In this document: piece after piece, positions 1-48,924 of the stretch | Layout of the letters: the number at the start of each line of letters is the position of its first letter | Position numbering within the stretch: position 1 is the first letter of the stretch | DNA from: a virus | IMG/VR virus record: IMGVR_UViG_3300045988_100566 | Length of the DNA stretch: 48,924 bases | Strand: one strand, 5' to 3' | The notes under the pieces: generated by a model | Seen by the model: the letters and a program-made list of their open reading frames with translations, nothing else | Databases searched by the model: none | Told to the model about the DNA's origin: nothing | Made by a program: the position numbers and the translations under genes

Positions 1-55
1 TGCTATAGCTACTGCCTTTGGCATTGGTTACAATGTTGCCAGGCTTGGTACGTCC
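1..55. repeat. Terminal 55-nt direct repeat, copy 1 (identical to 48870..48924); most simply an assembly overlap marking a circular or circularly permuted genome
   Basis: tgctatagctactgcctttggcattggttacaatgttgccaggcttggtacgtcc is present at both ends. A CDS reads through the junction in frame once one copy is removed. Confidence 0.9.
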
Positions 56-199
56 CTGAGCATAGAGAGCATCCTGCTCTGCTACCGTTCTGAAACATTC
101 ACCTATTTTAATATGAATACCTTGAGAAGCACATATACTAATAAGTTCTTTAGCTTTTGCTTGCAACCTTGGATGGCATTGTGTAATATCTCTTCCCAT
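1..199 (-). CDS. Endolysin, N-terminal segment (peptidase M15 / VanY-like domain); continues at 48869 after collapsing the overlap (286 aa in total)
   Basis: ATG at 199..197 with GGAGG 9 nt upstream. Translates MGRDITQCHPRLQAKAKELISICASQGIHIKIGECFRTVAEQDALYAQGRTKPGNIVTNAKGSSYS and joins SQHQWGIAFD (SxHxxGxAxD metal motif) in frame. 199+662 nt = 287 codons. Confidence 0.85.
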   Translation of the reverse strand, partial: MGRDITQCHPRLQAKAKELISICASQGIHIKIGECFRTVAEQDALYAQGRTKPGNIVTNAKGSSYS

Positions 200-203
200 G
201 TTA

Positions 204-482
204 TTACTCCTCCTTTACTGCTCGCTTTCTCTGCTCGTCATCAATCCTTAACTGTTTAATATCTTCTATATTCTGCAAAGCTTTTTGTGTTACCGGATTG
301 TCATTCCACCATGCAACCAGTGATGCACCTACAGTCAGTAATAAAGTACAACCAGTGTATACATCTTCCTCAGAAAACGGTAACGGATTCCATCCTGACA
401 TTGTAAGCACCTGATTAGTTAAGGCAAATACTAATACTACAGTTCTTGCAATAACCGGTGTTGAAACTTTTAACCTGTTCAT
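204..482 (-). CDS. Holin (phi11 / phiLC3-type)
   Basis: 92 aa with two hydrophobic helices (VIARTVVLVFALTNQVL, CTLLLTVGASLVAWW). Has the WNDNPVTQ motif and a charged C-tail typical of this holin family. GGAGG RBS, ATGA overlap with the upstream ORF, and directly upstream of the endolysin. Confidence 0.8.
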   Translation of the reverse strand: MNRLKVSTPVIARTVVLVFALTNQVLTMSGWNPLPFSEEDVYTGCTLLLTVGASLVAWWNDNPVTQKALQNIEDIKQLRIDDEQRKRAVKEE

Positions 483-772
483 TTCTTGTTCCTCCTTCCA
501 ACTTGTACATTGTTCTTTTCTTCAATTATACTTATTCTCACTTCATGGTCTTCTATTCTATCATCTTGATCTGCATTGTGTTCCCATATCTTTTTGTGAG
601 ATTCTGAATTATGCTTATACTTACTATTGAAGTCGTCTTCAATTCTACTAAAGGAACTGTTTGTACTCTGTATTGTATAGTTAAGTTTGCTTATCACCAT
701 TATAAGCTTACCTAAGAAACCTAACAAAGTACATAAGCCTACAAACAATCCTATTATTTCTGTTGCTGACAT
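479..772 (-). CDS. Small membrane protein (N-terminal TM helix, charged coiled C-terminus), lysis-cassette associated
   Basis: 97 aa with TM segment IIGLFVGLCTLLGFLGKLIMVI. AAAGGAGGAGG RBS and translationally coupled to the holin. Confidence 0.6.
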   Translation of the reverse strand: MSATEIIGLFVGLCTLLGFLGKLIMVISKLNYTIQSTNSSFSRIEDDFNSKYKHNSESHKKIWEHNADQDDRIEDHEVRISIIEEKNNVQVGRRNKK

Positions 773-785
773 AACCTCCTCCTTT

Positions 786-2153
786 CTACACTGCTGCTTT
801 ACTGTTGAACTTCCTTTCCTTTATATCAGCTACAGTTACTGTATCAAGAGCATACCATATAGCTGAAAATGTATGAGGGTCTATATTGAACTGATCGTAA
901 ATAACATTTCCTTTGCTATCTTTCTTATACGTCAGATCTTTTAGTTCCCTTATTGTATTCTTACATACTGGACTTATAACAATTTTCTTAAAACGTTTTA
1001 TCTTCCTTGTATTTGATAACCTTGAACCTGCAAACTTATTCTTACATGCTCTTATACTAAAACCACATTGCCTGTAATATTGAATAGCTTTCGGGTCTTC
1101 ATTATCAGCTACTATCATTTTATTTACACCTTTTGCTGCATACATTTTGATATTCTTTTTTAACTCTTGCATCTTAGGCTCTTGTGCAAACACATCATCT
1201 GTAATGTGGTTCATATATATCTCATCATATATGTATAAGATACCATTCTTCTGGTCTACTGACATACTCATTACTGCATTGTACGATTCCTCGAAACCAA
1301 AGTCAAATCCAAAGTACCTGTTCTCATCACCTAAAGAACGTATAGCATCTTTAAATAACTTAGCACTATTGGCTATTACAATTTGAGGAAGCACCCTTGT
1401 ACCATTTGCACCAAACCTTCCTAACCTTGCTACTCTCCATAATGGCTCATCATATTCTTTTATCTCATCTAATGTTTTGAGATAGTCTTTTGGTAAGAAC
1501 ACATTATCTTCTGGCACCGTATGGAAATAATATACCCCATTTCTTATCATACACTTTTTAGCATATAACTCTTCGTCATTCAGAATAACTGTCTCATTAC
1601 CATCATCATCTAAACGAATAAAGAAATGCCTATATACCCAGTTCTCTTTTCCTACTGGATTGCAGCTTAATATGAAGTGTAACTTTATACCCGGTGTTCT
1701 TAAACGTCCTAGTAACTCTTTGTAACCATCATACTTTATTTCACTGCATTCCTCTAACCATACTATGCTTACACCATTGATTGATTTTAATTTAGCAGGT
1801 TTATCCATTCCTTTGAATATTATTCTTGAACCATTTGGAAACTTTAATTGCATAGGAGATTTTAAACCAAGTACTAAGTTCTTTTTTCTTCTCCATTCAG
1901 CAGTATCATCTGTAAATAGATTCATATCTGAAAGAATCTCAATAAACAAGTCATAGCAACTCTCACTTAATGTATCATATACTTCTCTTACTACTAAAGC
2001 TTTACGTTTCTCACTTAGCAGCTTTAATATAATCTTGAATGCTATATGATAACTCTTACCACTTCCATATCCACCTACACACAAGTAAGTTTTATAGTCC
2101 CAATCAGACATAAAGTCAAAAAACGCAGGTGATACTTCTTTTGTTATATTCAC
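786..2153 (-). CDS. terL: Terminase large subunit (PBSX / Terminase_3-like)
   Basis: Walker A GGYGSGKSY, Walker B-like IVWLEE, C-terminal nuclease region. The ATG at 2174 lies upstream of the only SD (AAAGGAGG at 2164-2171). GTG at 2153 is 10 nt downstream of that SD, so the start is 2153 or 2174. Confidence 0.9.
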   Translation of the reverse strand: MNITKEVSPAFFDFMSDWDYKTYLCVGGYGSGKSYHIAFKIILKLLSEKRKALVVREVYDTLSESCYDLFIEILSDMNLFTDDTAEWRRKKNLVLGLKSPMQLKFPNGSRIIFKGMDKPAKLKSINGVSIVWLEECSEIKYDGYKELLGRLRTPGIKLHFILSCNPVGKENWVYRHFFIRLDDDGNETVILNDEELYAKKCMIRNGVYYFHTVPEDNVFLPKDYLKTLDEIKEYDEPLWRVARLGRFGANGTRVLPQIVIANSAKLFKDAIRSLGDENRYFGFDFGFEESYNAVMSMSVDQKNGILYIYDEIYMNHITDDVFAQEPKMQELKKNIKMYAAKGVNKMIVADNEDPKAIQYYRQCGFSIRACKNKFAGSRLSNTRKIKRFKKIVISPVCKNTIRELKDLTYKKDSKGNVIYDQFNIDPHTFSAIWYALDTVTVADIKERKFNSKAAV

Positions 2154-2262
2154 TTGATTTATACCTCCTTTCATTTAAACTATTATACTCTATATAAATA
2201 TATATATTAATAATTAGATTCCCTTATTCTTCCTTTGACTTATTCTTAACTATACTTCTGTA

Positions 2263-2826
2263 TTACTCTTCTGATTCTTCAAACTCACTCCAGTCATCTT
2301 CTGAAGTATCTATGTCTTTCCACTCATCTAAGTCTTCTTCTTTATCTCCATCTCTATGCTTTATGATATTTATTGTAACGTTATTCATTTCGTCACTTAT
2401 TTCTACTTCATTTTCTCTATTCTTATGCCACTCTTTTGGCTTTTTATTGTTTAACCAAGCAAGACAAGCTGTTACATTTGGGCCTACTTCTTTTTCTACT
2501 TTCTCAATTTTTACTACTCTATTTCCTGATTTATTTTGAGAACCTGAAATGATTGTTTTTGTTTCTACCGTCCTATAACCTAAAGCTGCTTTTAACAATG
2601 CATTCTCAACCTCATAGTCAATTACTTCTTTGCTCTTGCTGAGTGCTTCTTTTATCTCTGGATACTTCTCTTCCCAATTGTACAGAGTCATTCTTGATAT
2701 ACCTAACTTCTCTGCAATAGTATCTTTTGATAAACCATCTCTAGTCCAACATGAAAGTAAAATCAGACCTTGTTCTTGTCTCAACTCATTTGCTGTCAAT
2801 CCTGATTTAGTTTCTCTATGTACCAA
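2263..2826 (-). CDS. terS: Terminase small subunit (HTH type)
   Basis: HTH DTIAEKLGISRMTLYNWEEKYPEIKEAL, acidic C-tail, position immediately upstream of terL. TTG start with AAGGAG 7 nt upstream. Confidence 0.7.
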   Translation of the reverse strand: MVHRETKSGLTANELRQEQGLILLSCWTRDGLSKDTIAEKLGISRMTLYNWEEKYPEIKEALSKSKEVIDYEVENALLKAALGYRTVETKTIISGSQNKSGNRVVKIEKVEKEVGPNVTACLAWLNNKKPKEWHKNRENEVEISDEMNNVTINIIKHRDGDKEEDLDEWKDIDTSEDDWSEFEESEE

Positions 2827-2940
2827 AGTTACTTCTCCTTGCTTTATAATTCTTACCCCTATAAACTAGTTTAAGCCCAGCTTAATACTGAGCTAACGCT
2901 ATTTCTGTTTGACTGTAAACAATTGTAGTAAACAGCCCAA

Positions 2941-3014
2941 TGGACCCTCTGGGACTCGAACCCAGGACCGTCCGGTTATGAGCCGGATGCTCTAACCAAC
3001 TGAGCTAAGGGTCC
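2941..3014 (-). tRNA. tRNA with CAU anticodon (Met or, more likely, lysidine-type Ile2 reading AUA)
   Basis: Cloverleaf read by hand: GGACCCT/AGGGTCC acceptor, GCTC/GAGC D stem, TCCGG/CCGGA anticodon stem with loop CTCATAA, CTGGG/CCCAG T stem, TTCGAGT loop. The 5' half resembles ileX-type tRNAs (C4-G69, C5-G68). No encoded CCA. Confidence 0.85.
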
Positions 3015-3027
3015 AATCAAACTTAAA

Positions 3028-3099
3028 TAGCCCATACTGGATTCGAACCAGTAAATACAAGAATCAAAGTCTTGTGCCTTACCATTTGGCGAATGGGCT
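3028..3099 (-). tRNA. tRNA-Gln (UUG)
   Basis: AGCCCAT/ATGGGCT acceptor, GCC..GGC D arm (CGCCAAATGGTAAGGCA, as in bacterial tRNA-Gln), CAAGA/TCTTG anticodon stem with loop CTTTGAT, ACTGG/CCAGT T stem, TTCGAAT loop. Confidence 0.85.
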
Positions 3100-3113
3100 T
3101 TTTTATTTCTTTT

Positions 3114-3157
3114 AAAAACTAAACAAAGCCTGAAATTTTTCATCCAAGCTTTGTTTA
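3114..3157 (-). terminator. Terminator-like hairpin at the end of the leader, just upstream of the tRNAs and late genes
   Basis: Minus strand: UAAACAAAGC - 18-nt loop - GCUUUGUUUA followed by GUUUUU. The 10-bp stem is AU-rich. Confidence 0.5.
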
Positions 3158-3317
3158 TCTATAACAATTTTATTTCAAATATGCATCTTTATATTTATGA
3201 AAATGATTTGCAAACATCGTTGCAATTTCTTTTTTAGATTCCTGTAATTCTTTACATTTATGAATTTCAGCAATTGCCGCATCTTTTTCAGATTTTTTAT
3301 TTTGTTTTGATATTATT

Positions 3318-3346
3318 ATTATATCACAATATTGTTGTTTTGTAAA
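3318..3346 (-). promoter_or_regulatory. Class-I promoter P1 (TTTACA-17-TATAAT); drives a leader, the tRNAs and possibly the late operon
   Basis: Minus strand AAAAAAACTATTTACA-aaacaacaatattgtga-TATAAT. -35 at 3341..3346, -10 at 3318..3323. Confidence 0.75.
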
Positions 3347-3359
3347 TAGTTTTTTTAAA

Positions 3360-3509
3360 TTAATTAATTATTTTTCCACACTTTTTACACAGCCATGTTT
3401 GTTTTGTTATCCAAGAACCATCTTTTTGCTTTACCAGATCTGTTCTTATAAGTGTTGTTTTATTGTGCTTACAAAGCATCTTTTTTATAGGATTTGATTT
3501 TATTCTCAT
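3360..3509 (-). CDS. Small hypothetical protein (49 aa, CxH...CxxC zinc-ribbon-like)
   Basis: ATG at 3509 with AAAAGGAGGGG RBS. MRIKSNPIKKMLCKHNKTTLIRTDLVKQKDGSWITKQTWLCKKCGKIIN. Below the ORF-track size cutoff. Confidence 0.6.
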   Translation of the reverse strand: MRIKSNPIKKMLCKHNKTTLIRTDLVKQKDGSWITKQTWLCKKCGKIIN

Positions 3510-3545
3510 AACCCCTCCTTTTTATAACTGTTTTGCCTATATTTT

Positions 3546-4328
3546 CTATTTATTGCTTGTTATCAGTTCTGAGTACGGCAACGTTTCAATCCAATCACAG
3601 AAACCAATATACGATTTATTCGTTTTATCTCCATCAATTATTCCTTCATGCAAACACCACTCATCCAGTTTATGATTCTTTCTTGACTTATAGGCATTAG
3701 CCAGTACCTCATAGTTCAGCATAACAGTGCGTTTCTGATTGTAACTGCTCGGGAGAAGCTGAATCATCTGCAACCAGATTTCTTTATCGTTTTTGCCGTA
3801 ACATCTTTGATTACCGTTTTCATATGATAATATTCCGCCATTCAAATATACGTCCCTAAACACATTTAAAGCATCTATAGTCTCTTTTAATACATCCATA
3901 GACTGCCTGATATGAATATGTTCACAGCTAAAATCGTCCAGCGTAAACTCTTTTTCATGGATTTTGTGCATTGTACTACAGCTATTAGCAACTGTACCAA
4001 CCTTATAAGTGTCAAATTCCTTCCACCAATATAAAGGTGCTGTGATATCCACATATACCGTCAGCATTCTCATAAACTTTCTGTGGTCTGTACCAGTATT
4101 GCAAAGGGTTGTCATAAGCTTCAGGTCATTTGGGCCCACTACAAAGCATTCAAAGCCTGTACAATTACGGTCCTCTTTTGTGCAAATACCCTCTCGCTCG
4201 ATTTTACCGCACTTTCCGCAATCAACAGCAGGATATGAATCCGTCTTACTCCAACTATTCATCGGATTTCTCATACCTCTAATAGCTGCTTCCCATCCTA
4301 CTACTTCTACATTTTCAAACTTAATCAT
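3546..4328 (-). CDS. ThyX-fold (Thy1-like) protein with degenerate catalytic motifs and a Cys-rich insertion; function unknown
   Basis: Start taken at MIKFENVEVVGWE (AAAGGAGAAG RBS). TDHRKFMRMLTVYVDITAPLYWWKEFDTYKVGTVANSCSTMH parallels ThyX GHETPFEH..F.V.API...RQ..RHR....E.SxRY. The later LLPSSYNQKRTVMLNYEVLANAYKSRKNHKLDEW parallels the ThyX C-terminal helices. Confidence 0.55.
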   Translation of the reverse strand: MIKFENVEVVGWEAAIRGMRNPMNSWSKTDSYPAVDCGKCGKIEREGICTKEDRNCTGFECFVVGPNDLKLMTTLCNTGTDHRKFMRMLTVYVDITAPLYWWKEFDTYKVGTVANSCSTMHKIHEKEFTLDDFSCEHIHIRQSMDVLKETIDALNVFRDVYLNGGILSYENGNQRCYGKNDKEIWLQMIQLLPSSYNQKRTVMLNYEVLANAYKSRKNHKLDEWCLHEGIIDGDKTNKSYIGFCDWIETLPYSELITSNK

Positions 4329-4446
4329 TTTGCTTCTCCTTTGCTTCTTCTTTCTTTTCTTTCTCTTCACTAAGAATTTTTTGACTTGTTAACATTTCAA
4401 GCCATTCTTTTGCCGTTCTTCTTTTGTATTCAATTACCTTTTGCAT
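4321..4446 (-). CDS. Possible small ORF (41 aa; 51 aa if started at 4476)
   Basis: GAGGT 5-6 nt before ATG 4446. MQKVIEYKRRTAKEWLEMLTSQKILSEEKEKKEEAKEKQND. The stop overlaps the downstream start by 8 nt. No homology recognised. Confidence 0.35.
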   Translation of the reverse strand: MQKVIEYKRRTAKEWLEMLTSQKILSEEKEKKEEAKEKQND

Positions 4447-4552
4447 TTTATACCTCTGAGAATCATCAGAAGCCATTCTGTATGACTTTAACTTATAAGC
4501 CTATAATTTATACACCTTCAAATTAAAGCCTTTATATGGGGCTTCTAGTTAC
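4447..4552 (-). promoter_or_regulatory. Class-II structured intergenic element, copy E
   Basis: arm1 CTAGAAGCCCC (4538-4548), spacer with GTTAAAGTCATACAG, arm2 GGCTTCTGA, loop, arm3 TCAGAGG (local hairpin 4453-4472), then GAGGT and ATG. Confidence 0.55.
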
Positions 4553-5137
4553 TTACTTGTAAAATCTCATTCCGTCTTCTTCACAAACAAGTTTTAAGTT
4601 TTTATTATGCCAACTGTCTCCTTTACAGCTTTCAAAGAACAAGATATCTTTCGATTCACTTGAACTAAGAACATTTTCCAAAGCCTGCCAGCACTCTTCA
4701 TTTGGTTCTACTTTGTTCCACCTTCCATCAGATATTGGTGTAAATTGATTTTTCTGGAAAATAACCTCTTCTACGGTATTTGGAAACATATCAGATTCTA
4801 TTCTGCTTAATACTGTACGAATCACAAGCTCCTTTGCTTTTATTCTGCATCCTTCAGCTTCTGCCATGGCTATCTTAGCAAGCATGTATTTTTCTTTTTC
4901 TGTAAACCTCTCCGCTGTTTCTGTTTCTTGTACTTCTGTACAATCAATTTCTTTAACTTCTACTACAGTATCGATTGATATACAAATATTTGGTGTATTA
5001 GATTCTGTCTGTTTTTCTAAAACAATCTGTTCTTTTAGTAAGTTTTTATTTACTGTTTTACCAAGGGTTAATAAACCTGATACAGATAATACTGTAATAC
5101 TCATTGCTACTGTAATACCGTAAAATTTCTTTTTCAT
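4553..5137 (-). CDS. Secreted/anchored SleB-CwlJ-type cell wall hydrolase (Hydrolase_2 domain)
   Basis: N-terminal signal/anchor MKKKFYGITVAMSITVLSVSGLL. The motif KYMLAKIAMAEAEG....VIRTVLSRIESDMFPNTVEEVIFQKNQF matches the SleB catalytic domain pattern. AGGAGA RBS and its own class-I promoter. Confidence 0.7.
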   Translation of the reverse strand: MKKKFYGITVAMSITVLSVSGLLTLGKTVNKNLLKEQIVLEKQTESNTPNICISIDTVVEVKEIDCTEVQETETAERFTEKEKYMLAKIAMAEAEGCRIKAKELVIRTVLSRIESDMFPNTVEEVIFQKNQFTPISDGRWNKVEPNEECWQALENVLSSSESKDILFFESCKGDSWHNKNLKLVCEEDGMRFYK

Positions 5138-5167
5138 TGTTATTCTCCTTTAGTTTACTATTCTTAG

Positions 5168-5222
5168 TACTATATAGGACTATAGTATATGGTTTACCAT
5201 ATAGTATAGAACTATAGAATAT
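5168..5222. repeat. Imperfect 55-bp palindrome in the 5' leader of the hydrolase gene
   Basis: tactatataggactatagtatatggt-tt-accatatagtatagaactatagaatat. About 21 of 26 arm positions are complementary, with repeated ACTATAG units. Confidence 0.7.
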
Positions 5223-5251
5223 ATTATATAACGTTTTTCCATATTTGTAAA
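5223..5251 (-). promoter_or_regulatory. Class-I promoter P2
   Basis: AAAAAAACTATTTACA-17 nt-TATAAT. -35 at 5246..5251, -10 at 5223..5228. Confidence 0.75.
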
Positions 5252-5259
5252 TAGTTTTT

Positions 5260-5433
5260 TTAAACTTTTACTTTTGCTTTGTCTGGATAGCTACATTCGC
5301 TGCAGATACCATAATAACAAGCTTTTCCTGACAAAACGCATATGTTTGAATATGGCTTTTCGTGATTTGATATTTCTATTTTTTCTTTTTCTTCGTAGCA
5401 CATTGATTCATACATGTCTTTTATGATTCCCAT
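5260..5433 (-). CDS. Small Cys-rich hypothetical protein (57 aa)
   Basis: MGIIKDMYESMCYEEKEKIEISNHEKPYSNICVLSGKACYYGICSECSYPDKAKVKV. GAGGT lies 12 nt upstream. Below the ORF-track cutoff. Confidence 0.45.
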   Translation of the reverse strand: MGIIKDMYESMCYEEKEKIEISNHEKPYSNICVLSGKACYYGICSECSYPDKAKVKV

Positions 5434-5579
5434 TTTTGATTTTTACCTCATACTTATAAAATTTATTTGCCTTTCTAGTAAAGCCAGAATACCCTAGTAT
5501 TGACTTTAATATATTGCATATAAAAATATATGGCTTAATAAACAAAATGCAATAGAAAGGTATCTGGCTTATTCTAAAT
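5434..5579 (-). promoter_or_regulatory. Class-II structured intergenic element, copy C
   Basis: arm1 AAGCCAGATACC (5559-5570), 64-nt AT-rich spacer with ATATTAAAGTCAATACTAG, arm2 GGTATTCTGGCTT (5481-5493), local palindrome TTCTGG-cttta-CTAGAA (5473-5489). Confidence 0.55.
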
Positions 5580-5978
5580 TTATAGCATACCTTTTTTACT
5601 TAACCAATCTTCTAGGTCTGCCATATATAACAACATTTCTTGGAGTCTTTTCTTTTCTATTGATACTTCACCCGATTCTTCATCATACGTTGTGAATCTT
5701 TTTGCCGGAATAGGAACTGTTGAACCTTTGCCTATTTTATTGGCAAATGATTTTAAAAATGAAGAAATAGCTAATGCAACTATTGGAATGAATATCTCAC
5801 CACCAAAAGTATATATACCTCTTGAATCAAAACTCCACATGCCTAGGTAGAACATAATATACGATACGATTAAGTCTAAGGCTTGACTGAAGTACCTTAA
5901 GTTTGATTTGATAAAATATATAGCTTCATACTTAAAATCCATCAGAATTGACTTAGATACATATAAAAATCTTTTCAT
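5580..5978 (-). CDS. Hypothetical membrane protein
   Basis: 132 aa with two or three hydrophobic segments (LDLIVSYIMFYLGMW, IFIPIVALAISSFL). Compact gene spacing. Confidence 0.6.
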   Translation of the reverse strand: MKRFLYVSKSILMDFKYEAIYFIKSNLRYFSQALDLIVSYIMFYLGMWSFDSRGIYTFGGEIFIPIVALAISSFLKSFANKIGKGSTVPIPAKRFTTYDEESGEVSIEKKRLQEMLLYMADLEDWLSKKGML

Positions 5979-5981
5979 AAG

Positions 5982-6353
5982 TTAGCATCCTTTCATCTGT
6001 TCTTTATAGTATTCAGATTTTACTTTTATCATCTGGTCAGCTCTTTTTGCAAAAGCCATACAATTACACCAAGCACAATTACAATTCTCATTGATAAAAA
6101 ATTTGTTATGTGTCTCCTGGCATATTGTGCAATGCCTTTCTGAAACTTCTGAAGTACTTAGTTCAACAAACAAATGAACTACAATAGTTGGCATTTCTTT
6201 GTCATCCCTTTTTTCATACTCCACTTTTACTTTATGCATGTATTTCTTGCTTATTACATTTGAAGCTACCCATTTTGCAGCTTTCATATAAGCATCTTTC
6301 ATTGTTTCAGATACAAACTTTTTCCTAAAGAACTCTTCACAATAAACAACCAT
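5982..6353 (-). CDS. Hypothetical Cys-rich protein
   Basis: 123 aa with cluster HCTICQETHNKFFINENCNCAWCNC. GGAGGG-like RBS region. Confidence 0.55.
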   Translation of the reverse strand: MVVYCEEFFRKKFVSETMKDAYMKAAKWVASNVISKKYMHKVKVEYEKRDDKEMPTIVVHLFVELSTSEVSERHCTICQETHNKFFINENCNCAWCNCMAFAKRADQMIKVKSEYYKEQMKGC

Positions 6354-6368
6354 TTGTTTACCCTCCGC

Positions 6369-6851
6369 TTAAATATTCATACAACTTTTTCTTGCCAAAA
6401 TTGCCTGCTCTCTAGCAACTTCATCTGCCATCTCATTAAATGTATTACCTGAATGTCCTTTTACTTTCTTGAATATCACTTCAGCTTTTGCTTCTTTTAC
6501 AGCATCATGTAATATGATGAAGTCTTCCCATAAATCTCTATTCTTTACTGCATCTCCTTTTGATGTAGTCCAGCCATTTTTCTTCCATCTTAACACCCAA
6601 TCATTATTTATAGCATTTACTACATAAGCACTATCAGAATTAATCTCTATTACGTCACAGCTATAAAAGTTTTTAATCAGTAGCTTTTCTAAAGTTTTTA
6701 CTACAGCCATTAGCTCCATTCTGTTATTCGTTGTGTTGACTTCATAACCTTTCAGAACTTTACTTCCATGGCTCATATTTAATATGCTTGCCCACCCTCC
6801 TGGTCCAGGATTGTTTGAGCATGCTCCATCAGTAAATATTCTAAGTTTCAT
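6369..6851 (-). CDS. rnhA: Ribonuclease HI
   Basis: IFTDGACSNNPGPGGWA, TNNRMEL, INSDSAYV, KVKGHSGNTFNEMADEVA: the DEDD catalytic pattern of RNase H type 1. Confidence 0.9.
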   Translation of the reverse strand: MKLRIFTDGACSNNPGPGGWASILNMSHGSKVLKGYEVNTTNNRMELMAVVKTLEKLLIKNFYSCDVIEINSDSAYVVNAINNDWVLRWKKNGWTTSKGDAVKNRDLWEDFIILHDAVKEAKAEVIFKKVKGHSGNTFNEMADEVAREQAILARKSCMNI

Positions 6852-7211
6852 TTATTTCGCACCCCTTCTTTCATTCCTTTTTGAATACATAAACAAAGCA
6901 GCTTTTGCTAATACTTCATACATTGTTATTCCGCAAATTCTTACACCATAGTCAGTCAAGTCTTCTTCATTTACAATATACGCCGCCCATATGATACTCT
7001 TATCACTAGCCCACAAATCAGGCATAATACTTCTTACCCTCATCTTGTATTTCAAAGATAACTTCCATACAAGCTTTTCTACCTTTTCTAAAGGAATCTC
7101 TGCATCTTCTGAATAATTTGACAAAGGCTTTATTTTTCTTAAAGCTCTTTGAATACTTTCTTTGTTTTCTTTTACTCTACAATCTAAATTTATGATTTCT
7201 TTTATTGTCAT
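6852..7211 (-). CDS. Hypothetical protein
   Basis: Start moved to ATG 7211 (AAAGGTG 6 nt upstream). The track's TTG at 7229 lies inside the terminator stem. Confidence 0.55.
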   Translation of the reverse strand: MTIKEIINLDCRVKENKESIQRALRKIKPLSNYSEDAEIPLEKVEKLVWKLSLKYKMRVRSIMPDLWASDKSIIWAAYIVNEEDLTDYGVRICGITMYEVLAKAALFMYSKRNERRGAK

Positions 7212-7219
7212 GTTTTCAC

Positions 7220-7269
7220 CTTTAAACAAAAGGAGGCTACCAAACTTTATTCAGTTGGTAGCCTCCTTT
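7220..7269 (-). terminator. Rho-independent terminator
   Basis: 15-bp stem AAAGGAGGCUACCAA / UUGGUAGCCUCCUUU (7229-7243 and 7255-7269), 11-nt loop, then UUGUUUAAA. Confidence 0.8.
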
Positions 7270-7310
7270 GTTATCTCATATTATTCTGGAAAATTCATGT
7301 AGCCATTAAA

Positions 7311-7919
7311 TTAGATGTCCCAATCTTCGTCCTCATCTTCATCAGCTGCTTTTTTGTTTTCTTTCTTAGCAGGTTTCTTATCGGCTGCTTTAGCAGGCTT
7401 CTTTGCAGGTTTCTCTTCTTCCTCTTCACCCCAGTCATCGTCTGAATCTTCGGCAGCTTCCTCATCTGCTTTTTTTAACAGTCCGATGTAATACTTTGCC
7501 GGCTTCTTTAACTCAGCCTTGATGCCACGCTTCTTGCACTCCTTAAAGAGTTCCGGTGCAGTCATACTGGAATAATCAACTTCTCCTGCTTCATCATCGG
7601 CATCCTCTTCTGTTTCTTTCTTCTTTGCTGCAGGCTTCTGAGCTTTCTTAGCTGCTGGCTTTGTAGCTGCCTCTTCATCTGCATCACCGGAATCCTCCTC
7701 ACCGATTGCTTTCTTAATCATGCCGTTAACTTTGTTTGCTGAAACGTGCTCCGGAATATAACTTGCAAAATCATTGAACTGTTCTCCAGCTACTACTGCA
7801 AGCCCTGCAATCTTCACTGCCAGAACCGGGAATCTTCTTCCGATGTCTGTAATTGCTTCCATGTCTGTACCTTTAACGATAATATCGACTGCTTCAGATA
7901 ATGTGTAATTTCTTGCCAT
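7311..7919 (-). CDS. Lys/Ala-rich histone-H1-like DNA-binding protein with HeH (SAP/Rho_N-like) motif and acidic tail
   Basis: Start at MARNYTL (AAAGGAGAAAAAG RBS). Has KPAAKKAQKPAAKKK and AKKPAKAADKKPAKK repeats, MTAPELFKECKKRGIKAELKKPAKYYIGLL, and ends DEDEDEDWDI. Confidence 0.55.
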   Translation of the reverse strand: MARNYTLSEAVDIIVKGTDMEAITDIGRRFPVLAVKIAGLAVVAGEQFNDFASYIPEHVSANKVNGMIKKAIGEEDSGDADEEAATKPAAKKAQKPAAKKKETEEDADDEAGEVDYSSMTAPELFKECKKRGIKAELKKPAKYYIGLLKKADEEAAEDSDDDWGEEEEEKPAKKPAKAADKKPAKKENKKAADEDEDEDWDI

Positions 7920-7996
7920 AACTTTTTCTCCTTTTCTTTGTTTTGATTTTATTGTTGGCATTTGGTGTTATAAGTGTTATCGCCTCACTTGAAAAC

Positions 7997-8317
7997 TTAT
8001 TTTGTTTCAAAACAGTACTTCTTATCATTCCAAAACATAACTTTTGAATGAACGAAGTTTTTGTCGTTTTCTGCTCTGTCAACGTATAAACTTACGTTAT
8101 ATCCGTTTGCTTTTGCTTTACCAACTACATCATGCAAGTTATCGATCTTTGTTTTTACTACTGCTCCAGATTCTGTAACAAAAACCATATGCATCTTTGT
8201 TGTTGTTTTCAGTGTTGCAAACTCTCCGAAGTAGCTTAAACCTGAACCAATTCTATAGATAAGAACTTTCTGTCCAACTTTCACATCTACCATTTTTCCA
8301 CAATACCAAGTTTTCAT
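7997..8317 (-). CDS. Hypothetical protein
   Basis: 106 aa. First gene after class-I promoter P3 and its conserved leader. AGAGGAGG RBS. Confidence 0.65.
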   Translation of the reverse strand: MKTWYCGKMVDVKVGQKVLIYRIGSGLSYFGEFATLKTTTKMHMVFVTESGAVVKTKIDNLHDVVGKAKANGYNVSLYVDRAENDKNFVHSKVMFWNDKKYCFETK

Positions 8318-8362
8318 TACTTTGTCCTCCTCTAAGGTAAATCGTTTATTGATTATGTAGTT

Positions 8363-8391
8363 ATTATATCACACTTTTTTGAATTTGTAAA
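8363..8391 (-). promoter_or_regulatory. Class-I promoter P3
   Basis: AAAAACCTATTTACA-17 nt-TATAAT. -35 at 8386..8391, -10 at 8363..8368. Phased T tracts upstream at about 8396, 8405 and 8415. Confidence 0.75.
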
Positions 8392-8424
8392 TAGGTTTTT
8401 AAACTTTTTTAAAGTTTTTTTTAC

Positions 8425-8700
8425 CTACTCAGTGGCATCCCAGTCATTTGCTGTTTTCTCTTCTTCGATTGCAATAGCTCCGTTGATTGCATCTCTGAGT
8501 TCATACAGGCCATTCACATCTTCTACTGTAAAAGCACCTTTAAGGAAAATATTCATTTCTTTTCCTTCATCGTCTTTCAGTCTCATTTTCTGTGCCAGTG
8601 TATAACCACCTTTAGAACAGCTTGAAATTACGATTGTCCTGTTGTTTGATACTTTTGCACTTGTAAGTTCTTCATATGTTGTCTTTTTTGTTGTTGCCAT
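8425..8700 (-). CDS. Hypothetical protein (possibly PC4/YdbC-like ssDNA-binding fold), acidic tail
   Basis: Start at MATTKK (AAAGGAGAAAA RBS). NNRTIVISSCSKGGYTLAQKMRLKDDEGKEMNIFLKGAFTV resembles the PC4 beta-sheet pattern. Ends NDWDATE. Confidence 0.35.
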   Translation of the reverse strand: MATTKKTTYEELTSAKVSNNRTIVISSCSKGGYTLAQKMRLKDDEGKEMNIFLKGAFTVEDVNGLYELRDAINGAIAIEEEKTANDWDATE

Positions 8701-8713
8701 TTTATTTTCTCCT

Positions 8714-9079
8714 TTATTCTTCTTCGTTTTCTTCCTCAACCTCTGATTCCATCATAACTACGAACTCTTTCGTATCACTGTCATTCAAAGGGAGCATGTT
8801 TAAATTATCCATCTCAATGTAGTCATTAAGACCATTGAATTTGATAGTAGACTCTCCATCACCATCTACTATAATTTGCTTGATTCTGAAGATTCCTAAC
8901 TTCTTTGGTCCTACACCAGGAATCTTAGCTTTGATAACTACATCATTATTCAAAAGCTGCATAAGCTTTATAGAATTTGCCAACTCAGAGTAAGCAGCTT
9001 TTAATGTAAAGTTTACACTTCCATTTGCTGATAAGCTATGCCCTCCGTATTTGACAACTTCTCTAACTTTTATTGTCAT
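8714..9079 (-). CDS. Hypothetical protein with poly-Glu tail
   Basis: 121 aa, ATGA overlap with the upstream gene, ends SEVEEENEEE. Confidence 0.55.
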   Translation of the reverse strand: MTIKVREVVKYGGHSLSANGSVNFTLKAAYSELANSIKLMQLLNNDVVIKAKIPGVGPKKLGIFRIKQIIVDGDGESTIKFNGLNDYIEMDNLNMLPLNDSDTKEFVVMMESEVEEENEEE

Positions 9080-9558
9080 AATGCACTTTTCCTTTCTTTC
9101 TTGTATCTTGCTTCATATGAACGTCTGAACACTTCTCTTGCACTTGCATCTGATTTGATATAGTTCTTTGTTGCCACTGTATTTGTTTCCTCATATCCTT
9201 CATCTAACTCAACCGAAAAGTGGCTTTTGTCAACCTTACCAGTTTCTAGATACTTAGAAGCATCTTCTAAATCTTGTGGTCTTATCAACAAAAATACCTC
9301 GTTGCTTTGTAAAAATTGTACTGCAAATACTGGCATTTTATGTTCAACCGCTGCATTGTGCAAAAGTTTATGAATATCAAGCAAGTTTATCTTTATACTT
9401 GAAGCATCTGTACTTTTGAGCTGGCATATAACATCATCAGATATACCATCTTCTTTTACAATCCAACCTGAACCAGAGTTTGGTGTAGGCTCAAGTCCTA
9501 ATTGCTTCATTACTTCAGCTTCATTACGTCGATAAAATCTTCCACTACGCTTCATCAT
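9076..9558 (-). CDS. PD-(D/E)xK nuclease, archaeal Hjc/RecU-like Holliday junction resolvase candidate
   Basis: G..YRRNEAEVMKQLG...SGSGWIVKEDGISDDVICQLKSTDASSIKI follows the GxxxE..(S)G..D..(E/Q)xK resolvase pattern. GAGGT RBS. Confidence 0.45.
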   Translation of the reverse strand: MMKRSGRFYRRNEAEVMKQLGLEPTPNSGSGWIVKEDGISDDVICQLKSTDASSIKINLLDIHKLLHNAAVEHKMPVFAVQFLQSNEVFLLIRPQDLEDASKYLETGKVDKSHFSVELDEGYEETNTVATKNYIKSDASAREVFRRSYEARYKKERKSAL

Positions 9559-9763
9559 TTTCTTTTACCTCATGGCATTCTTTAAAGTAGTTCAAATCAA
9601 TATATAAAACATTTTCCATAGGTATAACGAATACCCTTTCTTCTGTTGATTCTTTATATACCGATACTAAACCTTCTGAAGCTCTTACACTATGTTTTTT
9701 ATAATCAAAACAAGCTTCAATACCTGTCTTAAGAACTATCTTAATATATCTTATTTTCCTCAT
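9545..9763 (-). CDS. Hypothetical protein
   Basis: 72 aa ORF with a weak RBS. Fits the tight gene packing. Confidence 0.45.
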   Translation of the reverse strand: MRKIRYIKIVLKTGIEACFDYKKHSVRASEGLVSVYKESTEERVFVIPMENVLYIDLNYFKECHEVKENDEA

Positions 9764-9777
9764 TTTGCTTTATCTTT

Positions 9778-10107
9778 TCATTTCTTCATTTTCAATATAA
9801 ACATTGCCATGTTTAACAGATATTCTCTATCACTTTTTGTCAACCTGTGGAATAAATCGAAGCCTGTAGAACCATCAAAATCATACATGCAATAATAATA
9901 TTGTGTTTCTTTTAAAATCCCACCAGCTTCATTCTGCATATTCACAAGTTGCTTTGATATCTTATCATATTCTGCATCTGAGATAACGCTTTCGTTCAAC
10001 TCATAGTACATGATGGAGTATACAATCACTCTTCTTTGTAAGTAACTAATCTTAGTTGAATCACTCCAGTAAGCACTAGGCATTTTCTCGAAGTTTATTT
10101 CTTTCAT
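9778..10107 (-). CDS. Hypothetical protein with a LigA domain-Ia-like motif
   Basis: YSIMYYELNESVISDAEYDKISKQLVNMQ resembles the YYxxxxPxISDxEYDxLxxxL signature of NAD-dependent ligase domain Ia. AGGAG RBS. Confidence 0.4.
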   Translation of the reverse strand: MKEINFEKMPSAYWSDSTKISYLQRRVIVYSIMYYELNESVISDAEYDKISKQLVNMQNEAGGILKETQYYYCMYDFDGSTGFDLFHRLTKSDREYLLNMAMFILKMKK

Positions 10108-10339
10108 TTTTTATACTCCTATTTCGAATAATCCTTAAATCAGCTTTTGATTTAAGTTTTTCGTGAAGCCTGCATGATGCGCTCAAAGTCTTAGAAAGAA
10201 TCTTGTCATTACACTCATCACATATTGTAACTACGTTTCCACCAATACAAATATCATAGAGTTCTAAAGATTTCTCTCTATTATTTCCACATTCACAGCA
10301 AACAGCTTTATCATTTTTATTTATCCTCATCTTTACCAA
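10076..10339 (-). CDS. Hypothetical zinc-ribbon protein
   Basis: CCECGNN....ICDECNDK (two CxxC pairs). TTG start 9 nt after AAGGAG. Confidence 0.5.
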   Translation of the reverse strand: MVKMRINKNDKAVCCECGNNREKSLELYDICIGGNVVTICDECNDKILSKTLSASCRLHEKLKSKADLRIIRNRSIKNERNKLRENA

Positions 10340-10379
10340 TTTAGCTATCTCCTTTTGATTTTTACTTTATAGTGAAAGG

Positions 10380-10396
10380 GGCTGCTTTATGCAGCC
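10380..10396 (-). terminator. Weak hairpin overlapping the stop codon of the ATPase gene
   Basis: GGCUGC-AUAAA-GCAGCC followed by CCUUUCAC. The U tract is poor. Confidence 0.25.
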
Positions 10397-11481
10397 ACCT
10401 TTACTTTTCTTAACGCCTCGTGATAAATTGTATTTCCTTCAGGATTGAAAGTATTAATTGTGTCAGCATCCAATCCTTTCATTACAGCTATTTTGATGAT
10501 GATTTCCATATCCATTCCTGATTTCTCTAATTTTGAAACCATTGTCATACATCTATAGGAAAATGTAGCTCTGATTCCTTTTGCTTTTGCTTCGTCTCTC
10601 AACTGATGAATGAAACTTACAAGCTCTGAATTATTGCTTGTGATATTCATTTCAATGTTAAGACTATAATCAAATTCGATGATTGCGAATCTATCAAGTG
10701 TTGCCTGGTCTAAAACCATTCTTCCTGTGTACATCTCATCTGCACCTGAACCAACTGTATTGCCTGCTGCTACGAAGTGTACATGATTGAGATTTACCTT
10801 TCCATTTGGAAACTCAAAGTAACCATTTGCAATCGCTGCATTTAAAAGAACCAGAACTTCTGGGATTGAAGCATCCATCTCGTCTAAGAAAAAGATACAA
10901 TCCTTATCATCCTTGCAAGCTTTGTAAAATTCCGTCTCATGGAATTTACCACCTGCATCAATGAAACCTGTAAGTTTGTATTCTTGCTGAACACTATTGC
11001 TAAAGCAGAAGTTCCAACCAAGTTCATTTGCAATCTGCTCAACTGTGAAGTTTTTACCTGAACCAGCAGGACCTGCAAGGTAAACCGGAATGTTGCATTC
11101 CAGACAAGTTTTAATCTGATCGTATTTTTCATGTTTAACTGTACTATCATCTTCATCTTTTACTTCTGGAAGTTTTGGTTTTTCAACTTTTACCTTAGAG
11201 ACTTTCATCTCTTTCTTGATGTCATTTACAACACCTTTCGAAATATTACTTGAATCCGTTTTCTTAACACCTTTTGTTTCGTATACTCTTTCAACACTGA
11301 GTACTTTGAAGCTTTCATTGAAAGAAATCTTGCAACCATCAATGATCGTGTAATTATCATATGCTTTTCTAACATATGTGAAAACCTTTTCATTTCCGTT
11401 GAATTTGATTTCAACTACTACAAATCCTTCTTTTCTCTCAGCTGCCTTGATGTTTAATACTTTGAAATTTACTTTTGCCAT
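10387..11481 (-). CDS. AAA+ ATPase (AAA_5 / MoxR-CobS-like) with a roughly 120-aa unknown N-terminal domain
   Basis: Walker A LAGPAGSGKN, Walker B IFFLDEMD, sensor region AAGNTVG, arginine region TLDRFAII. Confidence 0.8.
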   Translation of the reverse strand: MAKVNFKVLNIKAAERKEGFVVVEIKFNGNEKVFTYVRKAYDNYTIIDGCKISFNESFKVLSVERVYETKGVKKTDSSNISKGVVNDIKKEMKVSKVKVEKPKLPEVKDEDDSTVKHEKYDQIKTCLECNIPVYLAGPAGSGKNFTVEQIANELGWNFCFSNSVQQEYKLTGFIDAGGKFHETEFYKACKDDKDCIFFLDEMDASIPEVLVLLNAAIANGYFEFPNGKVNLNHVHFVAAGNTVGSGADEMYTGRMVLDQATLDRFAIIEFDYSLNIEMNITSNNSELVSFIHQLRDEAKAKGIRATFSYRCMTMVSKLEKSGMDMEIIIKIAVMKGLDADTINTFNPEGNTIYHEALRKVKVAA

Positions 11482-11524
11482 TTTTATACCCTCCTAGGTG
11501 ATTTGTTTGTTTGATTATGATATT

Positions 11525-11553
11525 ATTATATACCAAAAAGCAAGATTTGTAAA
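11525..11553 (-). promoter_or_regulatory. Class-I promoter P4
   Basis: AAAAATATATTTACA-17 nt-TATAAT. -35 at 11548..11553, -10 at 11525..11530. Phased T tracts at 11558, 11569 and 11581. Confidence 0.75.
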
Positions 11554-11573
11554 TATATTTTTGAAAAGTTTTT

Positions 11574-11603
11574 GAAAAAGTTTTAGGGAGGATTTCTCCT
11601 CCC
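11574..11603 (-). terminator. Rho-independent terminator
   Basis: GGGAGGA-gaaa-UCCUCCC (11586-11603) followed by UAAAACUUUUUC, immediately after the stop at 11609. Confidence 0.7.
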
Positions 11604-11608
11604 AAGTT

Positions 11609-12418
11609 TTAAACGTTTGCCAAGTCATCAATCGTGTTTATTGTTGAAACATCTTTCTTTATGAAAGCTGGTAATAAGTACTCGCCAGATTCTTTAAACA
11701 AATTATATGCTTCATCATCGCTTACTGGTAAACCATAACCATTAACAAAACTTTTTGTAACTTTTGGATAAACCTCAATAAATCTGAGCATTAATCTTCT
11801 CAACATACTTGGATGAACTAATGGAAAGGCAAGTTTACTAATATTGAGTTTTTCACCAGCAGATTTGATTCTTATTTTTGTAATTAGTTTCAAATCTCTT
11901 TTAATTCCACCCATCATGACGTTGAGATTTACTCTGTAACCTTGTGCTTCAAGTTTTTTCACAATCATCATTGCTTTAACTGATTCTTCAACAATCCGTT
12001 CAGCTTTAATACTACAATTATAACTGATTGACTTATTCAACGTTATTACCTTCTGCTTTACTGGAACCATTTTTCTATTTACCATGTTTGTTGGTACACC
12101 ACTCAAGTATAACGGAACGATTGGCTGAAAACCTGCAACTGAATTTATTGTTTTCGGTTTCATAGTTGGTTGAACTTGATTCTTAACTACATTTAATCTT
12201 TGTGTTAACTTACTAGACATATCAGTCCAACCATTCTTAAGAAGATCTGTTGCTTCTTCAAAGCTTCTTGTTTGTGTAAAACTATAATTATCACTTACAC
12301 TTTCATGTTTAGCCCATCTGAACGATTCATTAAATGGTGTATCACAGATATACTTGTAAAACTCATTTAAACTGTCATACTCAACTACTTCATAACCTTT
12401 AATGTTTTCTACTTTCAT
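11609..12418 (-). CDS. Hypothetical protein (own promoter and terminator; upstream partner of the AAA+ ATPase)
   Basis: 269 aa. AGAGGAGG RBS after the conserved class-I leader. No motif recognised. Confidence 0.65.
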   Translation of the reverse strand: MKVENIKGYEVVEYDSLNEFYKYICDTPFNESFRWAKHESVSDNYSFTQTRSFEEATDLLKNGWTDMSSKLTQRLNVVKNQVQPTMKPKTINSVAGFQPIVPLYLSGVPTNMVNRKMVPVKQKVITLNKSISYNCSIKAERIVEESVKAMMIVKKLEAQGYRVNLNVMMGGIKRDLKLITKIRIKSAGEKLNISKLAFPLVHPSMLRRLMLRFIEVYPKVTKSFVNGYGLPVSDDEAYNLFKESGEYLLPAFIKKDVSTINTIDDLANV

Positions 12419-12470
12419 TTTAAAACCTCCTCTAAGGAATATTTGTATTTGTTTGTGTTTTGATAATACT

Positions 12471-12499
12471 ATTATAACATATGTATTATGATTTGTAAA
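12471..12499 (-). promoter_or_regulatory. Class-I promoter P5
   Basis: AAAAAAACTATTTACA-17 nt-TATAAT. -35 at 12494..12499, -10 at 12471..12476. Confidence 0.75.
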
Positions 12500-12565
12500 T
12501 AGTTTTTTTAGTTTTGTTTTATATATATTTTTTCTTTTTCTTTTGCTACTTTTCTTTTTCTTTTT

Positions 12566-12775
12566 TCAATCAATAGTTTTCTTTTTGAATGACTTTGATA
12601 TATTGTAGTCACCTAAGAATCTGCCTTTTGGAATAGGTTTATGAAATTCATCAAATTTCTTTTTCTCTCTGAGTTCTGCTGTATGTTTTTCTTTTGCTTT
12701 GTTGTATTTTTCACAGTTTGCATGACAACCTAAAATTCTGTCTTTGCAGCTTTTGCAGCAATTTATACCCAACAT
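12566..12775 (-). CDS. Hypothetical Cys-rich small protein
   Basis: 69 aa, N-terminal CCKSCKDRILGCHANC cluster, basic C-terminus. Confidence 0.5.
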   Translation of the reverse strand: MLGINCCKSCKDRILGCHANCEKYNKAKEKHTAELREKKKFDEFHKPIPKGRFLGDYNISKSFKKKTID

Positions 12776-12783
12776 ACCTACAT

Positions 12784-13389
12784 TTACCTCTCTTCTTGAA
12801 GCAATTTTCTGTCACCTAAAAAGCCATACATAGCTATACCAGCACTGTCTGAAGCATCATTATTATACATATACTTTTGCCCATTTACCATAAAAGTACC
12901 TTTCGTTTTCCTTGTCTGGATTGGTATCAAGATACTTTTCTCAAAACCTTGTCTAATACACCATTCCACTGTTGGCCACTTCTCATCTGGAACACCAAAA
13001 TTATTGCTTTTGGGCTTACTTGTACCTATTATCTGGGCTTTCCATGCCCTAGTATCTACACTATATACTGGCACATTATATTTCTTACAAACATCGACAA
13101 TGGTAGCATTTAAAGCACCTATGGATTTTATATAGTCAATATTTAAAAATCCACCAGAACGTAGTCTGATTCTTTCTATTATGCATTCTACTTCGTCTGA
13201 ATGCGTTTTCATGCTACTTAAACATGATTCTAATTTTAGCATTATTTTTTGTCTTCTATCACTATTGCAATGACATTTTTCTAGATGTATGCTTGATACT
13301 TTTTTAAGCTTACCATCTGCAGCAATGCTAATTCCAGTATTCTTATAAGACTGGTCTAAGCCTATTACTATTTTGTTGTATTTACTCAT
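12784..13389 (-). CDS. ruvC: RuvC-like Holliday junction resolvase
   Basis: IVIGLDQSYKNTGISI (first Asp), IIERIRL (Glu), NDASDSAGIAMYG (C-terminal acidic pair). RNase H-like fold pattern. Confidence 0.6.
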   Translation of the reverse strand: MSKYNKIVIGLDQSYKNTGISIAADGKLKKVSSIHLEKCHCNSDRRQKIMLKLESCLSSMKTHSDEVECIIERIRLRSGGFLNIDYIKSIGALNATIVDVCKKYNVPVYSVDTRAWKAQIIGTSKPKSNNFGVPDEKWPTVEWCIRQGFEKSILIPIQTRKTKGTFMVNGQKYMYNNDASDSAGIAMYGFLGDRKLLQEER

Positions 13390-13553
13390 ACTATTTTCCT
13401 GGCTTTCTATTTTTTATCTTTTATCCATTTTACATACCTCTTCTGAAATCATCAGAAGGCCCATAATTGACTTTTATTTATTAGCCTATATTTTTTATCA
13501 AGGTTAGTATATCAAATCAAATACAGGGCCTTCTGGTGATTCACAACCATATA
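13390..13553 (-). promoter_or_regulatory. Class-II structured intergenic element, copy D
   Basis: arm1 AATCACCAGAAGGCCC (13526-13541), 63-nt AT-rich spacer with AATAAAAGTCAATTAT, arm2 GGGCCTTCTGATGATT (13447-13462), local hairpin CTTCTGA-tgatt-TCAGAAG (13440-13458), then GAGGT and a 4-codon uORF (13414-13428). Confidence 0.6.
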
Positions 13554-14381
13554 TTATTTTATTTTTATCTTACCACCTTCAAGATTCCAACAGCTTAATC
13601 TCATTGGACAATCTTTGCATCTTTTACAATCCGAAGACTTTGCATCATCTGGTCTTCGAACCATTTTGTGCTGCTTCATAAGTTTGTTGTAGTAGTATTT
13701 GATAGCTTCTGCTCTATCAATAAAAGGTGCAACAATACTTGGGTCATAATCATAAACTTCAATCTTGAAGTCTTGAGTATTTTTGTCTTCTGATAAAACA
13801 AATCCTTTATGAATACCAGTAAGATACATGTACCATTGACACTGCTTCCAAGCTGAGGGATGCTTAACCATTCTCTGAAATTGAAATGTATTGACTGATT
13901 TTATTTCACCAATCATTTTTCCATCATAAAACTCTGGGATTGAACAGATTATATCTGGAGTAAAGCTAATCTTATAAGCATCATTGAATTGCGTAACATC
14001 CAGATCTGAGGCTTTTGAATAACCAGCCCTTATAAATAACCTTTGCCACTTTTCATGTATCGCGTTCCCTTGTTCAAAGATTCTCATAAGCCCTACATTA
14101 ATCTGTTCACCTTGAAGTTGTTTATAAATAAGGCTCAGAACCTGCTGTCTTACACAAAAATCTTTATCACCTACAATCAATGAAGAAGCATGAAGTCCAA
14201 CTCTTTCTTGTGATTCCTGTCCTCTTGTCATAACTTGTTTTACGAACTTTGCTTCTTCACTGATATTCTTATCAAGATAAAATGTTGCATTTAAAATCTT
14301 TTCAAGCTTTGCTGCTTCAGATGATTGAATCTTCGTATTGTTACCTAAAGCACTTTTCTTGATGTCACTTACCAATCCCAT
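13554..14381 (-). CDS. Cas4/RecB-like PD-(D/E)xK exonuclease with Fe-S cysteines
   Basis: N-terminal Cys (DFCVRQ), IGEIKSV (ExK), QCQWYMY (QxxxY), C-terminal CKRCKDCPMRLSC. Confidence 0.7.
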   Translation of the reverse strand: MGLVSDIKKSALGNNTKIQSSEAAKLEKILNATFYLDKNISEEAKFVKQVMTRGQESQERVGLHASSLIVGDKDFCVRQQVLSLIYKQLQGEQINVGLMRIFEQGNAIHEKWQRLFIRAGYSKASDLDVTQFNDAYKISFTPDIICSIPEFYDGKMIGEIKSVNTFQFQRMVKHPSAWKQCQWYMYLTGIHKGFVLSEDKNTQDFKIEVYDYDPSIVAPFIDRAEAIKYYYNKLMKQHKMVRRPDDAKSSDCKRCKDCPMRLSCWNLEGGKIKIK

Positions 14382-14731
14382 CTTGATTCCTCTTTTAACC
14401 TTTCCATTTCTTTTGCAGAAATACCTACAATACCAACTGATTGATCTGAATCTGTATGCTTGAAGTATTCTCCATTCTGCGGGTACATATACCTGAACAT
14501 GGCATAGTTAGCAATGTCAAGCAAATATTCTGTGTTCTTCGTTTCCTCAAATTTCTCCAGGCATTTTTTAAGTGTTGCAATAGCATCTACGTTTCCTGTA
14601 GCAAAGTTTTTTCTCACTGAACCATATTTATAAAAGCTTACGCATATTAAATCTTTTCTTCTTTTGTCAAACTCTTCTGAGTACTCCGTCTTGAGAATCT
14701 CATCTACTATGCTTTCCGATTTGTTTATCAT
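14369..14731 (-). CDS. Hypothetical protein (possibly an all-alpha MazG-like NTP pyrophosphohydrolase fold)
   Basis: Start at MINKSES, ATGA-coupled to the deaminase stop. The FYKYG...KFEETKNTEYLLDIANYAMF pattern is only weakly reminiscent of the fold. Confidence 0.3.
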   Translation of the reverse strand: MINKSESIVDEILKTEYSEEFDKRRKDLICVSFYKYGSVRKNFATGNVDAIATLKKCLEKFEETKNTEYLLDIANYAMFRYMYPQNGEYFKHTDSDQSVGIVGISAKEMERLKEESRWDW

Positions 14732-15168
14732 AAAAATATCTTTCCCCCTTTTGTTATAACTCTTTTTATGCCCGCATTCTTTATCATCCTTAAACATATA
14801 GGGCATGGCGAACAATCTTTAACCTCAATGTATATATCTGACGTCCTCATCACTTTTTCTTCACAAGCTAAATACATTGTAGCTCCCAACATATCTTTTC
14901 TGCTGGCTGACAGCATAGCGTTCTGTTCAGCATGAACCGACTGACAATCTGAATAATCACCTGAGTTGTGTGCTACATTTGCCCTTGGGCATTCTTTATA
15001 AATATCACAACAATTTTTTTCCCCTCTTGCTGAACCATTGTAACCCGTTGCAATAATTTCATCATTTTTTACAATTACACAGCCATATCTTCTTTTCAGA
15101 CATGTACTTCTTTTTGTCACCGCTTTGGCAATCCCAAGATAATATTCATCTTTGCTTATTCTATTCAT
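14728..15168 (-). CDS. dCMP deaminase (ComEB/T4 cd type)
   Basis: TCLKRRYGCVIV, HAEQNAM, CSPCPICLRMI zinc motifs. The start lies among three ATGs after GGAGG (15168 preferred). Confidence 0.85.
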   Translation of the reverse strand: MNRISKDEYYLGIAKAVTKRSTCLKRRYGCVIVKNDEIIATGYNGSARGEKNCCDIYKECPRANVAHNSGDYSDCQSVHAEQNAMLSASRKDMLGATMYLACEEKVMRTSDIYIEVKDCSPCPICLRMIKNAGIKRVITKGGKIFL

Positions 15169-16108
15169 CATCATCCTCCAGAAAATCTTTAGGAACGCGC
15201 TTACCAAACTGTTCAGCTCTTTTCTTCATTATTTCTTTTCTAATAGCGTTTACATCTGCATAATTTACAAAACCCCTGTCAAAGAACAAAGGAATCTCGC
15301 ATTCACCCATAGGATTGCTTACTTTTGATTTGACAACTTTACATTTCATAATCAATCCAATCTTTTCTGTAGCAGCTGAGTTCCTTGGGTCTTTATTTGG
15401 AATCTCAATCCACGCTCTTCTTGCTACTTGAATCCTAAGACTACAAGCATGCTTTAACTTCCTTCCGCCTGGAGTATCAGTCTTTTCACCAAACATCATA
15501 GCGTTCATTTTGTCCCTTACTTGGTTGACAAAAATTAACGTCGTGCCTGTCACTTCTATAATCTCTTCTATCGTTGGCAGATATTTGTTCATAAGCCTTG
15601 CAGTTCCACCTATTCTCTGCTCCTCGATAGAATCTTTCTCAGCCGACTTAAGAACTTTTTCTGCATCCTCTTTTGGAACCATACTTGGAACACTATCAAT
15701 GCCAATCAAAGGAATACCAGCTTTTGAAAACTTAATCGTTTTGTTGAAAGCATCTTCTCCATACTTTGCTCTATATATCAGTAACTGCTTTGGCCTATTG
15801 CCAAACACCTTTGCTCTTTCTGCATCAAACGTACCTTCAATAGGAATGTCAAGAGCTATATTATGAAGTCCACAAAGATGATATAACAAAGTTGTTTTAC
15901 CCGAACTTTCTGGACCAAATATTTCTACAACTCTTCCTTCAGGCATTCCTCCTCCAATGATTGCATCTAAATCCTCAATACCTGTGCTCCATCTTTTGAT
16001 GTTCAAGTCAGCGTGTTTGCTGCCTATCGAATAAATAGCACCTTCTCCTTCTTTTTTGTTGATGTCATTACACAGAGCAATAATTGCTGCTTTGTTTGTT
16101 TTAGCCAT
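15161..16108 (-). CDS. recA: RecA-family recombinase
   Basis: DAIIGGGMPEGRVVEIFGPESSGKTTL (Walker A), IGIDSV (Walker B), PGGRKLKHACSLRIQVARR. Confidence 0.85.
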   Translation of the reverse strand: MAKTNKAAIIALCNDINKKEGEGAIYSIGSKHADLNIKRWSTGIEDLDAIIGGGMPEGRVVEIFGPESSGKTTLLYHLCGLHNIALDIPIEGTFDAERAKVFGNRPKQLLIYRAKYGEDAFNKTIKFSKAGIPLIGIDSVPSMVPKEDAEKVLKSAEKDSIEEQRIGGTARLMNKYLPTIEEIIEVTGTTLIFVNQVRDKMNAMMFGEKTDTPGGRKLKHACSLRIQVARRAWIEIPNKDPRNSAATEKIGLIMKCKVVKSKVSNPMGECEIPLFFDRGFVNYADVNAIRKEIMKKRAEQFGKRVPKDFLEDDDE

Positions 16109-16126
16109 TTACTTTCCTCCTTATAA

Positions 16127-16157
16127 TAAAAAATAGGCAGCTATTTCTAACTGCCTA
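16127..16157 (-). terminator. Rho-independent terminator
   Basis: UAGGCAG-uuagaaauag-CUGCCUA (16134-16157) followed by UUUUUUAUU. Confidence 0.65.
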
Positions 16158-16172
16158 CCTTCCATCCTTTTA

Positions 16173-16430
16173 TTATTTTTCAAATGGTCTTAATGGAGCT
16201 ATGGTTCTTTCTATAATCGCTGCTAATTTTTCATATGAAGAAACTTCTTTACTATCCAGGAACTCAATAAACTCTTCTTCAGAAGATTCAACTGCTGCTT
16301 TCTTTAGATACTTAGAAGTAGAATTGTACTTCTTATCTTTGATATCTTCAAAAGCTTTTGAAAAGCCTTCTTGAATCTTCTCAAGTTCCTTCACCATACC
16401 ATTTCTTCTCTCAAGATACTCCTTTAACAT
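16173..16430 (-). CDS. Hypothetical protein
   Basis: 85 aa helical acidic protein. AAGGAGGAAAG RBS. Confidence 0.6.
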   Translation of the reverse strand: MLKEYLERRNGMVKELEKIQEGFSKAFEDIKDKKYNSTSKYLKKAAVESSEEEFIEFLDSKEVSSYEKLAAIIERTIAPLRPFEK

Positions 16431-16443
16431 TTTGCTTTCCTCC

Positions 16444-16581
16444 TTAAATTGCTTTTATTACTTTAACGACATGACCAACAGATTCCATCTCAGCTTTTCT
16501 CTTGAGTGCAGCCTCCATTGTATCATATACATTCCAGCCTAACTTCCAACCTCTACCACATTTTACTTTTAATCTAAACAT
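16444..16581 (-). CDS. Small hypothetical protein (45 aa)
   Basis: MFRLKVKCGRGWKLGWNVYDTMEAALKRKAEMESVGHVVKVIKAI. AGAGGAGGAAAAC RBS directly after the class-I leader of P6. Below the track cutoff. Confidence 0.65.
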   Translation of the reverse strand: MFRLKVKCGRGWKLGWNVYDTMEAALKRKAEMESVGHVVKVIKAI

Positions 16582-16627
16582 ATCGTTTTCCTCCTCTAAG
16601 AAATTTGTTTTGGTTGATTATGATATT

Positions 16628-16656
16628 ATTATACCACAAATATCTCATTTTGTAAA
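16628..16656 (-). promoter_or_regulatory. Class-I promoter P6
   Basis: AAAAACCTATTTACA-17 nt-TATAAT. -35 at 16651..16656, -10 at 16628..16633. Confidence 0.75.
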
Positions 16657-16678
16657 TAGGTTTTTGCATTTTTTTATT

Positions 16679-19423
16679 TTATCTTATCGATCTAGCATAT
16701 AAAGCTGAATTGTACTTCTTAACTCTATCTATATAAACTTTCTTTTTAAACTCCAAAGCACCTTGCTCTTTTAACGTATCTATAACCCTGGACGTAACTA
16801 CTCTCGATTTGCATCTGTCATAAAAATCATCAAAGTTTACAAATACGCCATTTTTCTTTCTTTCTTCAAGAATGAATTGAGCTGCTTTTTCTCCTACGTT
16901 TTTTATATCGGAAAGCCCTTGTTGAATAGCGTTTTCTCCTTGAACTTTTCTTAATTCCGTCTTTGGAAGAGAAAAATTTACATGGGGTAAAAATATTACA
17001 GATCCATCTCCTACTGCTTTTTCACAAAACCTATTGTATTCGGCTTCATCTTTTGCATATTTGAGTTTCGCAAACCAATACTCATTCGGATAGTATACTT
17101 TGTAGAACATCTCTTCTACACTAATTAATGAATAACCAACACCATGTCCTTTGTTGAAAGTGTAAGCTGTCATATTATCAAAAAGCTGCTCAGCTTCTTC
17201 TTTAGACATTCCGCATGTCTCTTTGGCACCAGCAATAAACTTATCTAATAAGCCTTGTCTTTGCTCATTATAAAGTTTTAATGCTTTTTCTGTCATCTGA
17301 TGGCCTTTCATCATTTTCATAACTTTATCGGCATCACCCCAATCCATTTTTCCTATACCGATACATATTCTTTGCACCTGTTCCTGATAAATGATTGTAC
17401 CATAAGATTCTGACGTATATTCCCAATAATATGAGTGCTTTGCATCTTCTGGATCCGCTTTATTTTCTGCATAAGCTTGCGGCATCTTAAGACTTAAAGG
17501 ACCAGGTCTATTCATTGAAGAAGCAGCTACTATATCGTCAAAGCAATCACAATCAATATCATTCAATATGTTTCTTGCTGTTGCTTTTTCAAACTGAAAT
17601 ACTCCATCACATTTTCCTTCTTTGAAATTTTCAAGAATCTTTTTATCTTCTACAATTTCATCATAAACTGCTACTATTCCTGTATTGAATCTTAAATCGC
17701 TTATAGATTCCATTGTCTTAAGTCCGAGAATATCAAACTTAATTACATTTATTGCTTCAACATCTGAAAGATCGTAGTTGGTAAACTCATCACCTTTTGA
17801 GTCTATCTTTAAAGCTACATAATCTAAAAGATTTCCTCCGGTTATTGCTACACCAGCTGCATGAGTTCCTATAAATCTTACTTTTTTGAACAGTTTGCAA
17901 AAATGATTAAGAATATTGTCATATTCTTTATTGTACATTTTTCCTTCATTTGAGTTTAGCAAAGACTCTTCGTCCAGAGTTCCATCTTGAATACAGCTAT
18001 TTACAAAAGACTTTATATTTGAAATCTCTTGTTTATTTATTTTTTTCTGCTCATCATCAATATCTCCAGATGTTTCAAGACCGCATACTTTTGCCAAGTC
18101 ATTAATCAAATTGTCTACTTTATACAATCCATAAGAACATATTCTTGCAGCATGTCCTTCATATTTTTCACAAAGATATTCAATAACTTCATGTCTTCTA
18201 GAAGTTTGAAAGTCTAAATCAATATCTGGAAATTTCTTTTTGTCTTTTCTTAAGAACCTTCTGAAATCAAGCCCGAATCTTAAGCTATCTACTTCCGTTA
18301 TTTTTAAAGCATATGCTACAAGGCTATTACAAACAGAACCTCTTCCTGGGCCTACAGCTATTTTTCGACCCTTAGCCCAGTTTACATAATCAGCCACTAT
18401 AAGAAAATAGTCTTCGAATCCATGGAACTTTATTACTTCCAATTCTTCTTTACATCTTTCGATATACTCTTTCTTATTTTTTCCTCTTTCTTTAAGTCCT
18501 TTCCTTACCTTGTTTAGCAATACTTTATAAGAAGATTCATTTTCATTTCCTTCTACTTTCGGAAGCTTTAACTCTAACTTATCTAAGTAATTATTTTCAC
18601 ACTTTTCTTCTATCTCTTCCAGATTGCGAATCATTTGTATTCCGAATTTTTTGCACTCAGCCAGTGAATCGAAATCATCTTTGTGCATTCTTACAAATCT
18701 TTTATATATCTCCTCTTCTGTTGGCATATATCTTTCAGCATATGTTTCTTCGATATGCTCCATATTATGCCCCGCTATCTCATGCATTTTAAGATAACTT
18801 GGTAAGTCTTCTTTAAGCCCTCTATGTGAATCAGATGTAAGTATGCATTTAATACCAAGCTTATTTGCTAACTTCATAGCTTCGACATTTACTTTTTCCT
18901 GCATGCCTACATCTGATATTTTATAAGGCTGAATCTCTACATATAAGTCATCTTCAAAAATGCTCTTCATTTTCTTAAGAAACTTAATCGCCTTATCTTT
19001 CTCATCTTTTATGATACACTGTGCAAGATATCCTGCTACACAAGCTGTTGAACAAATAAGTCCTTCATGGTATTTTTCTAGCAATTTGAAATCCCAAATA
19101 GGATTGTAATATTTCTGCTTTTCACCCTCATACTGAATCCTATTTAAGTTTCCATAACCTTCAAGATTTTTGGCTACCAAAATCAAATGATAACCTCTTG
19201 TTTGTGGCTTATGAACTGGTAAAAAATATCCTTCTACTCCTAAGATAGACTTTATACCTACCTCTTTGCAAGCTTGGTATGTCTGAATTAAGCTATTGGT
19301 GTTTCCGTGGTTAGTTGTACTTAAAGAAGTATGTCCTTTGCTTTTGGCAATTCTAGCCAATTCTAATGGTTTTCCAAAACCATCAAAAGTTGAAAACTCA
19401 TCATGTCTATGTAAATCAACCAT
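16679..19423 (-). CDS. dnaE: DNA polymerase III alpha-type replicative polymerase (DnaE-like, PHP domain, shortened C-terminus)
   Basis: 914 aa. PHP motif VDLHRHDEFSTFDG, palm/fingers segments GPGRGSV, PDIDLDF, SMNRPGP, IIYQEQV. Confidence 0.9.
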   Translation of the reverse strand: MVDLHRHDEFSTFDGFGKPLELARIAKSKGHTSLSTTNHGNTNSLIQTYQACKEVGIKSILGVEGYFLPVHKPQTRGYHLILVAKNLEGYGNLNRIQYEGEKQKYYNPIWDFKLLEKYHEGLICSTACVAGYLAQCIIKDEKDKAIKFLKKMKSIFEDDLYVEIQPYKISDVGMQEKVNVEAMKLANKLGIKCILTSDSHRGLKEDLPSYLKMHEIAGHNMEHIEETYAERYMPTEEEIYKRFVRMHKDDFDSLAECKKFGIQMIRNLEEIEEKCENNYLDKLELKLPKVEGNENESSYKVLLNKVRKGLKERGKNKKEYIERCKEELEVIKFHGFEDYFLIVADYVNWAKGRKIAVGPGRGSVCNSLVAYALKITEVDSLRFGLDFRRFLRKDKKKFPDIDLDFQTSRRHEVIEYLCEKYEGHAARICSYGLYKVDNLINDLAKVCGLETSGDIDDEQKKINKQEISNIKSFVNSCIQDGTLDEESLLNSNEGKMYNKEYDNILNHFCKLFKKVRFIGTHAAGVAITGGNLLDYVALKIDSKGDEFTNYDLSDVEAINVIKFDILGLKTMESISDLRFNTGIVAVYDEIVEDKKILENFKEGKCDGVFQFEKATARNILNDIDCDCFDDIVAASSMNRPGPLSLKMPQAYAENKADPEDAKHSYYWEYTSESYGTIIYQEQVQRICIGIGKMDWGDADKVMKMMKGHQMTEKALKLYNEQRQGLLDKFIAGAKETCGMSKEEAEQLFDNMTAYTFNKGHGVGYSLISVEEMFYKVYYPNEYWFAKLKYAKDEAEYNRFCEKAVGDGSVIFLPHVNFSLPKTELRKVQGENAIQQGLSDIKNVGEKAAQFILEERKKNGVFVNFDDFYDRCKSRVVTSRVIDTLKEQGALEFKKKVYIDRVKKYNSALYARSIR

Positions 19424-19425
19424 AA

Positions 19426-20121
19426 TTATTCACCTATATTTTTGAGATATTTTTCGTAGTCCCTTTTATAAAGATGCAGAGAACCTGCTATGTGTGTATA
19501 TGTTCCAAGTTCTAAGCCTAACTCCATAGACAACAAAACTTGTAAACATGTGAACTGAAACACATCATACGGAAATCCCATCCATAAATCATTTGACCTC
19601 ATATATGTTGTCATATACAACTTTCCTTCTCTAACGAAAAACTGCAAACATACTGTGCAATTCAAATCCTTCGTTGGATTCTCCAACGTATTTCTTGGTT
19701 CCTTGATGTGAATCACGGCTTGTCTTGTTTGACTGTCTTTCATAAGCAAATCTTTCACATACTTATACTGATCGAACCCGTACTTCTTTTTGATACACCA
19801 GCCATAATTGCTGTTTACTGTTTCTCCGTCATCAGACATTCTTTCCCAAGCTGAAGTATATTTACTTATCTCTTTTACATCATTATTTGCCGATAAGTAC
19901 CAGAGCATTTCTCCTATAGCATATCTCATAGAAAGTTTTCTTGTCGTATTAGTCATTATATTTTTTGTGGGATTTTCTATTACTGTCACAGCATTCAATA
20001 CTTCATTTACAACTTCGCCATCTCTGCTTTCCGATTCTTTAATTTCTTTTGTCATGATGTCGTACCATTTAAGCCATGCATCATCTGTACTTCTACTCTT
20101 AACAACTAAGTTTTCCAGCAT
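19426..20121 (-). CDS. ThyA-fold pyrimidine C5-transferase with Asp at the specificity position (dCMP hydroxymethylase/methylase-like)
   Basis: Start at MLENL (AAAGGAGAAAAA RBS). Aligns without gaps to ThyA: LNCTVCLQFFV vs APCHAFFQFYV (catalytic Cys155) and YMRSNDLWMGFPYDVFQF vs YQRSCDVFLGLPFNIASY. Asp186 (19564-19566) replaces the Asn. Confidence 0.7.
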   Translation of the reverse strand: MLENLVVKSRSTDDAWLKWYDIMTKEIKESESRDGEVVNEVLNAVTVIENPTKNIMTNTTRKLSMRYAIGEMLWYLSANNDVKEISKYTSAWERMSDDGETVNSNYGWCIKKKYGFDQYKYVKDLLMKDSQTRQAVIHIKEPRNTLENPTKDLNCTVCLQFFVREGKLYMTTYMRSNDLWMGFPYDVFQFTCLQVLLSMELGLELGTYTHIAGSLHLYKRDYEKYLKNIGE

Positions 20122-20132
20122 TTTTTCTCCTT

Positions 20133-21248
20133 TTATTTTAAAATATTTTCCAATTCTTTCTCTACACAATCTGCAATCGTATCAGCTTTCAGCTTTTCCA
20201 TATCTTTCTTCATTGTTTCAAAGCCGATTTTTGAACCAGACAAAATCATGCTTCTGAGTTTGACATACATTTCTTCCACATTATGGCAATAGCCATAATA
20301 GTCATCTGAGAATATCTCCGCATATCCAAACTTTTTAGGAAGTAAGCATTTTACTCCATAACATGCACAATCTGTAGTTGAAGAACACCACATACCTTCT
20401 GAATCAAAAAATGTATTCAAATGAATACCTACTTCTTTTGACTTTAAGAAGTTAACATAAGTTTCAGTATCAGACAATTCTACTTTTTTAAAGTATGGCT
20501 TGTCTTTTTCTACATCAAAATCTTTCCCGGAAGGATTTGTAAAATATACTGTTGGCATATTTTCTAAGCCTAAGTCGTCCTCTAACATATCCATTACTCT
20601 TACTAAGTTGTTATACGCACTTTTGTAATATACATCTGAAGAAAGCCTGTGGTTGTAGATTATGTTCATTCCAACATCAGCCTTTAAGTCCATAATCTCT
20701 TCATTCGCTGTTGGATAGAACACTCTTACATTATTTGTATTATAACCTAACTTCTTCATTTTGTAAATCACAAAATTTGAATTTACAAAACATAAATCGG
20801 CATTTTCTATACCTTCTCTCTGTCTGTATTCCAAAAACTTCATGTTGTCCGCTGCAAGCCAATGTATGTAAGTAACTACTTTTGATTCTTTGAATATATT
20901 CTTCAATGGAAGAACTTTGCTTGGTTCATTTACGAAAATAATGTCATACTTTTCGTTGTTGTTTTTGATTTCCATAAATCGACTTGAATCAAAATCAAAC
21001 CTTTCATTGAATGCACCTGCAAATTCTCTTTTTGTATTTCTAAATACAACTCCATCAAAATTTTTCCAGAAATCATTGTCAAGATCTTCGTACTTCATAT
21101 TAAACTCGAAGCAAACGTCTACTTCGTTTCTCTTAAACATTTGTGTACTGAGGAGTTTTCTTAAGAAAGTAATATTACTATCCTTGTTAAGTAATACTTT
21201 CCCATCTGACGACATACAACTTATCTGAGGAATCCACAAAATTCTCAT
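20133..21248 (-). CDS. GT-B-fold (GT1/GT4-like) glycosyltransferase candidate
   Basis: 371 aa. MRILWIPQ N-terminal Rossmann start, DIIFVNEP, ADLCFVNSNF, NIIYNHRL, and C-terminal DSEGMWCSSTTDCACYGVKCLLPKKFGYAEIF resembling EgfG..lEAmaxGxPvi. TAATG overlap with the radical SAM gene. Confidence 0.5.
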   Translation of the reverse strand: MRILWIPQISCMSSDGKVLLNKDSNITFLRKLLSTQMFKRNEVDVCFEFNMKYEDLDNDFWKNFDGVVFRNTKREFAGAFNERFDFDSSRFMEIKNNNEKYDIIFVNEPSKVLPLKNIFKESKVVTYIHWLAADNMKFLEYRQREGIENADLCFVNSNFVIYKMKKLGYNTNNVRVFYPTANEEIMDLKADVGMNIIYNHRLSSDVYYKSAYNNLVRVMDMLEDDLGLENMPTVYFTNPSGKDFDVEKDKPYFKKVELSDTETYVNFLKSKEVGIHLNTFFDSEGMWCSSTTDCACYGVKCLLPKKFGYAEIFSDDYYGYCHNVEEMYVKLRSMILSGSKIGFETMKKDMEKLKADTIADCVEKELENILK

Positions 21249-22186
21249 TACAAATACCTCCTTTCAGACTTTTTAACATTTTCAAAATCTGAATTAAATT
21301 TCACATATCTATCGCAGTTCTTACAAAAACTATAAAGCTTGTTTTCGTCATCAATTCCATCAAGGTTTTCAACCCTGAATTTTCCTTCCCAATCACAACC
21401 GTTATCATTTGTCGCTCTGCAACATGGGTACTCTGTACCATTCTGATCTATGACTCTATGTACTGCTTTAACATAACATTTTCCAGCAAAAGGTTTTCTT
21501 TTTTCAAACTCAAAACTTTCAACGTTTGTATCCGCTACCTTTTCACCCCTTGCTTTCAAAGTGTTTGATACTTCTGTAATATCAATCATCTGACTCTTTA
21601 CCGAATCAAACATTTCTTTTTTAAGAAATACATCTTCATTGGTGTGCACGGGAAAGAATCTTATTCCTACTACATTATCAAATTTGCAAAACTTCATAAA
21701 CACGTTGAATACATCTGTATAATTCTTAACTGATACCGTCATATTCAGTTTTACTTTAGTTTTAAGACTTCTTATGTTTTCTATCAGTCTTTTATATCTG
21801 CTCACATAGTTCTTTTCTAAACCAGAATACCTTATGCTAGCGTACATTTCTGGTGTACTTCCATCCATACTTGCTTGAACAAATTCTGCTCTTTCTAAGA
21901 ACTCTCTTATATGATTTTGTGATAAATCATAGTCAAGATTCGTAAACACCTGATACTTTAAATCTTTCTTTTCTTTAAGCAGCTCATTGAGTTTTGACAG
22001 TTTAGAATAACTCAATGGATCGCCACCTGAAAAAGTAAAAGTACAGTTTGGATTCTCTTCATAGAATTTGTTTATCTTTTCCTTCAGTAAATCAAAATCT
22101 ATCTCTCTGTGATTCCATGTATACTGTCTGCACATGTAGCATCTCTGGCTGCATCTTGTCGTTAAATCAAACTGAACACTAATCAT
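21248..22186 (-). CDS. Radical SAM enzyme with a Cys-rich (SPASM/twitch-like) C-terminal region
   Basis: CSQRCYMC = CX3CX2C. FSGGDPL (SAM glycine motif). C-terminal cysteines KCY...PCC...GCD...FCKNC. Confidence 0.8.
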   Translation of the reverse strand: MISVQFDLTTRCSQRCYMCRQYTWNHREIDFDLLKEKINKFYEENPNCTFTFSGGDPLSYSKLSKLNELLKEKKDLKYQVFTNLDYDLSQNHIREFLERAEFVQASMDGSTPEMYASIRYSGLEKNYVSRYKRLIENIRSLKTKVKLNMTVSVKNYTDVFNVFMKFCKFDNVVGIRFFPVHTNEDVFLKKEMFDSVKSQMIDITEVSNTLKARGEKVADTNVESFEFEKRKPFAGKCYVKAVHRVIDQNGTEYPCCRATNDNGCDWEGKFRVENLDGIDDENKLYSFCKNCDRYVKFNSDFENVKKSERRYL

Positions 22187-22213
22187 ATCAAATTCTCCTC
22201 TTTACTTGCTAAA

Positions 22214-22699
22214 CTATTTTTCTTTTAAGAACTTTACTATCTTCACTGTTTCATCTAAAGTATCATAGCTTGTTAACATCTTATTTCCGGCATATTTCTC
22301 GAATAAAAATTCGAACATCTCTTCATGCTTAGACAAATCTTTGCCATGCTCTTTTGAAGACCTAGCAATATCTTTTGGCTTTACTGTTACCAGCACAGTA
22401 TTGTTTAAGCTTTCCAGTATGCCATTTATGTACTCATAAGCTTTAGTTCCATCATACTTTCTGTCTATCAAGCCGTAAACTAATTCTGTCATATGAAACC
22501 TGTCAAATACTAAGTCTACTTTATCTTCACATAGCTTCAACATTTCAACTATGGCATTATTTATTTCAACATTGTGAGACATATTATCGAACGGAAATAA
22601 GTTCTTCATACTGAACTTTTTAAACCCCAACTCTTTGCAAAGTTTATTTGCTAAAGTAGTTTTTCCAACCCTGTCTATTCCTTCAATTATTACAATCAT
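22214..22699 (-). CDS. P-loop nucleotide kinase (thymidylate/dNMP kinase-like)
   Basis: MIVIIEGIDRVGKTTLANKL (GxDxxGKTT P-loop) and FDRFHMTELVYG (DRY-like). Confidence 0.65.
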   Translation of the reverse strand: MIVIIEGIDRVGKTTLANKLCKELGFKKFSMKNLFPFDNMSHNVEINNAIVEMLKLCEDKVDLVFDRFHMTELVYGLIDRKYDGTKAYEYINGILESLNNTVLVTVKPKDIARSSKEHGKDLSKHEEMFEFLFEKYAGNKMLTSYDTLDETVKIVKFLKEK

Positions 22700-22720
22700 T
22701 TTTTGTTCCTTTCTTATCTT

Positions 22721-22752
22721 AAAATCTTAAAAAGGGAGCTTAGAAAGCTCCC
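22721..22752 (-). terminator. Rho-independent terminator
   Basis: GGGAGCU-uucua-AGCUCCC (22734-22752) followed by UUUUUAAGAUUUU. Confidence 0.75.
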
Positions 22753-22757
22753 ATTGT

Positions 22758-23117
22758 TTATCGCTTGCTTTCTATTCTTTCTTTAACTACTTCGATTTTG
22801 TTTGAAATAGTTTCTACAAGTTCTTCTGAACTAATTCCAGAAAACATAGCTATATTCATAAGCACAATAAAACAATCAGCAATTTCTTCAGCTTTTCCTG
22901 CTTTATCATACTTTTCATTTCTGAAGTTCTTCCACCTTTTATCTGCATCAAGAACTTCACCTACTTCAGACATAAGCTGAAGGGTGTGGTATGAAGCTAA
23001 CTGAACGTTATCAATTGGCAACCCAGATACTAACTTCACATCATACAAGCCTTTATCCAGCATTTTCTGCTGATTTGTTTTTTGTGCTTCATACAAATCA
23101 GAAAAAGACTTATTCAT
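22758..23117 (-). CDS. MazG-like all-alpha NTP pyrophosphohydrolase
   Basis: Start at the ATGATG after GGGAGG (23117 or 23120). LQLMSEVGEVLDA...EEIADCFIVLMNIA = ExxE...ExxD metal motifs. Confidence 0.65.
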   Translation of the reverse strand: MNKSFSDLYEAQKTNQQKMLDKGLYDVKLVSGLPIDNVQLASYHTLQLMSEVGEVLDADKRWKNFRNEKYDKAGKAEEIADCFIVLMNIAMFSGISSEELVETISNKIEVVKERIESKR

Positions 23118-23931
23118 CATCTTCCTCCCAATCTTCTTCATCATCATACTCATCATCTTCATCCCAATCTTCCTGGGCTTTATCATATTCTTCAAGAAGA
23201 TTGATGTAGTACTTCTTAGGCTTCCTTGGCACAGCTTCAATCTTACGTTTTTTACATTCCTTAAACAATTCCTGAGGTGTCATGGAATCATAATCGTTTC
23301 CATCTTCATCCCAATCTTCTTCATCTTCAGGGTCTTCCTGCTTCTTTGACTTTGATGAAGTTTTTGATGCAGGCTTTCTTTTTGGCTTTTCCTCATAGTC
23401 TTCTTCATCTTCAGCATCTTCACACGGGAAAGCTTTATCCAGCATTTTGAGTATTGCCTTTTCTGCAAAAGGCTTTGCCTTCTTATTTCTGAATTTAACT
23501 TTGTCCATAGGTACTACTGAGAAAGTTTTATTCTGCTGCTTACCTGAAACACTGATAACGTAGTCTCTATCAGTAAGTGTTCCATAGTTCTCATACATAG
23601 CCATAAGAGCGGGAATCGGTGAGCAGTTGTTAACCGGGAACATGAACAGCTGTACCTCTTTTGTTTCATAATTCCAGACAGACCAAATGTATTGAGATCT
23701 CGTTCTGATTCCTTCCTCTTCACAGTAAGGACAATTCCTTCCAAACGTTTCTTCCTGACACGGCACGTTGATGCCGGCTTCAAAGCTGTCATGAAAAGTC
23801 ACTTTCATTCCGTCGTCCATATCATTAAGAAATCTTACTCTCTGCTTTGTACCTTCTCTGAAGTAAATGAATTTCCCTTTGTTCTGTCCTGACTTTTTAA
23901 CGTCGTTTTTGATGTCATCTAATAAACCCAT
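23110..23931 (-). CDS. gp32-like zinc-containing ssDNA-binding protein with C-terminal HeH motif and acidic tail
   Basis: Start at MGLLDD (AGGAGG RBS). FHDSFEAGINVPCQEETFGRNCPYC = H..C..CxxC as in T4 gp32. MTPQELFKECKKRKIEAVPRKPKKYYINLL. Ends EEDWEEDDE. Confidence 0.55.
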   Translation of the reverse strand: MGLLDDIKNDVKKSGQNKGKFIYFREGTKQRVRFLNDMDDGMKVTFHDSFEAGINVPCQEETFGRNCPYCEEEGIRTRSQYIWSVWNYETKEVQLFMFPVNNCSPIPALMAMYENYGTLTDRDYVISVSGKQQNKTFSVVPMDKVKFRNKKAKPFAEKAILKMLDKAFPCEDAEDEEDYEEKPKRKPASKTSSKSKKQEDPEDEEDWDEDGNDYDSMTPQELFKECKKRKIEAVPRKPKKYYINLLEEYDKAQEDWDEDDEYDDEEDWEEDDE

Positions 23932-24889
23932 TTTTATTCCTCCTGAAATCAATCATTGTCTTCTTATACATTTTATCAAAGAGCTGTTGTGTCATTTCTC
24001 CTGGGTCCTTTATACCTTTAAGATACCTAAACCTAACTACATTGAAATGCTCCTTTAAGAATGCTGTTCCTCTTTTCCCACATGGGTCATTGTCTAATGC
24101 ACTTATTATTGTGTTGACACCTTTATCTTTCAGCTTCTTAATTTGCTCACTTGACATCTTCCATCCAAGTATTGCTGCTACATTGCTCTCACCAAATTGT
24201 AAGAACTTTAGTCTGTCCATATATCCTTCTACGATGAAAACATAAGGCTTTAAACCATAACTTCCAACCAACGTTTCAGCTCTTCTAAACCCTTTGTTGT
24301 ACAGGTATTTCCTTTTCTTTTCAATGTCTTTATCGGTTGTTCTACATACCCAACCTTTGAACTTTCCATTGTCAATCATAGGAAACACTATGCTGTAGTT
24401 TTTGTTGTATGTTATCTTAGCTCTGCATTTATTCAACGCTTCCGCATCAAAACCTCTGTTGCTCATATACTTATAAGCTTCAATCTCTTCTGGTTCTTCT
24501 AGATTCCCCCAGTCAGTCTTTTTCAAACCATAATAAAAATCATAAGCTTGATTATATAACTCTCTTCTGACTGGCTTTCGTGACTTCCGATGAGTACTTA
24601 TCTTTATACTGCTGCATTTATCAGACTTAAGAATATCCAAGTAAACTTTATATGATTGTAAATCATCCAAACCGTTGTGCTTGCTTTCCATAAGTTTTAC
24701 AAATTTGTAAGCATCACCTGACAAACCACATCCAAAACAAAACCATGAACCTTCTTCAAGATTTATTATCATACTTGGATTTACATCTTCATGAAAAGGA
24801 CAAACAATTTTTTGCTTTTCAACACCTGTTTCGTATAATAAGTTGTAATACCAAAGTACCTTTGCTAAATTAAGTCCTTTACTTTCAAT
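23915..24889 (-). CDS. dnaG: DnaG-type primase (CHC2 zinc finger + TOPRIM); start codon unresolved
   Basis: CPFHEDVNPSMIINLEEGSWFCFGCG zinc finger, TOPRIM IVEGYMD and ALDNDPCG. CPFH (24791-24802) is upstream of the first ATG (24772). The frame is open to 24916 with no ATG/GTG/TTG. The upper bound given is an in-frame ATT at 24889. Confidence 0.75.
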   Translation of the reverse strand: MESKGLNLAKVLWYYNLLYETGVEKQKIVCPFHEDVNPSMIINLEEGSWFCFGCGLSGDAYKFVKLMESKHNGLDDLQSYKVYLDILKSDKCSSIKISTHRKSRKPVRRELYNQAYDFYYGLKKTDWGNLEEPEEIEAYKYMSNRGFDAEALNKCRAKITYNKNYSIVFPMIDNGKFKGWVCRTTDKDIEKKRKYLYNKGFRRAETLVGSYGLKPYVFIVEGYMDRLKFLQFGESNVAAILGWKMSSEQIKKLKDKGVNTIISALDNDPCGKRGTAFLKEHFNVVRFRYLKGIKDPGEMTQQLFDKMYKKTMIDFRRNKNGFIR

Positions 24890-25436
24890 CGTCCTTTTCC
24901 TGCCCTTTCTTTGCGGTCACTGTATAATAAGGATTCTGTTTTTCTGTTGTATAACACCCATCTAAACTTTCTTCACTTACTTTTCCAGTTGCCACAAGAT
25001 TTTCCAAAACCGGAACATCAACAGATTTTTTTACATCAATGAAGTTTTTGAACACCTTTGGATTCACTCCATATTCTTTGAGATATGTTATCAATCCCGG
25101 CATATCGTTCACTTCATATTTCTTTATTATAACCTGTTTCCTGTACTCTTTTTCTAATGCTTTTTCAACAGATTCAGCATCAAAATTAACAGAAACTTTC
25201 TGAACCTTTTTAATTCTAAGAACCTGCTTATTAGCAATTTCATTGTAAGAAAAACTAATCTCCGAATCAATATTATTCTCATCAAAGAACTTATTTATTG
25301 AACCATAAAAGTTTTTCTTTAACTCATTCATTTGGCCTTGCATTTCTTTAAGCTCTCTGTTTTTTCTAAAGAACTCTAATGCCATAAACCTGCATTTCTC
25401 ATACAGAGAAGAACTAGTTTTTCTTTCCCTCTTCAC
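24885..25436 (-). CDS. Hypothetical protein (replication module)
   Basis: 183 aa with a GTG start 9 nt after AAGGA. Its stop overlaps the open primase frame. Confidence 0.55.
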   Translation of the reverse strand: MKRERKTSSSLYEKCRFMALEFFRKNRELKEMQGQMNELKKNFYGSINKFFDENNIDSEISFSYNEIANKQVLRIKKVQKVSVNFDAESVEKALEKEYRKQVIIKKYEVNDMPGLITYLKEYGVNPKVFKNFIDVKKSVDVPVLENLVATGKVSEESLDGCYTTEKQNPYYTVTAKKGQEKDD

Positions 25437-25902
25437 TTTTCTTAATTCCTTTCAGAAGATTATAAATTCCTCTTGGCCAGCGTCTTCCGGTTTTCACCCA
25501 GATAACATCTTCAAACGGAACAATGAACTCAGCACCATATTCAGTTTCGAGTTTAAGCAACTTTTTCTTAGTGCTTCTCTTCATGAGCTTTGCTGCCTTA
25601 ACCTTGCCAGTTGGAAGCCTAAAAGCAACAATTACTCCCATTTCTACTTTTTCAATGTAGTCAATCTTACTACTATACTTATTTTCTGCTTCTGCAGAAT
25701 CACACTCACATACATCTGTTTTCTGAGGAGTTGCTTCTTTGCTCTCCTGAACCCGCTCTATTTCCTCAACAACTTTTGTCGCTTCAGCTATCGCTTCAAT
25801 CAACTGATCTTTTGTCATATCCCATCTTCCAGAGATATTATACTTTTTAGCAACCTCTCTCAGCTCCTTGCAAGTCATTTTAGCTAAAATTTCTTTTGAC
25901 AC
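25414..25902 (-). CDS. Hypothetical protein with N-terminal HeH (Rho_N/SAP-like) motif
   Basis: MTCKELREVAKKYNISGRWDMTKDQLIEAI. GTG start 8 nt after AGGAGGG. Confidence 0.55.
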   Translation of the reverse strand: MSKEILAKMTCKELREVAKKYNISGRWDMTKDQLIEAIAEATKVVEEIERVQESKEATPQKTDVCECDSAEAENKYSSKIDYIEKVEMGVIVAFRLPTGKVKAAKLMKRSTKKKLLKLETEYGAEFIVPFEDVIWVKTGRRWPRGIYNLLKGIKKSEEGKKN

Positions 25903-25945
25903 TCCTATGCCCTCCTATTATTTTAATTTGTGGTTTGTACCACCG

Positions 25946-25966
25946 ACCGGAACTTTTTGTTCCGGT
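25946..25966 (-). other. Perfect 8-bp hairpin without a U tract
   Basis: ACCGGAAC-aaaaa-GUUCCGGU between the first and second early genes. Confidence 0.5.
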
Positions 25967-26000
25967 TTCGTCTTAATTTTCAAAGACTCATCAGGGTAGT

Positions 26001-26297
26001 TTACAATTGGCATCTGAAGAAATTTATCATTTCACGTGGTTTAATGTCACCTTTATATCCAAACGCCTTACATTTAAAAAACTGTAGACTATGGTCAAAA
26101 GTTTCCTCAACTTTTTCACTATCAATTAGAACCTCAACTGTAAGAATATCATGACAACCTCTAATTGCTAAAAATTTAAGAGCATCGTCTCTTTCTTTTG
26201 TTAAATAAACAACACCTTCCATTCCTGATTTAATACCATCAACAACAATTGATGCTAGATTTTCATAAGGTGTTGCATGATAATATGTATCTTTCAT
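26001..26297 (-). CDS. First early gene: small protein resembling the NAD-binding (ART) lobe of Tpt1/KptA
   Basis: 98 aa. YYHATPYENLASIVVDGIKSGMEGVVYLTKE..DILTVEV resembles LYHGT...L..I...GL......VHLS....ILTV of KptA. AGAGGAGGAAAAAC RBS after the P7 leader. Confidence 0.4.
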   Translation of the reverse strand: MKDTYYHATPYENLASIVVDGIKSGMEGVVYLTKERDDALKFLAIRGCHDILTVEVLIDSEKVEETFDHSLQFFKCKAFGYKGDIKPREMINFFRCQL

Positions 26298-26346
26298 TTT
26301 GTTTTTCCTCCTCTGAGTAATTTTTGTTTTATTTGATTATGTATAT

Positions 26347-26375
26347 ATTATATACCAAGATTTTGATTTTGTAAA
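26347..26375 (-). promoter_or_regulatory. Class-I promoter P7 (start of the early region)
   Basis: AAAAACCTATTTACA-17 nt-TATAAT. -35 at 26370..26375, -10 at 26347..26352. Phased T tracts at 26380, 26390 and 26397. Confidence 0.8.
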
Positions 26376-26410
26376 TAGGTTTTTGAAAGTTTTTTATTTT
26401 TTTTCAGCTA

Positions 26411-29400
26411 CTATTTTATAGTAATAGCACCAGTTTTAGAATCAATCTGAATTGTCTTACCAGCTATGGGTTTACCATCTTCTATAACTTGAATCACGGG
26501 AGCATTATCCATAGTTGCTGGAAGTCCATTGGTTTCATCGAACACAATAGAAGCTGCAAACAGCGGAACTCCATCTGTTCCACTCTGTAAATAGAATCCG
26601 TCTGCTACGTTTGATTTAGCCAGAACTCTGTAAGTTTCATTGGCTTTTGCAGAGAAGCTAAATGATTTTGAGTAAACCTTTTTGGGCTTCATTCTGTTGG
26701 CTTCAATCGTAGTAGCAAATTTACTGTTTGGAACTTCAGTAAGCTGATTTGGGCTAGGGCCTACTTTTGCAAGCCATATTTCAACATTGTTAATAGTTCC
26801 TGTCTCATTGAAAATCTGAGCCTGATATTCCATATTAACATTACCATCTACAAGGAATTTAAAGTCGCCTTGCACTTTCAGTGGGTCGCTGGAGCCTGCA
26901 TCAGACCAACTATTATCATTTACTATTTTTCCATCACCACCTGCAATAACTCCTGCTGGAATTTTCGTAGATGAATCGTTGACCGTATATCGATAACTTG
27001 CATCACCCTTTGGAGTATCTACTCTGGCTTTGTAATACTTCTTGCTAAATTCCAGATATTGCTCCTTGATGTGGCTGTTCGTAGTTATAACTAGTTTGTT
27101 AAACCCCGGAACAATATCACCCTCAAAGTCATTCAATTTAAGCGTGGTTGGAATCTGAGAAGATACTGGATAAAGAACTATGGCTAATTCTTTACCATCA
27201 GATGGCAGGTTAAATTTTTTTATAGCAGTATGAATCCCAGATACAGCATCTTCTGAAATGAATAACGAGTCTACCGCCTCCCAATCAGCAGAGAACACAG
27301 GTGAACCGTTATCATAACTCTGAACAGACGGTAATGGTGCAGGGTTTTGTATTCCTGTATATTTCATCAGATTTATCTGAAAGGCATTATTTTTGTCTGT
27401 GATTTTAACCGTGGTATTATACTCTTTTCCACCTATATAGTGGGTTGCAAACTTACTATATCGTTTCACGATTGAAAACACAGGTAAATCAGTTCCGTTG
27501 TCTTTAATAATCAACTGATAGTTCTGAATAGCTGCTTTTACCTTTGTCTTAAAATCAAGGTAAGTGTCATCCCCTAGATACATTGTAGTAGGTGCTACTT
27601 CTTGCTCAGCCATGTCAAAAGTAAGATACTGGGCAAAATTCAGGGAATTTGTACCGTAATAAATGTTGTCAAATCCAATTCTGTACCCTGTAAAAGCCAT
27701 AAAAGCAAGTAAAGCCATACCTGCTGATTCTTTTTTACTTATGGCTTGTAGCATAATGCAGGTATCAGCACCAATGCTTAAAATTTCCTCATTTGCAAAC
27801 GTAGTTTTAAGCTTTAAGTGAACTTCTGTATAGTCTTTTACTCTGCACTCTCCAACATACAGCTCTTTTCTCTGCACGTCATCAGTTTTGTACTCGACTT
27901 CAACCCCCATTGGATTGCCATTTATATCCAGAATAGGCGATTCATTATTGTCCACAAGCTCCAGCATAATTTTACCGTCCTGAGTTAATGGTGCTAATTC
28001 ATAGGCTGACGGAACATAAGATAAAGCCACAAGGAACGTTGTGCCTTCGCTCATGTTTGAATCATCCTGCATATTAATATCCTGAATCACAAACGATTTA
28101 TTCTGCAAATTCTGGTAAACAAAAGCTCCACCCTGAACTCTGACATCACCAAAGTAAATCTTTGCTTTGTCATATTTTGTATTGTATAACTGATCATTTC
28201 CAACAAAAGCAAGAATACCGTCATGCCCTTTTACACCCTCTACAGAAAAATCTGCGTTTTCGCCTAGCTTAGCAATTCTAACAGTTCTATCCATAGATTG
28301 AATATTTTGTGAAGTAAACCATTCTTTTTTCATACCGTCCATAAACTGCATTGAATAATCATGCGTTTCGTGGTGTGATATAAAATCATAACCTGGTTCA
28401 TTTTTAAATGGCAGGAAATAACCTAAATACCCTTGTTTTGTGAACGTCATCGAGCTGGCTGAAACAATACCATCTATGCTTTCCCCTGAAGCTGCATCTA
28501 TCTCTAGGGAGCCTGATGATACCCCTGTTGAGAATATCAACTCCACCATAATGATTTTACCATCACTATGAAGTGGAAGAATCTGGGTTATCTTTTGCTT
28601 CTCGCTTGTAAGCTGAAATGCTAAATATAATGTTGTAGCATCTTTGTATGGCGGCTGTGATAAGTCAATAGCTGCTTGAACTTCATATCTGTTTGCATAG
28701 AACAGTTTTTTGATTTCTTCATCTGTTTTACCGCTTATGGCTGGGTGGTCTGCATTCTGTAAAGCCCTAAAAGCTGCATTTGCTTTAAGCTCTCTGTCAA
28801 AATCAGACGGAGAAAAGTTTGAACCGTCTTTTGACATTAAGCCTGAATCAATTCCTTTATCATACAGCTTTTGAAGGTCTACGTCGGCAAGGTCGTTTTC
28901 TGCCAGTCCGTTCTTTTTCGCCTGAGTCAGAAAATCCGCATCAGACATAGGTTCTTTAACAGCTTCCTTATATTTCTGTCTGAATACATCATTTGATACA
29001 TTCTTAAAGTCTTTAAGTGCAAAATCACCAGCATCACTCTGAGCTACAGGTGGAGCTGCAAAGTTTTCGTTTCTGTCAACATAGTAAACGCAGCTGTACG
29101 TGTAATAATCGTCAATCTTAATCATTAACTTAACTCTTCCATAACCCATCGACAAATATTTACTAGCTGCTACTTTTACTACATTGCCAGCCACTGTTAC
29201 TGGATAGTCTGGAGAAGACTCATCTACAGTAAACGATTCTACACCATTTTCAAAATTAAAAATGAGCTTCGGCTTTTTCATATTGTCAATGGTAATGGGT
29301 TCACCACGCTCAGCAAGCCTAAACTCAAAAGCAAAGTTCTGGTTACCTTGTAAAAGACCCGTTTCTTTTATTGCTTTATCTGCATAAGCTGTATCAAGTT

Positions 29401-29419
29401 CAACCTTAAACGTCCTCAT
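26411..29419 (-). CDS. Large tail fibre / receptor-binding protein (BppU-like N-terminal domain)
   Basis: 1002 aa, last gene of the tail module. The N-terminus LLQGNQNFAFEFRLAERGEPITI resembles the BppU_N pattern. AAAAGGAGGTG RBS. Confidence 0.55.
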   Translation of the reverse strand: MRTFKVELDTAYADKAIKETGLLQGNQNFAFEFRLAERGEPITIDNMKKPKLIFNFENGVESFTVDESSPDYPVTVAGNVVKVAASKYLSMGYGRVKLMIKIDDYYTYSCVYYVDRNENFAAPPVAQSDAGDFALKDFKNVSNDVFRQKYKEAVKEPMSDADFLTQAKKNGLAENDLADVDLQKLYDKGIDSGLMSKDGSNFSPSDFDRELKANAAFRALQNADHPAISGKTDEEIKKLFYANRYEVQAAIDLSQPPYKDATTLYLAFQLTSEKQKITQILPLHSDGKIIMVELIFSTGVSSGSLEIDAASGESIDGIVSASSMTFTKQGYLGYFLPFKNEPGYDFISHHETHDYSMQFMDGMKKEWFTSQNIQSMDRTVRIAKLGENADFSVEGVKGHDGILAFVGNDQLYNTKYDKAKIYFGDVRVQGGAFVYQNLQNKSFVIQDINMQDDSNMSEGTTFLVALSYVPSAYELAPLTQDGKIMLELVDNNESPILDINGNPMGVEVEYKTDDVQRKELYVGECRVKDYTEVHLKLKTTFANEEILSIGADTCIMLQAISKKESAGMALLAFMAFTGYRIGFDNIYYGTNSLNFAQYLTFDMAEQEVAPTTMYLGDDTYLDFKTKVKAAIQNYQLIIKDNGTDLPVFSIVKRYSKFATHYIGGKEYNTTVKITDKNNAFQINLMKYTGIQNPAPLPSVQSYDNGSPVFSADWEAVDSLFISEDAVSGIHTAIKKFNLPSDGKELAIVLYPVSSQIPTTLKLNDFEGDIVPGFNKLVITTNSHIKEQYLEFSKKYYKARVDTPKGDASYRYTVNDSSTKIPAGVIAGGDGKIVNDNSWSDAGSSDPLKVQGDFKFLVDGNVNMEYQAQIFNETGTINNVEIWLAKVGPSPNQLTEVPNSKFATTIEANRMKPKKVYSKSFSFSAKANETYRVLAKSNVADGFYLQSGTDGVPLFAASIVFDETNGLPATMDNAPVIQVIEDGKPIAGKTIQIDSKTGAITIK

Positions 29420-29434
29420 ACAAACACCTCCTTT

Positions 29435-29465
29435 TAAAAAAGGCCCTCTGGATAACCAGAAGGCC
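29435..29465 (-). terminator. Rho-independent terminator inside the tail-fibre operon
   Basis: GGCCUUCUGG-uuau-CCAGAGGGCC (29442-29465, one G-U pair on the minus strand) followed by UUUUUU. Confidence 0.8.
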
Positions 29466-29476
29466 GTTTAATGGGC

Positions 29477-29737
29477 TTATTTTCCTGGGCCTACAGGTGT
29501 ATTGCCCTTACCCTCTAAACCTGGACCTACGGGCGTGTTACCAAGTCCTTCAAGACCCGGCCCTACTGGAGTATTGCCCTTACCTTCCAGTGCTGGGCCT
29601 GTTGGTACATTTCCGCCTGTTGTGACTGGGCCTGTCTCTCCTACGTCACATGTACATTGTGTGTTAGGCTTACTATTATGTACCTCATTTACCGACTTGT
29701 TTTTGTGTACCTTACATCCTGTTTTACTCTTTCCCAT
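29477..29737 (-). CDS. Small Gly/Pro-rich repeat protein
   Basis: 86 aa. C-terminal half is four 14-aa repeats, GN(T/V)P(V/T)GP(G/A)LEG(K/L). N-terminal Cys residues. Confidence 0.55.
   Translation of the reverse strand: MGKSKTGCKVHKNKSVNEVHNSKPNTQCTCDVGETGPVTTGGNVPTGPALEGKGNTPVGPGLEGLGNTPVGPGLEGKGNTPVGPGK
29480..29617 (-). repeat. Coding tandem repeat, 42-nt unit, about 3.3 copies
   Basis: Units such as cctgggcctacaggtgtattgcccttaccctctaaa recur with synonymous drift. Confidence 0.8.
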
Positions 29738-29754
29738 ATCATTTTCTCCTTTCT

Positions 29755-29883
29755 TTACTCCTGTGCTAACTCTGGATAGCCTAAAGCTGTAAGGACTTTC
29801 TTTACGTCCGGTCTGATAATCTCAGGCACATCAGTAATTTTCTTTAAGCCCTTAATAATAAGCTGTGCATAAATTACGTCCAT
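29755..29883 (-). CDS. Small hypothetical protein (42 aa) in the tail-fibre module
   Basis: MDVIYAQLIIKGLKKITDVPEIIRPDVKKVLTALGYPELAQE. GAAAGGAGGTG RBS. Below the track cutoff. Confidence 0.55.
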   Translation of the reverse strand: MDVIYAQLIIKGLKKITDVPEIIRPDVKKVLTALGYPELAQE

Positions 29884-29902
29884 TCTTTTCACCTCCTTTC
29901 AC

Positions 29903-30190
29903 TTACTTTGTTATAGCAACCTCAAATACCTGTGCCAAGGCCATCTGAAGTTCCGTAACTTGATTTTCTTTTTCCTCATACATCTGCTGAATTGACATAA
30001 GCAAGTCAAAATCTTTGTATGGGTATGTAGCTATTGAATCATCGTTTACCTGATAGCAATATCCTTTAATGACAGTATCACACCATCCATTAAAGTAATC
30101 ATCTGGTACATCATGTTCTGTAAGCTGTAACCCTGTATCATTCTTTCTTACTGCTACAATATGATACTGTTCGTCTGTGTATATTTTCAT
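29903..30190 (-). CDS. Hypothetical protein (tail-fibre accessory position)
   Basis: 95 aa. GGAGGTAAG RBS. Lies between fibre genes. Confidence 0.55.
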   Translation of the reverse strand: MKIYTDEQYHIVAVRKNDTGLQLTEHDVPDDYFNGWCDTVIKGYCYQVNDDSIATYPYKDFDLLMSIQQMYEEKENQVTELQMALAQVFEVAITK

Positions 30191-30203
30191 TTTATCTTAC
30201 CTC

Positions 30204-31073
30204 CTACTGTGTTGATAATGTTATATCTTTCACACTATACTGTGACCTGTCGTTTATATTCTCAGAACCGCCAGTTACTTTTACAGCAATATACAAAAAA
30301 TATACACCTGATAAACTTGTTACATTTAATTTTACACTCTTACGCTTTTTACTATCATTTCTTGAAAAAGCCGTTTTGTCTACCGCATCAAATGTAAATG
30401 CCGAAAGGTTTGAATTTCTGCTGACACCGAAGTACCACTCAGCAGATTGAGATGTATTGTAACCTAAGAACATGTATGTGCTAGCATTTATGTAGTTCCA
30501 TCCTGTCAAATTCAACCCACTTCCATTATTCAACATGGCAAACGCGTAACTTCCGGGAGATTTCGTATAAAACAATAATGTGCCACCCTCAGCAGGGTCG
30601 ATGGAAACACTCGGTGCAATACGTCCTGCAGTGACTCCCAATTTTGGTGTTATGTTTACAGTAGCTGGAGACTTATACTCTACTACATTTCCTCTTACAC
30701 CGAATATTGTAACTCCGTCTCTTATATTACTTGCTATTAAGTTGGGGTCACCAGCTACGTTAACATTCCCGCTTACATATCTTCCAGCTGCTACAGCTGT
30801 TTTTGTAATTGTTCCGGGAGTTATTGTGGATCCACCCTGTACAGGAATATTCTGTGTTACTTTGCCCAAACCGTTATGATATCCAGCTGGGATTGTATAG
30901 TTGCCATTGATAGGTAGTACCTGACTCACCGCTCCCCTGTTTGGCATCGTACCTGTTAACGGTTCACCATCTGGGCCTACAATAACTTTACCGGCCAGTA
31001 TGTCACCTGCCTGTGCTGTAGTCACATCTAAATCAACACCGCCTCCGCCTCCGGGAATCCATATTTTAGACAT
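30204..31073 (-). CDS. Tail fibre protein
   Basis: TTAQAGDILAGKVIVGPDGEPLTGTMPNRGAVSQVL..GNYTIPAGYHNGLGKV is a motif common in Clostridia phage fibres. Confidence 0.55.
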   Translation of the reverse strand: MSKIWIPGGGGGVDLDVTTAQAGDILAGKVIVGPDGEPLTGTMPNRGAVSQVLPINGNYTIPAGYHNGLGKVTQNIPVQGGSTITPGTITKTAVAAGRYVSGNVNVAGDPNLIASNIRDGVTIFGVRGNVVEYKSPATVNITPKLGVTAGRIAPSVSIDPAEGGTLLFYTKSPGSYAFAMLNNGSGLNLTGWNYINASTYMFLGYNTSQSAEWYFGVSRNSNLSAFTFDAVDKTAFSRNDSKKRKSVKLNVTSLSGVYFLYIAVKVTGGSENINDRSQYSVKDITLSTQ

Positions 31074-31076
31074 ATC

Positions 31077-32096
31077 CTATACCCCCTTTGTCACACCCTT
31101 AAGACGAATCTTAAAAGTTTCAGTAGGCTTTTTTATATTGCAGTAGAAAGTAGCAAATCCATCCTCCGTTTCACCTGCATCAATCATGCCTGTAAGCTTT
31201 TTGAGCAGCTTTGTTTTATCAATCCCGGTATCTTTATCAATAGCAGGTGCAAGGCTTATGCTGTCCGTTTCTTTCAAGTTTGGAACCGCTACTCTCTGGC
31301 TCCATGGTGCTGAATCACCTATCCAGCCCTCAAGCTTAAGCTCAACCTCTACTATATTGTTCATACCATCAATCTGTTTCTGAAGATTTGTAGCTGGCTC
31401 CGTACCTAACTTAGCATTTATATCTTGGAACCATTTATTGAACGTTGCTTCGTTTGCGGTTCTCCATGATTCAAAATCCTGCTGTTCTTGTTTCGTCCAT
31501 TGGTCTAAATCCGCACCAGCTTTCTTCGTGAACTGCTCATACCAACTTACGAACTGTTGATATAATGTAGTGGTATCAACCTGCTCTACAACTCCTGTTA
31601 CTATGCCACAGACATCTTTATCTAACCTGTCATCAACTATTTGTGCGTTTGTAATGCCTGTAATACCCTGTGTTACGTTGATATGTGCCAACCTTAACTG
31701 GAATACACTGTCATCCCTTTGCAGCACTGGAATTTGAGCATCACCAGCTTCTGTTCCTTTTACAACTTTTGCTTTAATATCTCTAGTGGTGATATTCCAC
31801 TCAAGCACAATACTGTCCACCCTGTTCAAACTTGGACTGGCATTCTCTAACTTTACGTTCAGAGGTGTACTATTGTCATACCAGTATCCATTAACAAAAG
31901 CGTTACCAATTGAAATATCAACACTCATGTTTTGTGCTGAGTTCTGTACTACCTGAAGCTTACCTGCATCCGGAAAGAATACACCATTACCAACAAATAA
32001 AGCAAAATAATATGCAAACTGCTGAGCAAAATATTCCCTGTCATAAGAACCATCAGCTTGTTCCTCAGCATTAAAAAATCCACTTGTTTCTGCCAC
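31077..32096 (-). CDS. Baseplate / fibre-associated structural protein
   Basis: The N-terminus SGFFNAEEQADGSYDREYFAQQFAYYFALFVGNGVF is typical of Gram-positive phage baseplate proteins. Confidence 0.5.
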   Translation of the reverse strand: MAETSGFFNAEEQADGSYDREYFAQQFAYYFALFVGNGVFFPDAGKLQVVQNSAQNMSVDISIGNAFVNGYWYDNSTPLNVKLENASPSLNRVDSIVLEWNITTRDIKAKVVKGTEAGDAQIPVLQRDDSVFQLRLAHINVTQGITGITNAQIVDDRLDKDVCGIVTGVVEQVDTTTLYQQFVSWYEQFTKKAGADLDQWTKQEQQDFESWRTANEATFNKWFQDINAKLGTEPATNLQKQIDGMNNIVEVELKLEGWIGDSAPWSQRVAVPNLKETDSISLAPAIDKDTGIDKTKLLKKLTGMIDAGETEDGFATFYCNIKKPTETFKIRLKGVTKGV

Positions 32097-32097
32097 C

Positions 32098-33192
32098 TTA
32101 CAACACTCCTTTCTTCAATTTATCGTACAACGTAGGCAAACCAAAACCAAATGTTGGCTCAACCGTATATCCATCTTCTGCAAATGTAACTGTAACTTCT
32201 GTTATTTTAGCTGATAATATAACCCCAAGGTTTTTATCAACCACACTTACTGTATCACCTAAGAAGTAGTCTTTGCCATAAACAAAACCTGTTCTTGCAT
32301 CACTCATCAGTTCTGCATCATAGCTTTCCGCTTTTCTAAACTCACTTAATTTTTCTTTTCCTCTTTGCTGAAGCAATTCATTATATTCTTCATCAGTCAT
32401 TCTTGATATACTGTTTGCTTTTTGAATATCTCTTGCATCAACTACAATTTCTCTCCTGAAGAAGCCTGCTGATTCAGTTTGTTTAACTTCAACAACTACT
32501 CTGTTTTCTCCTTCGCCCTCACCTGCAACATATGCCACGTTGCGGTAATTATTATTATCTGAAACATATTCACTTTTTAAAATGTTGTTAAAGTCTGTAC
32601 CAAATATTACTGGCTTATTTCCATCTTTGTTGCCAATTGTAAGGTCTTTACCTCTGAACAAAGTAAATTCAAAGGCTTTTTCTTCCATGTTAAGATATAC
32701 TTCATAGCCAATATCATAAGTTTCGCTTAACGGCTGGAATATATCGGATAATGATTTACCTGTAACCTGATACCTAATAGCTGTATTGTCTATTACATTG
32801 TTTATAAACGTAAAACCTTCAATCTTTCTTTCGTCATCAGCCATGAAATTTAACCTAACAAGTTCTTCAAATATTCCTGTTGTTAGTTTATTTGCTTCAT
32901 ATGTTTTTATAACTGTTCTCCAGTTTAAAACTACTGAAAGCAATTTGCCTTTTGCTTTTATTTCGTTATCTGAAGATTTGTCTATATATTGGATAACACC
33001 AGCATATTCATCTTCAATCCACAAAATATTATCTTCAACAATTAGACTTTTATTTTCTTCATTTAATGCACAACTTAATTCAAAAGAGCCTATACCAGAA
33101 TACTTTGGATTGTACTGTATCATATTGAATTTGTTTATCACACCCAACCTCTCAAATTTATGGTTGATGATTTCCATCCTCATATTTCCCAT
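32098..33192 (-). CDS. Minor structural / tail-tip protein (Gp37-like, Tal position)
   Basis: Start moved to ATG 33192 (9 nt after GGAGG, 1 nt after the Dit stop). Position after Dit. Confidence 0.55.
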   Translation of the reverse strand: MGNMRMEIINHKFERLGVINKFNMIQYNPKYSGIGSFELSCALNEENKSLIVEDNILWIEDEYAGVIQYIDKSSDNEIKAKGKLLSVVLNWRTVIKTYEANKLTTGIFEELVRLNFMADDERKIEGFTFINNVIDNTAIRYQVTGKSLSDIFQPLSETYDIGYEVYLNMEEKAFEFTLFRGKDLTIGNKDGNKPVIFGTDFNNILKSEYVSDNNNYRNVAYVAGEGEGENRVVVEVKQTESAGFFRREIVVDARDIQKANSISRMTDEEYNELLQQRGKEKLSEFRKAESYDAELMSDARTGFVYGKDYFLGDTVSVVDKNLGVILSAKITEVTVTFAEDGYTVEPTFGFGLPTLYDKLKKGVL

Positions 33193-33193
33193 A

Positions 33194-34123
33194 TTACTCA
33201 TCCTCCAGATTGAATATCTTTTCGTGATATGATACATTGATATTCATGTTTTTATAAGTATCGTCTTGTACTCCTTTGCTCTCATAAGTGGCAAAACCTA
33301 TTGTAACTGTTCCTACTGGAATTTGCAGCCATGAGCTGTCTAAGTCAAAATATCGCAAGTATGATTCCCATGGACTATTTTCATCTTTTCTACCACGGAT
33401 ATACCTTTCACCATCTACTGTACTGATTTCTATATCTTCACCTTCACTCAATGTTTTGTTAATATGAACAAACTCTTGCGTTTCTACGATCTTTAACTCT
33501 GGATTGTTTACAATACCTAAAGCATGAATCAATATCTTTGCACCTACCGGAATAGCACCTTGATTTGTTAACTGCTGCAAAAGTGCTCTTCTTCTTTTTC
33601 CGAAGATTGTACCTTTTCCTTTTTCATTCACCATTATCCATGGGAACTTCCAACTTGGTTGAAGAATAGCTATGCTTATACTTAACGGATTTGACGTTTG
33701 CCATAGCGGCTTGTTACATAATATCGAAAATGTGAACTTGCAAAATGCTCCGTTGTTTGTCTTGTACTCTTTTCCATACTTTATGCTGGCTTGTGCTTTT
33801 CCAAATAGGCTATAACCTTCTGCTTGAATCTCAATCTCATGCAAAGGATTCATGAATGCACTTAGAATCTTTTTCTTCCTTCTGAAGTCTTGCGTATTGT
33901 TATATACTATATAACCAAAGAAGCTTACTTCTCGGTCTTCTAAAGAAGTTGAAGAAATATATGAACCTATCTGTGTAGGAAAGTTATAAGTATTATGTTT
34001 TGCTTCAACTTCTCCCCAGTCAACAGAGCCATCATCAACATCTAATAGGTAGTCACCTTTATCTGAATCCATTACTATTTCTTTTCCTGTAACCAGATTT
34101 CTGAACTTTACAGATTCGACCAT
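33194..34123 (-). CDS. Distal tail protein (Dit, Sipho_tail-like)
   Basis: 309 aa directly after the tape measure gene. Beta-rich N-terminal domain. Confidence 0.65.
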   Translation of the reverse strand: MVESVKFRNLVTGKEIVMDSDKGDYLLDVDDGSVDWGEVEAKHNTYNFPTQIGSYISSTSLEDREVSFFGYIVYNNTQDFRRKKKILSAFMNPLHEIEIQAEGYSLFGKAQASIKYGKEYKTNNGAFCKFTFSILCNKPLWQTSNPLSISIAILQPSWKFPWIMVNEKGKGTIFGKRRRALLQQLTNQGAIPVGAKILIHALGIVNNPELKIVETQEFVHINKTLSEGEDIEISTVDGERYIRGRKDENSPWESYLRYFDLDSSWLQIPVGTVTIGFATYESKGVQDDTYKNMNINVSYHEKIFNLEDE

Positions 34124-34138
34124 ATTTCTTCACCTCCT

Positions 34139-36373
34139 TTAACTGAATCCTAATGCAATTTCTCTTTCTGCTCGTTTCATTTCTCTTGCTGCTTCTTTTG
34201 GTGTCAATGCTTTTGGACTGTAGAAGTTATAAGTATTTCCACCCTTTCCATAGTTAGCATTTTCTTCTGCCGTAAGAACTCTTTCTCCTTTATGCAACTC
34301 CGCTCTATATCCATCATACGGAACATAGTCCAGACCATTGCGGTGACTGCCATCTGGTTCATCGTCATCATCTTCCGCAGCTCTCTTTGCAGCTTTTACC
34401 TTTTTAGCTTCTTTTTTCCAAAATTTAACTTTATCTTCAATCCAATCTATAGAATCGTTTATCCAACTTGTAATGCTTTCCCATATACTTTTCATACCAT
34501 CCCACAGCATATTGAATATATTTTTACCTGCATCAAACATCGCCTGCCCTATTCCTAATACTGTTCCTACTGGGTCATTTACAACTTGGCTAAACCATTC
34601 TATAATTTGATTCCATACTTCCGTAAATCCGTCTTTTGCTTTATTAAACAGGTCTCTTGCTGCTTGCAACATTCTTGGACCTGTGTTGGTTATAAAGATT
34701 ATAATACTCTCAATGAAGTTCTTAAGTAACTGAATTATAGTGTCCCAAATTATCGAGAATATATTCTTTATACCGTCCCAAGCTGCTTGCCAGTCACCTG
34801 TTAATACAGCCATAAACACGGAAACAATCTCTTTGAATATTGCTATACTTGCATTTAATATTGTGATTATACTATTCCAAAACAATGAGAAATAATCTTG
34901 AATATTAAACAAATTGATTTCCCACAAACTTGTGATAAATGAAAGCACACTGTCAACTAAATCTCTTATTCCAAACAAATTTGTTTGATAAGCTATAAAC
35001 ATTCCTACAATAGCTGCGATAGCTATTCCTATTGGACCTGTTAAAGTAGCAAAAGCTGACCCTAATGTAGAAATAAGTGGGCCAATCAAACCTACTAATT
35101 GATGTATACTTAATAACGCTTTTGATAAATTTCCTAGCAATAAAAGCAAAGGGCCTACAGCAGCTACTATTAAACCTATCACAACAATGACTTGTTGAAC
35201 ACTTTCTGGCATCTCCGCAAGCCTTTGCATCATATTAGTTAACCATTCTACAAAATCAATAATATATGGAAGCAATATCTCGCCAAATTCTACACCTAAT
35301 AAAGAAGCATTTTTTCTTAATGTCTCCATCATGCTTCCCAAATCATTATAGCCTTCATCTTTCAGTTGTTGTGTAGCACCAGACACATCTAATGTTGCAT
35401 CCTTTATATTTCCCAACTGAGTAACTACTTCTGGACCTAAATCCTCCCACATAGTACCAAATAGGTTAGTCCCAGCTGTATTTTGAGCCAATGGGTCTTC
35501 CATTTCTCCAAGGGCAGAAACAACCTTATAAAATGCTTCCTTAGCACTGTCACCACCTTGAGCAAACTTAGCTGCCATCTCATCAGCATTAAGTCCTATT
35601 GCCTCAAATCCTGCTGCTGTGGTTTCGCTGCCGTCTATAACCCTGATTGATAGCTCTTTTACTGCATCACCGACTTTGTCAAGATTCCATGCACCGGATT
35701 CGGCACCCTGCTGAAATATCTGGAACATTTCCTCGGCACTAAACCCTAACTTTTTGAATTGCGGGCCATACTCATTGATAGAATCAATCAACTCGTCTGA
35801 GAAATTAAGCCCGTTTTGCATGCCCCAAGTCATTAAGTCAAATGCTTCCTCAGAAGTTGTGCCAAAGTTCTTCATTAAAGTATTTACAGTTCTTATACTT
35901 TCATTTACTTCTACGTCGAATGCATCTCTAAATGCAAAAGCTGATTCTGTCACATTTTGAAGCTCTTCTTCACTTAAATCACCTAGCTGTTTGTTCACTT
36001 CTACAAGTGCATCGCTTATGTCTTCAAAGCCTTCTCCATAATTGTTTTCATAAATTCTTTTCATTACTTCATCTAAAGACTGCATCTTCTCATCTGTTGC
36101 ACCTATGCTAATTTGTAAAGACTGAGATGCTTTGTCAAATTTACTTGCTGCCAGCACCATTCCTGTACCAACACCAAGAATCGGAACTGTAACATTTTTT
36201 GTAAGAGCAGAACCGGCTGTTGTCATTCCATCTGCTGCTACTTTAAACTTTTCTTTCGAGCCTTTAAGTTCATCGTTAAACTTTTTTACATCATCCAGAG
36301 CATCTTTAAAACCTTGTTTAAACTTAGATGTATCAATATCTAAATAACCTATAGCTGACCCTAAATCCACCAT
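34139..36373 (-). CDS. Tape measure protein
   Basis: 744 aa. Helical N-terminus, multi-TM/hydrophobic central block, canonical position after the G/T chaperones. Confidence 0.85.
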   Translation of the reverse strand: MVDLGSAIGYLDIDTSKFKQGFKDALDDVKKFNDELKGSKEKFKVAADGMTTAGSALTKNVTVPILGVGTGMVLAASKFDKASQSLQISIGATDEKMQSLDEVMKRIYENNYGEGFEDISDALVEVNKQLGDLSEEELQNVTESAFAFRDAFDVEVNESIRTVNTLMKNFGTTSEEAFDLMTWGMQNGLNFSDELIDSINEYGPQFKKLGFSAEEMFQIFQQGAESGAWNLDKVGDAVKELSIRVIDGSETTAAGFEAIGLNADEMAAKFAQGGDSAKEAFYKVVSALGEMEDPLAQNTAGTNLFGTMWEDLGPEVVTQLGNIKDATLDVSGATQQLKDEGYNDLGSMMETLRKNASLLGVEFGEILLPYIIDFVEWLTNMMQRLAEMPESVQQVIVVIGLIVAAVGPLLLLLGNLSKALLSIHQLVGLIGPLISTLGSAFATLTGPIGIAIAAIVGMFIAYQTNLFGIRDLVDSVLSFITSLWEINLFNIQDYFSLFWNSIITILNASIAIFKEIVSVFMAVLTGDWQAAWDGIKNIFSIIWDTIIQLLKNFIESIIIFITNTGPRMLQAARDLFNKAKDGFTEVWNQIIEWFSQVVNDPVGTVLGIGQAMFDAGKNIFNMLWDGMKSIWESITSWINDSIDWIEDKVKFWKKEAKKVKAAKRAAEDDDDEPDGSHRNGLDYVPYDGYRAELHKGERVLTAEENANYGKGGNTYNFYSPKALTPKEAAREMKRAEREIALGFS

Positions 36374-36400
36374 TTGATAAGCACCTCCTTCCTTACTAAA

Positions 36401-36643
36401 CTAATTCATCAAATCTTTATACAAATCAGACGGCTTAGAATAATGCATATTTTCTGTTTTAAATTTATGGAAGTTTGGTTTTTCACCATCCTTCATTTTA
36501 TTTATGATAAAAAGACAAGCACAATTAAAACAATATGCATCATACGTGTTTTGGAGGTTTATTATTTCTGCCGGGGTTTTTTGGAACTCCTTTGCCAGTC
36601 CAATTACTGTTAAGATTTCCGGGCTTTTGACGAAAGGATTCAA
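36401..36643 (-). CDS. Tail assembly chaperone T-frame ORF (overlaps the 3' end of G)
   Basis: Overlaps 36540-36643 in the +1 frame relative to G. This frame is open only from 36649. TTG at 36643. Confidence 0.55.
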   Translation of the reverse strand: MNPFVKSPEILTVIGLAKEFQKTPAEIINLQNTYDAYCFNCACLFIINKMKDGEKPNFHKFKTENMHYSKPSDLYKDLMN

Positions 36644-37016
36644 GGGCCTTTACACCCTTCTGAGAATAACTGAAGATTGCCATCATCTGGTCATCAGTAA
36701 GTCTTATTCCGGCATCCTCAAACTCTTCATATGTTGGTTCAATTAATGATGCTCTGCAGATTTCTTTTAATACACCATGCATATCTTTTAAGAAGTCTGT
36801 ATTGTCTGTATCAAGATCAGAACCTCCCATGAAAAGTTTGTTGGCGACAACTAATAAGCTATTTGGAATCCTTCCTTTTTCCACCATTGCCAGCATAGAA
36901 GGTCTTGACATTCTAACTACAAGTGGCTGTCCTTCAGCAAACGGTGGAAGCTCTACAACCTGTCCTTTTGCATATTCTTTAAGGTCTTCAATCCTTGTTA
37001 CTTTTAACTCACTCAT
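36540..37016 (-). CDS. Tail assembly chaperone G
   Basis: 158 aa, between the major tail and tape measure genes. AAAGGAGAG RBS. Confidence 0.7.
   Translation of the reverse strand: MSELKVTRIEDLKEYAKGQVVELPPFAEGQPLVVRMSRPSMLAMVEKGRIPNSLLVVANKLFMGGSDLDTDNTDFLKDMHGVLKEICRASLIEPTYEEFEDAGIRLTDDQMMAIFSYSQKGVKALESFRQKPGNLNSNWTGKGVPKNPGRNNKPPKHV
36577..36582 (-). promoter_or_regulatory. A6 run (CCA AAA AAC CCC in the G frame), candidate recoding site
   Basis: The only homopolymeric slippery stretch in the G/T overlap. Confidence 0.35.
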
Positions 37017-37048
37017 CTTTTACTCTCCTTTTGTTTATCTTTTATCTT

Positions 37049-37621
37049 TTATTCAATGTCCGGAAGAGTACTTACATACTCGATTGTATACGGAGCCTGT
37101 TTTTCGTCTGGTGCTGAATCAATTGTGTACTCAGATACACGGAATACGTTATCTTCAGAATTAAGCCCGAACGGCTGTCCTTGGCAGTTTGGATAGGTTA
37201 TTTTCTCATACCCAACAAGAACCGCTGCTGCGTCATAAATTGCAGAATATGCAATCAGGTCAAATACTTTTCCTTTTTCACCAGAACCAGCAACAGGAGG
37301 CTCATACTTCGTAACCTTACTTTCATACTCTGTTCCTTCCCAAGTAATCTTACCGCCCTGTAAAATAACAGCAAGCTCCGGAATAAACACATTGTCTGTA
37401 AGAGTAATACGATGTCCTGTGATAGTTGTCTGCTGTCCTTTCTGTGCTTTCAGCTTATTCTTAATAACCAACTTAATTGCTTCTGTTTCAGAAGTCTGAA
37501 CCTCTACTTCAATCTTATTAGCCGTATCAAGAGCTAACTCTCTTCCACTTGCGTCATCTTTAACCTTAATAGTTACAAGAGCGCAGTCTATTGTTGGTAT
37601 CTCATTACCTTTTTTTAACAT
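37049..37621 (-). CDS. Major tail protein
   Basis: 190 aa, beta-rich. Position upstream of the chaperones. AAAGGAGAAAAAAG RBS. Confidence 0.7.
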   Translation of the reverse strand: MLKKGNEIPTIDCALVTIKVKDDASGRELALDTANKIEVEVQTSETEAIKLVIKNKLKAQKGQQTTITGHRITLTDNVFIPELAVILQGGKITWEGTEYESKVTKYEPPVAGSGEKGKVFDLIAYSAIYDAAAVLVGYEKITYPNCQGQPFGLNSEDNVFRVSEYTIDSAPDEKQAPYTIEYVSTLPDIE

Positions 37622-37636
37622 GCTTTTTTCTCCTTT

Positions 37637-37996
37637 CTAAAGTAACTTATTTCTTGCATAACACCTATATTCAACACTCTTTGAATAATCATTATTCACC
37701 GTATCGAGAAAGCTTGGTGTCTCAAGCCCAGTTGGCATTACCATAGGAGCCAACCTTTCTACTGCTGTTTTGCACTTTTTTGCAAAATCATCAAGTTCCA
37801 AATACATTTCGATAGGAACATGACAATATATGCTATACATTCTCTGCTGAGTTGAAAACGTTTGGAACTTTGCTGCACCTTCATCTTTTACAACACAATA
37901 TGGACTTTTGCATTCTCCTTTGTGTGATGCTGGTGGATACACATCAATTCCATCTTTCAATAACTCATCAGTGATTCTTTTTACTATTTCTTCCAT
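37637..37996 (-). CDS. Tail terminator / tail completion protein
   Basis: Start moved to MEEIVKRI, just after the upstream stop at 38001. Positional call. Confidence 0.45.
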   Translation of the reverse strand: MEEIVKRITDELLKDGIDVYPPASHKGECKSPYCVVKDEGAAKFQTFSTQQRMYSIYCHVPIEMYLELDDFAKKCKTAVERLAPMVMPTGLETPSFLDTVNNDYSKSVEYRCYARNKLL

Positions 37997-38000
37997 GATA

Positions 38001-38360
38001 TCACTTTCCCATCTTTTCCAATAAGCTTTGGAGCTGCTCAAAAAACTCTGGTGACTTTATATTTATTGTTGGCTTTATGATACTGTAGTTTCCATCATTT
38101 GCAAGCTCAAGCCATATACCATAATCTACTCCATGTGATAGAGTGATTCTGATTCTATCCGGAAGGTCTTCAACATAACTGGTTAATAAAGCCTTAGCTG
38201 CTCCAGTTCTATCCTTCCACGGCCTATTTAGCTTTGCGTAAGCCTCTAGCTCTTCTGACTTGGTTGATGCAAACATATTCAATGCAGTTAAAGCTTTCTT
38301 GTCAACTTTTGCTACACCATCAATTATGTTGTCCATGCTAAACTCAAATTCCATAGCCAT
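38001..38360 (-). CDS. HK97 gp10-like neck/tail component
   Basis: NRPWKDRTGAAKALLTSYVE...HGVDYGIWLE resembles the gp10-family motif. Confidence 0.55.
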   Translation of the reverse strand: MAMEFEFSMDNIIDGVAKVDKKALTALNMFASTKSEELEAYAKLNRPWKDRTGAAKALLTSYVEDLPDRIRITLSHGVDYGIWLELANDGNYSIIKPTINIKSPEFFEQLQSLLEKMGK

Positions 38361-38363
38361 GAC

Positions 38364-38720
38364 TTACACCTCCATTTCCAGAGATATATCAACAACTATA
38401 CCATAGTTTTGTACATCAAGAACTCCCGTTACTTTGTATTTATTACCGGCAATCTCTGTATAATCACCCTGTTCTATTCCTATTGCATTTTCTTTCAAAG
38501 TAAGTATTGTAGGAACCTTTTTGCTTTGCACCATTGACGCATCTGCCTTTAATAACGAAATATAGCCATTTGTCTCATGGTATATTCCTTTGACGATGGC
38601 TATATCTTCTTCACCTACAATCTGGTGATACTTATTTTCTTTTTTTCTTTTGAACTGATATTCTTGGCCGCTTCTGGCAATCTCGTTTTTTATTTGGTGC
38701 TTCATAAATTTTATATTCAT
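38364..38720 (-). CDS. Head closure / head-tail joining protein
   Basis: 118 aa. The C-terminal YTEIAGNKYKVTGVLDVQNYG pattern is typical of the H_T_join family. Confidence 0.5.
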   Translation of the reverse strand: MNIKFMKHQIKNEIARSGQEYQFKRKKENKYHQIVGEEDIAIVKGIYHETNGYISLLKADASMVQSKKVPTILTLKENAIGIEQGDYTEIAGNKYKVTGVLDVQNYGIVVDISLEMEV

Positions 38721-38984
38721 TTAATCACCCCCGAGAATGCCAGTATTTGAAGGCCGGAACTTTGATGCTAATCTCTTAAAGTAACCTGATGTGTCTTGTG
38801 TAGTCAATCCGCTAACCACTATAGACGACACCTCAGACTTAATAAGAAGCATCTCGTAAATGGTGGCATTTACATCACCACCGTTCTTTTCTAAGTAATA
38901 TGTAAAATCATCCTCATTGAAGTACGGGAACTGTTCTTCTCTTACCTCTCTTTTGATTATATCAATCACTTTAGAATCTGGCAT
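38721..38984 (-). CDS. Head-tail connector (adaptor) protein
   Basis: 87 aa. Positional call downstream of the capsid gene. Confidence 0.4.
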   Translation of the reverse strand: MPDSKVIDIIKREVREEQFPYFNEDDFTYYLEKNGGDVNATIYEMLLIKSEVSSIVVSGLTTQDTSGYFKRLASKFRPSNTGILGGD

Positions 38985-39003
38985 CTAAATGCCACCTCCT
39001 TTC

Positions 39004-39321
39004 TTACATCTCTTCTTCGATGTATTTTCTCACTCTGTCTTTAACTTCATTAAAGCTTGTGATTCCGGAAACGTCAATTCCTTTTTTAGCGATGAAGTTC
39101 TTCACTTCATTTTTTGTCCACTGCGAAATAGGCTTTTCCACCAGAGCTTCAGCATCTTTATCAACATGTTCCGCATGCTCAGTTGCTTCTGCATCATTAT
39201 TATCTTCTACAGCTTCTGCCTCTGCATCAACGATGATAGAATAGCCCTGCTTCTGGAAGATGCTTTCATAAGCACCTCTGGAAACTTCAAATTCATTGAT
39301 TCCGTTTGTAATAACTACCAT
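39004..39321 (-). CDS. Hypothetical protein with C-terminal HeH (Rho_N-like) motif
   Basis: WTKNEVKNFIAKKGIDVSGITSFNEVKDRVRKYI. Acidic linker. Confidence 0.5.
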   Translation of the reverse strand: MVVITNGINEFEVSRGAYESIFQKQGYSIIVDAEAEAVEDNNDAEATEHAEHVDKDAEALVEKPISQWTKNEVKNFIAKKGIDVSGITSFNEVKDRVRKYIEEEM

Positions 39322-39333
39322 GCCTTTACCTCC

Positions 39334-40362
39334 TTATGCCTTTGTATCAAGGATATAAACCTGATCTGCCATAGGGAAGTCAGGCAGACAAATCATAGAA
39401 ACGATTGTTTCTACATTAACCGGGTCTGCTTTCTCAACTGTGGTTACTGCAACACCTGTATCTGTGATTGATACGTTAGCAACTTTAGAAGCCATCAAAT
39501 CAGACTCGGCTGGAGTTGTTCCAAACCATGTCTTTCCAAGTGCGCCATCTGGGAATAACGCAACTGTGTCAGTCGGCATGTAAGGAGTTGTAACACCTTT
39601 CTCATCTTTGTACTTGTACGGATTTACTTTAAGCACGATTCCAAGTTCATCCAGTAGATACTGTGATAACTTCTTGTCTGAAATAGCACCCATACCGTTT
39701 GTCAGCACGAAGATTTCTTTCTTAATCTTGTCGCTGTTTCTCAGGTCTCTCCAGGTTTTTCTATCACACATACCTCTTGTGATAACAGCGCCAGTATCAT
39801 CGTAAATTTTCTCAATAGCTTTTCTCAGGTCTTCCATCGGGTCACACGTTGCTGACTTCTCCCAGCTAACCGCTGCATTTCCTTTGTGTGTTACGCCATA
39901 ATCATATGTAAACGTCTGTCCATTTGCTGCCATAGAAATAACACCTGTTGTCAGAGCCATCATTCTCATTCTCTCGCGAGAAGCTCTTGCACCTTTGAGA
40001 AGTTCTGTCTGGTCATCAAAGATTCTTAAAATAATAGAATCGATGTATGCCTGATTTCCGGTTTCAAGAACCATGTTAAGTTCCTGCCGCATCTCTTCAT
40101 CAATATACTTGGATTCTTTGAAGTATGGCATATCTGCACTTAACTTATCGAATCCAATTCTTGGTCTCGGAACTGCCGCTGCATCAAAAGCAGATGTCTT
40201 TAATACAATCGGCTGGCCGGAAGCACCTTTAAGCCATTTGAGCGTTAAGCCTCTCTTTTTATCATTCGGGAATAACTCCTGTGCCGGATATACGTCACCA
40301 TCCGGAAGCTGCTCCCAATATGCTGTCAATTCCTGACTTGTAATAAGGTCAAATATTGTCAT
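39334..40362 (-). CDS. Major capsid protein (lambda E-like family)
   Basis: 342 aa. N-terminus MTIFDLITSQELTAYWEQLP...ELFPNDKKRGLTLKWLKG is typical of Phage_cap_E. Confidence 0.8.
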   Translation of the reverse strand: MTIFDLITSQELTAYWEQLPDGDVYPAQELFPNDKKRGLTLKWLKGASGQPIVLKTSAFDAAAVPRPRIGFDKLSADMPYFKESKYIDEEMRQELNMVLETGNQAYIDSIILRIFDDQTELLKGARASRERMRMMALTTGVISMAANGQTFTYDYGVTHKGNAAVSWEKSATCDPMEDLRKAIEKIYDDTGAVITRGMCDRKTWRDLRNSDKIKKEIFVLTNGMGAISDKKLSQYLLDELGIVLKVNPYKYKDEKGVTTPYMPTDTVALFPDGALGKTWFGTTPAESDLMASKVANVSITDTGVAVTTVEKADPVNVETIVSMICLPDFPMADQVYILDTKA

Positions 40363-40381
40363 CTGTTTATCTCTCCTTTCT

Positions 40382-40753
40382 TTATGCCTTTACAAACGTA
40401 ATCATCTTACTTGCGCTTGCATTTGTAAGAGCTGTATCAATCTTAGCTTCAACACCAGAAGCCAGTCTGTTAAGATTTACAAAACCAAAAATCAGAGCTG
40501 TTCCGTTTGCATTTGCATCTCTTGCATCAACATCATGCAGAAGTACCGCATTCATTTCATGAGTATCTGCATCTGCAATTTCTGCCGGTGTCTGAAGATT
40601 CTTTAAGTCAATCTTTATCGGTGTACCTGCCGGAACAATGGCAGTTGCATCTTTTTTTACAACACAGCCAACCGAAACCTGATGCTCTACATTGAGAAGA
40701 ATCTGATTTACGTTTACCGCTGTCGTTTTTGTGATTCCAGATTTATTTAACAT
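40382..40753 (-). CDS. Head decoration protein candidate
   Basis: 123 aa between scaffold and capsid genes. Beta-rich. Confidence 0.4.
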   Translation of the reverse strand: MLNKSGITKTTAVNVNQILLNVEHQVSVGCVVKKDATAIVPAGTPIKIDLKNLQTPAEIADADTHEMNAVLLHDVDARDANANGTALIFGFVNLNRLASGVEAKIDTALTNASASKMITFVKA

Positions 40754-40770
40754 TCTTTCAACCTCCTTCT

Positions 40771-41448
40771 TTAACTCCAGAAGCTGCTCTTGCTTGAATC
40801 ATTCTGTTGTTTTCTCTGAGCAGCCAATCTTGCTCCAAGGCTTTTGCCTTTTCCACCTTTGTTGTTCTTATCTTTGTTGCTGACAGAAGAACCTGTACCT
40901 TTCTTTCCGGTTGATTCTGAATCATCTTCACCAGAACCTTCACCAAACCATACTGGGTATTTCTTCTTAAACTCTCCCATGATAACTTTGGCATCTGCAT
41001 CTTCATCAGTCATCTTAGACATTGCCAGTGTAACAATATCTTCAACGTACTGTGTTTTAACACCCATCATCATGGCTTCCGCTTTTAACTCAGCGGTAAG
41101 TGCTTTTCTCTCTGCCTCTGCAAGCTTTGCATCATTCTCAGCTTTATTCTCGGCAGCAACGTCTTCATCTGACTTCTGGCTGTTTACAAAAGCTTTGAAC
41201 ATAGCAATCATTTTGGTGTCTTTTGGATCGATACCCAACTCCTTATACACAGAGTTCTTGCCCTGTTTCTTTTCTTTGGACATCATCCTTGTTACCTGAG
41301 CCTGCGTAAAAGTCTTTTCTTTGTTTGTTTCGTCTTTGCCTTTTTCATCATCAGCTCCAGCACCCTCATCCGTCTGGTCTTCTGTTCCCTCATTATCAAG
41401 GGTCTCATCTTCTAACTCTTCATCAAGCTCTTTGTTCTCTGCACCCAT
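40771..41448 (-). CDS. Scaffolding protein
   Basis: 225 aa, acidic N-terminus, long helices, basic C-terminus. Position upstream of the capsid gene. Confidence 0.6.
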   Translation of the reverse strand: MGAENKELDEELEDETLDNEGTEDQTDEGAGADDEKGKDETNKEKTFTQAQVTRMMSKEKKQGKNSVYKELGIDPKDTKMIAMFKAFVNSQKSDEDVAAENKAENDAKLAEAERKALTAELKAEAMMMGVKTQYVEDIVTLAMSKMTDEDADAKVIMGEFKKKYPVWFGEGSGEDDSESTGKKGTGSSVSNKDKNNKGGKGKSLGARLAAQRKQQNDSSKSSFWS

Positions 41449-41531
41449 TTTATTTTCTCCTTTCTATTTTCCACATCTTGCTGTGGTACACTTAAAATCC
41501 TGAATACAGGTATTTATATTAAACAGCAGGC

Positions 41532-41930
41532 TTACACGCTAAAGTGTATCTCAACGTTTTCCTTTTTCTCTGAATCAAAATATGCTTTTCCTTCATACTT
41601 TTTCATCAGCTCAAACCGTCTTCTTTTAAGTTTTCCGGTAAGTTTTCCGAATAACACTTTATACCTTTCTAAGCATTTTCTCTTTACGCCTTTTACTTCT
41701 GACTTTGCTGCTGAAATTGCTGCAACAATTGTGATGATTCTTCTCAATATGGATTTTGTTTCATCATTGTCCACCTGAACAAAATACCTTTTTCCACATT
41801 CACAATCGAAATATGTAAGGTCTATCATTTCGCCATCAATAATCACTGACAGTTTTTTCACCACATTGTTATTCAGTACGAAATTTCTTTTGCATTCTGA
41901 GCAAATAAAAGGAATTTGTAATTTTTCCAT
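41532..41930 (-). CDS. Hypothetical zinc-ribbon protein (moron in the head module)
   Basis: CSECKRNF....CECGKRYF. AAAGGAGAAAAG RBS. Confidence 0.55.
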   Translation of the reverse strand: MEKLQIPFICSECKRNFVLNNNVVKKLSVIIDGEMIDLTYFDCECGKRYFVQVDNDETKSILRRIITIVAAISAAKSEVKGVKRKCLERYKVLFGKLTGKLKRRRFELMKKYEGKAYFDSEKKENVEIHFSV

Positions 41931-42018
41931 AACTTTTCTCCTTTACTTTAAACCAAAACAAAACCGGTATTGCTACCTACATTGCTTATCTAAACAACTT
42001 AACTTTTTATTTTAAAAA

Positions 42019-42201
42019 TTAGAACATAATGTCTGTGATTTCTTTACATGTATCAAACATAACTTTATGAACATTTACTTCAACGAACTTGCTAACTGCT
42101 TCGATGTTATCCATAACTTTCTTAGCCTCACCGTATGTATTGTACATATAGATGTCTCCCTCGAAGTAAATTCCTTTGTTGTTGTTTACTAATTTCATCA
42201 T
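42019..42201 (-). CDS. Small hypothetical protein (60 aa)
   Basis: Start moved to the ATGATG after AGAGGAGGAAAAC. The upstream part of the track ORF is the P8 promoter and leader. Confidence 0.6.
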   Translation of the reverse strand: MMKLVNNNKGIYFEGDIYMYNTYGEAKKVMDNIEAVSKFVEVNVHKVMFDTCKEITDIMF

Positions 42202-42255
42202 TTTGTTTTCCTCCTCTGAGTGATTTGTTTTTGTTTGTTTATTGATTATGTATAT

Positions 42256-42284
42256 ATTATAATATAAAAACCTGCATTTGTAAA
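42256..42284 (-). promoter_or_regulatory. Class-I promoter P8 (inside the late region)
   Basis: AAAAACCTATTTACA-17 nt-TATAAT. -35 at 42279..42284, -10 at 42256..42261. Confidence 0.75.
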
Positions 42285-42309
42285 TAGGTTTTTGCAAAAT
42301 TTTTAAAAT

Positions 42310-42870
42310 TTATTCAACTATTTTGCAGCCATCCAACTCAATATACTGTCCATCTTTAACAGTTACTGAATAGGTTCCTTCAAAGAACTCCAGCATTTCA
42401 ATGTAATACCCATCAACTTTGCTGCTTGATTTTACAACTACATTACTGCCTAATATACCTGGCTCAGTTGCTTCAAGATTGTACTCACCAGCTGGAATGT
42501 CAATTCCTACTCTGTACTCAGCATCATTCTCTGTATACTGAACTCTTAAGTCTTCTGTAACTGGATAGAAATTTGCATCTGTTACATTAAGATACATCCC
42601 TTCATCCAGAGTAAAGAATCCGTTTCCATAAAATGTTGAAAACTCTAATTCTTCAGAATCTGCTGCATTTCCATCTTTTACAGTTACAACACCAAGTTCA
42701 TCATGCTCAGCATAGAACACATATTCACCAGCTGGAATATCTTTACCTATTTTGTAACTTCCTGAATTATACTCAACTGAGTTGCTTTCACTTGCCTGTG
42801 TATTACCACAAGCTGAAATTGAAAAAGCTGCTGTAACCATGGCTACTGTAACAATGAATCTTTTCTTCAT
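42310..42870 (-). CDS. Lipoprotein with an internal duplication (superinfection-exclusion/receptor-masking candidate)
   Basis: Signal peptide plus lipobox MKKRFIVTVAMVTAAFSISAC. Two repeats around YKIGKDIPAGEYVF and YRVGIDIPAGEYNL. AAGGAGG RBS. Confidence 0.75.
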   Translation of the reverse strand: MKKRFIVTVAMVTAAFSISACGNTQASESNSVEYNSGSYKIGKDIPAGEYVFYAEHDELGVVTVKDGNAADSEELEFSTFYGNGFFTLDEGMYLNVTDANFYPVTEDLRVQYTENDAEYRVGIDIPAGEYNLEATEPGILGSNVVVKSSSKVDGYYIEMLEFFEGTYSVTVKDGQYIELDGCKIVE

Positions 42871-42913
42871 AAGTTACCTCCTTGAATTTATTTAGTTTTA
42901 CTTTATATGTATT

Positions 42914-42942
42914 ATTATAACATATAACTCTATATTTGTAAA
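42914..42942 (-). promoter_or_regulatory. Class-I promoter P9 (inside the late region)
   Basis: AAAAAAACTATTTACA-17 nt-TATAAT. -35 at 42937..42942, -10 at 42914..42919. Confidence 0.75.
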
Positions 42943-42958
42943 TAGTTTTTTTATTTTT

Positions 42959-43906
42959 TTATTTATTTTTATACCCTAACTTCTTAGCAAATTTGTCAAT
43001 ATTTGGATATGTACCATTAGGACTATTGTACCAATTAGCAATATCATCAACCATTGTTTTACTCACTGCTGGCTCTATTGTACACATTCCATTCGGATGG
43101 TCTAATGGCAGTTCATCTTTCTTAAACCTTTTCCCATCTCTTGCTTTGCATATATCACAAACTCTGCTACCATTACTTCTCCATATATACTCTGTTATAA
43201 ACGGATTGTCTTTCGTAGTTTCTGTAAAACTTTGCTGATAACCATGCTGAACCAAAGTTCTTGCTAATCTTTGTGAACTATAATCAACCTGTCTAGGATA
43301 TATTTTTCTTCCATCTTTGTCTGTAAGATTCCATGGTTTCTTTGCGCTTGGCCTAACTACTTTTTCAATATCTTTAGCTATTTCATATATACTTTGATTC
43401 TTTGCTACACCACCAGCTACAATTTCATATAAGTGACTTAATGTAACTTCATTGTCACCCCATATAGCTTTACTAAGACTCCATCCTGAATCATATATTT
43501 GACCTGTAACAAGCTTTCTTACTATGGTATCTGGTACATTATCGAACAGAGCATTAAAACCTTTATCACCAAAGTAAAAACCAAGGCTTTTTAACCATTC
43601 CTTATCTGATTCTATCACAGAACTTGCTACTTTGTAAATATTTTCTTTTATTTTGTTATATACTTCATTCGATACTTTTTGACTTGTGGCTTTCAGCATC
43701 TTTTCAAGTTCTTTCATTTGTTTTTCTGATACTACAGAACTTGGCGTTGTTTTGTGCTTAAACATTTCTGCTTTAGCTTTTATCTCATCCGCCCATTTTT
43801 CATATAACTTTGCTATTTCTTTCTTTTGAGATGCAGTAATGGCATCCCTTGCTTTTTCAGCATCTTTCATTTTAAGCTTGTTTTGATACTTTATCTTATT
43901 TGCCAT
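42959..43906 (-). CDS. Head morphogenesis protein (SPP1 gp7 / Mu F-like)
   Basis: C-terminal WRSNGSRVCDICKARDGKRF...LPLDHPNGMCTIEP is the Mu F motif. Confidence 0.75.
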   Translation of the reverse strand: MANKIKYQNKLKMKDAEKARDAITASQKKEIAKLYEKWADEIKAKAEMFKHKTTPSSVVSEKQMKELEKMLKATSQKVSNEVYNKIKENIYKVASSVIESDKEWLKSLGFYFGDKGFNALFDNVPDTIVRKLVTGQIYDSGWSLSKAIWGDNEVTLSHLYEIVAGGVAKNQSIYEIAKDIEKVVRPSAKKPWNLTDKDGRKIYPRQVDYSSQRLARTLVQHGYQQSFTETTKDNPFITEYIWRSNGSRVCDICKARDGKRFKKDELPLDHPNGMCTIEPAVSKTMVDDIANWYNSPNGTYPNIDKFAKKLGYKNK

Positions 43907-44021
43907 TATTACATCTACCTTTCAGAGTTCACTAGATGCTTCTAGGATTGATTTTAATATTTTGCTATATATTTATAGGGGCTTAATATATTAAATCAAT
44001 CCTAGGGCATTCTGATGATTT
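43907..44021 (-). promoter_or_regulatory. Class-II structured intergenic element, copy B
   Basis: About 30-nt imperfect inverted arms (43930-43960 and 43987-44016) around a 26-nt loop. Contains ATATTAAAATCAATCCTAG and its inverted copy. Confidence 0.55.
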
Positions 44022-44456
44022 CTACGATACTATCTTCCAACCATCTGGATACGTTTCATAATCCCATACACAATTATCTTTTATACATTCATATTTCTTT
44101 CCTTTGAATGTAACTTTATCACCTGTATTATAAGCATCATGAGCACCCAAGGGTTGCTTATATTCTGGATATTCTTCGGGTTCAAGAGCGGGGTCTGTTG
44201 GCTTACCTGTTTCTAATTTACCTACTTTACCTATACTTTCTTCTAGCTTACTTATCTTTTTAAAAGCTTCTTCAATTTGCTTCTCTAAGGGAGCATATGA
44301 ATTTTCAGGTTTTGCTTTTTCCTGAGCAGACCTTATAAGACTGTCTTTTTCATTTTCAGTTATTTCTGATTGAAGCCATAAAATATTAATCTTATGAATA
44401 ATGTCTGCTAACTCAAAGTTACCTGAATTGATTATACCAGCAATAATATCGAACAT
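44022..44456 (-). CDS. Hypothetical protein with C-terminal CBM5/12-like carbohydrate-binding motif
   Basis: AYNTGDKVTFKGKKYECIKDNCVWDYETYPDGW resembles AYxxGDxVxYxGxxYxC....W.P....W. Confidence 0.5.
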   Translation of the reverse strand: MFDIIAGIINSGNFELADIIHKINILWLQSEITENEKDSLIRSAQEKAKPENSYAPLEKQIEEAFKKISKLEESIGKVGKLETGKPTDPALEPEEYPEYKQPLGAHDAYNTGDKVTFKGKKYECIKDNCVWDYETYPDGWKIVS

Positions 44457-44470
44457 TTTTTTATCACCTC

Positions 44471-46537
44471 TTAACTTTTAATCAACTGTTTTGCCAGTGC
44501 CACAAACTTTGAATCAATATACTTCTTTGTATCAGTTATGTATTTTACTTTTGTTGTTATGCCTGCATTATTTATAATCGTTGTAGTGGGTTCATTCGTA
44601 TGCAGTGCCTTGAATGCTGCAATTTCTTCTGGCGTGAGCAGAGTTTCTACCGGTTGTTTTAATGGGTATATGATGTCGAACGGATTTTCTTTAAGATAGT
44701 TATTTACAGCTTCAACTGTCTGTTCCTGAACTAATTTTTTTGGAAAACCAAACACTATATATCCATTATTGAGAATATATGTCATTTCAGAACCATTTAA
44801 ACTGGTACTTTCACCTCTAAAAATATTTTTATTGCACAAAATTCCAATTTGTCTATTTTTTAGCTTATCTACCAGGTTTTCATATTCGCATCCGAAATAA
44901 TCTGGATTTAACTGCCTTTTATTATTTATCGAAACAACATAAGATATTTTGTGTTTTTCAACTCTCTGTACCCTTACGCATTTACCATCTTTCCTGTACT
45001 CAATAGTATCTGCTATCCATTTCTGGCCTGTGCTGTCTATGTAGGTATAGTCATTACCAGATACTGGGATTCCAGATAGACCATTTGGAGTTGTGAGGAT
45101 AATGGTCTGAGGCTGTTTATAAGACTCAAAAGGAAGAGCAGATGAACCTACATTGAGCATAGGATAAATCGTATCGTTATATGTTTGTCCTACTACTTGA
45201 TTGGGATTTCTAACACCAGTTACTTTAATATTGGAATCAATAGTAAAAGTGTTTCGTAACAAGCTTTTGTTAGAAAACAATATACAATCTTTTATAGTAT
45301 ATGTTCCTTGCTTGAGTGTGAATAAAACTTTTTCTTGTAAATTGGGATCGACAGAATAGCCACCCAAAAACCAAACATTGCCATTATCCCCCGTTGCTGT
45401 TCCGGTCGCTATATAGCTTCCATCTGGATTCTTAGTATAAGTGACCCCTTCTCCTGTTCCAGATTTTCCTTTACTTAAATCAAGTAAATTCCCACCTAAC
45501 ACATCTATCTTAATCTGTCCGCTCTGCCCTGCCGATACAATTTCTACTGGCGTTTCTGGTGAAGGTGTTCCTGACTGGGTGGATTTACCATACATGAAAA
45601 ACTCATCAAAAGCATAATCTACGGAGTCTTGAATCAAATGCGTTTCTTCTTTACTTTCTGACTTTATTGCTAACTTATCAACAATACTGTCAACACTTTG
45701 TGCTGCATAATCTGCTGATTGTTTTGCACTTTCTTCTGACTTCTTTGCTTCCATTTCTGAAACTTTTGCATTTGTTTCAGATAACTTGGTGGCTTCTACT
45801 GATTTTTCTGCATTTGTTTCACTTTGCTTCGCATTTACTTCTGATTGTTTTGAAGCATTTTCACTTCTTTTTGCATTTGCTTCAGAAGATGCTGCATTCG
45901 TAGCACTTCGACTCGCAGCTTGCGCTGAATTGCTTGTTGACACCGAATCCTGCTTTACTTGTTCCGCTAACTTTGTAAACTCTTCTGAATGGTCATATCT
46001 TAAACTCTCTAACCATTCCTGTTCTTTACCTACAAAGCCATTTTCAACAGCTAACTCATAAGCTGATTTACCATCTTTCCCATCAGCTCCATCTTTCCCA
46101 TCAAACTTACCTGCATCAGCATCATCTCTTACTGACTGGGCTATCTTATTTGCTTCATCAATCTGCTTAATAAGTTTTGCATACAAGTCTTCAGGTGGCT
46201 GTATAGGTGGCTGTCCTTGTGGATTATAACCGCTTTTCACAAGTTTCAATGTTGCAGGTATTGTTGTGTTTCTTTTGCTTCCATCCTTTACACCAAACAA
46301 ACTTACATTCCAGATTCCTTCTTCCATATCAGGTGGAATCATACCAGCGTTGTTTTTGTCCAACAAAATATTTACCGTCTTATCTGCTTTTGTGATTTGA
46401 GATGTAAGCGTATATCCTTCCCAGTCAGACGATAAAGCAAATCCAAAAGGGATAGCATTGATACTGTCTGTAGGAATCGTATAATCGCTATCTGACGTAT
46501 AATGTTTTACTTTGTTTTTGTCTACCAGAAATATCAT
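44471..46537 (-). CDS. Fibre-like structural protein (collagen-like GKDG stretch, heptad coiled coil, beta-rich C-terminus) located in the head module
   Basis: Start moved to MIFLVDK (AAAGGAGG 8 nt upstream). GKDGADGKDGKSAYELAVENGFVGKEQEWLESL is a common phage fibre motif. Nine SExNAKx heptads. Confidence 0.65.
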   Translation of the reverse strand: MIFLVDKNKVKHYTSDSDYTIPTDSINAIPFGFALSSDWEGYTLTSQITKADKTVNILLDKNNAGMIPPDMEEGIWNVSLFGVKDGSKRNTTIPATLKLVKSGYNPQGQPPIQPPEDLYAKLIKQIDEANKIAQSVRDDADAGKFDGKDGADGKDGKSAYELAVENGFVGKEQEWLESLRYDHSEEFTKLAEQVKQDSVSTSNSAQAASRSATNAASSEANAKRSENASKQSEVNAKQSETNAEKSVEATKLSETNAKVSEMEAKKSEESAKQSADYAAQSVDSIVDKLAIKSESKEETHLIQDSVDYAFDEFFMYGKSTQSGTPSPETPVEIVSAGQSGQIKIDVLGGNLLDLSKGKSGTGEGVTYTKNPDGSYIATGTATGDNGNVWFLGGYSVDPNLQEKVLFTLKQGTYTIKDCILFSNKSLLRNTFTIDSNIKVTGVRNPNQVVGQTYNDTIYPMLNVGSSALPFESYKQPQTIILTTPNGLSGIPVSGNDYTYIDSTGQKWIADTIEYRKDGKCVRVQRVEKHKISYVVSINNKRQLNPDYFGCEYENLVDKLKNRQIGILCNKNIFRGESTSLNGSEMTYILNNGYIVFGFPKKLVQEQTVEAVNNYLKENPFDIIYPLKQPVETLLTPEEIAAFKALHTNEPTTTIINNAGITTKVKYITDTKKYIDSKFVALAKQLIKS
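45695..45928 (-). repeat. Coding 21-nt (heptad) tandem repeats
   Basis: SEANAKR SENASKQ SEVNAKQ SETNAEK SVEATKL SETNAKV SEMEAKK SEESAKQ. Explains the spurious plus-strand ORFs here. Confidence 0.8.
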
Positions 46538-46659
46538 TTCATTAACCTCCTTTCTGGAATCACCAGAAGCCATTAGGATTGATTGCAATGTTTTGCCTTA
46601 TATTTTTATAGGCGTTATAAACAAAATCAATACTGAGACTTCTGGTAACTTCTGGCATA
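46538..46659 (-). promoter_or_regulatory. Class-II structured intergenic element, copy A
   Basis: Two CCAGAAG arm1 copies (46639-46655), about 70-nt spacer with ACATTGCAATCAATCCTAATGG, arm2 plus the local palindrome CTTCTGG-tgatt-CCAGAA (46552-46569), then AGGAGG. Confidence 0.6.
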
Positions 46660-48195
46660 TTATTCTTCTGGATATGGTAGCGCATCTTCACCCGTAGGTG
46701 GTACTGAGAAACTATCTTCAAGCAACTGCCTTTCCAAAGCAATCTGTTTAAGTTCCTCTTCAACTTCTGCATCAGATAATTGGTGCCATTTCTTCATGTA
46801 TGTCTTGCGGCTCATCACTTTAGAATCAACCTCAGATAAATCCATATTCTTTTCTTCCGTCTCATCTTCAGGTATTGGTATATTCTGCACTACCTTTACT
46901 TCATATGCTACCGGAACCAAAGCATTGTCTGTATATTGTTTAATGCAGTTTGGATAAACCATAGAACCTTCAACGATTATGTCAATTACCTCTCTTATTC
47001 CAGCTCCCCACATTTTCATCTTTTCTTTGCACCTTACAATTAAAGGCCAGTAAATAGCTTTAAGTGCTTTGCCTGATGTAATTGAACCTATCATTGTCTC
47101 AAGATTTATATTTGGCATATCCAACTGCTCATATGATGTCGTTTTAATTCTCTCTAGCGTAGTCTTTAAGCTCTCACTAAAGTTCATACTTGGTTCAAGC
47201 ATACCAACTTGTGGAGAAGAGCTTTCCAAGTTCTGGTCTGACATCAAATCCCAGAAAGAGCCAGCTGATGTTGACAGCTTCTTTGTTGAATTGCTATCCA
47301 TATCAACTGTATATCTTACCGGGTTCATTGACTTTCTTTCTGCATCAATATCAGAGTTAGAAAGCTTTGAGAACCATTTCTCATACTCAAGAATATTATC
47401 AATCTCTGACTCACCAGATTCTTCACCAGATAAACCATCATTTATAAATACTACAGCCGGTATTCTTTTAAGCATTATCTCCTGATAAGCTGTCACTTCT
47501 TCAAGTTCTACACCTGTACCATCATACAGTTTTTCTTCAAGATATACTTTACCGTCATCACTTACTTCATACTTCTTTTTAAACACTTTCTTTTCACTCA
47601 GTGTTACAGATTCTTTAAGTATTTCAAAGCATACAAACTTTGTTAGCACCTTTGAACTTCCGGGCTTTGTTTCGCATATGAACTGTGTGCTTGGAAGAAA
47701 TGTGATTGTCACTCCATCTTCTTCATTGAAATTTACCAGTGCTGCTACTCTTTTACCAATAAAGCAATCCTTTGCACCTTTAAGCAGACTGTCTCCGAAG
47801 TTATTCTTATCTAAGATTGTTTTTACCAGCTCATCTAAGTTTGATATATTTTTCTTTGCCTCATCTGTTGCTTTGCCTACATCACCTTTTGATTCAATAA
47901 TGATATCTGGTGTTTCAGCAAATAAGAACCTTGCCTCTTTATCAATCAATGAAGCAGAGAGTTTATACCTTAAAGTTGCAGGTACATAATCTCCATTGGA
48001 ACCTTCTGGTATAAACCTAACACCTTTTCTGTATGCATCATAATACTTACATATCTCAGTAAGTTCCGTCAAAGTCTCACTTGATGAACCTTCAATCTCT
48101 TCACTAATAAGACTATATGGAATTTTATTGAAAGCTGTATAAACTTCTGTAGACTGTCTTTCTTGTTGTGCCATATTCTCTGCTTCAGTCAACAT
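46660..48195 (-). CDS. Portal protein (SPP1 gp6-like)
   Basis: 511 aa, acidic C-terminus. TAAGGAGGAAAG RBS. Lies in the head module, with the lysis cassette (endolysin gene) immediately upstream of it. Confidence 0.75.
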   Translation of the reverse strand: MLTEAENMAQQERQSTEVYTAFNKIPYSLISEEIEGSSSETLTELTEICKYYDAYRKGVRFIPEGSNGDYVPATLRYKLSASLIDKEARFLFAETPDIIIESKGDVGKATDEAKKNISNLDELVKTILDKNNFGDSLLKGAKDCFIGKRVAALVNFNEEDGVTITFLPSTQFICETKPGSSKVLTKFVCFEILKESVTLSEKKVFKKKYEVSDDGKVYLEEKLYDGTGVELEEVTAYQEIMLKRIPAVVFINDGLSGEESGESEIDNILEYEKWFSKLSNSDIDAERKSMNPVRYTVDMDSNSTKKLSTSAGSFWDLMSDQNLESSSPQVGMLEPSMNFSESLKTTLERIKTTSYEQLDMPNINLETMIGSITSGKALKAIYWPLIVRCKEKMKMWGAGIREVIDIIVEGSMVYPNCIKQYTDNALVPVAYEVKVVQNIPIPEDETEEKNMDLSEVDSKVMSRKTYMKKWHQLSDAEVEEELKQIALERQLLEDSFSVPPTGEDALPYPEE

Positions 48196-48207
48196 TTGCT
48201 TTCCTCC

Positions 48208-48924
48208 TTAAATTAAAATTACCTCACCATCTGGTTTTATTCTGTCTGATGTCAACATCCATCCTTCATAGTCAAAGCAGTAGTATTTACCATCAATCAT
48301 ACGCAACTCATTGTGTGCATAAGTATAACCTTCTAACATATACCACCACTTAGAATCTTGCAATACCCATCCTTCGAGGTATTTACCAAATATCCATCCG
48401 TCAGCCGTCTCGAACCAAGGAGCACCTTTGTAAAAGCACTTCCGGATTGGCTGTATTTGCTGACCTTCACGATATCGCTTACCTGTGTCAACTCCATCTG
48501 GGCTCTTCCGGATGATAAGCGAAGATGCTAGTACCTTAAGACCATGCATACCACTCTTAACCTCTTTAAGCTCCGTGACAACTGTTAACGGATTGACTTC
48601 CGCTTGCCATGTCTTTTTGAAGTTCTCAAAGGTACCATACTGCTGCTTTAGAATACCAGTACCACTACCCCAATCTGGTAAATACAAGTGCGGCTTGTCC
48701 ACGATGCTCTTCCAGTCTCCTCCCCAGGCAAGTCCTAAGCCTTTTGCTATCGTTGCCACCTTTTTGAAGTGACCTTTGCTGTCATTATACGCATCATCTG
48801 ACGTGCTGCCATCTCCATCAATGTCCATCTTAAGATAAAAATCAAAGGCAATCCCCCACTGATGCTGACTGCTATAGCTACTGCCTTTGGCATTGGTTAC
48901 AATGTTGCCAGGCTTGGTACGTCC
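48208..48924 (-). CDS. Endolysin, C-terminal segment (end of M15 domain, SH3b, CW_binding repeats); 48870..48924 duplicates 1..55
   Basis: SQHQWGIAFD and DKPH metal ligands. SH3b-like LKVLASSLIIRKSPD...GWIFGKYL. CW_binding_1-like GWVLQDSKWWYMLEG and IDGKYYCFDYEGWML. Confidence 0.85.
   Translation of the reverse strand, partial: GRTKPGNIVTNAKGSSYSSQHQWGIAFDFYLKMDIDGDGSTSDDAYNDSKGHFKKVATIAKGLGLAWGGDWKSIVDKPHLYLPDWGSGTGILKQQYGTFENFKKTWQAEVNPLTVVTELKEVKSGMHGLKVLASSLIIRKSPDGVDTGKRYREGQQIQPIRKCFYKGAPWFETADGWIFGKYLEGWVLQDSKWWYMLEGYTYAHNELRMIDGKYYCFDYEGWMLTSDRIKPDGEVILI
48870..48924. repeat. Terminal 55-nt direct repeat, copy 2
   Basis: Identical to 1..55. Confidence 0.9.

Follow-up and report, generated by a model that had tools for sequence, protein, structure and literature searches.

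Genomic setting of the five copies

The window, that is, the whole stretch of 48,924 nucleotides that was analysed (IMG/VR record IMGVR_UViG_3300045988_100566), belongs to a virulent-type phage of gut Clostridia (Clostridia-type), whose coding is confined to one strand. Every phage gene lies on this strand, a situation in which GC skew is uninformative, and the skew along the window shows no inflection. The recombination-type genes of the phage encode a UvsX-like protein (g40), a Cas4-like exonuclease (g43), and a RuvC-like protein (g44). Five copies of an intergenic element, named A to E and delimited with a covariance model, are found on the gene-sense (minus) strand, as are the genes and cassettes located below.

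Elements A (46549..46650) and B (43918..44020) bracket a cargo consisting of g03 and g04 (44022..46537). Element A lies between the stop codon (46660) of the portal gene g02 (46660..48195), its conserved left neighbour, and the Shine-Dalgarno sequence (SD) and ATG (46537) of g03. It holds an arm1 core CCAGAAG (46639-46645) preceded by an extra upstream box CCAGAAG (46649-46655), an arm2 GGCTTCTGG (46563-46571), a third box CCAGAA (46552-46557), and the SD itself, AGGAGG (46546-46551). The gene g03 (44471-46537) encodes a fibre-like protein of 688 aa, and g04 (44022-44456) a protein of 144 aa with a weak, sub-threshold match to the carbohydrate-binding module CBM5/12 (24.6 bits against a cut-off of 26.2). 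Element B lies between the g04 stop codon (44022) and the ATG (43906) of its conserved right neighbour g05 (42959..43906), which encodes an SPP1 gp7-like minor head protein, and contains a perfect 13-bp helix (CTAGGATTGATTT/AAATCAATCCTAG).

Elements C (5470..5572) and E (4452..4553) bracket a hydrolase cassette (4553..5433) formed by g62 (5260-5433, ATG at 5433, 57 aa), a strong promoter (TTTACA-17-TATAAT, 5223-5251), and g63 (4553-5137), the gene for a Hydrolase_2/SleB-like cell-wall hydrolase. Element C is located directly 3' of the g60 stop codon (5580), and element E directly 3' of that of g63 (4553-4555), reaching the SD and likely ATG (4446) of g64. Element D (13438..13541) lies between the g43 stop codon (13554) and the g44 ATG (13389); its arms form a 41-nt inverted repeat, with arm1 AATCACCAGAAGGCCC (13526-13541), arm2 GGGCCTTCTGATGATT (13447-13462), and a third box TCAGAAG (13440-13446).

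All five minus-strand regions pointed out by the initial annotation hold the element that it described, and its placement of an SD and start codon directly after the element is correct for A, B, and E; in C they follow about 40 nt further on, and in D a 4-codon mini-ORF (13414-13428) intervenes before the real g44 start at 13389. Neither the covariance model nor other scans found a sixth copy in the whole window. Elements A and B are 73% identical across 86 nt, and the paralogues of the window are 62-74% identical, against 56 +/- 3% in shuffled pairs. The view that no named element fits agrees with the Rfam search, in which no curated model overlaps A-E even at E <= 5 and two tRNAs alone pass gathering scores.

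A hairpin under selection for pairing

Each of the five copies folds into a single long, rod-like hairpin of about 90-105 nt, whose RNA fold, compared with dinucleotide shuffles, has z-scores between -2.9 and -5.7. The general position of this stem-loop, between the stop codon and the SD/ATG, is confirmed. All five consist of terminal inverted repeats around a short non-coding core, and the most conserved parts are the basal CCAGAA box with its mirror TTCTGG, the inner TTGATTT/AAATCAA helix, and the AT-rich apex. The helix is longer than originally described, as TTGATTT/AAATCAA and, at the apex, a GCC/GGC helix bring the supposed AT-rich spacer into pairing. The TGATT "loop" is not unpaired either: AATCA on the left side is its partner, and D (AATCACCAGAAGGCCC / GGGCCTTCTGATGATT) is an example.

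The CCAGAA/TTCTGG boxes have the highest information content of the family consensus, far beyond what pairing needs, and many relatives carry 2-3 of them in each arm, about 8-12 nt apart and with non-complementary sequence in between. Such repeated boxes with non-complementary gaps resemble an array of protein-binding sites, which counts against the hairpin acting as RNA. An alternative pairing of arm2 with the third box (arm3) had also been proposed; copies A, C, D, and E allow it, B does not (3 bp), and covariation lends it no support. Mutually exclusive helices are not a feature of the family: most relatives have as their third box a direct repeat, (T/C)CTGG, lying about 10 nt past the core, which pairs outward with an extra upstream CCAGA box rather than with arm2.

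Selection on pairing was assessed in 47 intergenic copies aligned with MAFFT blind to structure, with 500 shuffles and slid partners as controls. Of the cells, 67.9% were paired, while shuffles gave 61.2% (0/500) and slid partners no more than 53%. Covariation scored 0.292 against 0.213 (0/500 shuffles), both sides had changed in 33 of the 39 pairs, and a further test of this kind gave a similar picture. Compensatory double changes are seen even between orthologues at 94% portal identity, with U-A replaced by C-G twice in B and G-C by U-A in A. The hairpin is thus genuine, with its pairing maintained by selection, and the arm1:arm2 helix and its covariation, claimed initially for the window, hold there and in the relatives; the description of a structured element that recurs between genes and preserves its long helix through compensatory change stands.

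The window phage shares this hairpin family with distant relatives. A model trained solely on the clade of the window phage detects the element in phages whose portal proteins are only 54-69% identical, where the copies adopt similar folds whose stems reach about 33 bp, and in this way the presence in related phages expected by the initial annotation was found. The order of stop codon, element, SD, and ATG is repeated in these relatives, including one copy placed 3 nt past the DNA polymerase gene, and some copies score higher in the inverted orientation, another point against the hairpin acting as RNA. Orthologous copies are 81-99% identical, and no recent duplicates or near-identical paralogues were seen in the window or in the relatives compared; the copies appear to be old and vertically inherited. 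In a scan of IMG/VR with a narrow core pattern, true matches were confined to this phage family. A scan of GTDB, made with the portal protein and not the element as the query, matched related phage-sized contigs alone.

Some observations weakly favour RNA over DNA as the pairing molecule. G-U pairs (248) are more numerous than A-C mismatches (183), the sense strand is the more stable one in 24 of 37 non-redundant copies, and element E, whose inner helix depends on G-U pairs, forms its hairpin with RNA parameters (z -2.9) and fails to do so with those for DNA (z -1.6), under which A-D do fold. However, shuffled sequences are themselves more stable on the sense strand, by 1.3 kcal/mol, leaving a composition-corrected p of 0.13. 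Because the strand bias is lost on composition control and A-C mismatches are frequent, a DNA hairpin, a cruciform, or a duplex palindrome would fit equally well.

Module borders and transcription signals

The presence of the element varies at orthologous junctions: copies appear or disappear whole between genes, recur at a few module borders, and bracket cassettes. The 3' junction of the portal gene is a hotspot for insertions within the phage family, and it is here that A and B enclose the insertion g03-g04, two genes confined to the close relatives of the window phage. Most other relatives have g05 straight after the portal gene, as portal-TAA-(1-6 nt)-AAAGGAGG-g05, and in L009, L012, and L189 this junction holds one element without cargo. 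At the locus where C and E enclose g62-g63, relatives show the order element - c29-c30-c31 - element, and this hydrolase cassette of g63 homologues is flanked by elements in many of them. Between L007 and L028, homology stops exactly at the first CCAGA box and restarts about 50 nt past the element; among megablast homology blocks as a whole, 53 ends fall at elements against 49.5 expected, which is no enrichment. The element is missing from many relatives, and its absence from the cultured relative CS266P1 means that it is dispensable for this phage type. Gain and loss at orthologous junctions and the bracketing of cassettes had been missed by the initial annotation.

The real promoters of the phage form a separate, near-consensus repeat family (TTTACA-N17-TATAAT, 11/12 matches) outside the elements. 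A promoter embedded in the spacer, as once suggested, finds no backing, as a scan of the gene strand gave no sigma-70-type site inside any of A-E; antisense promoter-like matches are found in C and D only, and these are weak (9/12). The interval from the portal gene to g05 contains no promoter-like site except weak 9/12 matches within g03, and the essential head gene g05, downstream of both A and B, has no strong promoter between itself and them. No U-tract follows hairpins A-E, which makes the suggested role as an attenuator or intrinsic terminator unlikely, and the copies are not classed with Rho-independent terminators, whose G+C-rich stem runs directly into such a tract. Genuine U-tract terminators are located elsewhere in the phage, and the one at about 29441 shares the motif of the element (GGCCTTCTGG-TTAT-CCAGAGGGCC-T6).

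Candidate roles and known systems

The best explanation, put forward tentatively from the sequence, is that the element may be a co-transcribed intercistronic RNA hairpin that serves, where modules meet, as an RNase III-type signal for processing or stability and would also mark cassette borders. From the promoter and terminator maps we infer that the hairpins are placed inside operons, and from this location that they would be transcribed. The RNA would then fold into a quasi-continuous duplex of 25-35 bp, which the double-strand-specific RNase III of the host might cut, or which might block exonucleases, so that the cistrons or modules on its two sides would be uncoupled in stability and translation by an "insulating" processing signal. 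The CCAGAA/TTCTGG box could be the recognition determinant for a narrow-specificity Firmicute enzyme or a phage factor. RNase III of B. subtilis does have a narrow specificity, with phage SP82 mRNA among its known targets (PMC4838370), and the RNA of Correia elements is bound or cleaved by RNase III (PMC2649163). As a by-product, the sequence shared between junctions could supply homology for the gain and loss of cassettes.

That last effect might instead be the main one. The element would then be a DNA-level junction, comparable to the stem-loop cassettes (PeSLs) of T4-type phages or more loosely to integron attC sites, at which the phage recombination machinery (UvsX-like g40, g44, and g43) would swap, add, or remove cassettes through conserved sequence or hairpins, with any effect on RNA being secondary; this is rather doubtful. 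It would account for the insertion of g03-g04 exactly at a junction kept empty by most relatives, the lone elements without cargo, the flanking of c29-c30-c31 and recurrence at a few module borders, and the homology break between L007 and L028. The sequences flanking the core are clade-specific in flavour across different junctions, which fits intragenomic homogenisation, and A-D fold with DNA parameters too. However, paralogues at 62-74% identity with short identical runs offer little for homologous recombination to act on, the annotated genes yielded no integrase or site-specific recombinase, homology-block ends are not enriched at elements, and the copies seem old and vertical. Quite improbable is a selfish miniature inverted repeat of the MITE, ERIC, or Correia type, spreading into the gaps between stop codon and SD and tolerated without a function for the phage. 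Its terminal inverted repeats, length of about 100 bp, and absence from many relatives and CS266P1 would fit, as would a presence or absence at orthologous sites that leaves stop codon and SD undamaged. Against it, near-identical copies occur in no genome compared, no consistent direct repeat indicative of target-site duplication is seen at the borders of A-E or between filled and empty sites, no transposase was found, the true IMG/VR matches to the narrow core pattern stay within this phage family, and compensatory evolution with kept junction positions across relatives at 54-69% portal identity argues for constraint.

The boxes could also be read in duplex DNA, as an array of sites for a phage or host protein acting as a roadblock or operator, as in the stoperators of mycobacteriophages, or as a palindrome where replication starts or the duplex unwinds, for which HSV oriL/oriS and the P4 ori/crr repeats offer parallels. 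This appears unlikely, even though each arm carries 2-3 YCWGR-type boxes (CCAGA / TCTGG) at about helical-turn spacing, unpaired in between and richest in information, around an AT-rich centre of fixed length (TTGATT to AATCAA, 40-42 nt), with clade-specific box flanks that look as if co-evolving with a trans factor and nearly symmetric G-U and A-C mismatches. A duplex-binding protein needs no compensatory changes outside the boxes, the spacing of boxes in the right arm is not constant (8 to 11 nt), no DNA-binding protein emerged as a candidate, and five origins or operators, none adjoining a strong promoter, would be an odd arrangement. Finally, a switch is very improbable, whether a spacer promoter would give an arm1-less transcript folding through arm2:arm3 and read-through one folding through arm1:arm2, or the hairpin would act as terminator or attenuator. 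An arm2:arm3 stem of 6-8 bp is able to form in A, C, D, and E, the terminator at about 29441 is built on the same motif, and the distance from TTGATT to a downstream A/T-rich central hexamer is 16-17 nt. Even so, the copies have no sense-strand sigma-70-type match in the scan, the near-consensus promoters are placed elsewhere, B lacks the arm3 pairing, most relatives carry the direct repeat instead, the SD is not covered by the arm2:arm3 stem, and a strong terminator at A or B, besides the missing U-tract, would cut off g05.

The hairpin family is new, although its kind is already known from PeSLs, from Correia and ERIC elements, and from the RNase III sites of T7 and SP82. The promoter-early stem-loops (PeSLs) of T4-type phages (Arbiol et al. 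2010, PMC2839356; Comeau et al. 2014, PMC4122927) combine a consensus sigma-70 promoter with a short G/C terminating stem-loop and number about 50 per genome. Both they and the present family are repeated intergenic cassettes with the order stop codon, AT-rich stem-loop region, SD, and start codon. PeSLs concentrate beside variable genes and flank insertions or replacements between related phages; the present family may share this association, which has clear local cases here (A/B, empty and filled portal-g05 junctions, L007/L028) next to the unenriched block ends. Unlike PeSLs, A-E contain no promoter found by the scan, the consensus promoters being a separate repeat family, and they are palindromes of about 100 nt without a U-tract instead of short stems, in 5 copies; they are not counted as PeSLs, whose sigma-70 consensus promoter they lack.

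Correia (CREE/NEMIS) and ERIC elements are likewise imperfect palindromes, of about 100-150 bp, with conserved inverted ends and a core (PMC2649163), and they share with the present family an intergenic location with known or, here, presumed transcription, long RNA hairpins, and a variable presence at orthologous sites. Those elements, however, are chromosomal, high-copy, often near-identical, and carry a TA target duplication and an IHF site, whereas the family described here is phage-borne and low-copy, with diverged copies, no target duplication, and no detected sequence similarity to them. Terminal inverted repeats and presence or absence are common to both; lacking target duplication and near-identical copies, A-E are not assigned to the Correia, ERIC, or MITE elements.

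In phage T7 and in the early mRNA of the Bacillus phage SP82, intercistronic RNase III sites of about 50-60 nt have been experimentally shown to be cleaved. They too are small families of similar hairpins with internal loops between co-transcribed phage genes; a quasi-continuous duplex of at least about 20 bp in a polycistronic transcript is also present here according to the predicted folds and the inferred operon, and conservation beyond pairing fits a narrow-specificity enzyme. The present element differs in its length of about 100 nt and in that its cleavage is a prediction, and to our knowledge neither presence and absence nor cassette bracketing has been described for the T7 and SP82 sites.

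The attC sites of integrons are imperfect palindromes of about 60-140 bp with conserved inverse cores at their ends and a variable paired centre. A-E are not attC sites, as the RYYYAAC / GTTRRRY cores are replaced by the CCAGAA/TTCTGG boxes, neither an IntI integrase nor another tyrosine recombinase was found among the annotated proteins, and there is no attI or promoterless cassette array. The likeness, which is an architectural analogy only, lies in this build and in having one copy per gene cassette in a uniform orientation.

Hairpin anatomy and selection on pairing

The intergenic hairpins constitute a real, well-delimited and evolutionarily constrained element family, whose role is putative. 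All five regions proposed in the initial annotation were recovered on the gene (minus) strand: A (46549-46650), B (43918-44020), C (5470-5572), D (13438-13541) and E (4452-4553). Each folds into one rod-like hairpin, about 90-105 nt long, with RNA fold z-scores of -3.3, -3.8, -5.7, -4.4 and -2.9, respectively. In the outer helix, CCAGAA(G) lies on the left (arm1) and its mirror (C)TTCTGG on the right (arm2); this helix is followed by an inner one, TTGATTT/AAATCAA, and an A/T-rich centre closed by an apical GCC...GGC helix. The core of this structure agrees with the original proposal, whereas TGATT, formerly read as an unpaired loop, is part of the outer helix, which continues into it (in D, through pairing of AATCACCAGAAGGCCC with GGGCCTTCTGATGATT). 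Over 86 nt, A and B share 73% identity; window paralogues in general share 62-74% (56 +/- 3% in shuffled pairs), and no sixth copy was found in the window.

A Shine-Dalgarno (SD) sequence and start codon had been placed immediately after every element, which holds for A, B and E; C and D are followed by the real start only after another 40-60 nt. Directly after D, 25 nt before the RuvC-like gene, lies a 4-codon mini-ORF (ATG GAT AAA AGA TAA, 13414-13428, minus strand) with its own SD-like AGAGG; in the D orthologues of the related loci L106 and L107 an ATG, all that was read there, is kept at this position. The right arms of A and E contain an ATG (AATGGCTTCTG..., 46535-46573 and 4444-4476, minus strand) that shares the reading frame of the downstream gene, 12 codons upstream of its start in A and 10 in E, so that mechanical ORF lists stretch g03 and g64 into the element. 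No SD precedes this ATG in either copy, and it is probably a coincidence.

Pairing was evaluated on 47 intergenic copies in a structure-blind MAFFT alignment, with a consensus helix taken from single-sequence folds. Standard pairs occupy 67.9% of cells, against 61.2% in shuffles and 35-53% with slid partners, and the covariation score is 0.292, against 0.213 in shuffles and at most 0.20 with slid partners, a control that favours the helix somewhat because the structure was drawn from the same sequences, the alignment itself being unfitted to structure. In neither measure did any of the 500 shuffles reach the observed value. The initial annotation had named absence from relatives and covariation no better than that of shuffles as outcomes that would count against the element; relatives carry it, and covariation exceeds the shuffles. 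Both sides change in 33 of the 39 helix pairs, and the pair just outside the CCAGA core is AU in 16 cases, UA in 8, UG in 7, GC in 3 and CG in 1. Evidence independent of this alignment comes from compensatory double changes in a genome with 94% portal identity: in its B orthologue, CTAGG/CCTAG becomes CCAGG/CCTG(A)GG and GATTT/AAATC becomes GATTC/GAATC, and in its A orthologue, TTGATT/AATCAA becomes TTTATT/AATAAA. Together, the paired cells and covariation above controls and these double changes show that selection maintains the pairing. The box sequences are also conserved beyond what pairing needs.

Distribution among relatives and behaviour at gene junctions

Relatives were gathered from IMG/VR as 80 loci through the portal protein (54-100% identity) and 79 more through the DNA polymerase. 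A covariance model (A3/R1) built from the window clade alone matches copies in distant relatives with E values of 1e-6 to 1e-2, which lie after the homologue of gene g60 (L015, L010, L013, L020, L009, L031 and L186/L187), after the portal gene (L009, L012 and L189), after the minor head gene (L056 and L058) and 3 nt past the end of the DNA polymerase gene (L112-L119). When IMG/VR was scanned with a narrow core pattern, all true matches fell within the window's phage family, and 17 others were due to chance. The nearest cultured phage, CS266P1, is without any copy, and Rfam, where the initial annotation had proposed to look, returned no matching family at the gathering threshold or at E <= 5.

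Iterated nhmmer yielded 66 near-portal and 25 near-polymerase instances, from a profile that had drifted. Its matches within an ADP-ribosylglycohydrolase gene conserved in relatives (L013:12208-12339, L021:14270-14402, L022:9880-10012, L009:14493-14639, L046:13902-14038, L017:6671-6789 and L019:5650-5768) and within homologues of g52 (L056:147-265 and L047:1544-1610) lie within genes and do not correspond to insertions when compared with homologues; they were therefore removed and the covariation recounted. The former coding stretch holds element-like inverted repeats, CCAGATTGATTC...AAATCAATTCTGG, which are either an in-frame echo of the element or a chance likeness boosted as the profile was iterated. 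The palindromes in the g52 homologues have element-like arms, CCAGGAGG/CCTCCTGG, and that of L056 forms a strong hairpin of about -47 kcal/mol. A scan for simple CCAG...CTGG hairpins was abandoned, because its returns were for the most part false positives in coding regions and tRNAs, with B, D and E not among them.

Elements are gained and lost at junctions, and they bracket cassettes. In most relatives, the SPP1 gp7-like minor head gene g05 directly follows the portal gene (L013 reads ...GAAGAATAA-G-AAAGGAGG-N9-ATG); L009 and L012 carry a single element exactly between the portal stop codon and the g05 SD; and the window clade has A - g03 - g04 - B at this junction, g03 and g04 being confined to that clade. 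Between L007 and L028, which are 81-89% identical on both sides, homology stops exactly at the first CCAGA box and restarts about 50 nt past the element. Gene-order maps, from which recurrent positions were read, reveal a recurrent pair, one element behind the g60 homologue and the other ahead of TerS, around a cassette of three genes, c29-c30-c31, of which c30 is the homologue of the window Hydrolase_2 gene g63; the window counterpart is C - g62 - promoter - g63 - E. Elements also recur behind the portal gene, and between the minor head gene and a strong promoter.

Orthologous copies are 81-99% identical, and copies at the same junction in different clades 63-71%, no closer than paralogues. 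The flank of the core is clade-specific: the window clade has CCAGAAG(G)CC and the L015/L009 clade CCAGAATGAC, and at all junctions of a genome the box flanks vary together by clade. Ends of homology blocks coincide with elements 53 times against 49.5 expected, no enrichment in a global test that is dominated by ordinary within-gene divergence.

Candidate roles

The structural core of the initial annotation stands; its ideas of a switch and of a promoter within the spacer find no support. The proposed alternative helix between arm2 and the third box (arm3) can form in four of the five copies (A, C, D and E; 6-8 bp); it cannot form in B and is not family-wide. Most relatives have as third box a direct repeat, (T/C)CTGG, about 10 nt past the core, which pairs outward with an extra upstream CCAGA box; every box fits YCWGR, its own reverse complement, so partial arm2:arm3 pairing is nearly free; and the SD lies outside the arm2:arm3 stem. 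On these grounds, the switch is judged not to be a family feature. As for the spacer, the promoter scan found no sigma-70-type site on the gene strand within any copy, the only matches being weak antisense ones (9/12) in C and D. An unrelated family of nine intergenic near-consensus repeats lies on the minus strand (3317-3368, 5222-5273, 8362-8413, 11524-11575, 12470-12521, 16627-16678, 26346-26397, 42255-42285 and 42913-42964), with an A-rich tract-CTATTTACAAA-N17-TATAAT architecture (AAAAACTATTTACAAA-N17-TATAAT), a shared leader and SD block after several copies, and a weaker match inside g35 (20738-20768, minus strand). From their sequence, these repeats look like the real host-sigma promoters of the phage, defining its transcription units.

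The suggestion of attenuators fared no better. Genuine intrinsic terminators, each a hairpin plus U-tract, lie at about 29441, 16135, 7231 and 3123; none follows an element, and the terminator scan was empty within elements. The one between g26 and g27 (about 29400-29445, minus strand; GGCCTTCTGG-TTAT-CCAGAGGGCC then T6) has a CCTTCTGG/CCAGA motif in common with arm2/arm3 of the elements. The essential head gene g05 has A and B between it and the promoter at 3368, and no strong promoter lies along that stretch; efficient termination at A or B is therefore possible only with regulated read-through. A promoter/alternative-fold or terminator model is thus very unlikely.

The best explanation, put forward tentatively, is an RNase III-type processing or insulating RNA hairpin between cistrons. 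The elements lie inside operons and would hence be transcribed with their neighbours; their interrupted duplex of 25-35 bp would be a natural substrate for RNase III, and cleavage, or a block to exonucleases, would uncouple adjacent cistrons or modules. The Firmicute enzyme has a narrow specificity and known targets in phage SP82 mRNA (PMC4838370), and the RNase III sites of T7 and SP82 would be the closest known systems in proposed function. In shape, the closest are palindromic elements of the Correia and ERIC type, whose co-transcribed RNA is processed by RNase III (PMC2649163), but which differ from the window elements in copy number, copy identity and target duplication. Strand comparisons do not separate an RNA role from a DNA role. 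The sense strand folds better in 24 of 37 non-redundant copies, by a mean of -2.7 kcal/mol where shuffles alone give -1.3 (composition-corrected p = 0.13). These copies have 4.1 G-U pairs each in sense against 2.9 in antisense, and helix columns hold 248 G-U cells against 183 A-C cells, a modest excess. With DNA parameters A-D are still hairpins, whereas E, whose inner helix depends on G-U pairs, has a z-score of -1.6, against -2.9 as RNA, and no hairpin.

A junction or recombination role on DNA, PeSL-like or loosely attC-like, is somewhat unlikely. The PeSLs of T4-type phages are closest in layout and behaviour, consisting of a stop codon, an AT-rich region with a stem-loop and an SD, adjoining variable genes and mediating indels (PMC2839356); their defining sigma-70 promoter is missing from the window elements, and the likeness to attC sites is one of architecture alone. 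An array of protein-binding boxes on duplex DNA, serving as a roadblock or origin, is unlikely; the over-conserved boxes would suit it, the maintained pairing would not be required by it, and GC skew, monotonic along the window, says nothing either way. That the elements are a MITE without function is quite unlikely, with no target-site duplication evident at them, no near-identical paralogues in the genomes compared, and pairing under selection. The preferred processing hairpin and its rivals are not all mutually exclusive. There is also a low probability that the hairpins are cis sites of a dedicated putative trans-acting system, for recombination or gating, in a virulent phage lineage. Over-conserved boxes, clade-wise flanks and cassette bracketing would suit such a system, which could be an attC-like, hairpin-recognising recombination that captures or swaps cassettes at module junctions, or a phage protein that gates expression per module by reading phased CCAGA boxes in the DNA or in the RNA stem. 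Pfam and PHROGs searches found no element-specific binding protein or nuclease among the small early proteins. Such a system, if true, would be considerably more interesting.

The elements belong to no named family and are a variant of a known sort of element. As processing or insulating signals, they would show how one co-directional gene string gives neighbouring modules different expression levels, and how new genes like g03-g04 can be slotted in between essential genes while leaving these undisturbed. If acting on DNA, they would be a second independent case, after T4-type PeSLs, of dedicated junction sequences driving modular shuffling, with an example from gut Firmicute phages, in which mosaicism is common. 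Either way, they offer a compact experimental target of about 100 nt that has conserved boxes and occurs naturally as filled and empty sites, and a cassette-border marker for annotating uncultured gut and rumen phages.

The phage genome and its genes

Positions 1-55 and 48870-48924 are identical (55 nt), so the window is read as an assembly, circularly closed or terminally redundant, of a complete phage genome of ~48,869 bp (~48.9 kb). Its G+C content is 35%, and every plausible gene is on the minus strand. PHROGs and Pfam identify packaging and head genes (TerS, TerL, portal, SPP1 gp7-like minor head protein, scaffold and major capsid), replication and nucleotide genes (DNA polymerase of family phrog_405, primase, SSB, UvsX-like recombinase, thymidylate synthase, dCMP deaminase, RNase H, Cas4-like exonuclease and RuvC-like resolvase) and lysis genes (SPP1-type holin, M15 peptidase and SleB-like hydrolase), with no integrase among the genes so annotated. 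The deposited-phage collection holds no close match at the DNA level. The closest cultured phages are Clostridium phages CS266P1-P4 (capsid identity 60%), and in GTDB the relatives are contigs of phage size, most of them in bins of Clostridia or Oscillospiraceae from animal guts.

The lysis cassette, with the holin g71, a 97-aa ORF (g70) and the M15 peptidase g01 (204-772 and 48208-48828, minus strand), lies between TerL and portal, and a second cell-wall hydrolase, g63 (Hydrolase_2), is inside the C-E cassette; the phage thus has two separate lytic-enzyme loci, both unusually placed. Two adjacent tRNA genes (2941-3099, minus strand) lie upstream of TerS, shortly after a strong promoter. Accessory genes unusual for a phage of ~49 kb include a radical-SAM protein (g34, 21248-22186), a protein with a Rho_N/SAP-like nucleic-acid-binding domain (g29, 25414-25902) and a stand-alone DNA-ligase-like N-terminal domain (Nlig-Ia; g50, 9778-10107), all on the minus strand. 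Lastly, the 86-aa gene g26 contains three 36-nt tandem repeats (29484-29600), which on the gene strand resemble, by eye, collagen-like G-X-Y triplets.

Follow-up and report, generated by a model that had tools for sequence, protein, structure and literature searches.

What modification, if any, is made by a block of five genes lying directly ahead of the replicative polymerase gene of a phage, and why does the block contain a radical SAM enzyme? The question is raised by the window analysed here, a stretch of viral DNA of 48,924 nucleotides. Our best reading is that of a phage of gut Clostridia with a T4-style gene set that would turn cytosine into sugar-decorated 5-hydroxymethylcytosine (5hmC), together with a conserved radical SAM enzyme.

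A conserved five-gene module ahead of dnaE

On the minus strand, dnaE is directly preceded by five co-oriented and closely packed open reading frames (ORFs), encoding a MazG-like enzyme, a thymidylate-kinase-like protein, a radical SAM enzyme, a GT-B glycosyltransferase and a ThyA homologue. Checking of the ORF coordinates found all five where the initial annotation, made from the letters alone, had placed them. The MazG start, which has a GGGAGG Shine-Dalgarno sequence ahead of it, lies 8 nt inside the stop end of the upstream gene, the radical SAM stop and the glycosyltransferase start share position 21248, and the ThyA stop abuts the start of dnaE, indicating that the five genes are packed as a single unit. 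The order MazG-kinase-radical SAM-glycosyltransferase-ThyA-DnaE is preserved in 12 of 12 contigs of related viruses (lowest glycosyltransferase identity 43%), so that the arrangement is not due to chance.

The upstream boundary is marked by the gene for an SSB-like protein with an acidic tail (23110-23952, minus strand), which has no Pfam match and owes its label to the acidic C-terminus only. Downstream follows a DnaE-type (PHP + Pol III alpha) replicative polymerase (16679-19423, minus strand; supported by the ORF and by Pfam PHP/DNA_pol3_alpha matches of orthologues), 67% identical to a protein of the Agathobaculum phage AB434P2. Two relatives, CS266P3 and Dulem virus 36, lack the module, and their SSB-like orthologue directly adjoins dnaE. 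Judged by these gene maps, the five-gene set moves as a single inserted block that separates dnaE from the SSB-like gene within the replication module. The dCMP deaminase proposed at 14728-15168 (minus strand) is well supported (PF00383, 1.6e-19; PHROG 174, 2e-43). Some relatives carry it and in others the sampled regions lack it, and given this inconsistent link to the module we regard it as accessory, supplying dUMP and lowering dCMP.

Predicted enzymes of 5hmC supply

The ThyA-fold enzyme (231 aa; 19426-20121, minus strand; PF00303, 3e-29) has the CMP hydroxymethylase MilA as its best PDB match (5e-27). Aligned with E. coli ThyA and T4 gp42, whose sequences were confirmed from PDB 1aob and 1b49, it carries the gp42 active-site signature (C146, L143D, N177D, H147T, C168N, Q165M, with D169 retained), and the same gp42-matching residues are common to the window enzyme and eight relatives. 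By the criteria of PMC13326640, N177D indicates a cytosine substrate, and L143D a product that is hydroxymethylated instead of methylated. On this evidence the homologue is predicted to be a dCMP 5-hydroxymethylase. The signature argues against a thymidylate synthase, and the protein stays far below the cut-off of all NCBIfam thymidylate-synthase equivalog models; the Asp variant of the ThyA fold suggested by the initial annotation is upheld. The signature likewise argues against a 5-hydroxy-dCMP synthase, as D169 is kept whereas those synthases carry D169N.

Assignment of the MazG-like and kinase proteins is weak, with scores close to the cut-offs. The MazG/dimeric-dUTPase-like all-alpha NTP pyrophosphohydrolase (119 aa; 22758-23117, minus strand) barely exceeds the thresholds of PF08761 (24.6 bits, cut-off 22.9) and PF03819 (22.7 bits, cut-off 22) and matches PHROG 173 (6e-7), in agreement with the initial call. 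E-x-x-E ... E-E-I-A-D metal-binding motifs are seen in the sequences of the family, and the gene is kept in every related module. By analogy with T4 gp56, we propose a dCTP/dCDP-ase that would clear canonical dCTP and supply dCMP, its substrate specificity being inferred. Directly after the MazG stop codon, and thus ahead of the kinase gene, lies the hairpin GGGAGCTTTCTAAGCTCCC (22734-22752, minus strand; 8-bp stem with five GC pairs, then TTTTT), one of 10 terminator-like sites in the region against 1.5 expected. The terminator noted here earlier is therefore matched by a terminator-like hairpin (22752-22734), termination itself being inferred. The thymidylate-kinase-like P-loop protein (161 aa; 22214-22699, minus strand) fits its original description through PHROG 761 “thymidylate kinase” (5.6e-13) and, by family profile against the PDB, SPbeta YorR (8e-11) and thymidylate kinases (about 1e-5); G12 and K13 of the P-loop as well as D66 and R67 are invariant. 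We propose a dNMP kinase that, like T4 gp1, would convert 5hm-dCMP to 5hm-dCDP.

A GT4-like glycosyltransferase

The glycosyltransferase (371 aa; 20133-21248, minus strand) matches no model in Pfam, PHROG or NCBIfam, so that its earlier designation as GT-B-like is confirmed by structure prediction only. Its AlphaFold2 model (pLDDT 91.8, pTM 0.89) was put to the Foldseek comparison that had been suggested with that designation, and GT4-type GT-B enzymes including BshA, MshA, PimA and glycogen synthase are among the best PDB matches (probability 1.0, TM 0.65-0.74); phage and giant-virus group-1 glycosyltransferases lead the matches in a viral library. Among its homologues, PF13439 is recognised in P0004, and a fusion to a PF01050 cupin is seen in six. 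GT4 enzymes usually accept lipids, sugars or small molecules. We propose a DNA (5hmC) glycosyltransferase, with DNA as acceptor inferred from context only, and without a sequence-family match another acceptor could in principle apply. Because the window encodes no sugar-activation genes, donor and sugar cannot be identified. Activation genes of the GDP- or ADP-heptose type are present in relatives, namely an HddA-like kinase and an HddC/GmhB/GmhA fusion (L003, L009) or an RfaE-domain-II-like nucleotidyltransferase (L004, L010-L012, L014-L016).

A viperin-related radical SAM enzyme

The radical SAM enzyme (312 aa; 21248-22186, minus strand) joins a viperin-related core to a Cys-rich, twitch/SPASM-like C-terminus. 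The initial call is secured by PF04055 (42.7 bits, cut-off 29.5; 9e-11) and a CX3CX2C motif at residues 12-19; the conserved cysteines comprise C12/C16/C19, C237-x12-G250-x4-C255, C256 and C288-x2-C291. Foldseek neighbours of its AlphaFold2 model (pLDDT 91.9) are viperin, SkfB, MoaA, DesII, anSME and BlsE, of which BlsE has the highest TM (0.68) and a profile match of 5e-7 at an identity of only 13-16%. The radical SAM chemistry of BlsE takes place on the sugar of cytosylglucuronic acid, and both DesII and BlsE are sugar-radical enzymes. The top PDB matches by sequence and by structure are viperins bound to CTP, and PADLOC pVip models, including one of “viperins associated with kinases”, match at 1.9e-17. 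The NCBIfam viperin model is hit with 49.8 bits (2.6e-13) and thus fails the family cut-off of 180 bits, and the C-terminal NTP-binding extension of viperins is replaced by the Cys-rich domain. Viperins, to which the core bears the greatest similarity, use NTPs as substrates, and this counts against a sugar-tailoring role.

No homologue was found by tblastn in 50,697 GenBank phages, and the family is nearly confined to phage contigs, with one match in 185,579 species genomes. Kinase and radical SAM genes are adjacent in all cases and in L021 are fused to encode one 494-aa protein, an arrangement reminiscent of viperin-kinase pairs and compatible with a nucleotide substrate. In relatives the enzyme occurs with two unrelated candidate transferase families and is therefore not tied to one glycosyltransferase; L027 has two radical SAM enzymes and extra candidate transferases. 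Among the closest out-of-family relatives, three of nine multi-domain proteins examined are radical SAM/SPASM-GT2 fusions. Together with the gene overlap, L027 and the neighbours BlsE and DesII, these fusions link the enzyme to glycosyl transfer, which we count in favour of our explanation. We propose a tailoring enzyme of the modification whose reaction is inferred: sugar tailoring has about an even chance of being the step, some other reaction is possible though less probable, and action on the base or a free nucleotide is rather unlikely.

Cassette exchange and restriction sites

AB434P2, the closest cultured relative, keeps the MazG, kinase and ThyA genes and carries, in the slot of the radical SAM and glycosyltransferase genes, a heptose-type cassette of an HAD/APH-like protein, a cytidylyltransferase and two unknown proteins. 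An architecture of this type produced heptosyl-5hmC in bioRxiv 10.1101/2023.12.21.572611. The exchange places the radical SAM enzyme in the variable decoration part rather than in 5hmC supply, and the 5hmC-heptosylation-type cassette swapped in ties the slot to DNA decoration.

Some GC-containing 4-mer palindromes are near-absent only without the module (observed/expected in CS266P3: AGCT 0/36, CCGG 1/15, GGCC 1/11; in Dulem virus 36: GGCC 1/25). The window retains them (AGCT 264/283, CCGG 61/48), and a comparably complete loss is seen in none of 15 module-bearing loci, the lowest ratio being GGCC 6/22 in L009. This support for modification is suggestive only, coming from two module-less genomes with different hosts. 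GATC is strongly avoided in the window (27/162) and several other carriers (0/64, 0/50), which would be unexpected if every C were protectively modified.

Proposed pathway and alternative explanations

All gene calls having been verified, including the GT-B fold and the gp42-type ThyA, the T4 logic invoked by the initial annotation (dCTPase-like enzyme, dNMP kinase, dCMP hydroxymethylase, DNA glycosyltransferase) is the best reading. We put the probability of a two-stage cytosine hypermodification, comprising pre-replicative 5hmC synthesis, DNA glycosylation and radical tailoring, at roughly 0.7, without chemical data on the DNA. Before replication, as in T4, the MazG-like enzyme would convert dCTP/dCDP to dCMP, the ThyA homologue would hydroxymethylate dCMP at C5 with methylene-tetrahydrofolate as donor, and the thymidylate-kinase-like enzyme would yield 5hm-dCDP and host NDP kinase the triphosphate. 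This would be incorporated by the adjacent DnaE, which, within the proposed pathway, must accept the modified dNTP. After replication, the GT4-like enzyme would move a sugar from an NDP-sugar to the 5-hydroxymethyl group in DNA, and the twitch-type radical SAM enzyme would tailor the decoration. Its preferred version is sugar C-H abstraction followed by oxidation via an auxiliary cluster, or by dehydration or epimerisation, and its substrate could be the NDP-sugar donor or the DNA-bound sugar. Sequence and structure analysis shows the folds, the ThyA active-site signature, module conservation and modular exchange between relatives; all substrates, the assignment of DNA as acceptor, the nature of the sugar and the chemistry of the radical SAM step are inferred.

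The radical SAM enzyme might instead act before replication on a free nucleotide (5hm-dCMP/dCDP/dCTP or dCTP) as downstream partner of the kinase, comparable to viperin-CMPK2, in which case the base entering DNA would already differ from 5hmC (e.g. by an oxidised or rearranged C5 substituent) and would then be decorated by the glycosyltransferase. That viperin models are its best family matches, that CTP-bound viperins top both PDB searches, that it always adjoins and once is fused to the kinase, and that it occurs alongside either of two candidate transferases would all fit. We nevertheless consider this improbable, given the score far below the viperin cut-off, the twitch/SPASM-like domain in place of the NTP-binding extension, and AB434P2, where kinase and ThyA persist without any radical SAM enzyme, so that the kinase does not need one. 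Moreover, viperin-type chemistry on a deoxynucleotide would give a chain terminator, and the glycosyltransferase would still require a hydroxyl acceptor. Chain termination could itself be the function, with kinase and radical SAM enzyme forming a viperin-like system for host takeover or competitor exclusion beside a plain 5hmC-glycosylation cluster, as the pVip match and the “annotated viperins” that bioRxiv 10.1101/2023.12.21.572611 lists with immune-type genes close to GT/ThyS clusters might suggest. This is the least likely account: the gene is embedded and translationally coupled between kinase and glycosyltransferase genes, is conserved across all module variants of two phage backbones, and is lost along with the glycosyltransferase in AB434P2, while its product fails the viperin cut-off, lacks the viperin C-terminus and belongs to a family found almost only on phage contigs.

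Ordinary nucleotide metabolism without base replacement would invoke a thymidylate synthase or dCMP methylase, a dTMP kinase and a house-cleaning MazG, with glycosyltransferase and radical SAM enzyme directed at a non-DNA target such as a host surface glycan or a small molecule. Database labels of homologues (“thymidylate synthase”, “thymidylate kinase”), the normal GT4 substrates (lipids, sugars, small molecules) and the persistent GATC avoidance are compatible with it, but it remains very unlikely in view of the failed equivalog models, the joint insertion of all five genes next to dnaE, downstream of the SSB-like gene in the replication module, the swap with a known 5hmC-heptosylation-type cassette in AB434P2, and N177D and L143D, which are exactly as in T4 gp42 and predict cytosine and hydroxymethyl, respectively (PMC13326640).

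Comparison with known systems

The proposed two-stage cytosine hypermodification shares its four-function logic with the glucosyl-5hmC system of T4 and the T-even phages (gp56 dCTPase, gp42, gp1 dNMP kinase, alpha- and beta-glucosyltransferases). The window has the gp42 active-site signature, an all-alpha NTP pyrophosphatase, a dNMP-kinase-like protein, a GT-B transferase and a dCMP deaminase. In contrast to T4, it belongs to a small siphovirus that infects gut Clostridia and encodes a DnaE polymerase, its module genes forming one operon-like block; its glycosyltransferase is GT4-like without detectable similarity to T4 beta-GT (hhalign E 0.68), its kinase is thymidylate-kinase-like, its MazG-like protein has merely 119 aa, and its radical SAM enzyme has no T4 counterpart.

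Glycosylated 5hmC is already known, including heptosyl-5hmC from phage clusters, where “contig 53” combines an HAD/APH-like protein, a cytidylyltransferase and a GT-B enzyme (bioRxiv 10.1101/2023.12.21.572611). These clusters likewise join GT-B transferases to ThyS-type pre-replicative pathways; heptose-type activation genes occur in relatives of the window, and the AB434P2 gene set is contig-53-like, whereas the window lacks activation genes and has another glycosyltransferase family. A radical SAM step is absent from that preprint (the word “radical” has 0 occurrences), which mentions “annotated viperins (pVip)” beside GT/ThyS clusters in passing as neighbouring immune genes; as the window enzyme matches PADLOC pVip models, these may belong to its family.

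According to PMC8989533, M6 gp53, the radical SAM isomerase of the 5-NedU pathway of Pseudomonas phage M6 (with 5-HMUDK, an amino-acid:DNA transferase and a PLP decarboxylase), was the first enzyme of its class for which installation of a DNA modification was demonstrated, in line with the earlier remark that such enzymes have been linked only to some thymidine hypermodifications. Both systems place a radical SAM enzyme within a phage pyrimidine hypermodification cluster starting from a ThyA-type hydroxymethyl pyrimidine. M6, however, uses thymidine and amino-acid chemistry, the window cytosine and sugar chemistry by our proposal, without AADT/aGPT-Pplase or PLP enzyme, and the window radical SAM enzyme shows no sequence relationship to gp53, having no tblastn match in the 50,697 phage records, in which M6 is expected but unconfirmed. 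The window enzyme may give rise to a hitherto undescribed DNA modification; novelty of the final base is a well-founded hypothesis, not a result.

The arabinosyl-5-hydroxycytosine pathway of RB69/DLP3 resembles the window in its N177D ThyA homologue, acidic residue 143, cognate dNMP kinase and DNA glycosyltransferases, but its 5hodCMP synthases carry D169N and depend on flavin and O2 (PMC13326640). The window enzyme and all eight relatives keep D169, and the hosts are probably strict anaerobes. Viperin/pVip-kinase and vertebrate viperin-CMPK2 pairs resemble the window in a similar radical SAM core and a thymidylate-kinase-family partner, once fused; the window enzyme differs in its sub-threshold score, its C-terminus and its location in a phage DNA-modification operon rather than a defence locus.

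Cytosine-nucleoside antibiotic pathways, finally, are Streptomyces natural-product chemistry on a free nucleotide or free base, the identity to BlsE is low, and there is no evidence for a uronic acid as the phage sugar. With the roles of the glycosyltransferase (MilC/BlsD) and of MilG in the mildiomycin and blasticidin S pathways as background, they nonetheless offer a lead, though not membership: MilA of mildiomycin and BlsE of blasticidin S are the best solved-structure match of the ThyA homologue and the structural neighbour of highest TM to the radical SAM enzyme, respectively, and the pathways combine, as is proposed for the window, a hydroxymethylase resembling ThyA with a glycosyltransferase and a radical SAM enzyme that tailors the sugar.

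A five-gene module inserted in the replication region

At about 49 kb and 35% GC, the window represents a nearly complete genome, and almost all of its genes are on the minus strand. Its virion genes are siphovirus-like (terminase, portal, major head protein, tail tube, tape measure and Dit are present), and no sheath gene was found when they were annotated. Between an SSB-like gene (23110-23952) and the gene of a DnaE-type polymerase (16679-19423) lie five tightly packed minus-strand genes, which encode a MazG/dimeric-dUTPase-like protein (22758-23117), a thymidylate-kinase-like P-loop protein (22214-22699), a radical SAM enzyme (21248-22186), a glycosyltransferase without a family match that was assigned by predicted structure (20133-21248) and a ThyA-fold protein (19426-20121). 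The initial annotation had placed the five genes at exactly these coordinates, and the dCMP deaminase that it had reported at 14728-15168 is real. The MazG start codon lies in an 8-nt overlap with the preceding stop codon and is served by the ribosome-binding site GGGAGG; the MazG stop codon is followed by a GC-rich hairpin and a T-run. The radical SAM gene overlaps that of the glycosyltransferase, and the ThyA gene lies directly against dnaE. By megablast, the module matched no GenBank phage.

Further replication-module genes encode an RNase H (6369-6851), an AAA+ ATPase (10387-11481), a DUF7192 protein (11609-12418), a RuvC-like resolvase (12784-13389) and a Cas4/RecB-like exonuclease (13554-14381). 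Elsewhere, the window carries a cell-wall hydrolase gene (4553-5137) and two minus-strand tRNAs, tRNA-Met (CAT) at 2940-3015 and tRNA-Gln (TTG) at 3028-3099, located between a small-terminase-like HTH gene and the next ORF. Five tRNAs, Gln (TTG) among them, are found in the related Agathobaculum phage AB434P2.

Predicted supply of 5-hydroxymethyl-dCTP

Product classes of ThyA homologues can be told apart by residue positions such as N177, L143 and D169 (E. coli numbering): N177D marks cytosine specificity, an acidic residue at 143 gives water access and hence a hydroxymethyl rather than a methyl product, and D169N is diagnostic of 5-hydroxy-dCMP synthases of the RB69 gp48/DLP3 gp80 type (PMC13326640, 2026 NAR). 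The window protein (PF00303, 3e-29) and eight orthologues were aligned with E. coli ThyA and the T4 dCMP hydroxymethylase gp42, whose reference sequences were identical to PDB 1aob and 1b49. In the window protein and all eight relatives, a catalytic Cys aligns with C146, Asp occupies both the N177 and the L143 position as in gp42, and D169 is kept; H147T, C168N and Q165M likewise agree with gp42. The closest solved structure is that of MilA, a CMP 5-hydroxymethylase (5e-27). A canonical thymidylate synthase is argued against by N177D, by L143D and by the NCBIfam thymidylate-synthase models, all of which scored far under cut-off (best 79.9 versus 327 bits). Because D169 is retained, the protein is not of the D169N type either, which rules out a 5-hydroxy-dCMP synthase and with it the 5-hydroxycytosine route. 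On these residues we predict a dCMP 5-hydroxymethylase; the conversion of dCMP and methylene-THF to 5hm-dCMP is inferred.

The two proteins at the upstream end of the module are less sharply defined. Both Pfam matches of the MazG-like protein are marginal, just above cut-off (PF08761, 24.6 versus 22.9 bits; PF03819, 22.7 versus 22 bits; PHROG 173, 6e-7), and its role as a dCTPase is inferred, dCTP specificity not having been shown. The kinase (PHROG 761, 5.6e-13) has invariant P-loop residues G12 and K13 as well as the invariant D66 and R67 of the DR motif in the family alignment. It scored 24.8 bits with PF02223, under the cut-off of 27, and its family profile found thymidylate kinases at about 1e-5 and SPbeta YorR at 8e-11; its role as a dNMP kinase and its substrate are inferred. 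Without a direct homology comparison, a 5-HMUDK-type DNA kinase is disfavoured: the protein's motifs resemble those of thymidylate kinases, and neither the module nor the other window ORFs that were scanned contain an aGPT-Pplase/AADT transferase domain that could act as its partner.

A glycosyltransferase identified by structure prediction

The product of 20133-21248 had no Pfam, NCBIfam or PHROG match. Because its family profile found nothing among PDB sequences, the fold could be resolved by a structure model only. The AlphaFold2 model, built from a 33-sequence alignment (pLDDT 91.8, pTM 0.89), has two Rossmann-like domains superposable on GT-B enzymes, and Foldseek against PDB placed it with GT4-type retaining GT-B enzymes (probability 1.0, TM 0.65-0.74), among them BshA, MshA, PimA, glycogen synthase and sucrose-phosphate synthase. 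Structural matches in a viral library were phage and giant-virus group-1 glycosyltransferases. PF13439 was found in one homologue (P0004), and a PF01050 cupin is fused to six others. Similarity to T4 beta-GT could not be detected (hhalign E 0.68). Judged by its modelled structure, the protein is a GT4-like GT-B glycosyltransferase. That DNA (5hmC) is its acceptor is inferred from position only, between the radical SAM and ThyA genes in the replication module.

A radical SAM enzyme of the SPASM/twitch subclass

The radical SAM enzyme (PF04055, 9e-11, 42.7 bits versus a cut-off of 29.5) has the CX3CX2C motif as C12-x3-C16-x2-C19 with at least 90% conservation. Its C-terminal domain conserves C237-x12-G250-x4-C255, C256 and C288-x2-C291, a pattern that corresponds to the CX9-15GX4C signature of SPASM/twitch domains. 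SPASM (PF13186) was detected in the homologue P0054 and in a subgroup with 25-29% identity, not in the window enzyme itself. By the signature criterion the enzyme belongs to the SPASM/twitch subclass, with an auxiliary Fe-S cluster that is inferred from the cysteine pattern.

Relatives of known function leave several identities to be weighed. The AlphaFold2 model is confident (pLDDT 91.9) and its Foldseek neighbours are generic: viperin with CTP, SkfB, MoaA, DesII, anSME and BlsE, the last with a best TM of 0.68. The profile found fungal viperin-like enzymes (1e-8), SkfB and BlsE (5e-7) among solved sequences. Identity with viperin or pVip would be suggested by the matches to NCBIfam viperin_w_prok (2.6e-13) and to PADLOC pVip models (1.9e-17); it is ruled out because the former scored 49.8 bits versus a cut-off of 180 and the latter cover the core only (profile positions 2-192 of 257), and a Cys-rich C-terminus stands in place of viperin's NTP-binding extension. 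By homology, then, the enzyme is viperin-related in its core and is not a viperin. NrdG-like matches (1e-4 to 1e-5) raised the possibility of a glycyl-radical activase, which was rejected on protein size and the SPASM-like tail; the absence of any glycyl-radical enzyme from the window ORFs scanned also counts against it. In the literature searched, M6 gp53 of a thymidine pathway is the only radical SAM enzyme found described in phage DNA hypermodification (PMC8989533). An isomerase of this type is not indicated here: at E <= 1e-3, tblastn matched the window enzyme to none of 50,697 GenBank phage records, M6 presumably included, so that it appears unrelated to gp53 in sequence, and a domain scan of the module found none of the M6-type partners (5-HMUDK, AADT and PLP-enzyme domains).

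One match was obtained in 185,579 species genomes, on a contig of 6.7 kb that belongs to a Clostridia MAG from yak colon, and an exhaustive profile search yielded only 43 representative clusters at E <= 1e-30. Literature searches for phage viperin-like DNA modification, for radical SAM with heptose, for DNA modification in Agathobaculum phages and for the PDB entries 9DFU/9DFN returned no description of this enzyme. Among the immune-type neighbours of GT/ThyS clusters, a preprint on ThyS-associated clusters names "annotated viperins" (bioRxiv 10.1101/2023.12.21.572611); given the PADLOC matches, these may be members of the present family that were misread.

Conservation and exchange within the module

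By DnaE, the closest cultured relatives are the Agathobaculum phages AB434P2/P3 (67% identical) and the Clostridium phages CS266P1-4 (about 50%). The order SSB-MazG-kinase-rSAM-GT-ThyA-DnaE is kept in 12/12 related loci recovered from IMG/VR, ENA or Logan through the glycosyltransferase or the radical SAM enzyme (rSAM), with glycosyltransferase identity down to 43%. The module is absent from CS266P3 and Dulem virus 36, where the SSB gene lies directly beside dnaE. In both module-less genomes other ORFs interrupt dnaE and leave it in two pieces (CS266P3 8986-12552, Dulem virus 36 9977-13873); an I-HmuI-like HNH endonuclease in CS266P3 suggests an intron or intein-type insertion there.

AB434P2 keeps MazG, kinase and ThyA (68% identical) and has other genes in the slot of the radical SAM enzyme and glycosyltransferase. 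Its module (401-5582) encodes MazG, kinase, a HAD/APH-like bifunctional protein, a cytidylyltransferase-like protein, a 328-aa unknown protein, ThyA, a 361-aa unknown protein and DnaE, the HAD/APH-like, cytidylyltransferase-like and two unknown proteins taking the exchanged slot; all module genes other than ThyA are annotated "hypothetical". Heptosyl-5hmC production was demonstrated for a gene set of this type (bioRxiv 10.1101/2023.12.21.572611), so that AB434P2 probably has a heptosyl-5hmC-type pathway, and as an isolate it allows direct measurement of its DNA chemistry. Since AB434P2 retains three genes and swaps the other two, we divide the module into a constant part (MazG, kinase and ThyA), whose inferred function is 5hmC supply, and an exchangeable part with the radical SAM enzyme and glycosyltransferase, whose inferred function is decoration.

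Related loci differ in sugar-activation genes. L003 (9659-12480) and L009 (14637-17474) carry an HddA-like GHMP kinase and a 610-aa protein in which an HddC-like nucleotidyltransferase, a GmhB-like HAD phosphatase and a GmhA-like SIS isomerase are fused; by homology, these two genes make up a complete GDP-heptose-type route. An RfaE-domain-II-like nucleotidyltransferase is present in L004, L010-L012 and L014-L016. No sugar-activation gene was found in the window, its near-identical relatives or L013. L010 also has, between ThyA and DnaE, a 311-aa ORF (12338-13273) that contains a DDD motif and weakly matches GT8 (6e-4). Its product may act as a second transferase, and the sugar of this lineage would then be a disaccharide.

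The partner of the radical SAM enzyme can change as well. In L021 (5615-7099), kinase (residues 1-164) and radical SAM enzyme (residues 191-494) are encoded together as one 494-aa fusion protein, and the next gene, in place of the GT4-like one, specifies a 281-aa protein whose family is unknown (fam281). Three human gut loci on the same phage backbone (L026, L029, L033) have the order SSB-MazG-rSAM-kinase-fam281-ThyA-DnaE, and their radical SAM enzymes form the subgroup with only 25-29% identity to the window enzyme; an IMG/VR scan with this second subgroup found nothing. The phage backbone of L018 and L024 is another one, which carries PrimPol/D5 and SNF2 genes; here the order is fam281-rSAM-kinase-ThyA. 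L027 (9265-15464) encodes two radical SAM enzymes of 342 and 281 aa, a MazG-like protein with a Cys/Gly-rich C-terminal extension, and unknown proteins of 407 and 391 aa flanking the ThyA gene. These two proteins and fam281 (L018, L021, L024, L026) are alternative partners of the radical SAM enzyme. We claim none of them as a glycosyltransferase: a short motif resemblance to T4 beta-GT seen by eye received only 4% probability from hhalign (P = 0.011), and phmmer against PDB, Pfam and PHROGs found nothing.

Outside the family, radical SAM/SPASM repeats are fused to GT2 domains in three of the nine closest multi-domain relatives examined. The bacterial homologues P0101, P0108 and P0109 lie in GmhA-HldD-HldE ... 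methyltransferase-rSAM-transketolase glycan clusters. A heptose link drawn from them was downgraded: scores of only about 65-70 bits, in an exhaustive search that gave 1,322 proteins at E <= 1e-10, mark them as not closely related, and the three contexts amount to a single family. Bacterial glycan clusters in L019, L020, L022 and L023 share a conserved cassette of GmhA, HldD-like epimerase, HldE, FkbM-type methyltransferase, a distant radical SAM/SPASM homologue, split transketolase and SDR epimerase, which looks like an uncharacterised heptose-modification pathway.

Palindrome avoidance

As an indirect test of protection, observed and expected counts of 4-bp palindromes were compared between 15 module-bearing loci and the two module-less genomes. 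Sites are nearly lost from CS266P3 (observed/expected AGCT 0/36, CCGG 1/15, GGCC 1/11, CGCG 2/13) and, for GGCC, from Dulem virus 36 (1/25), whereas the window has AGCT 264/283, CCGG 61/48 and GGCC 32/43. Comparably extreme loss was seen in 0/15 module-bearing loci, the lowest ratio being GGCC 6/22 in L009. This fits protection by cytosine modification; the support is weak and confounded because there are only two comparators, with differing hosts. GATC is strongly under-represented in the window (27 observed versus 162 expected, z = -10.6) and ranges in module-bearing relatives from no avoidance (78/78) to total avoidance (0/64), with further values of 0/50 and 1/56. Persisting GATC avoidance therefore argues against blanket protection. 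CATG, CTAG and AATT are moderately low in the window, and GAATTC is absent (0 observed, 10 expected).

Discussion

Our sequence and structure analysis shows the folds, the gp42-type active site and, within the replication module, a gene set that is conserved, inserted as a unit and modular. These results support the initial annotation in its reading of these genes as a DNA hypermodification module following the logic of T4, as the ThyA-like protein is predicted not to be an ordinary thymidylate synthase, Foldseek returned a GT-B fold and the gene order recurred throughout the loci surveyed; the DNA chemistry is still unmeasured. In the proposed pathway, the MazG-like dCTPase would yield dCMP, the ThyA homologue would convert it to 5hm-dCMP, the kinase and a host NDP kinase would raise this to 5hm-dCTP, DnaE would incorporate the modified nucleotide and the glycosyltransferase would add a sugar to the 5-CH2OH group. 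The radical SAM enzyme could then tailor the product by H-abstraction on the sugar, followed by oxidation via the auxiliary cluster, dehydration or epimerisation.

By analogy with BlsE, DesII, BtrN and HygY, we favour radical chemistry on the sugar. It is favoured because the radical SAM enzyme travels with the decoration part and its gene overlaps that of the glycosyltransferase, because some out-of-family relatives are fused to glycosyltransferases, and because AB434P2 lost the enzyme together with the glycosyltransferase. The main competing explanation, that the enzyme acts on a nucleotide, draws on its viperin-like core and on its adjacency and, in L021, fusion to the kinase; it cannot be excluded. 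On the boldest reading, to which we assign a probability of roughly 0.45, a little short of even, the enzyme represents a new, oxygen-independent class of DNA-hypermodification enzyme confined to phages of gut anaerobes and leads to a cytosine derivative unseen in DNA. Its substrate would be glycosyl-5hmC, the NDP-sugar donor of the latter or 5hmC itself, and the product might be 5hmC bearing a keto or deoxy sugar, or a sugar that has been epimerised or decarboxylated.

How sensitive a phage is to restriction enzymes, CRISPR and type IV systems is determined by its DNA hypermodifications, which also disrupt cloning and sequencing workflows and are a source of new DNA-chemistry enzymes. In known cytosine pathways, ThyA homologues or TET-like oxygenases act first and transferases follow. 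The pathway proposed here has a radical SAM enzyme as a fixed component, and the human and animal gut phages that bear it form a widespread group; if the reading is true, it would contain the first radical SAM step in cytosine hypermodification. Tailoring of a DNA-borne sugar or base by the enzyme would provide an oxygen-independent route to new DNA chemistry, would explain "viperin-like" genes in phage modification clusters and would make a five-gene set of about 3.7 kb open to reconstitution; the phages that bear the set would then likely be under-represented or mis-called in sequencing data.

The logic of the module is common to the T4 system and to the ThyS-associated GT-B clusters, and glycosylated 5hmC, heptosyl-5hmC included, is already known (bioRxiv 10.1101/2023.12.21.572611). 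What is new is that a cytosine pathway has among its fixed members a radical SAM enzyme of the twitch type that is conserved and restricted to phages.

Follow-up and report, generated by a model that had tools for sequence, protein, structure and literature searches.

A twitch-type radical SAM protein encoded in overlap with a GT-B-fold glycosyltransferase, and its possible part in cytosine hypermodification by a siphovirus

Introduction

Phage DNA hypermodifications decide cutting by restriction enzymes, CRISPR nucleases, and modification-dependent defenses, and the pathways behind them are a source of enzymes for epigenetic sequencing and for labeling DNA. To our knowledge, the sugar modifications so far described for phage cytosine are all made by simple group transfer. 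A viral genome from the IMG/VR collection (IMGVR_UViG_3300045988_100566; the whole 48,924-nt stretch is referred to below as the window) encodes a radical SAM protein and a glycosyltransferase (GT) in overlapping genes beside a thymidylate synthase (TS) homolog, which raises the question of what a radical enzyme might be doing there: tailoring a sugar, altering a base, or something unrelated to DNA modification.

Two kinds of published phage system bear on this. Heptosyl- and other glycosyl-5-hydroxymethylcytosines (glycosyl-5hmC) are made by phage GT-B enzymes encoded beside ThyS genes, in pathways that, heptose included, run without a radical SAM enzyme (bioRxiv 10.1101/2023.12.21.572611); the same study has only “annotated viperins (pVip),” as co-occurring defense-type genes. 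In Pseudomonas phage M6, thymidine hypermodification involves the radical SAM isomerase gp53, a relative of spore photoproduct lyase that acts on glycinyl-thymidine and has aGPT-Pplase and PLP enzymes as companions (PMC8989533).

Results and Discussion

The radical SAM protein and its family

Genes in the region run in the order MazG-like, TMPK-like kinase, radical SAM, GT, TS homolog, Pol III alpha (Table 1).

Table 1. Features of the radical SAM/GT region, in order of transcription, with the dCMP deaminase gene last.
Feature	Position	Strand	Basis or remark
MazG/dimeric-dUTPase-like NTP pyrophosphatase	22758..23240	-	PF08761 6.2e-5; PF03819 2e-4; PHROG 173
Terminator-like hairpin between MazG-like gene and kinase	22734..22752	-	Consensus scan only
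TMPK-like P-loop (d)NMP kinase, 161 aa	22214..22699	-	PHROG 761 at 5.6e-13
Radical SAM enzyme, 312 aa	21248..22186	-	Pfam PF04055, AF2 model, Foldseek
CX3CX2C codons (C12, C16, C19)	22130..22153	-	Read from translation; SAM-cleaving [4Fe-4S] cluster site by motif
Twitch-type auxiliary-cluster region, C237-x12-G250-x4-C255/C256...C288-x2-C291	21314..21478	-	Alignment, AF2
AGGAGG Shine-Dalgarno of GT, inside 3′ end of radical SAM gene	21257..21262	-	Read from sequence
TAATG stop/start overlap, radical SAM/GT	21246..21250	-	Plus strand reads CATTA
GT-B fold, GT4-like glycosyltransferase, 371 aa	20133..21248	-	AF2, Foldseek
TS homolog, cytosine-nucleotide hydroxymethylase signature	19426..20169	-	Pfam 3.6e-29
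dCMP deaminase, nucleotide-pool module	14728..15207	-	PF00383 2e-19; PHROG 174 2.1e-45

An initial annotation, made from the sequence, had recognized a radical SAM ORF by its motifs CSQRCYMC and FSGGDPL. Both are present, the first as C12-x3-C16-x2-C19 and the second at residues 52-58, where SGGDP (residues 53-57) is the GGE-like SAM-binding motif, with G54, G55, and P57 invariant. The PF04055 match (9e-11) has 42.7 bits, above the cut-off of 29.5. Over 29 aligned family members C19 is invariant, and C12 and C16 are kept in at least 90%; one N-terminally truncated family sequence lacks both. Since CX3CX2C begins at residue 12, the protein has no N-terminal peptide-recognition domain.

The AlphaFold (AF2) model (pLDDT 91.9) has alternating beta and alpha elements, and Foldseek pairs it with radical SAM structures at probability 1.00. 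The matches include viperin, SkfB, MoaA, DesII, anSME, and BlsE, at 13-22% identity, a superfamily-level likeness. The best TM-score (0.68) is to BlsE; by E-value a dozen further radical SAM enzymes match at least as well. Of the structures proposed earlier for comparison, MoaA, DesII, and anSME were thus recovered at superfamily level, while BtrN was not seen among the best 50 matches; nor was spore photoproduct lyase among the top PDB matches.

No curated NCBIfam model was matched at threshold, and tblastn found no match in 50,697 GenBank phages. Relatives make up about 42 clusters in a set of 5.8e9 proteins; in a set of 1.84e9 representatives, 43 clusters reach E<=1e-30. The family, small and metagenome-only, is uncharacterized and of twitch type, and this protein is by sequence its founding member here. 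Dozens of full-length homologs at 40-60% identity were found for the radical SAM protein, and dozens likewise for the GT. The Pfam score, these many homologs, confident AlphaFold models, and the recurrent gene overlap described below together place both ORFs beyond chance.

The cysteine-rich tail

The C-terminal tail was originally credited with seven cysteines; there are six (C237, C255, C256, C267, C288, and C291), five of them conserved. Among the 29 family members C237, G250, C288, and C291 are invariant and C255 and C256 are kept in at least 90%, while C267, in the sequence GCD, is not conserved. The pattern persists across the wider family. The likeness to SPASM/twitch domains that had been suggested for this tail is borne out in a truncated, one-cluster form: C-x12-G-x4-C...C-x2-C corresponds to the opening half of the SPASM motif as published, CX9-15GX4C-gap-CX2C... 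(PMC6231123). The full motif, with seven cysteines including CX2CX5CX3C...C, is absent, there being no CX5CX3C past C291, where 21 residues remain. Pfam SPASM (PF13186) was not detected in the window's protein; it was detected only in P0004 and the sister groups. The AF2 model places a beta-hairpin (243-246/252-253) between the first two tail cysteines, so that by motif and model the protein fits the twitch subclass, with one auxiliary cluster around a beta-hairpin. This single predicted cluster is probably fully cysteine-ligated. Fully ligated auxiliary clusters, as in BtrN and anSME, have been proposed to oxidize radical intermediates (PMC6231123).

With the twitch enzymes BtrN, MoaA, BlsE, and DesII, whose substrates are sugars, cyclitols, or nucleotides, the protein shares a partial TIM barrel, the beta-hairpin, and C-x(n)-G-x4-C...C-x2-C; as in BtrN, four cysteines are available for one cluster. 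It differs from them in sequence (identity 13-22%), and in the additional vicinal pair C255-C256 and the motifs “NDNG” and “CDRY...FL,” which are peculiar to this family.

The glycosyltransferase

The downstream protein matched no Pfam, PHROG, or NCBIfam model, and nothing in a PDB sequence-profile search. Its identification as a glycosyltransferase, made in the initial annotation, is nevertheless upheld by structure: in the AF2 model (pLDDT 92.1) two Rossmann-like domains match solved GT-B/GT4 enzymes, with BshA (3mbo, 1.2e-11), MshA (3c4q), and PimA (2gej) foremost, and WaaG-type enzymes and glycogen synthase also found. Over the GT4 enzymes E-values range from 1e-11 to 1e-8 and TM-scores from 0.63 to 0.71. 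The family alignment has an E284-x7-D/E292 pattern (D292 in the window protein) and an invariant E311 in “FGYAE,” whose equivalence to the GT4 motifs was judged by eye. One homolog (P0033) carries a precomputed PF13439 match, and some are fused to a PMI-like cupin.

By sequence this is a new family, and it is absent from GenBank phages. The alpha- and beta-GT structures of T4 were not among its top 50 PDB matches; it resembles cellular GT4 enzymes. The family is acidic (calculated pI mostly 5-6.5), which argues mildly against a DNA-binding role, and so against a 5hmC-DNA glycosyltransferase.

Gene overlap and expression signals

The TAA stop of the radical SAM gene and the ATG start of the GT have one base in common. 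This TAATG overlap, reported earlier at 21248, is real and conserved: an overlap of 1 or 4 nt was found in 15 of 16 related loci, and in one further, divergent locus (L028). Stoichiometric co-expression, which had been deduced from it, is an over-reading, since the GT carries a strong Shine-Dalgarno sequence of its own, AGGAGG, 8 nt upstream of its ATG. Farther upstream, a kinase-radical SAM-GT-TS-Pol III unit may begin at the terminator-like hairpin that lies between the MazG-like gene and the kinase.

Gene order in related loci

Seventeen related metagenomic phage loci were fetched independently for a count of gene order. All but one (16 of 17) have the order primase, SSB-like, MazG, kinase, radical SAM, GT, zero to two genes, TS, Pol III, and in all core loci the kinase gene immediately precedes that for the radical SAM protein. 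The pairing with a GT outlasts this backbone: in L028 a radical SAM gene of a divergent subfamily, preceded directly by a gene for a UDG-superfamily protein, overlaps by 4 nt a GT homolog with 24% identity (hhalign 99.9%, E 9.5e-32). Conservation of the overlap across divergent radical SAM subfamilies argues for functional coupling of the two proteins.

The genes around the pair vary. In L002 it is followed directly by an HddA-like kinase and an HddC/GmhB/GmhA fusion, making up a full NDP-heptose pathway, and eight other loci (L003, L005, L006, L016-L020) have an inserted HldC-like nucleotidyltransferase. Elsewhere the GT is replaced: in L009 the radical SAM protein is fused to the kinase (P0091 is the one case of such a fusion) and followed by an unrelated 281-aa protein, designated family Y, and in L008 and L027 a sister radical SAM gene sits between family Y and the kinase. 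No fold assignment was detectable for family Y. In the cultured relative AB434P2 the backbone is the same, the radical SAM/GT slot is taken by a different cassette, of heptose type, and the kinase is present without a radical SAM gene.

The TS homolog and nucleotide-pool genes

A base-modifying enzyme next to the pair, as initially supposed, is found in the TS homolog, a pyrimidine-modifying enzyme by its Pfam match and by its best PDB sequence match, the CMP 5-hydroxymethylase MilA (5.9e-27), with whose Asp residues it aligns. Its translation probably starts, in fact, with the ATG at 20121. It has the catalytic Cys (C146) and Asp at the positions of E. coli ThyA L143 and N177, a Cys/Asp/Asp signature kept in all full-length TS homologs of the related loci. 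Asp at these two positions is the criterion for cytosine-nucleotide 5-hydroxymethylases; 5-hydroxy-dCMP synthases, which need O2 and flavin, have the same Asp/Asp signature (PMC13326640). On this sequence evidence cytosine, rather than hmU, is the most likely modified base.

Of the other pool genes, the kinase has sub-threshold matches to Thymidylate_kin and dTMP kinase models and weak tblastn matches to phage “thymidylate kinase” genes. The MazG-like protein, whose gene position is conserved in the related loci, is a candidate dCTPase, its ORF probably being shorter than called. The window has no sugar-nucleotide genes, and no CMP-hydrolase gene of the MilB/BlsM type was detected.

Taking the initial annotation as a whole, its twitch motif, glycosyltransferase, gene overlap, and base-modifying neighbor all stand; the seven cysteines and the stoichiometric co-expression do not. 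It passed over cytosine as the likely modified base, the linkage of the radical SAM gene to the kinase, and the replacement of the GT by family Y in some relatives.

A possible pathway

We propose that the two genes form a module in a T4-style cytosine (glycosyl-5hmC) hypermodification pathway of this siphovirus, with the radical SAM enzyme most likely tailoring the sugar before or after its transfer, and put the chances of this at about even. The host is probably an anaerobic gut bacterium of Clostridia type. In such a pathway the dCTP pool would be reshaped by the MazG-like pyrophosphatase and the dCMP deaminase; the TS homolog would make 5-hydroxymethyl-dCMP, which the TMPK-like kinase would phosphorylate and the phage Pol III alpha put into DNA; and the GT4-like enzyme would move a sugar from a nucleotide sugar to the 5-CH2OH group in DNA. 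The donor would be of heptose type in those relatives with NDP-heptose genes, and host-supplied in this phage. The radical SAM enzyme would cleave SAM at its CX3CX2C cluster and take a hydrogen off a carbon of the sugar, while this is still part of the nucleotide-sugar donor, shortly before transfer, or once it is attached to DNA; the enzyme's single twitch cluster would move an electron. Overall, the sugar would undergo a tailoring of redox type, for example dehydrogenation or dehydration, with epimerization or decarboxylation less likely. We infer DNA as acceptor, the identity of the sugar, the sugar as radical SAM substrate, and the type of reaction.

The link to sugars comes from the NDP-heptose genes of L002, the HldC-like insertions, and the GT-cupin fusions. 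Several structural neighbors of the radical SAM protein (viperin, MoaA, DesII, BlsE) act on nucleotides or nucleotide-linked sugars, a point in favor of a substrate of this kind; Foldseek and HMM similarities are superfamily-level only, so that “sugar-tailoring” is not to be taken as a family assignment. Known glycosyl-5hmC pathways need no radical SAM enzyme, and its step would therefore be an addition to them. Other points against the proposal are that the radical SAM gene is not strictly bound to this GT family, being found with family Y in L008, L009, and L027; that the GT family is acidic; that sugar-nucleotide genes are lacking in the window; and that a 5-hydroxy-dCMP synthase would carry the same Asp/Asp signature as a hydroxymethylase.

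Among known systems, glycosyl-5hmC clusters (T4 gp42/gp1/gp56 with alpha- and beta-GT; metavirome ThyS- or 5mYOX-associated GT-A and GT-B) likewise have a TS-homolog hydroxymethylase, dNMP kinase, NTP pyrophosphatase, dCMP deaminase, and GT-B beside replication genes; those described are without the radical SAM enzyme present here. Heptose-nucleotide genes, found in relatives of this phage, are likewise part of the heptosyl-5hmC “contig 53” cassette (bioRxiv 10.1101/2023.12.21.572611). Phage M6 gp53 is, like the protein here, a phage radical SAM enzyme in a pyrimidine hypermodification cluster beside a P-loop kinase (PMC8989533); the present enzyme differs in falling in the viperin/MoaA/SPASM-twitch region, and in its auxiliary-cluster motif, GT partner, and cytosine pathway.

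A further parallel is in antibiotic biosynthesis. The mildiomycin and blasticidin S pathways combine a TS-like enzyme (MilA), glycosyl transfer to cytosine (MilC/BlsD), and a radical SAM enzyme (MilG/BlsE). The same three enzyme types occur together in the window, where MilA and BlsE are the closest structures to the TS homolog (by PDB match) and the radical SAM protein (by TM-score); unlike the antibiotic genes, these lie among phage replication and dNTP-pool genes.

Alternative substrates and functions

The radical SAM enzyme could instead act on the base, taking hydrogen from the 5-hydroxymethyl (or 5-methylene) group of a modified cytosine, in DNA or as the free nucleotide. Either an anaerobic anSME- or BtrN-like oxidation of CH2OH to an aldehyde or a new C-C or C-O bond might result, creating or locking a structure used by the GT or family Y. 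Its association with the TS homolog and kinase is wider than that with the GT, which family Y replaces in L008, L027, and L009, and it has even been fused to the kinase; kinase adjacency is explained, however, by the position of the cassette between two backbone genes, and AB434P2 keeps the kinase with no radical SAM gene. The UDG-superfamily neighbor in L028 hints at base-directed chemistry. No radical SAM enzyme but M6 gp53 is known from phage DNA hypermodification, and that one works at the C5 substituent of the base in DNA (PMC8989533), although the present protein has no sequence kinship to enzymes of its type or to spore photoproduct lyase. Enzymes of anSME type do oxidize primary alcohols or thiols with the help of auxiliary clusters (PMC6231123), but a C5 aldehyde would take away the hydroxyl needed by a glycosyltransferase, and the TS homolog already supplies a usable acceptor, as in T4 and the published glycosyl-5hmC clusters. 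On balance we consider a base substrate unlikely.

At first glance the protein might also be taken for a viperin-derived nucleotide modifier that, with the adjacent NMP kinase, converts a cytidine-type NTP to an analog for incorporation or for interference with a host or competitor polymerase, with the GT a mere neighbor. In its radical SAM core it is closer to viperin/pVip than to any other named family, viperin's substrate is a cytidine nucleotide, and CTP-bound viperins are among the top PDB sequence and Foldseek matches, with an alignment to a viperin-like enzyme that is nearly full length. TMPK/CMPK2-family kinases are often linked or fused to viperins (bioRxiv 10.1101/2023.09.13.557418), as the kinase here is adjacent and once fused. 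The best NCBIfam match is to prokaryotic viperin (2.6e-13), at 49.8 bits against the NF038283 cut-off of 180; PADLOC pVip matches (1.9e-17 and 7.8e-15; 61.6 and 53.1 bits) are confined to the common radical SAM core, about residues 2-200, and a sister protein (P0095) also touches the PADLOC “viperin-kinase fusion” model. Viperins, however, which turn an NTP into a ddh-NTP, have a C-terminal extension without an auxiliary cluster, while the twitch Cys motif, with five conserved C-terminal cysteines, is the most conserved feature of this family; the enzyme is phage-encoded in a DNA-modification block and coupled to a GT, by an overlap conserved across divergent subfamilies; and a 3′-deoxy chain terminator would be toxic to replication of the phage itself. 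A true viperin was rejected on the sub-cut-off NF038283 score, the twitch motif, and the weakness of the pVip matches, and a viperin-derived modifier is in our view improbable. An ordinary housekeeping or accessory enzyme with no part in DNA modification (an anaerobic RNR activase, QueE, or a RiPP/SPASM or other protein maturase) is more improbable by far. Weak PHROG and NCBIfam matches point to NrdG, QueE, and SPASM maturases, but in every locus the gene occupies the same place within the block of nucleotide-modification genes. Models for NrdG reach 18.8-24.1 bits, far short of their cut-offs (126-152), and the window has no NrdD or PFL; QueE scores 23.1 bits against 260, with no QueC, QueD, FolE, or DpdA. 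These two were named at the outset as examples of an assignment fatal to a role in DNA modification, and neither has materialized. Among RiPP maturases ScmE scores 47.7 against 400, and HxsB, StsB, and similar models fall far below their cut-offs; no obvious precursor peptide or RRE domain was seen in the window, where the radical SAM gene's neighbors are nucleotide and replication genes.

Significance

The broader proposal, held at slightly less than an even chance, is that a phage-specific twitch radical SAM family and a dedicated GT-B enzyme carry out O2-independent radical chemistry on sugar-decorated cytosine or on its nucleotide-sugar donor, giving a type of glycosyl-cytosine DNA hypermodification not seen before. 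The sugar on 5hmC might, for instance, be keto-, deoxy-, decarboxylated, or cross-linked, and the resulting modified nucleoside, itself new, should be visible by mass spectrometry. A function is thereby suggested for a family that defense-annotation tools would call viperin, which bears on “pVip” matches in phage genomes. If the proposal is correct, cytosine or glycan DNA hypermodification would have its first radical SAM enzyme, a viperin-like scaffold would have been turned to phage counter-defense, and radical sugar chemistry would join the hypermodification repertoire of cytosine-modifying phages of anaerobes.

The gene block

All genes of the 48.9-kb window are on the minus strand. They include terminase, portal, capsid, tape-measure, and Dit/Gp37 tail genes together with a replication block, a set which shows the window to be a nearly complete siphovirus genome. 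Read as it is transcribed, the block consists of a primase, an SSB-like protein, a MazG-like protein, a terminator-like hairpin, a TMPK-like kinase, the radical SAM protein (rSAM), the glycosyltransferase (GT), a thymidylate synthase (TS) homologue, Pol III alpha, RecA, and a dCMP deaminase (Table). The hairpin might set off the kinase-rSAM-GT-TS-Pol III alpha portion as a separate transcription unit, or reduce transcription into it. Elsewhere in the window is a gene for a protein distantly paralogous (E 3e-16) to the SSB-like one.

The rSAM and GT reading frames are as initially annotated, down to the TAATG (CATTA on the plus strand) in which the TAA stop codon of the first shares one base with the ATG of the second. 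This overlap makes the proposed coupling of the two genes plausible, but GT has its own ribosome-binding site, an AGGAGG 8 nt 5' of its ATG. For two neighboring genes, the mechanical ORF calls probably begin too far upstream: the likely ATG of the TS homologue is preceded by GGAG and gives a length that fits 231-aa homologues, and the MazG-like ORF as called runs 131 nt into the upstream gene, with homologues of ~120-125 aa.

Table. Positions of features in the window and in related loci (L numbers, and Agathobaculum phage AB434P2)
Locus	Feature	Position	Strand	Remarks
Window	SSB-like protein	23110-23952		280 aa
Window	MazG/dimeric-dUTPase-like pyrophosphatase	22758-23240	-	
Window	Terminator-like hairpin	22734-22752	-	Perfect 8-bp GC-rich stem, then TTTTT; between MazG-like gene and kinase
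Window	TMPK-like kinase	22214-22699	-	
Window	rSAM	21248..22186	-	312 aa; N-terminus MISVQFDLTTRCSQRCYMC
Window	AGGAGG	21257-21262		
Window	TAATG	21246-21250	-	
Window	GT	20133..21248	-	371 aa
Window	TS homologue	19426-20169	-	True start probably ATG at 20121
Window	SSB-like paralogue	7311-7961		216 aa
AB434P2	Three-gene cassette	9491-13222		
L002	Heptose genes	12054-14899		
L016	DDD-motif protein	10207-11142		311 aa
L028	UDG-superfamily protein, rSAM homologue, GT homologue	468-3458		
L009	rSAM-kinase fusion, family Y (Y at 7121-7963)	5615-7966		
L008	Family Y beside sister rSAM	1-1556		Y partial
L027	Family Y beside sister rSAM	3-1470		Y partial
L023-L025	Tandem radical SAM genes	5400-7762		
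L010	Glycan cluster	1-15185		
L005	OGG_N-domain protein	15877-16785		
L007	Pyr_excise protein	14079-14543		

The radical SAM protein

rSAM is above threshold for the Pfam Radical_SAM model (42.7 bits; threshold 29.5), but belongs to no named family: its matches in Pfam, PHROGs, NCBIfam, and PADLOC are either at superfamily level or sub-threshold. NCBIfam scores are 49.8 bits for viperin (cut-off 180) and 47.7 for ScmE (cut-off 400), and the named SPASM maturases also fail their cut-offs. NrdG (24 bits or less; cut-offs at least 126) and QueE (23 bits; cut-off 260), named in the initial annotation as assignments that would speak against its reading, are likewise rejected, and their partner genes are absent from the window. 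The family is small. Among 5.8 billion proteins it numbered 29 clusters and then ~42 core clusters; a set of 1.84 billion 50%-identity representatives yielded 43 at E ≤ 1e-30. All of them are metagenome-derived. There were no tblastn matches in 50,697 GenBank phage records. A single match was found in 185,579 species genomes, on a 6.7-kb contig assigned to a yak-colon MAG of Clostridia, so that the host is still inferred via the related Agathobaculum phage.

In an alignment of 29 members, the third cysteine of the CX3CX2C motif (C19) is invariant and the first two (C12 and C16) are at least 90% conserved, both being missing from one truncated sequence; the SGGDP motif is also conserved. Seven cysteines had been reported in the C-terminal tail; there are in fact six, five of them conserved. 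C237, C288, and C291 are invariant, as is G250; C255 and C256 are nearly so; and C267 (in "GCD") is variable. The resulting arrangement, C-x12-G-x4-C(C) ... C-x2-C, matches the first half of the SPASM motif (CX9-15GX4C-gap-CX2CX5CX3C-gap-C), the half that defines the one-cluster "twitch" form (PMC6231123); the CX5CX3C half is absent. In BtrN, four such cysteines fully ligate the cluster (PMC6231123). All subfamilies recovered by profile search have this cysteine pattern in common, along with "NDNG" and a C-terminal "DRY...FL". At the other end of the protein, CX3CX2C begins with residue 12, and a peptide-recognition domain would not fit before it. Calculated pI values (5.2-8.7) are uninformative as a proxy for DNA binding.

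The AlphaFold model of rSAM (pLDDT 91.9) places a beta-hairpin between the first and second cysteines of the tail. Foldseek comparison to the PDB gave a tie at E ~1e-9 to 1e-10 and 13-22% identity among viperin, SkfB, GDGT-MAS, MoaA, CteB, DesII, anSME, and BlsE, the last with the top TM-score (0.68), and a PDB sequence-profile search was consistent with this. With a dozen radical SAM families tied at E ~1e-9, specific assignment is impossible. Viral matches in BFVD are unannotated "Fe-S oxidoreductase/SPASM" proteins. Judging from sequence and predicted structure, rSAM represents a family of its own within the viperin/MoaA/SPASM-twitch region of the superfamily.

The glycosyltransferase

The "glycosyltransferase" label was originally a guess, and of all the identification routes tried only a fold search bore it out. 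Searches of Pfam, PHROG, NCBIfam, and PDB sequence profiles gave no match for GT, and its family of ~50 clusters is absent from GenBank phages when these are searched with the GT protein. Its AlphaFold model (pLDDT 92.1), however, matches retaining glycosyltransferases of the GT-B/GT4 type by Foldseek (E down to 1.2e-11, TM 0.63-0.71), including BshA, MshA, PimA, glycogen synthase, and LPS glycosyltransferases. An E-x7-D/E pattern can be seen in the family alignment, and the Glu of "FGYAE" is invariant there. Several homologues end in a cupin that is related to the phosphomannose-isomerase part of GMP/PMI enzymes. On its modeled fold, GT appears to be a new GT-B family. Its calculated pI is mildly contrary to DNA binding.

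The thymidylate synthase homologue and the modified base

The closest solved relative of the TS homologue is the CMP 5-hydroxymethylase MilA (5.9e-27 in a PDB search), with much lower scores for T4 dCMP hydroxymethylase and true thymidylate synthases. It has Asp at the equivalents of both L143 and N177 of E. coli ThyA, a pair shared by all full-length homologues from the related loci. These substitutions mark cytosine-nucleotide enzymes that add a non-methyl group: T4 gp42, MilA, and the 5-hydroxy-dCMP synthases (PMC13326640). The dCMP deaminase and the annotation of the AB434P2 homologue as a "deoxyuridylate hydroxymethyltransferase" might suggest hmU as the modified base, but the Asp/Asp signature led to the rejection of this idea and makes cytosine the most likely base, and the AB434P2 annotation is probably wrong for the same reason. 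The T4 scheme comprises a dCTPase, a dCMP hydroxymethylase, a dNMP kinase, a dCMP deaminase, and a GT; the module resembles this scheme plus one extra enzyme. 5-hydroxy-cytosine seems a less likely product, since the 5-hydroxy-dCMP route requires O2 and flavin (PMC13326640) and the nearest cultured relative infects the anaerobe Agathobaculum.

Related loci

Gene order was compared in 27 further loci by HMM/phmmer scan. The loci derive from metagenomes of gut, rumen, and digesters. The order primase, SSB-like, MazG, kinase, rSAM, GT, zero to two other genes, TS, Pol III alpha is found in 16 of 17 core-family loci; in 15 of 16, the end of the rSAM gene runs 1 or 4 nt into the GT gene; and three loci located starting from GT each have an rSAM gene directly upstream. 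The pairing is deeper than the shared phage backbone: L028 has a member of a divergent rSAM subfamily (P0129) with a 4-nt overlap to a GT homologue of 24% identity (hhalign 99.9%, E 9.5e-32), preceded directly by an overlapping gene for a UDG-superfamily protein (267 aa).

The genes inserted between GT and the TS homologue are sugar-nucleotide related. L002 has a GHMP kinase resembling HddA and a fusion of three domains (HddC/GmhB/GmhA), by sequence a complete predicted NDP-D-glycero-D-manno-heptose pathway; eight other loci (L003, L005, L006, and L016-L020) have a ~150-aa HldC-like nucleotidyltransferase. L016-L018 encode an additional protein with a "FLDDDIL" (DDD) motif, between the TS homologue and Pol III alpha in L016, which has no family match but may be a second, GT-A-like glycosyltransferase. 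The cultured phage AB434P2 (OP172633.1) shares the backbone and is missing both rSAM and GT. Its genes in the same slot, for a 366-aa HAD+APH/choline-kinase-like, a 151-aa cytidylyltransferase-like, and a 328-aa unknown protein, resemble a published three-gene heptosyl-5hmC cassette (bioRxiv 10.1101/2023.12.21.572611). The slot can thus be seen as holding a swappable hypermodification cassette, of which rSAM plus GT is one version.

There are exceptions to the pairing. In L009, a single protein (P0091, 494 aa) combines the rSAM domain with the kinase and is followed by an unrelated 281-aa protein, family Y; in L008 and L027, which are another phage type (PrimPol, SNF2), the order is Y, sister rSAM, kinase, TS. 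Family Y thus replaces GT beside the rSAM gene in two phage types. Its members are mutually homologous (E 2e-20), with motifs HQxPxxKxP, YSYVPELF, and GWVTSRxVE, and have no match in Pfam, PHROG, PDB, or GenBank phages. A relationship to the GT family was not seen by hhalign; the likeness to a GT-B C-terminal motif was noticed only by eye, and we make no claim of it.

Some other genes were noted in passing. Three viral contigs of 57-62 kb (L023-L025) carry two tandem overlapping radical SAM genes (~400 and 390 aa), distantly related and matching the family profile only in the N-terminal core. Close to the replication block, two related phages encode a protein with an OGG_N domain (L005) and one of the Pyr_excise (T4 endonuclease V-like) type (L007). 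A third-tier radical SAM/SPASM relative is found in a bacterial glycan cluster (L010) with GmhA, an epimerase, HldE, three methyltransferases, a split transketolase, GT11, and UDP-glucose dehydrogenase, which suggests cellular radical chemistry on heptose or another sugar as well.

Possible functions

Both the components and the conservation of their order speak for a pathway of cytosine hypermodification, in which a 5-hydroxymethyl group would be put on the cytosine nucleotide ahead of replication and a sugar then added to it by the GT-B enzyme. Such systems are known; rSAM is the new element. The initial annotation is supported at the level of domains; the chemistry it proposed, on a DNA-linked sugar or alternatively on the base, is still hypothetical. 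Radical tailoring of the sugar is the most likely role, with about an even chance of being correct. The reaction might be a dehydrogenation or dehydration, less likely an epimerization or decarboxylation, and could take place on the donor just ahead of transfer or on the DNA-linked sugar afterwards. In favor of sugar tailoring are the retention of the GT partnership in divergent lineages, the recruitment of sugar-nucleotide genes beside the pair, the nucleotide- and nucleotide-sugar-using enzymes among the structural neighbors, the lack of a peptide-binding domain, and a twitch motif with cysteines enough for full ligation. Full ligation of the auxiliary cluster has been linked to oxidizing radical intermediates in BtrN and anSME (PMC6231123).

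rSAM could conceivably act instead at the C5 substituent of the base. In support of this are its presence with kinase and TS where family Y replaces GT, the kinase fusion, the UDG-like neighbor in L028, and the precedent of gp53 of Pseudomonas phage M6 (PMC8989533). We consider this rather unlikely: oxidation of the hydroxymethyl group would deprive GT of its acceptor, and rSAM shows no kinship with SPL-type enzymes. A role as a viperin-like synthase of a nucleotide analogue, together with the kinase, is improbable. Viperin-kinase linkage is well known (bioRxiv 10.1101/2023.09.13.557418), and the PADLOC pVip models do match rSAM (1.9e-17 for "viperins not associated with kinases", 7.8e-15 for "viperins associated with kinases"), but only in the common radical SAM core; it is far under the curated viperin threshold, its twitch cysteines are missing from viperins, and a chain terminator would be harmful to the phage. 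A housekeeping role as NrdG, QueE, or a RiPP maturase, contradicted by both model thresholds and the partner-gene test, is very improbable.

A full-text literature search, incomplete in coverage, found no paper on radical SAM enzymes in cytosine or glycosyl DNA hypermodification; the sole precedent, an SPL-like isomerase encoded by phage M6, acts on thymidine (PMC8989533). Given the PADLOC matches, defense-annotation pipelines would tag rSAM as a viperin. "Annotated viperins (pVip)" have been reported within phage GT/ThyS clusters (bioRxiv 10.1101/2023.12.21.572611), and these may be rSAM-type genes rather than defense genes. As far as sequences and models indicate, two families would be added to the phage glycosyl-cytosine pathway: an uncharacterized one of twitch radical SAM enzymes, and a new one of the GT-B type.
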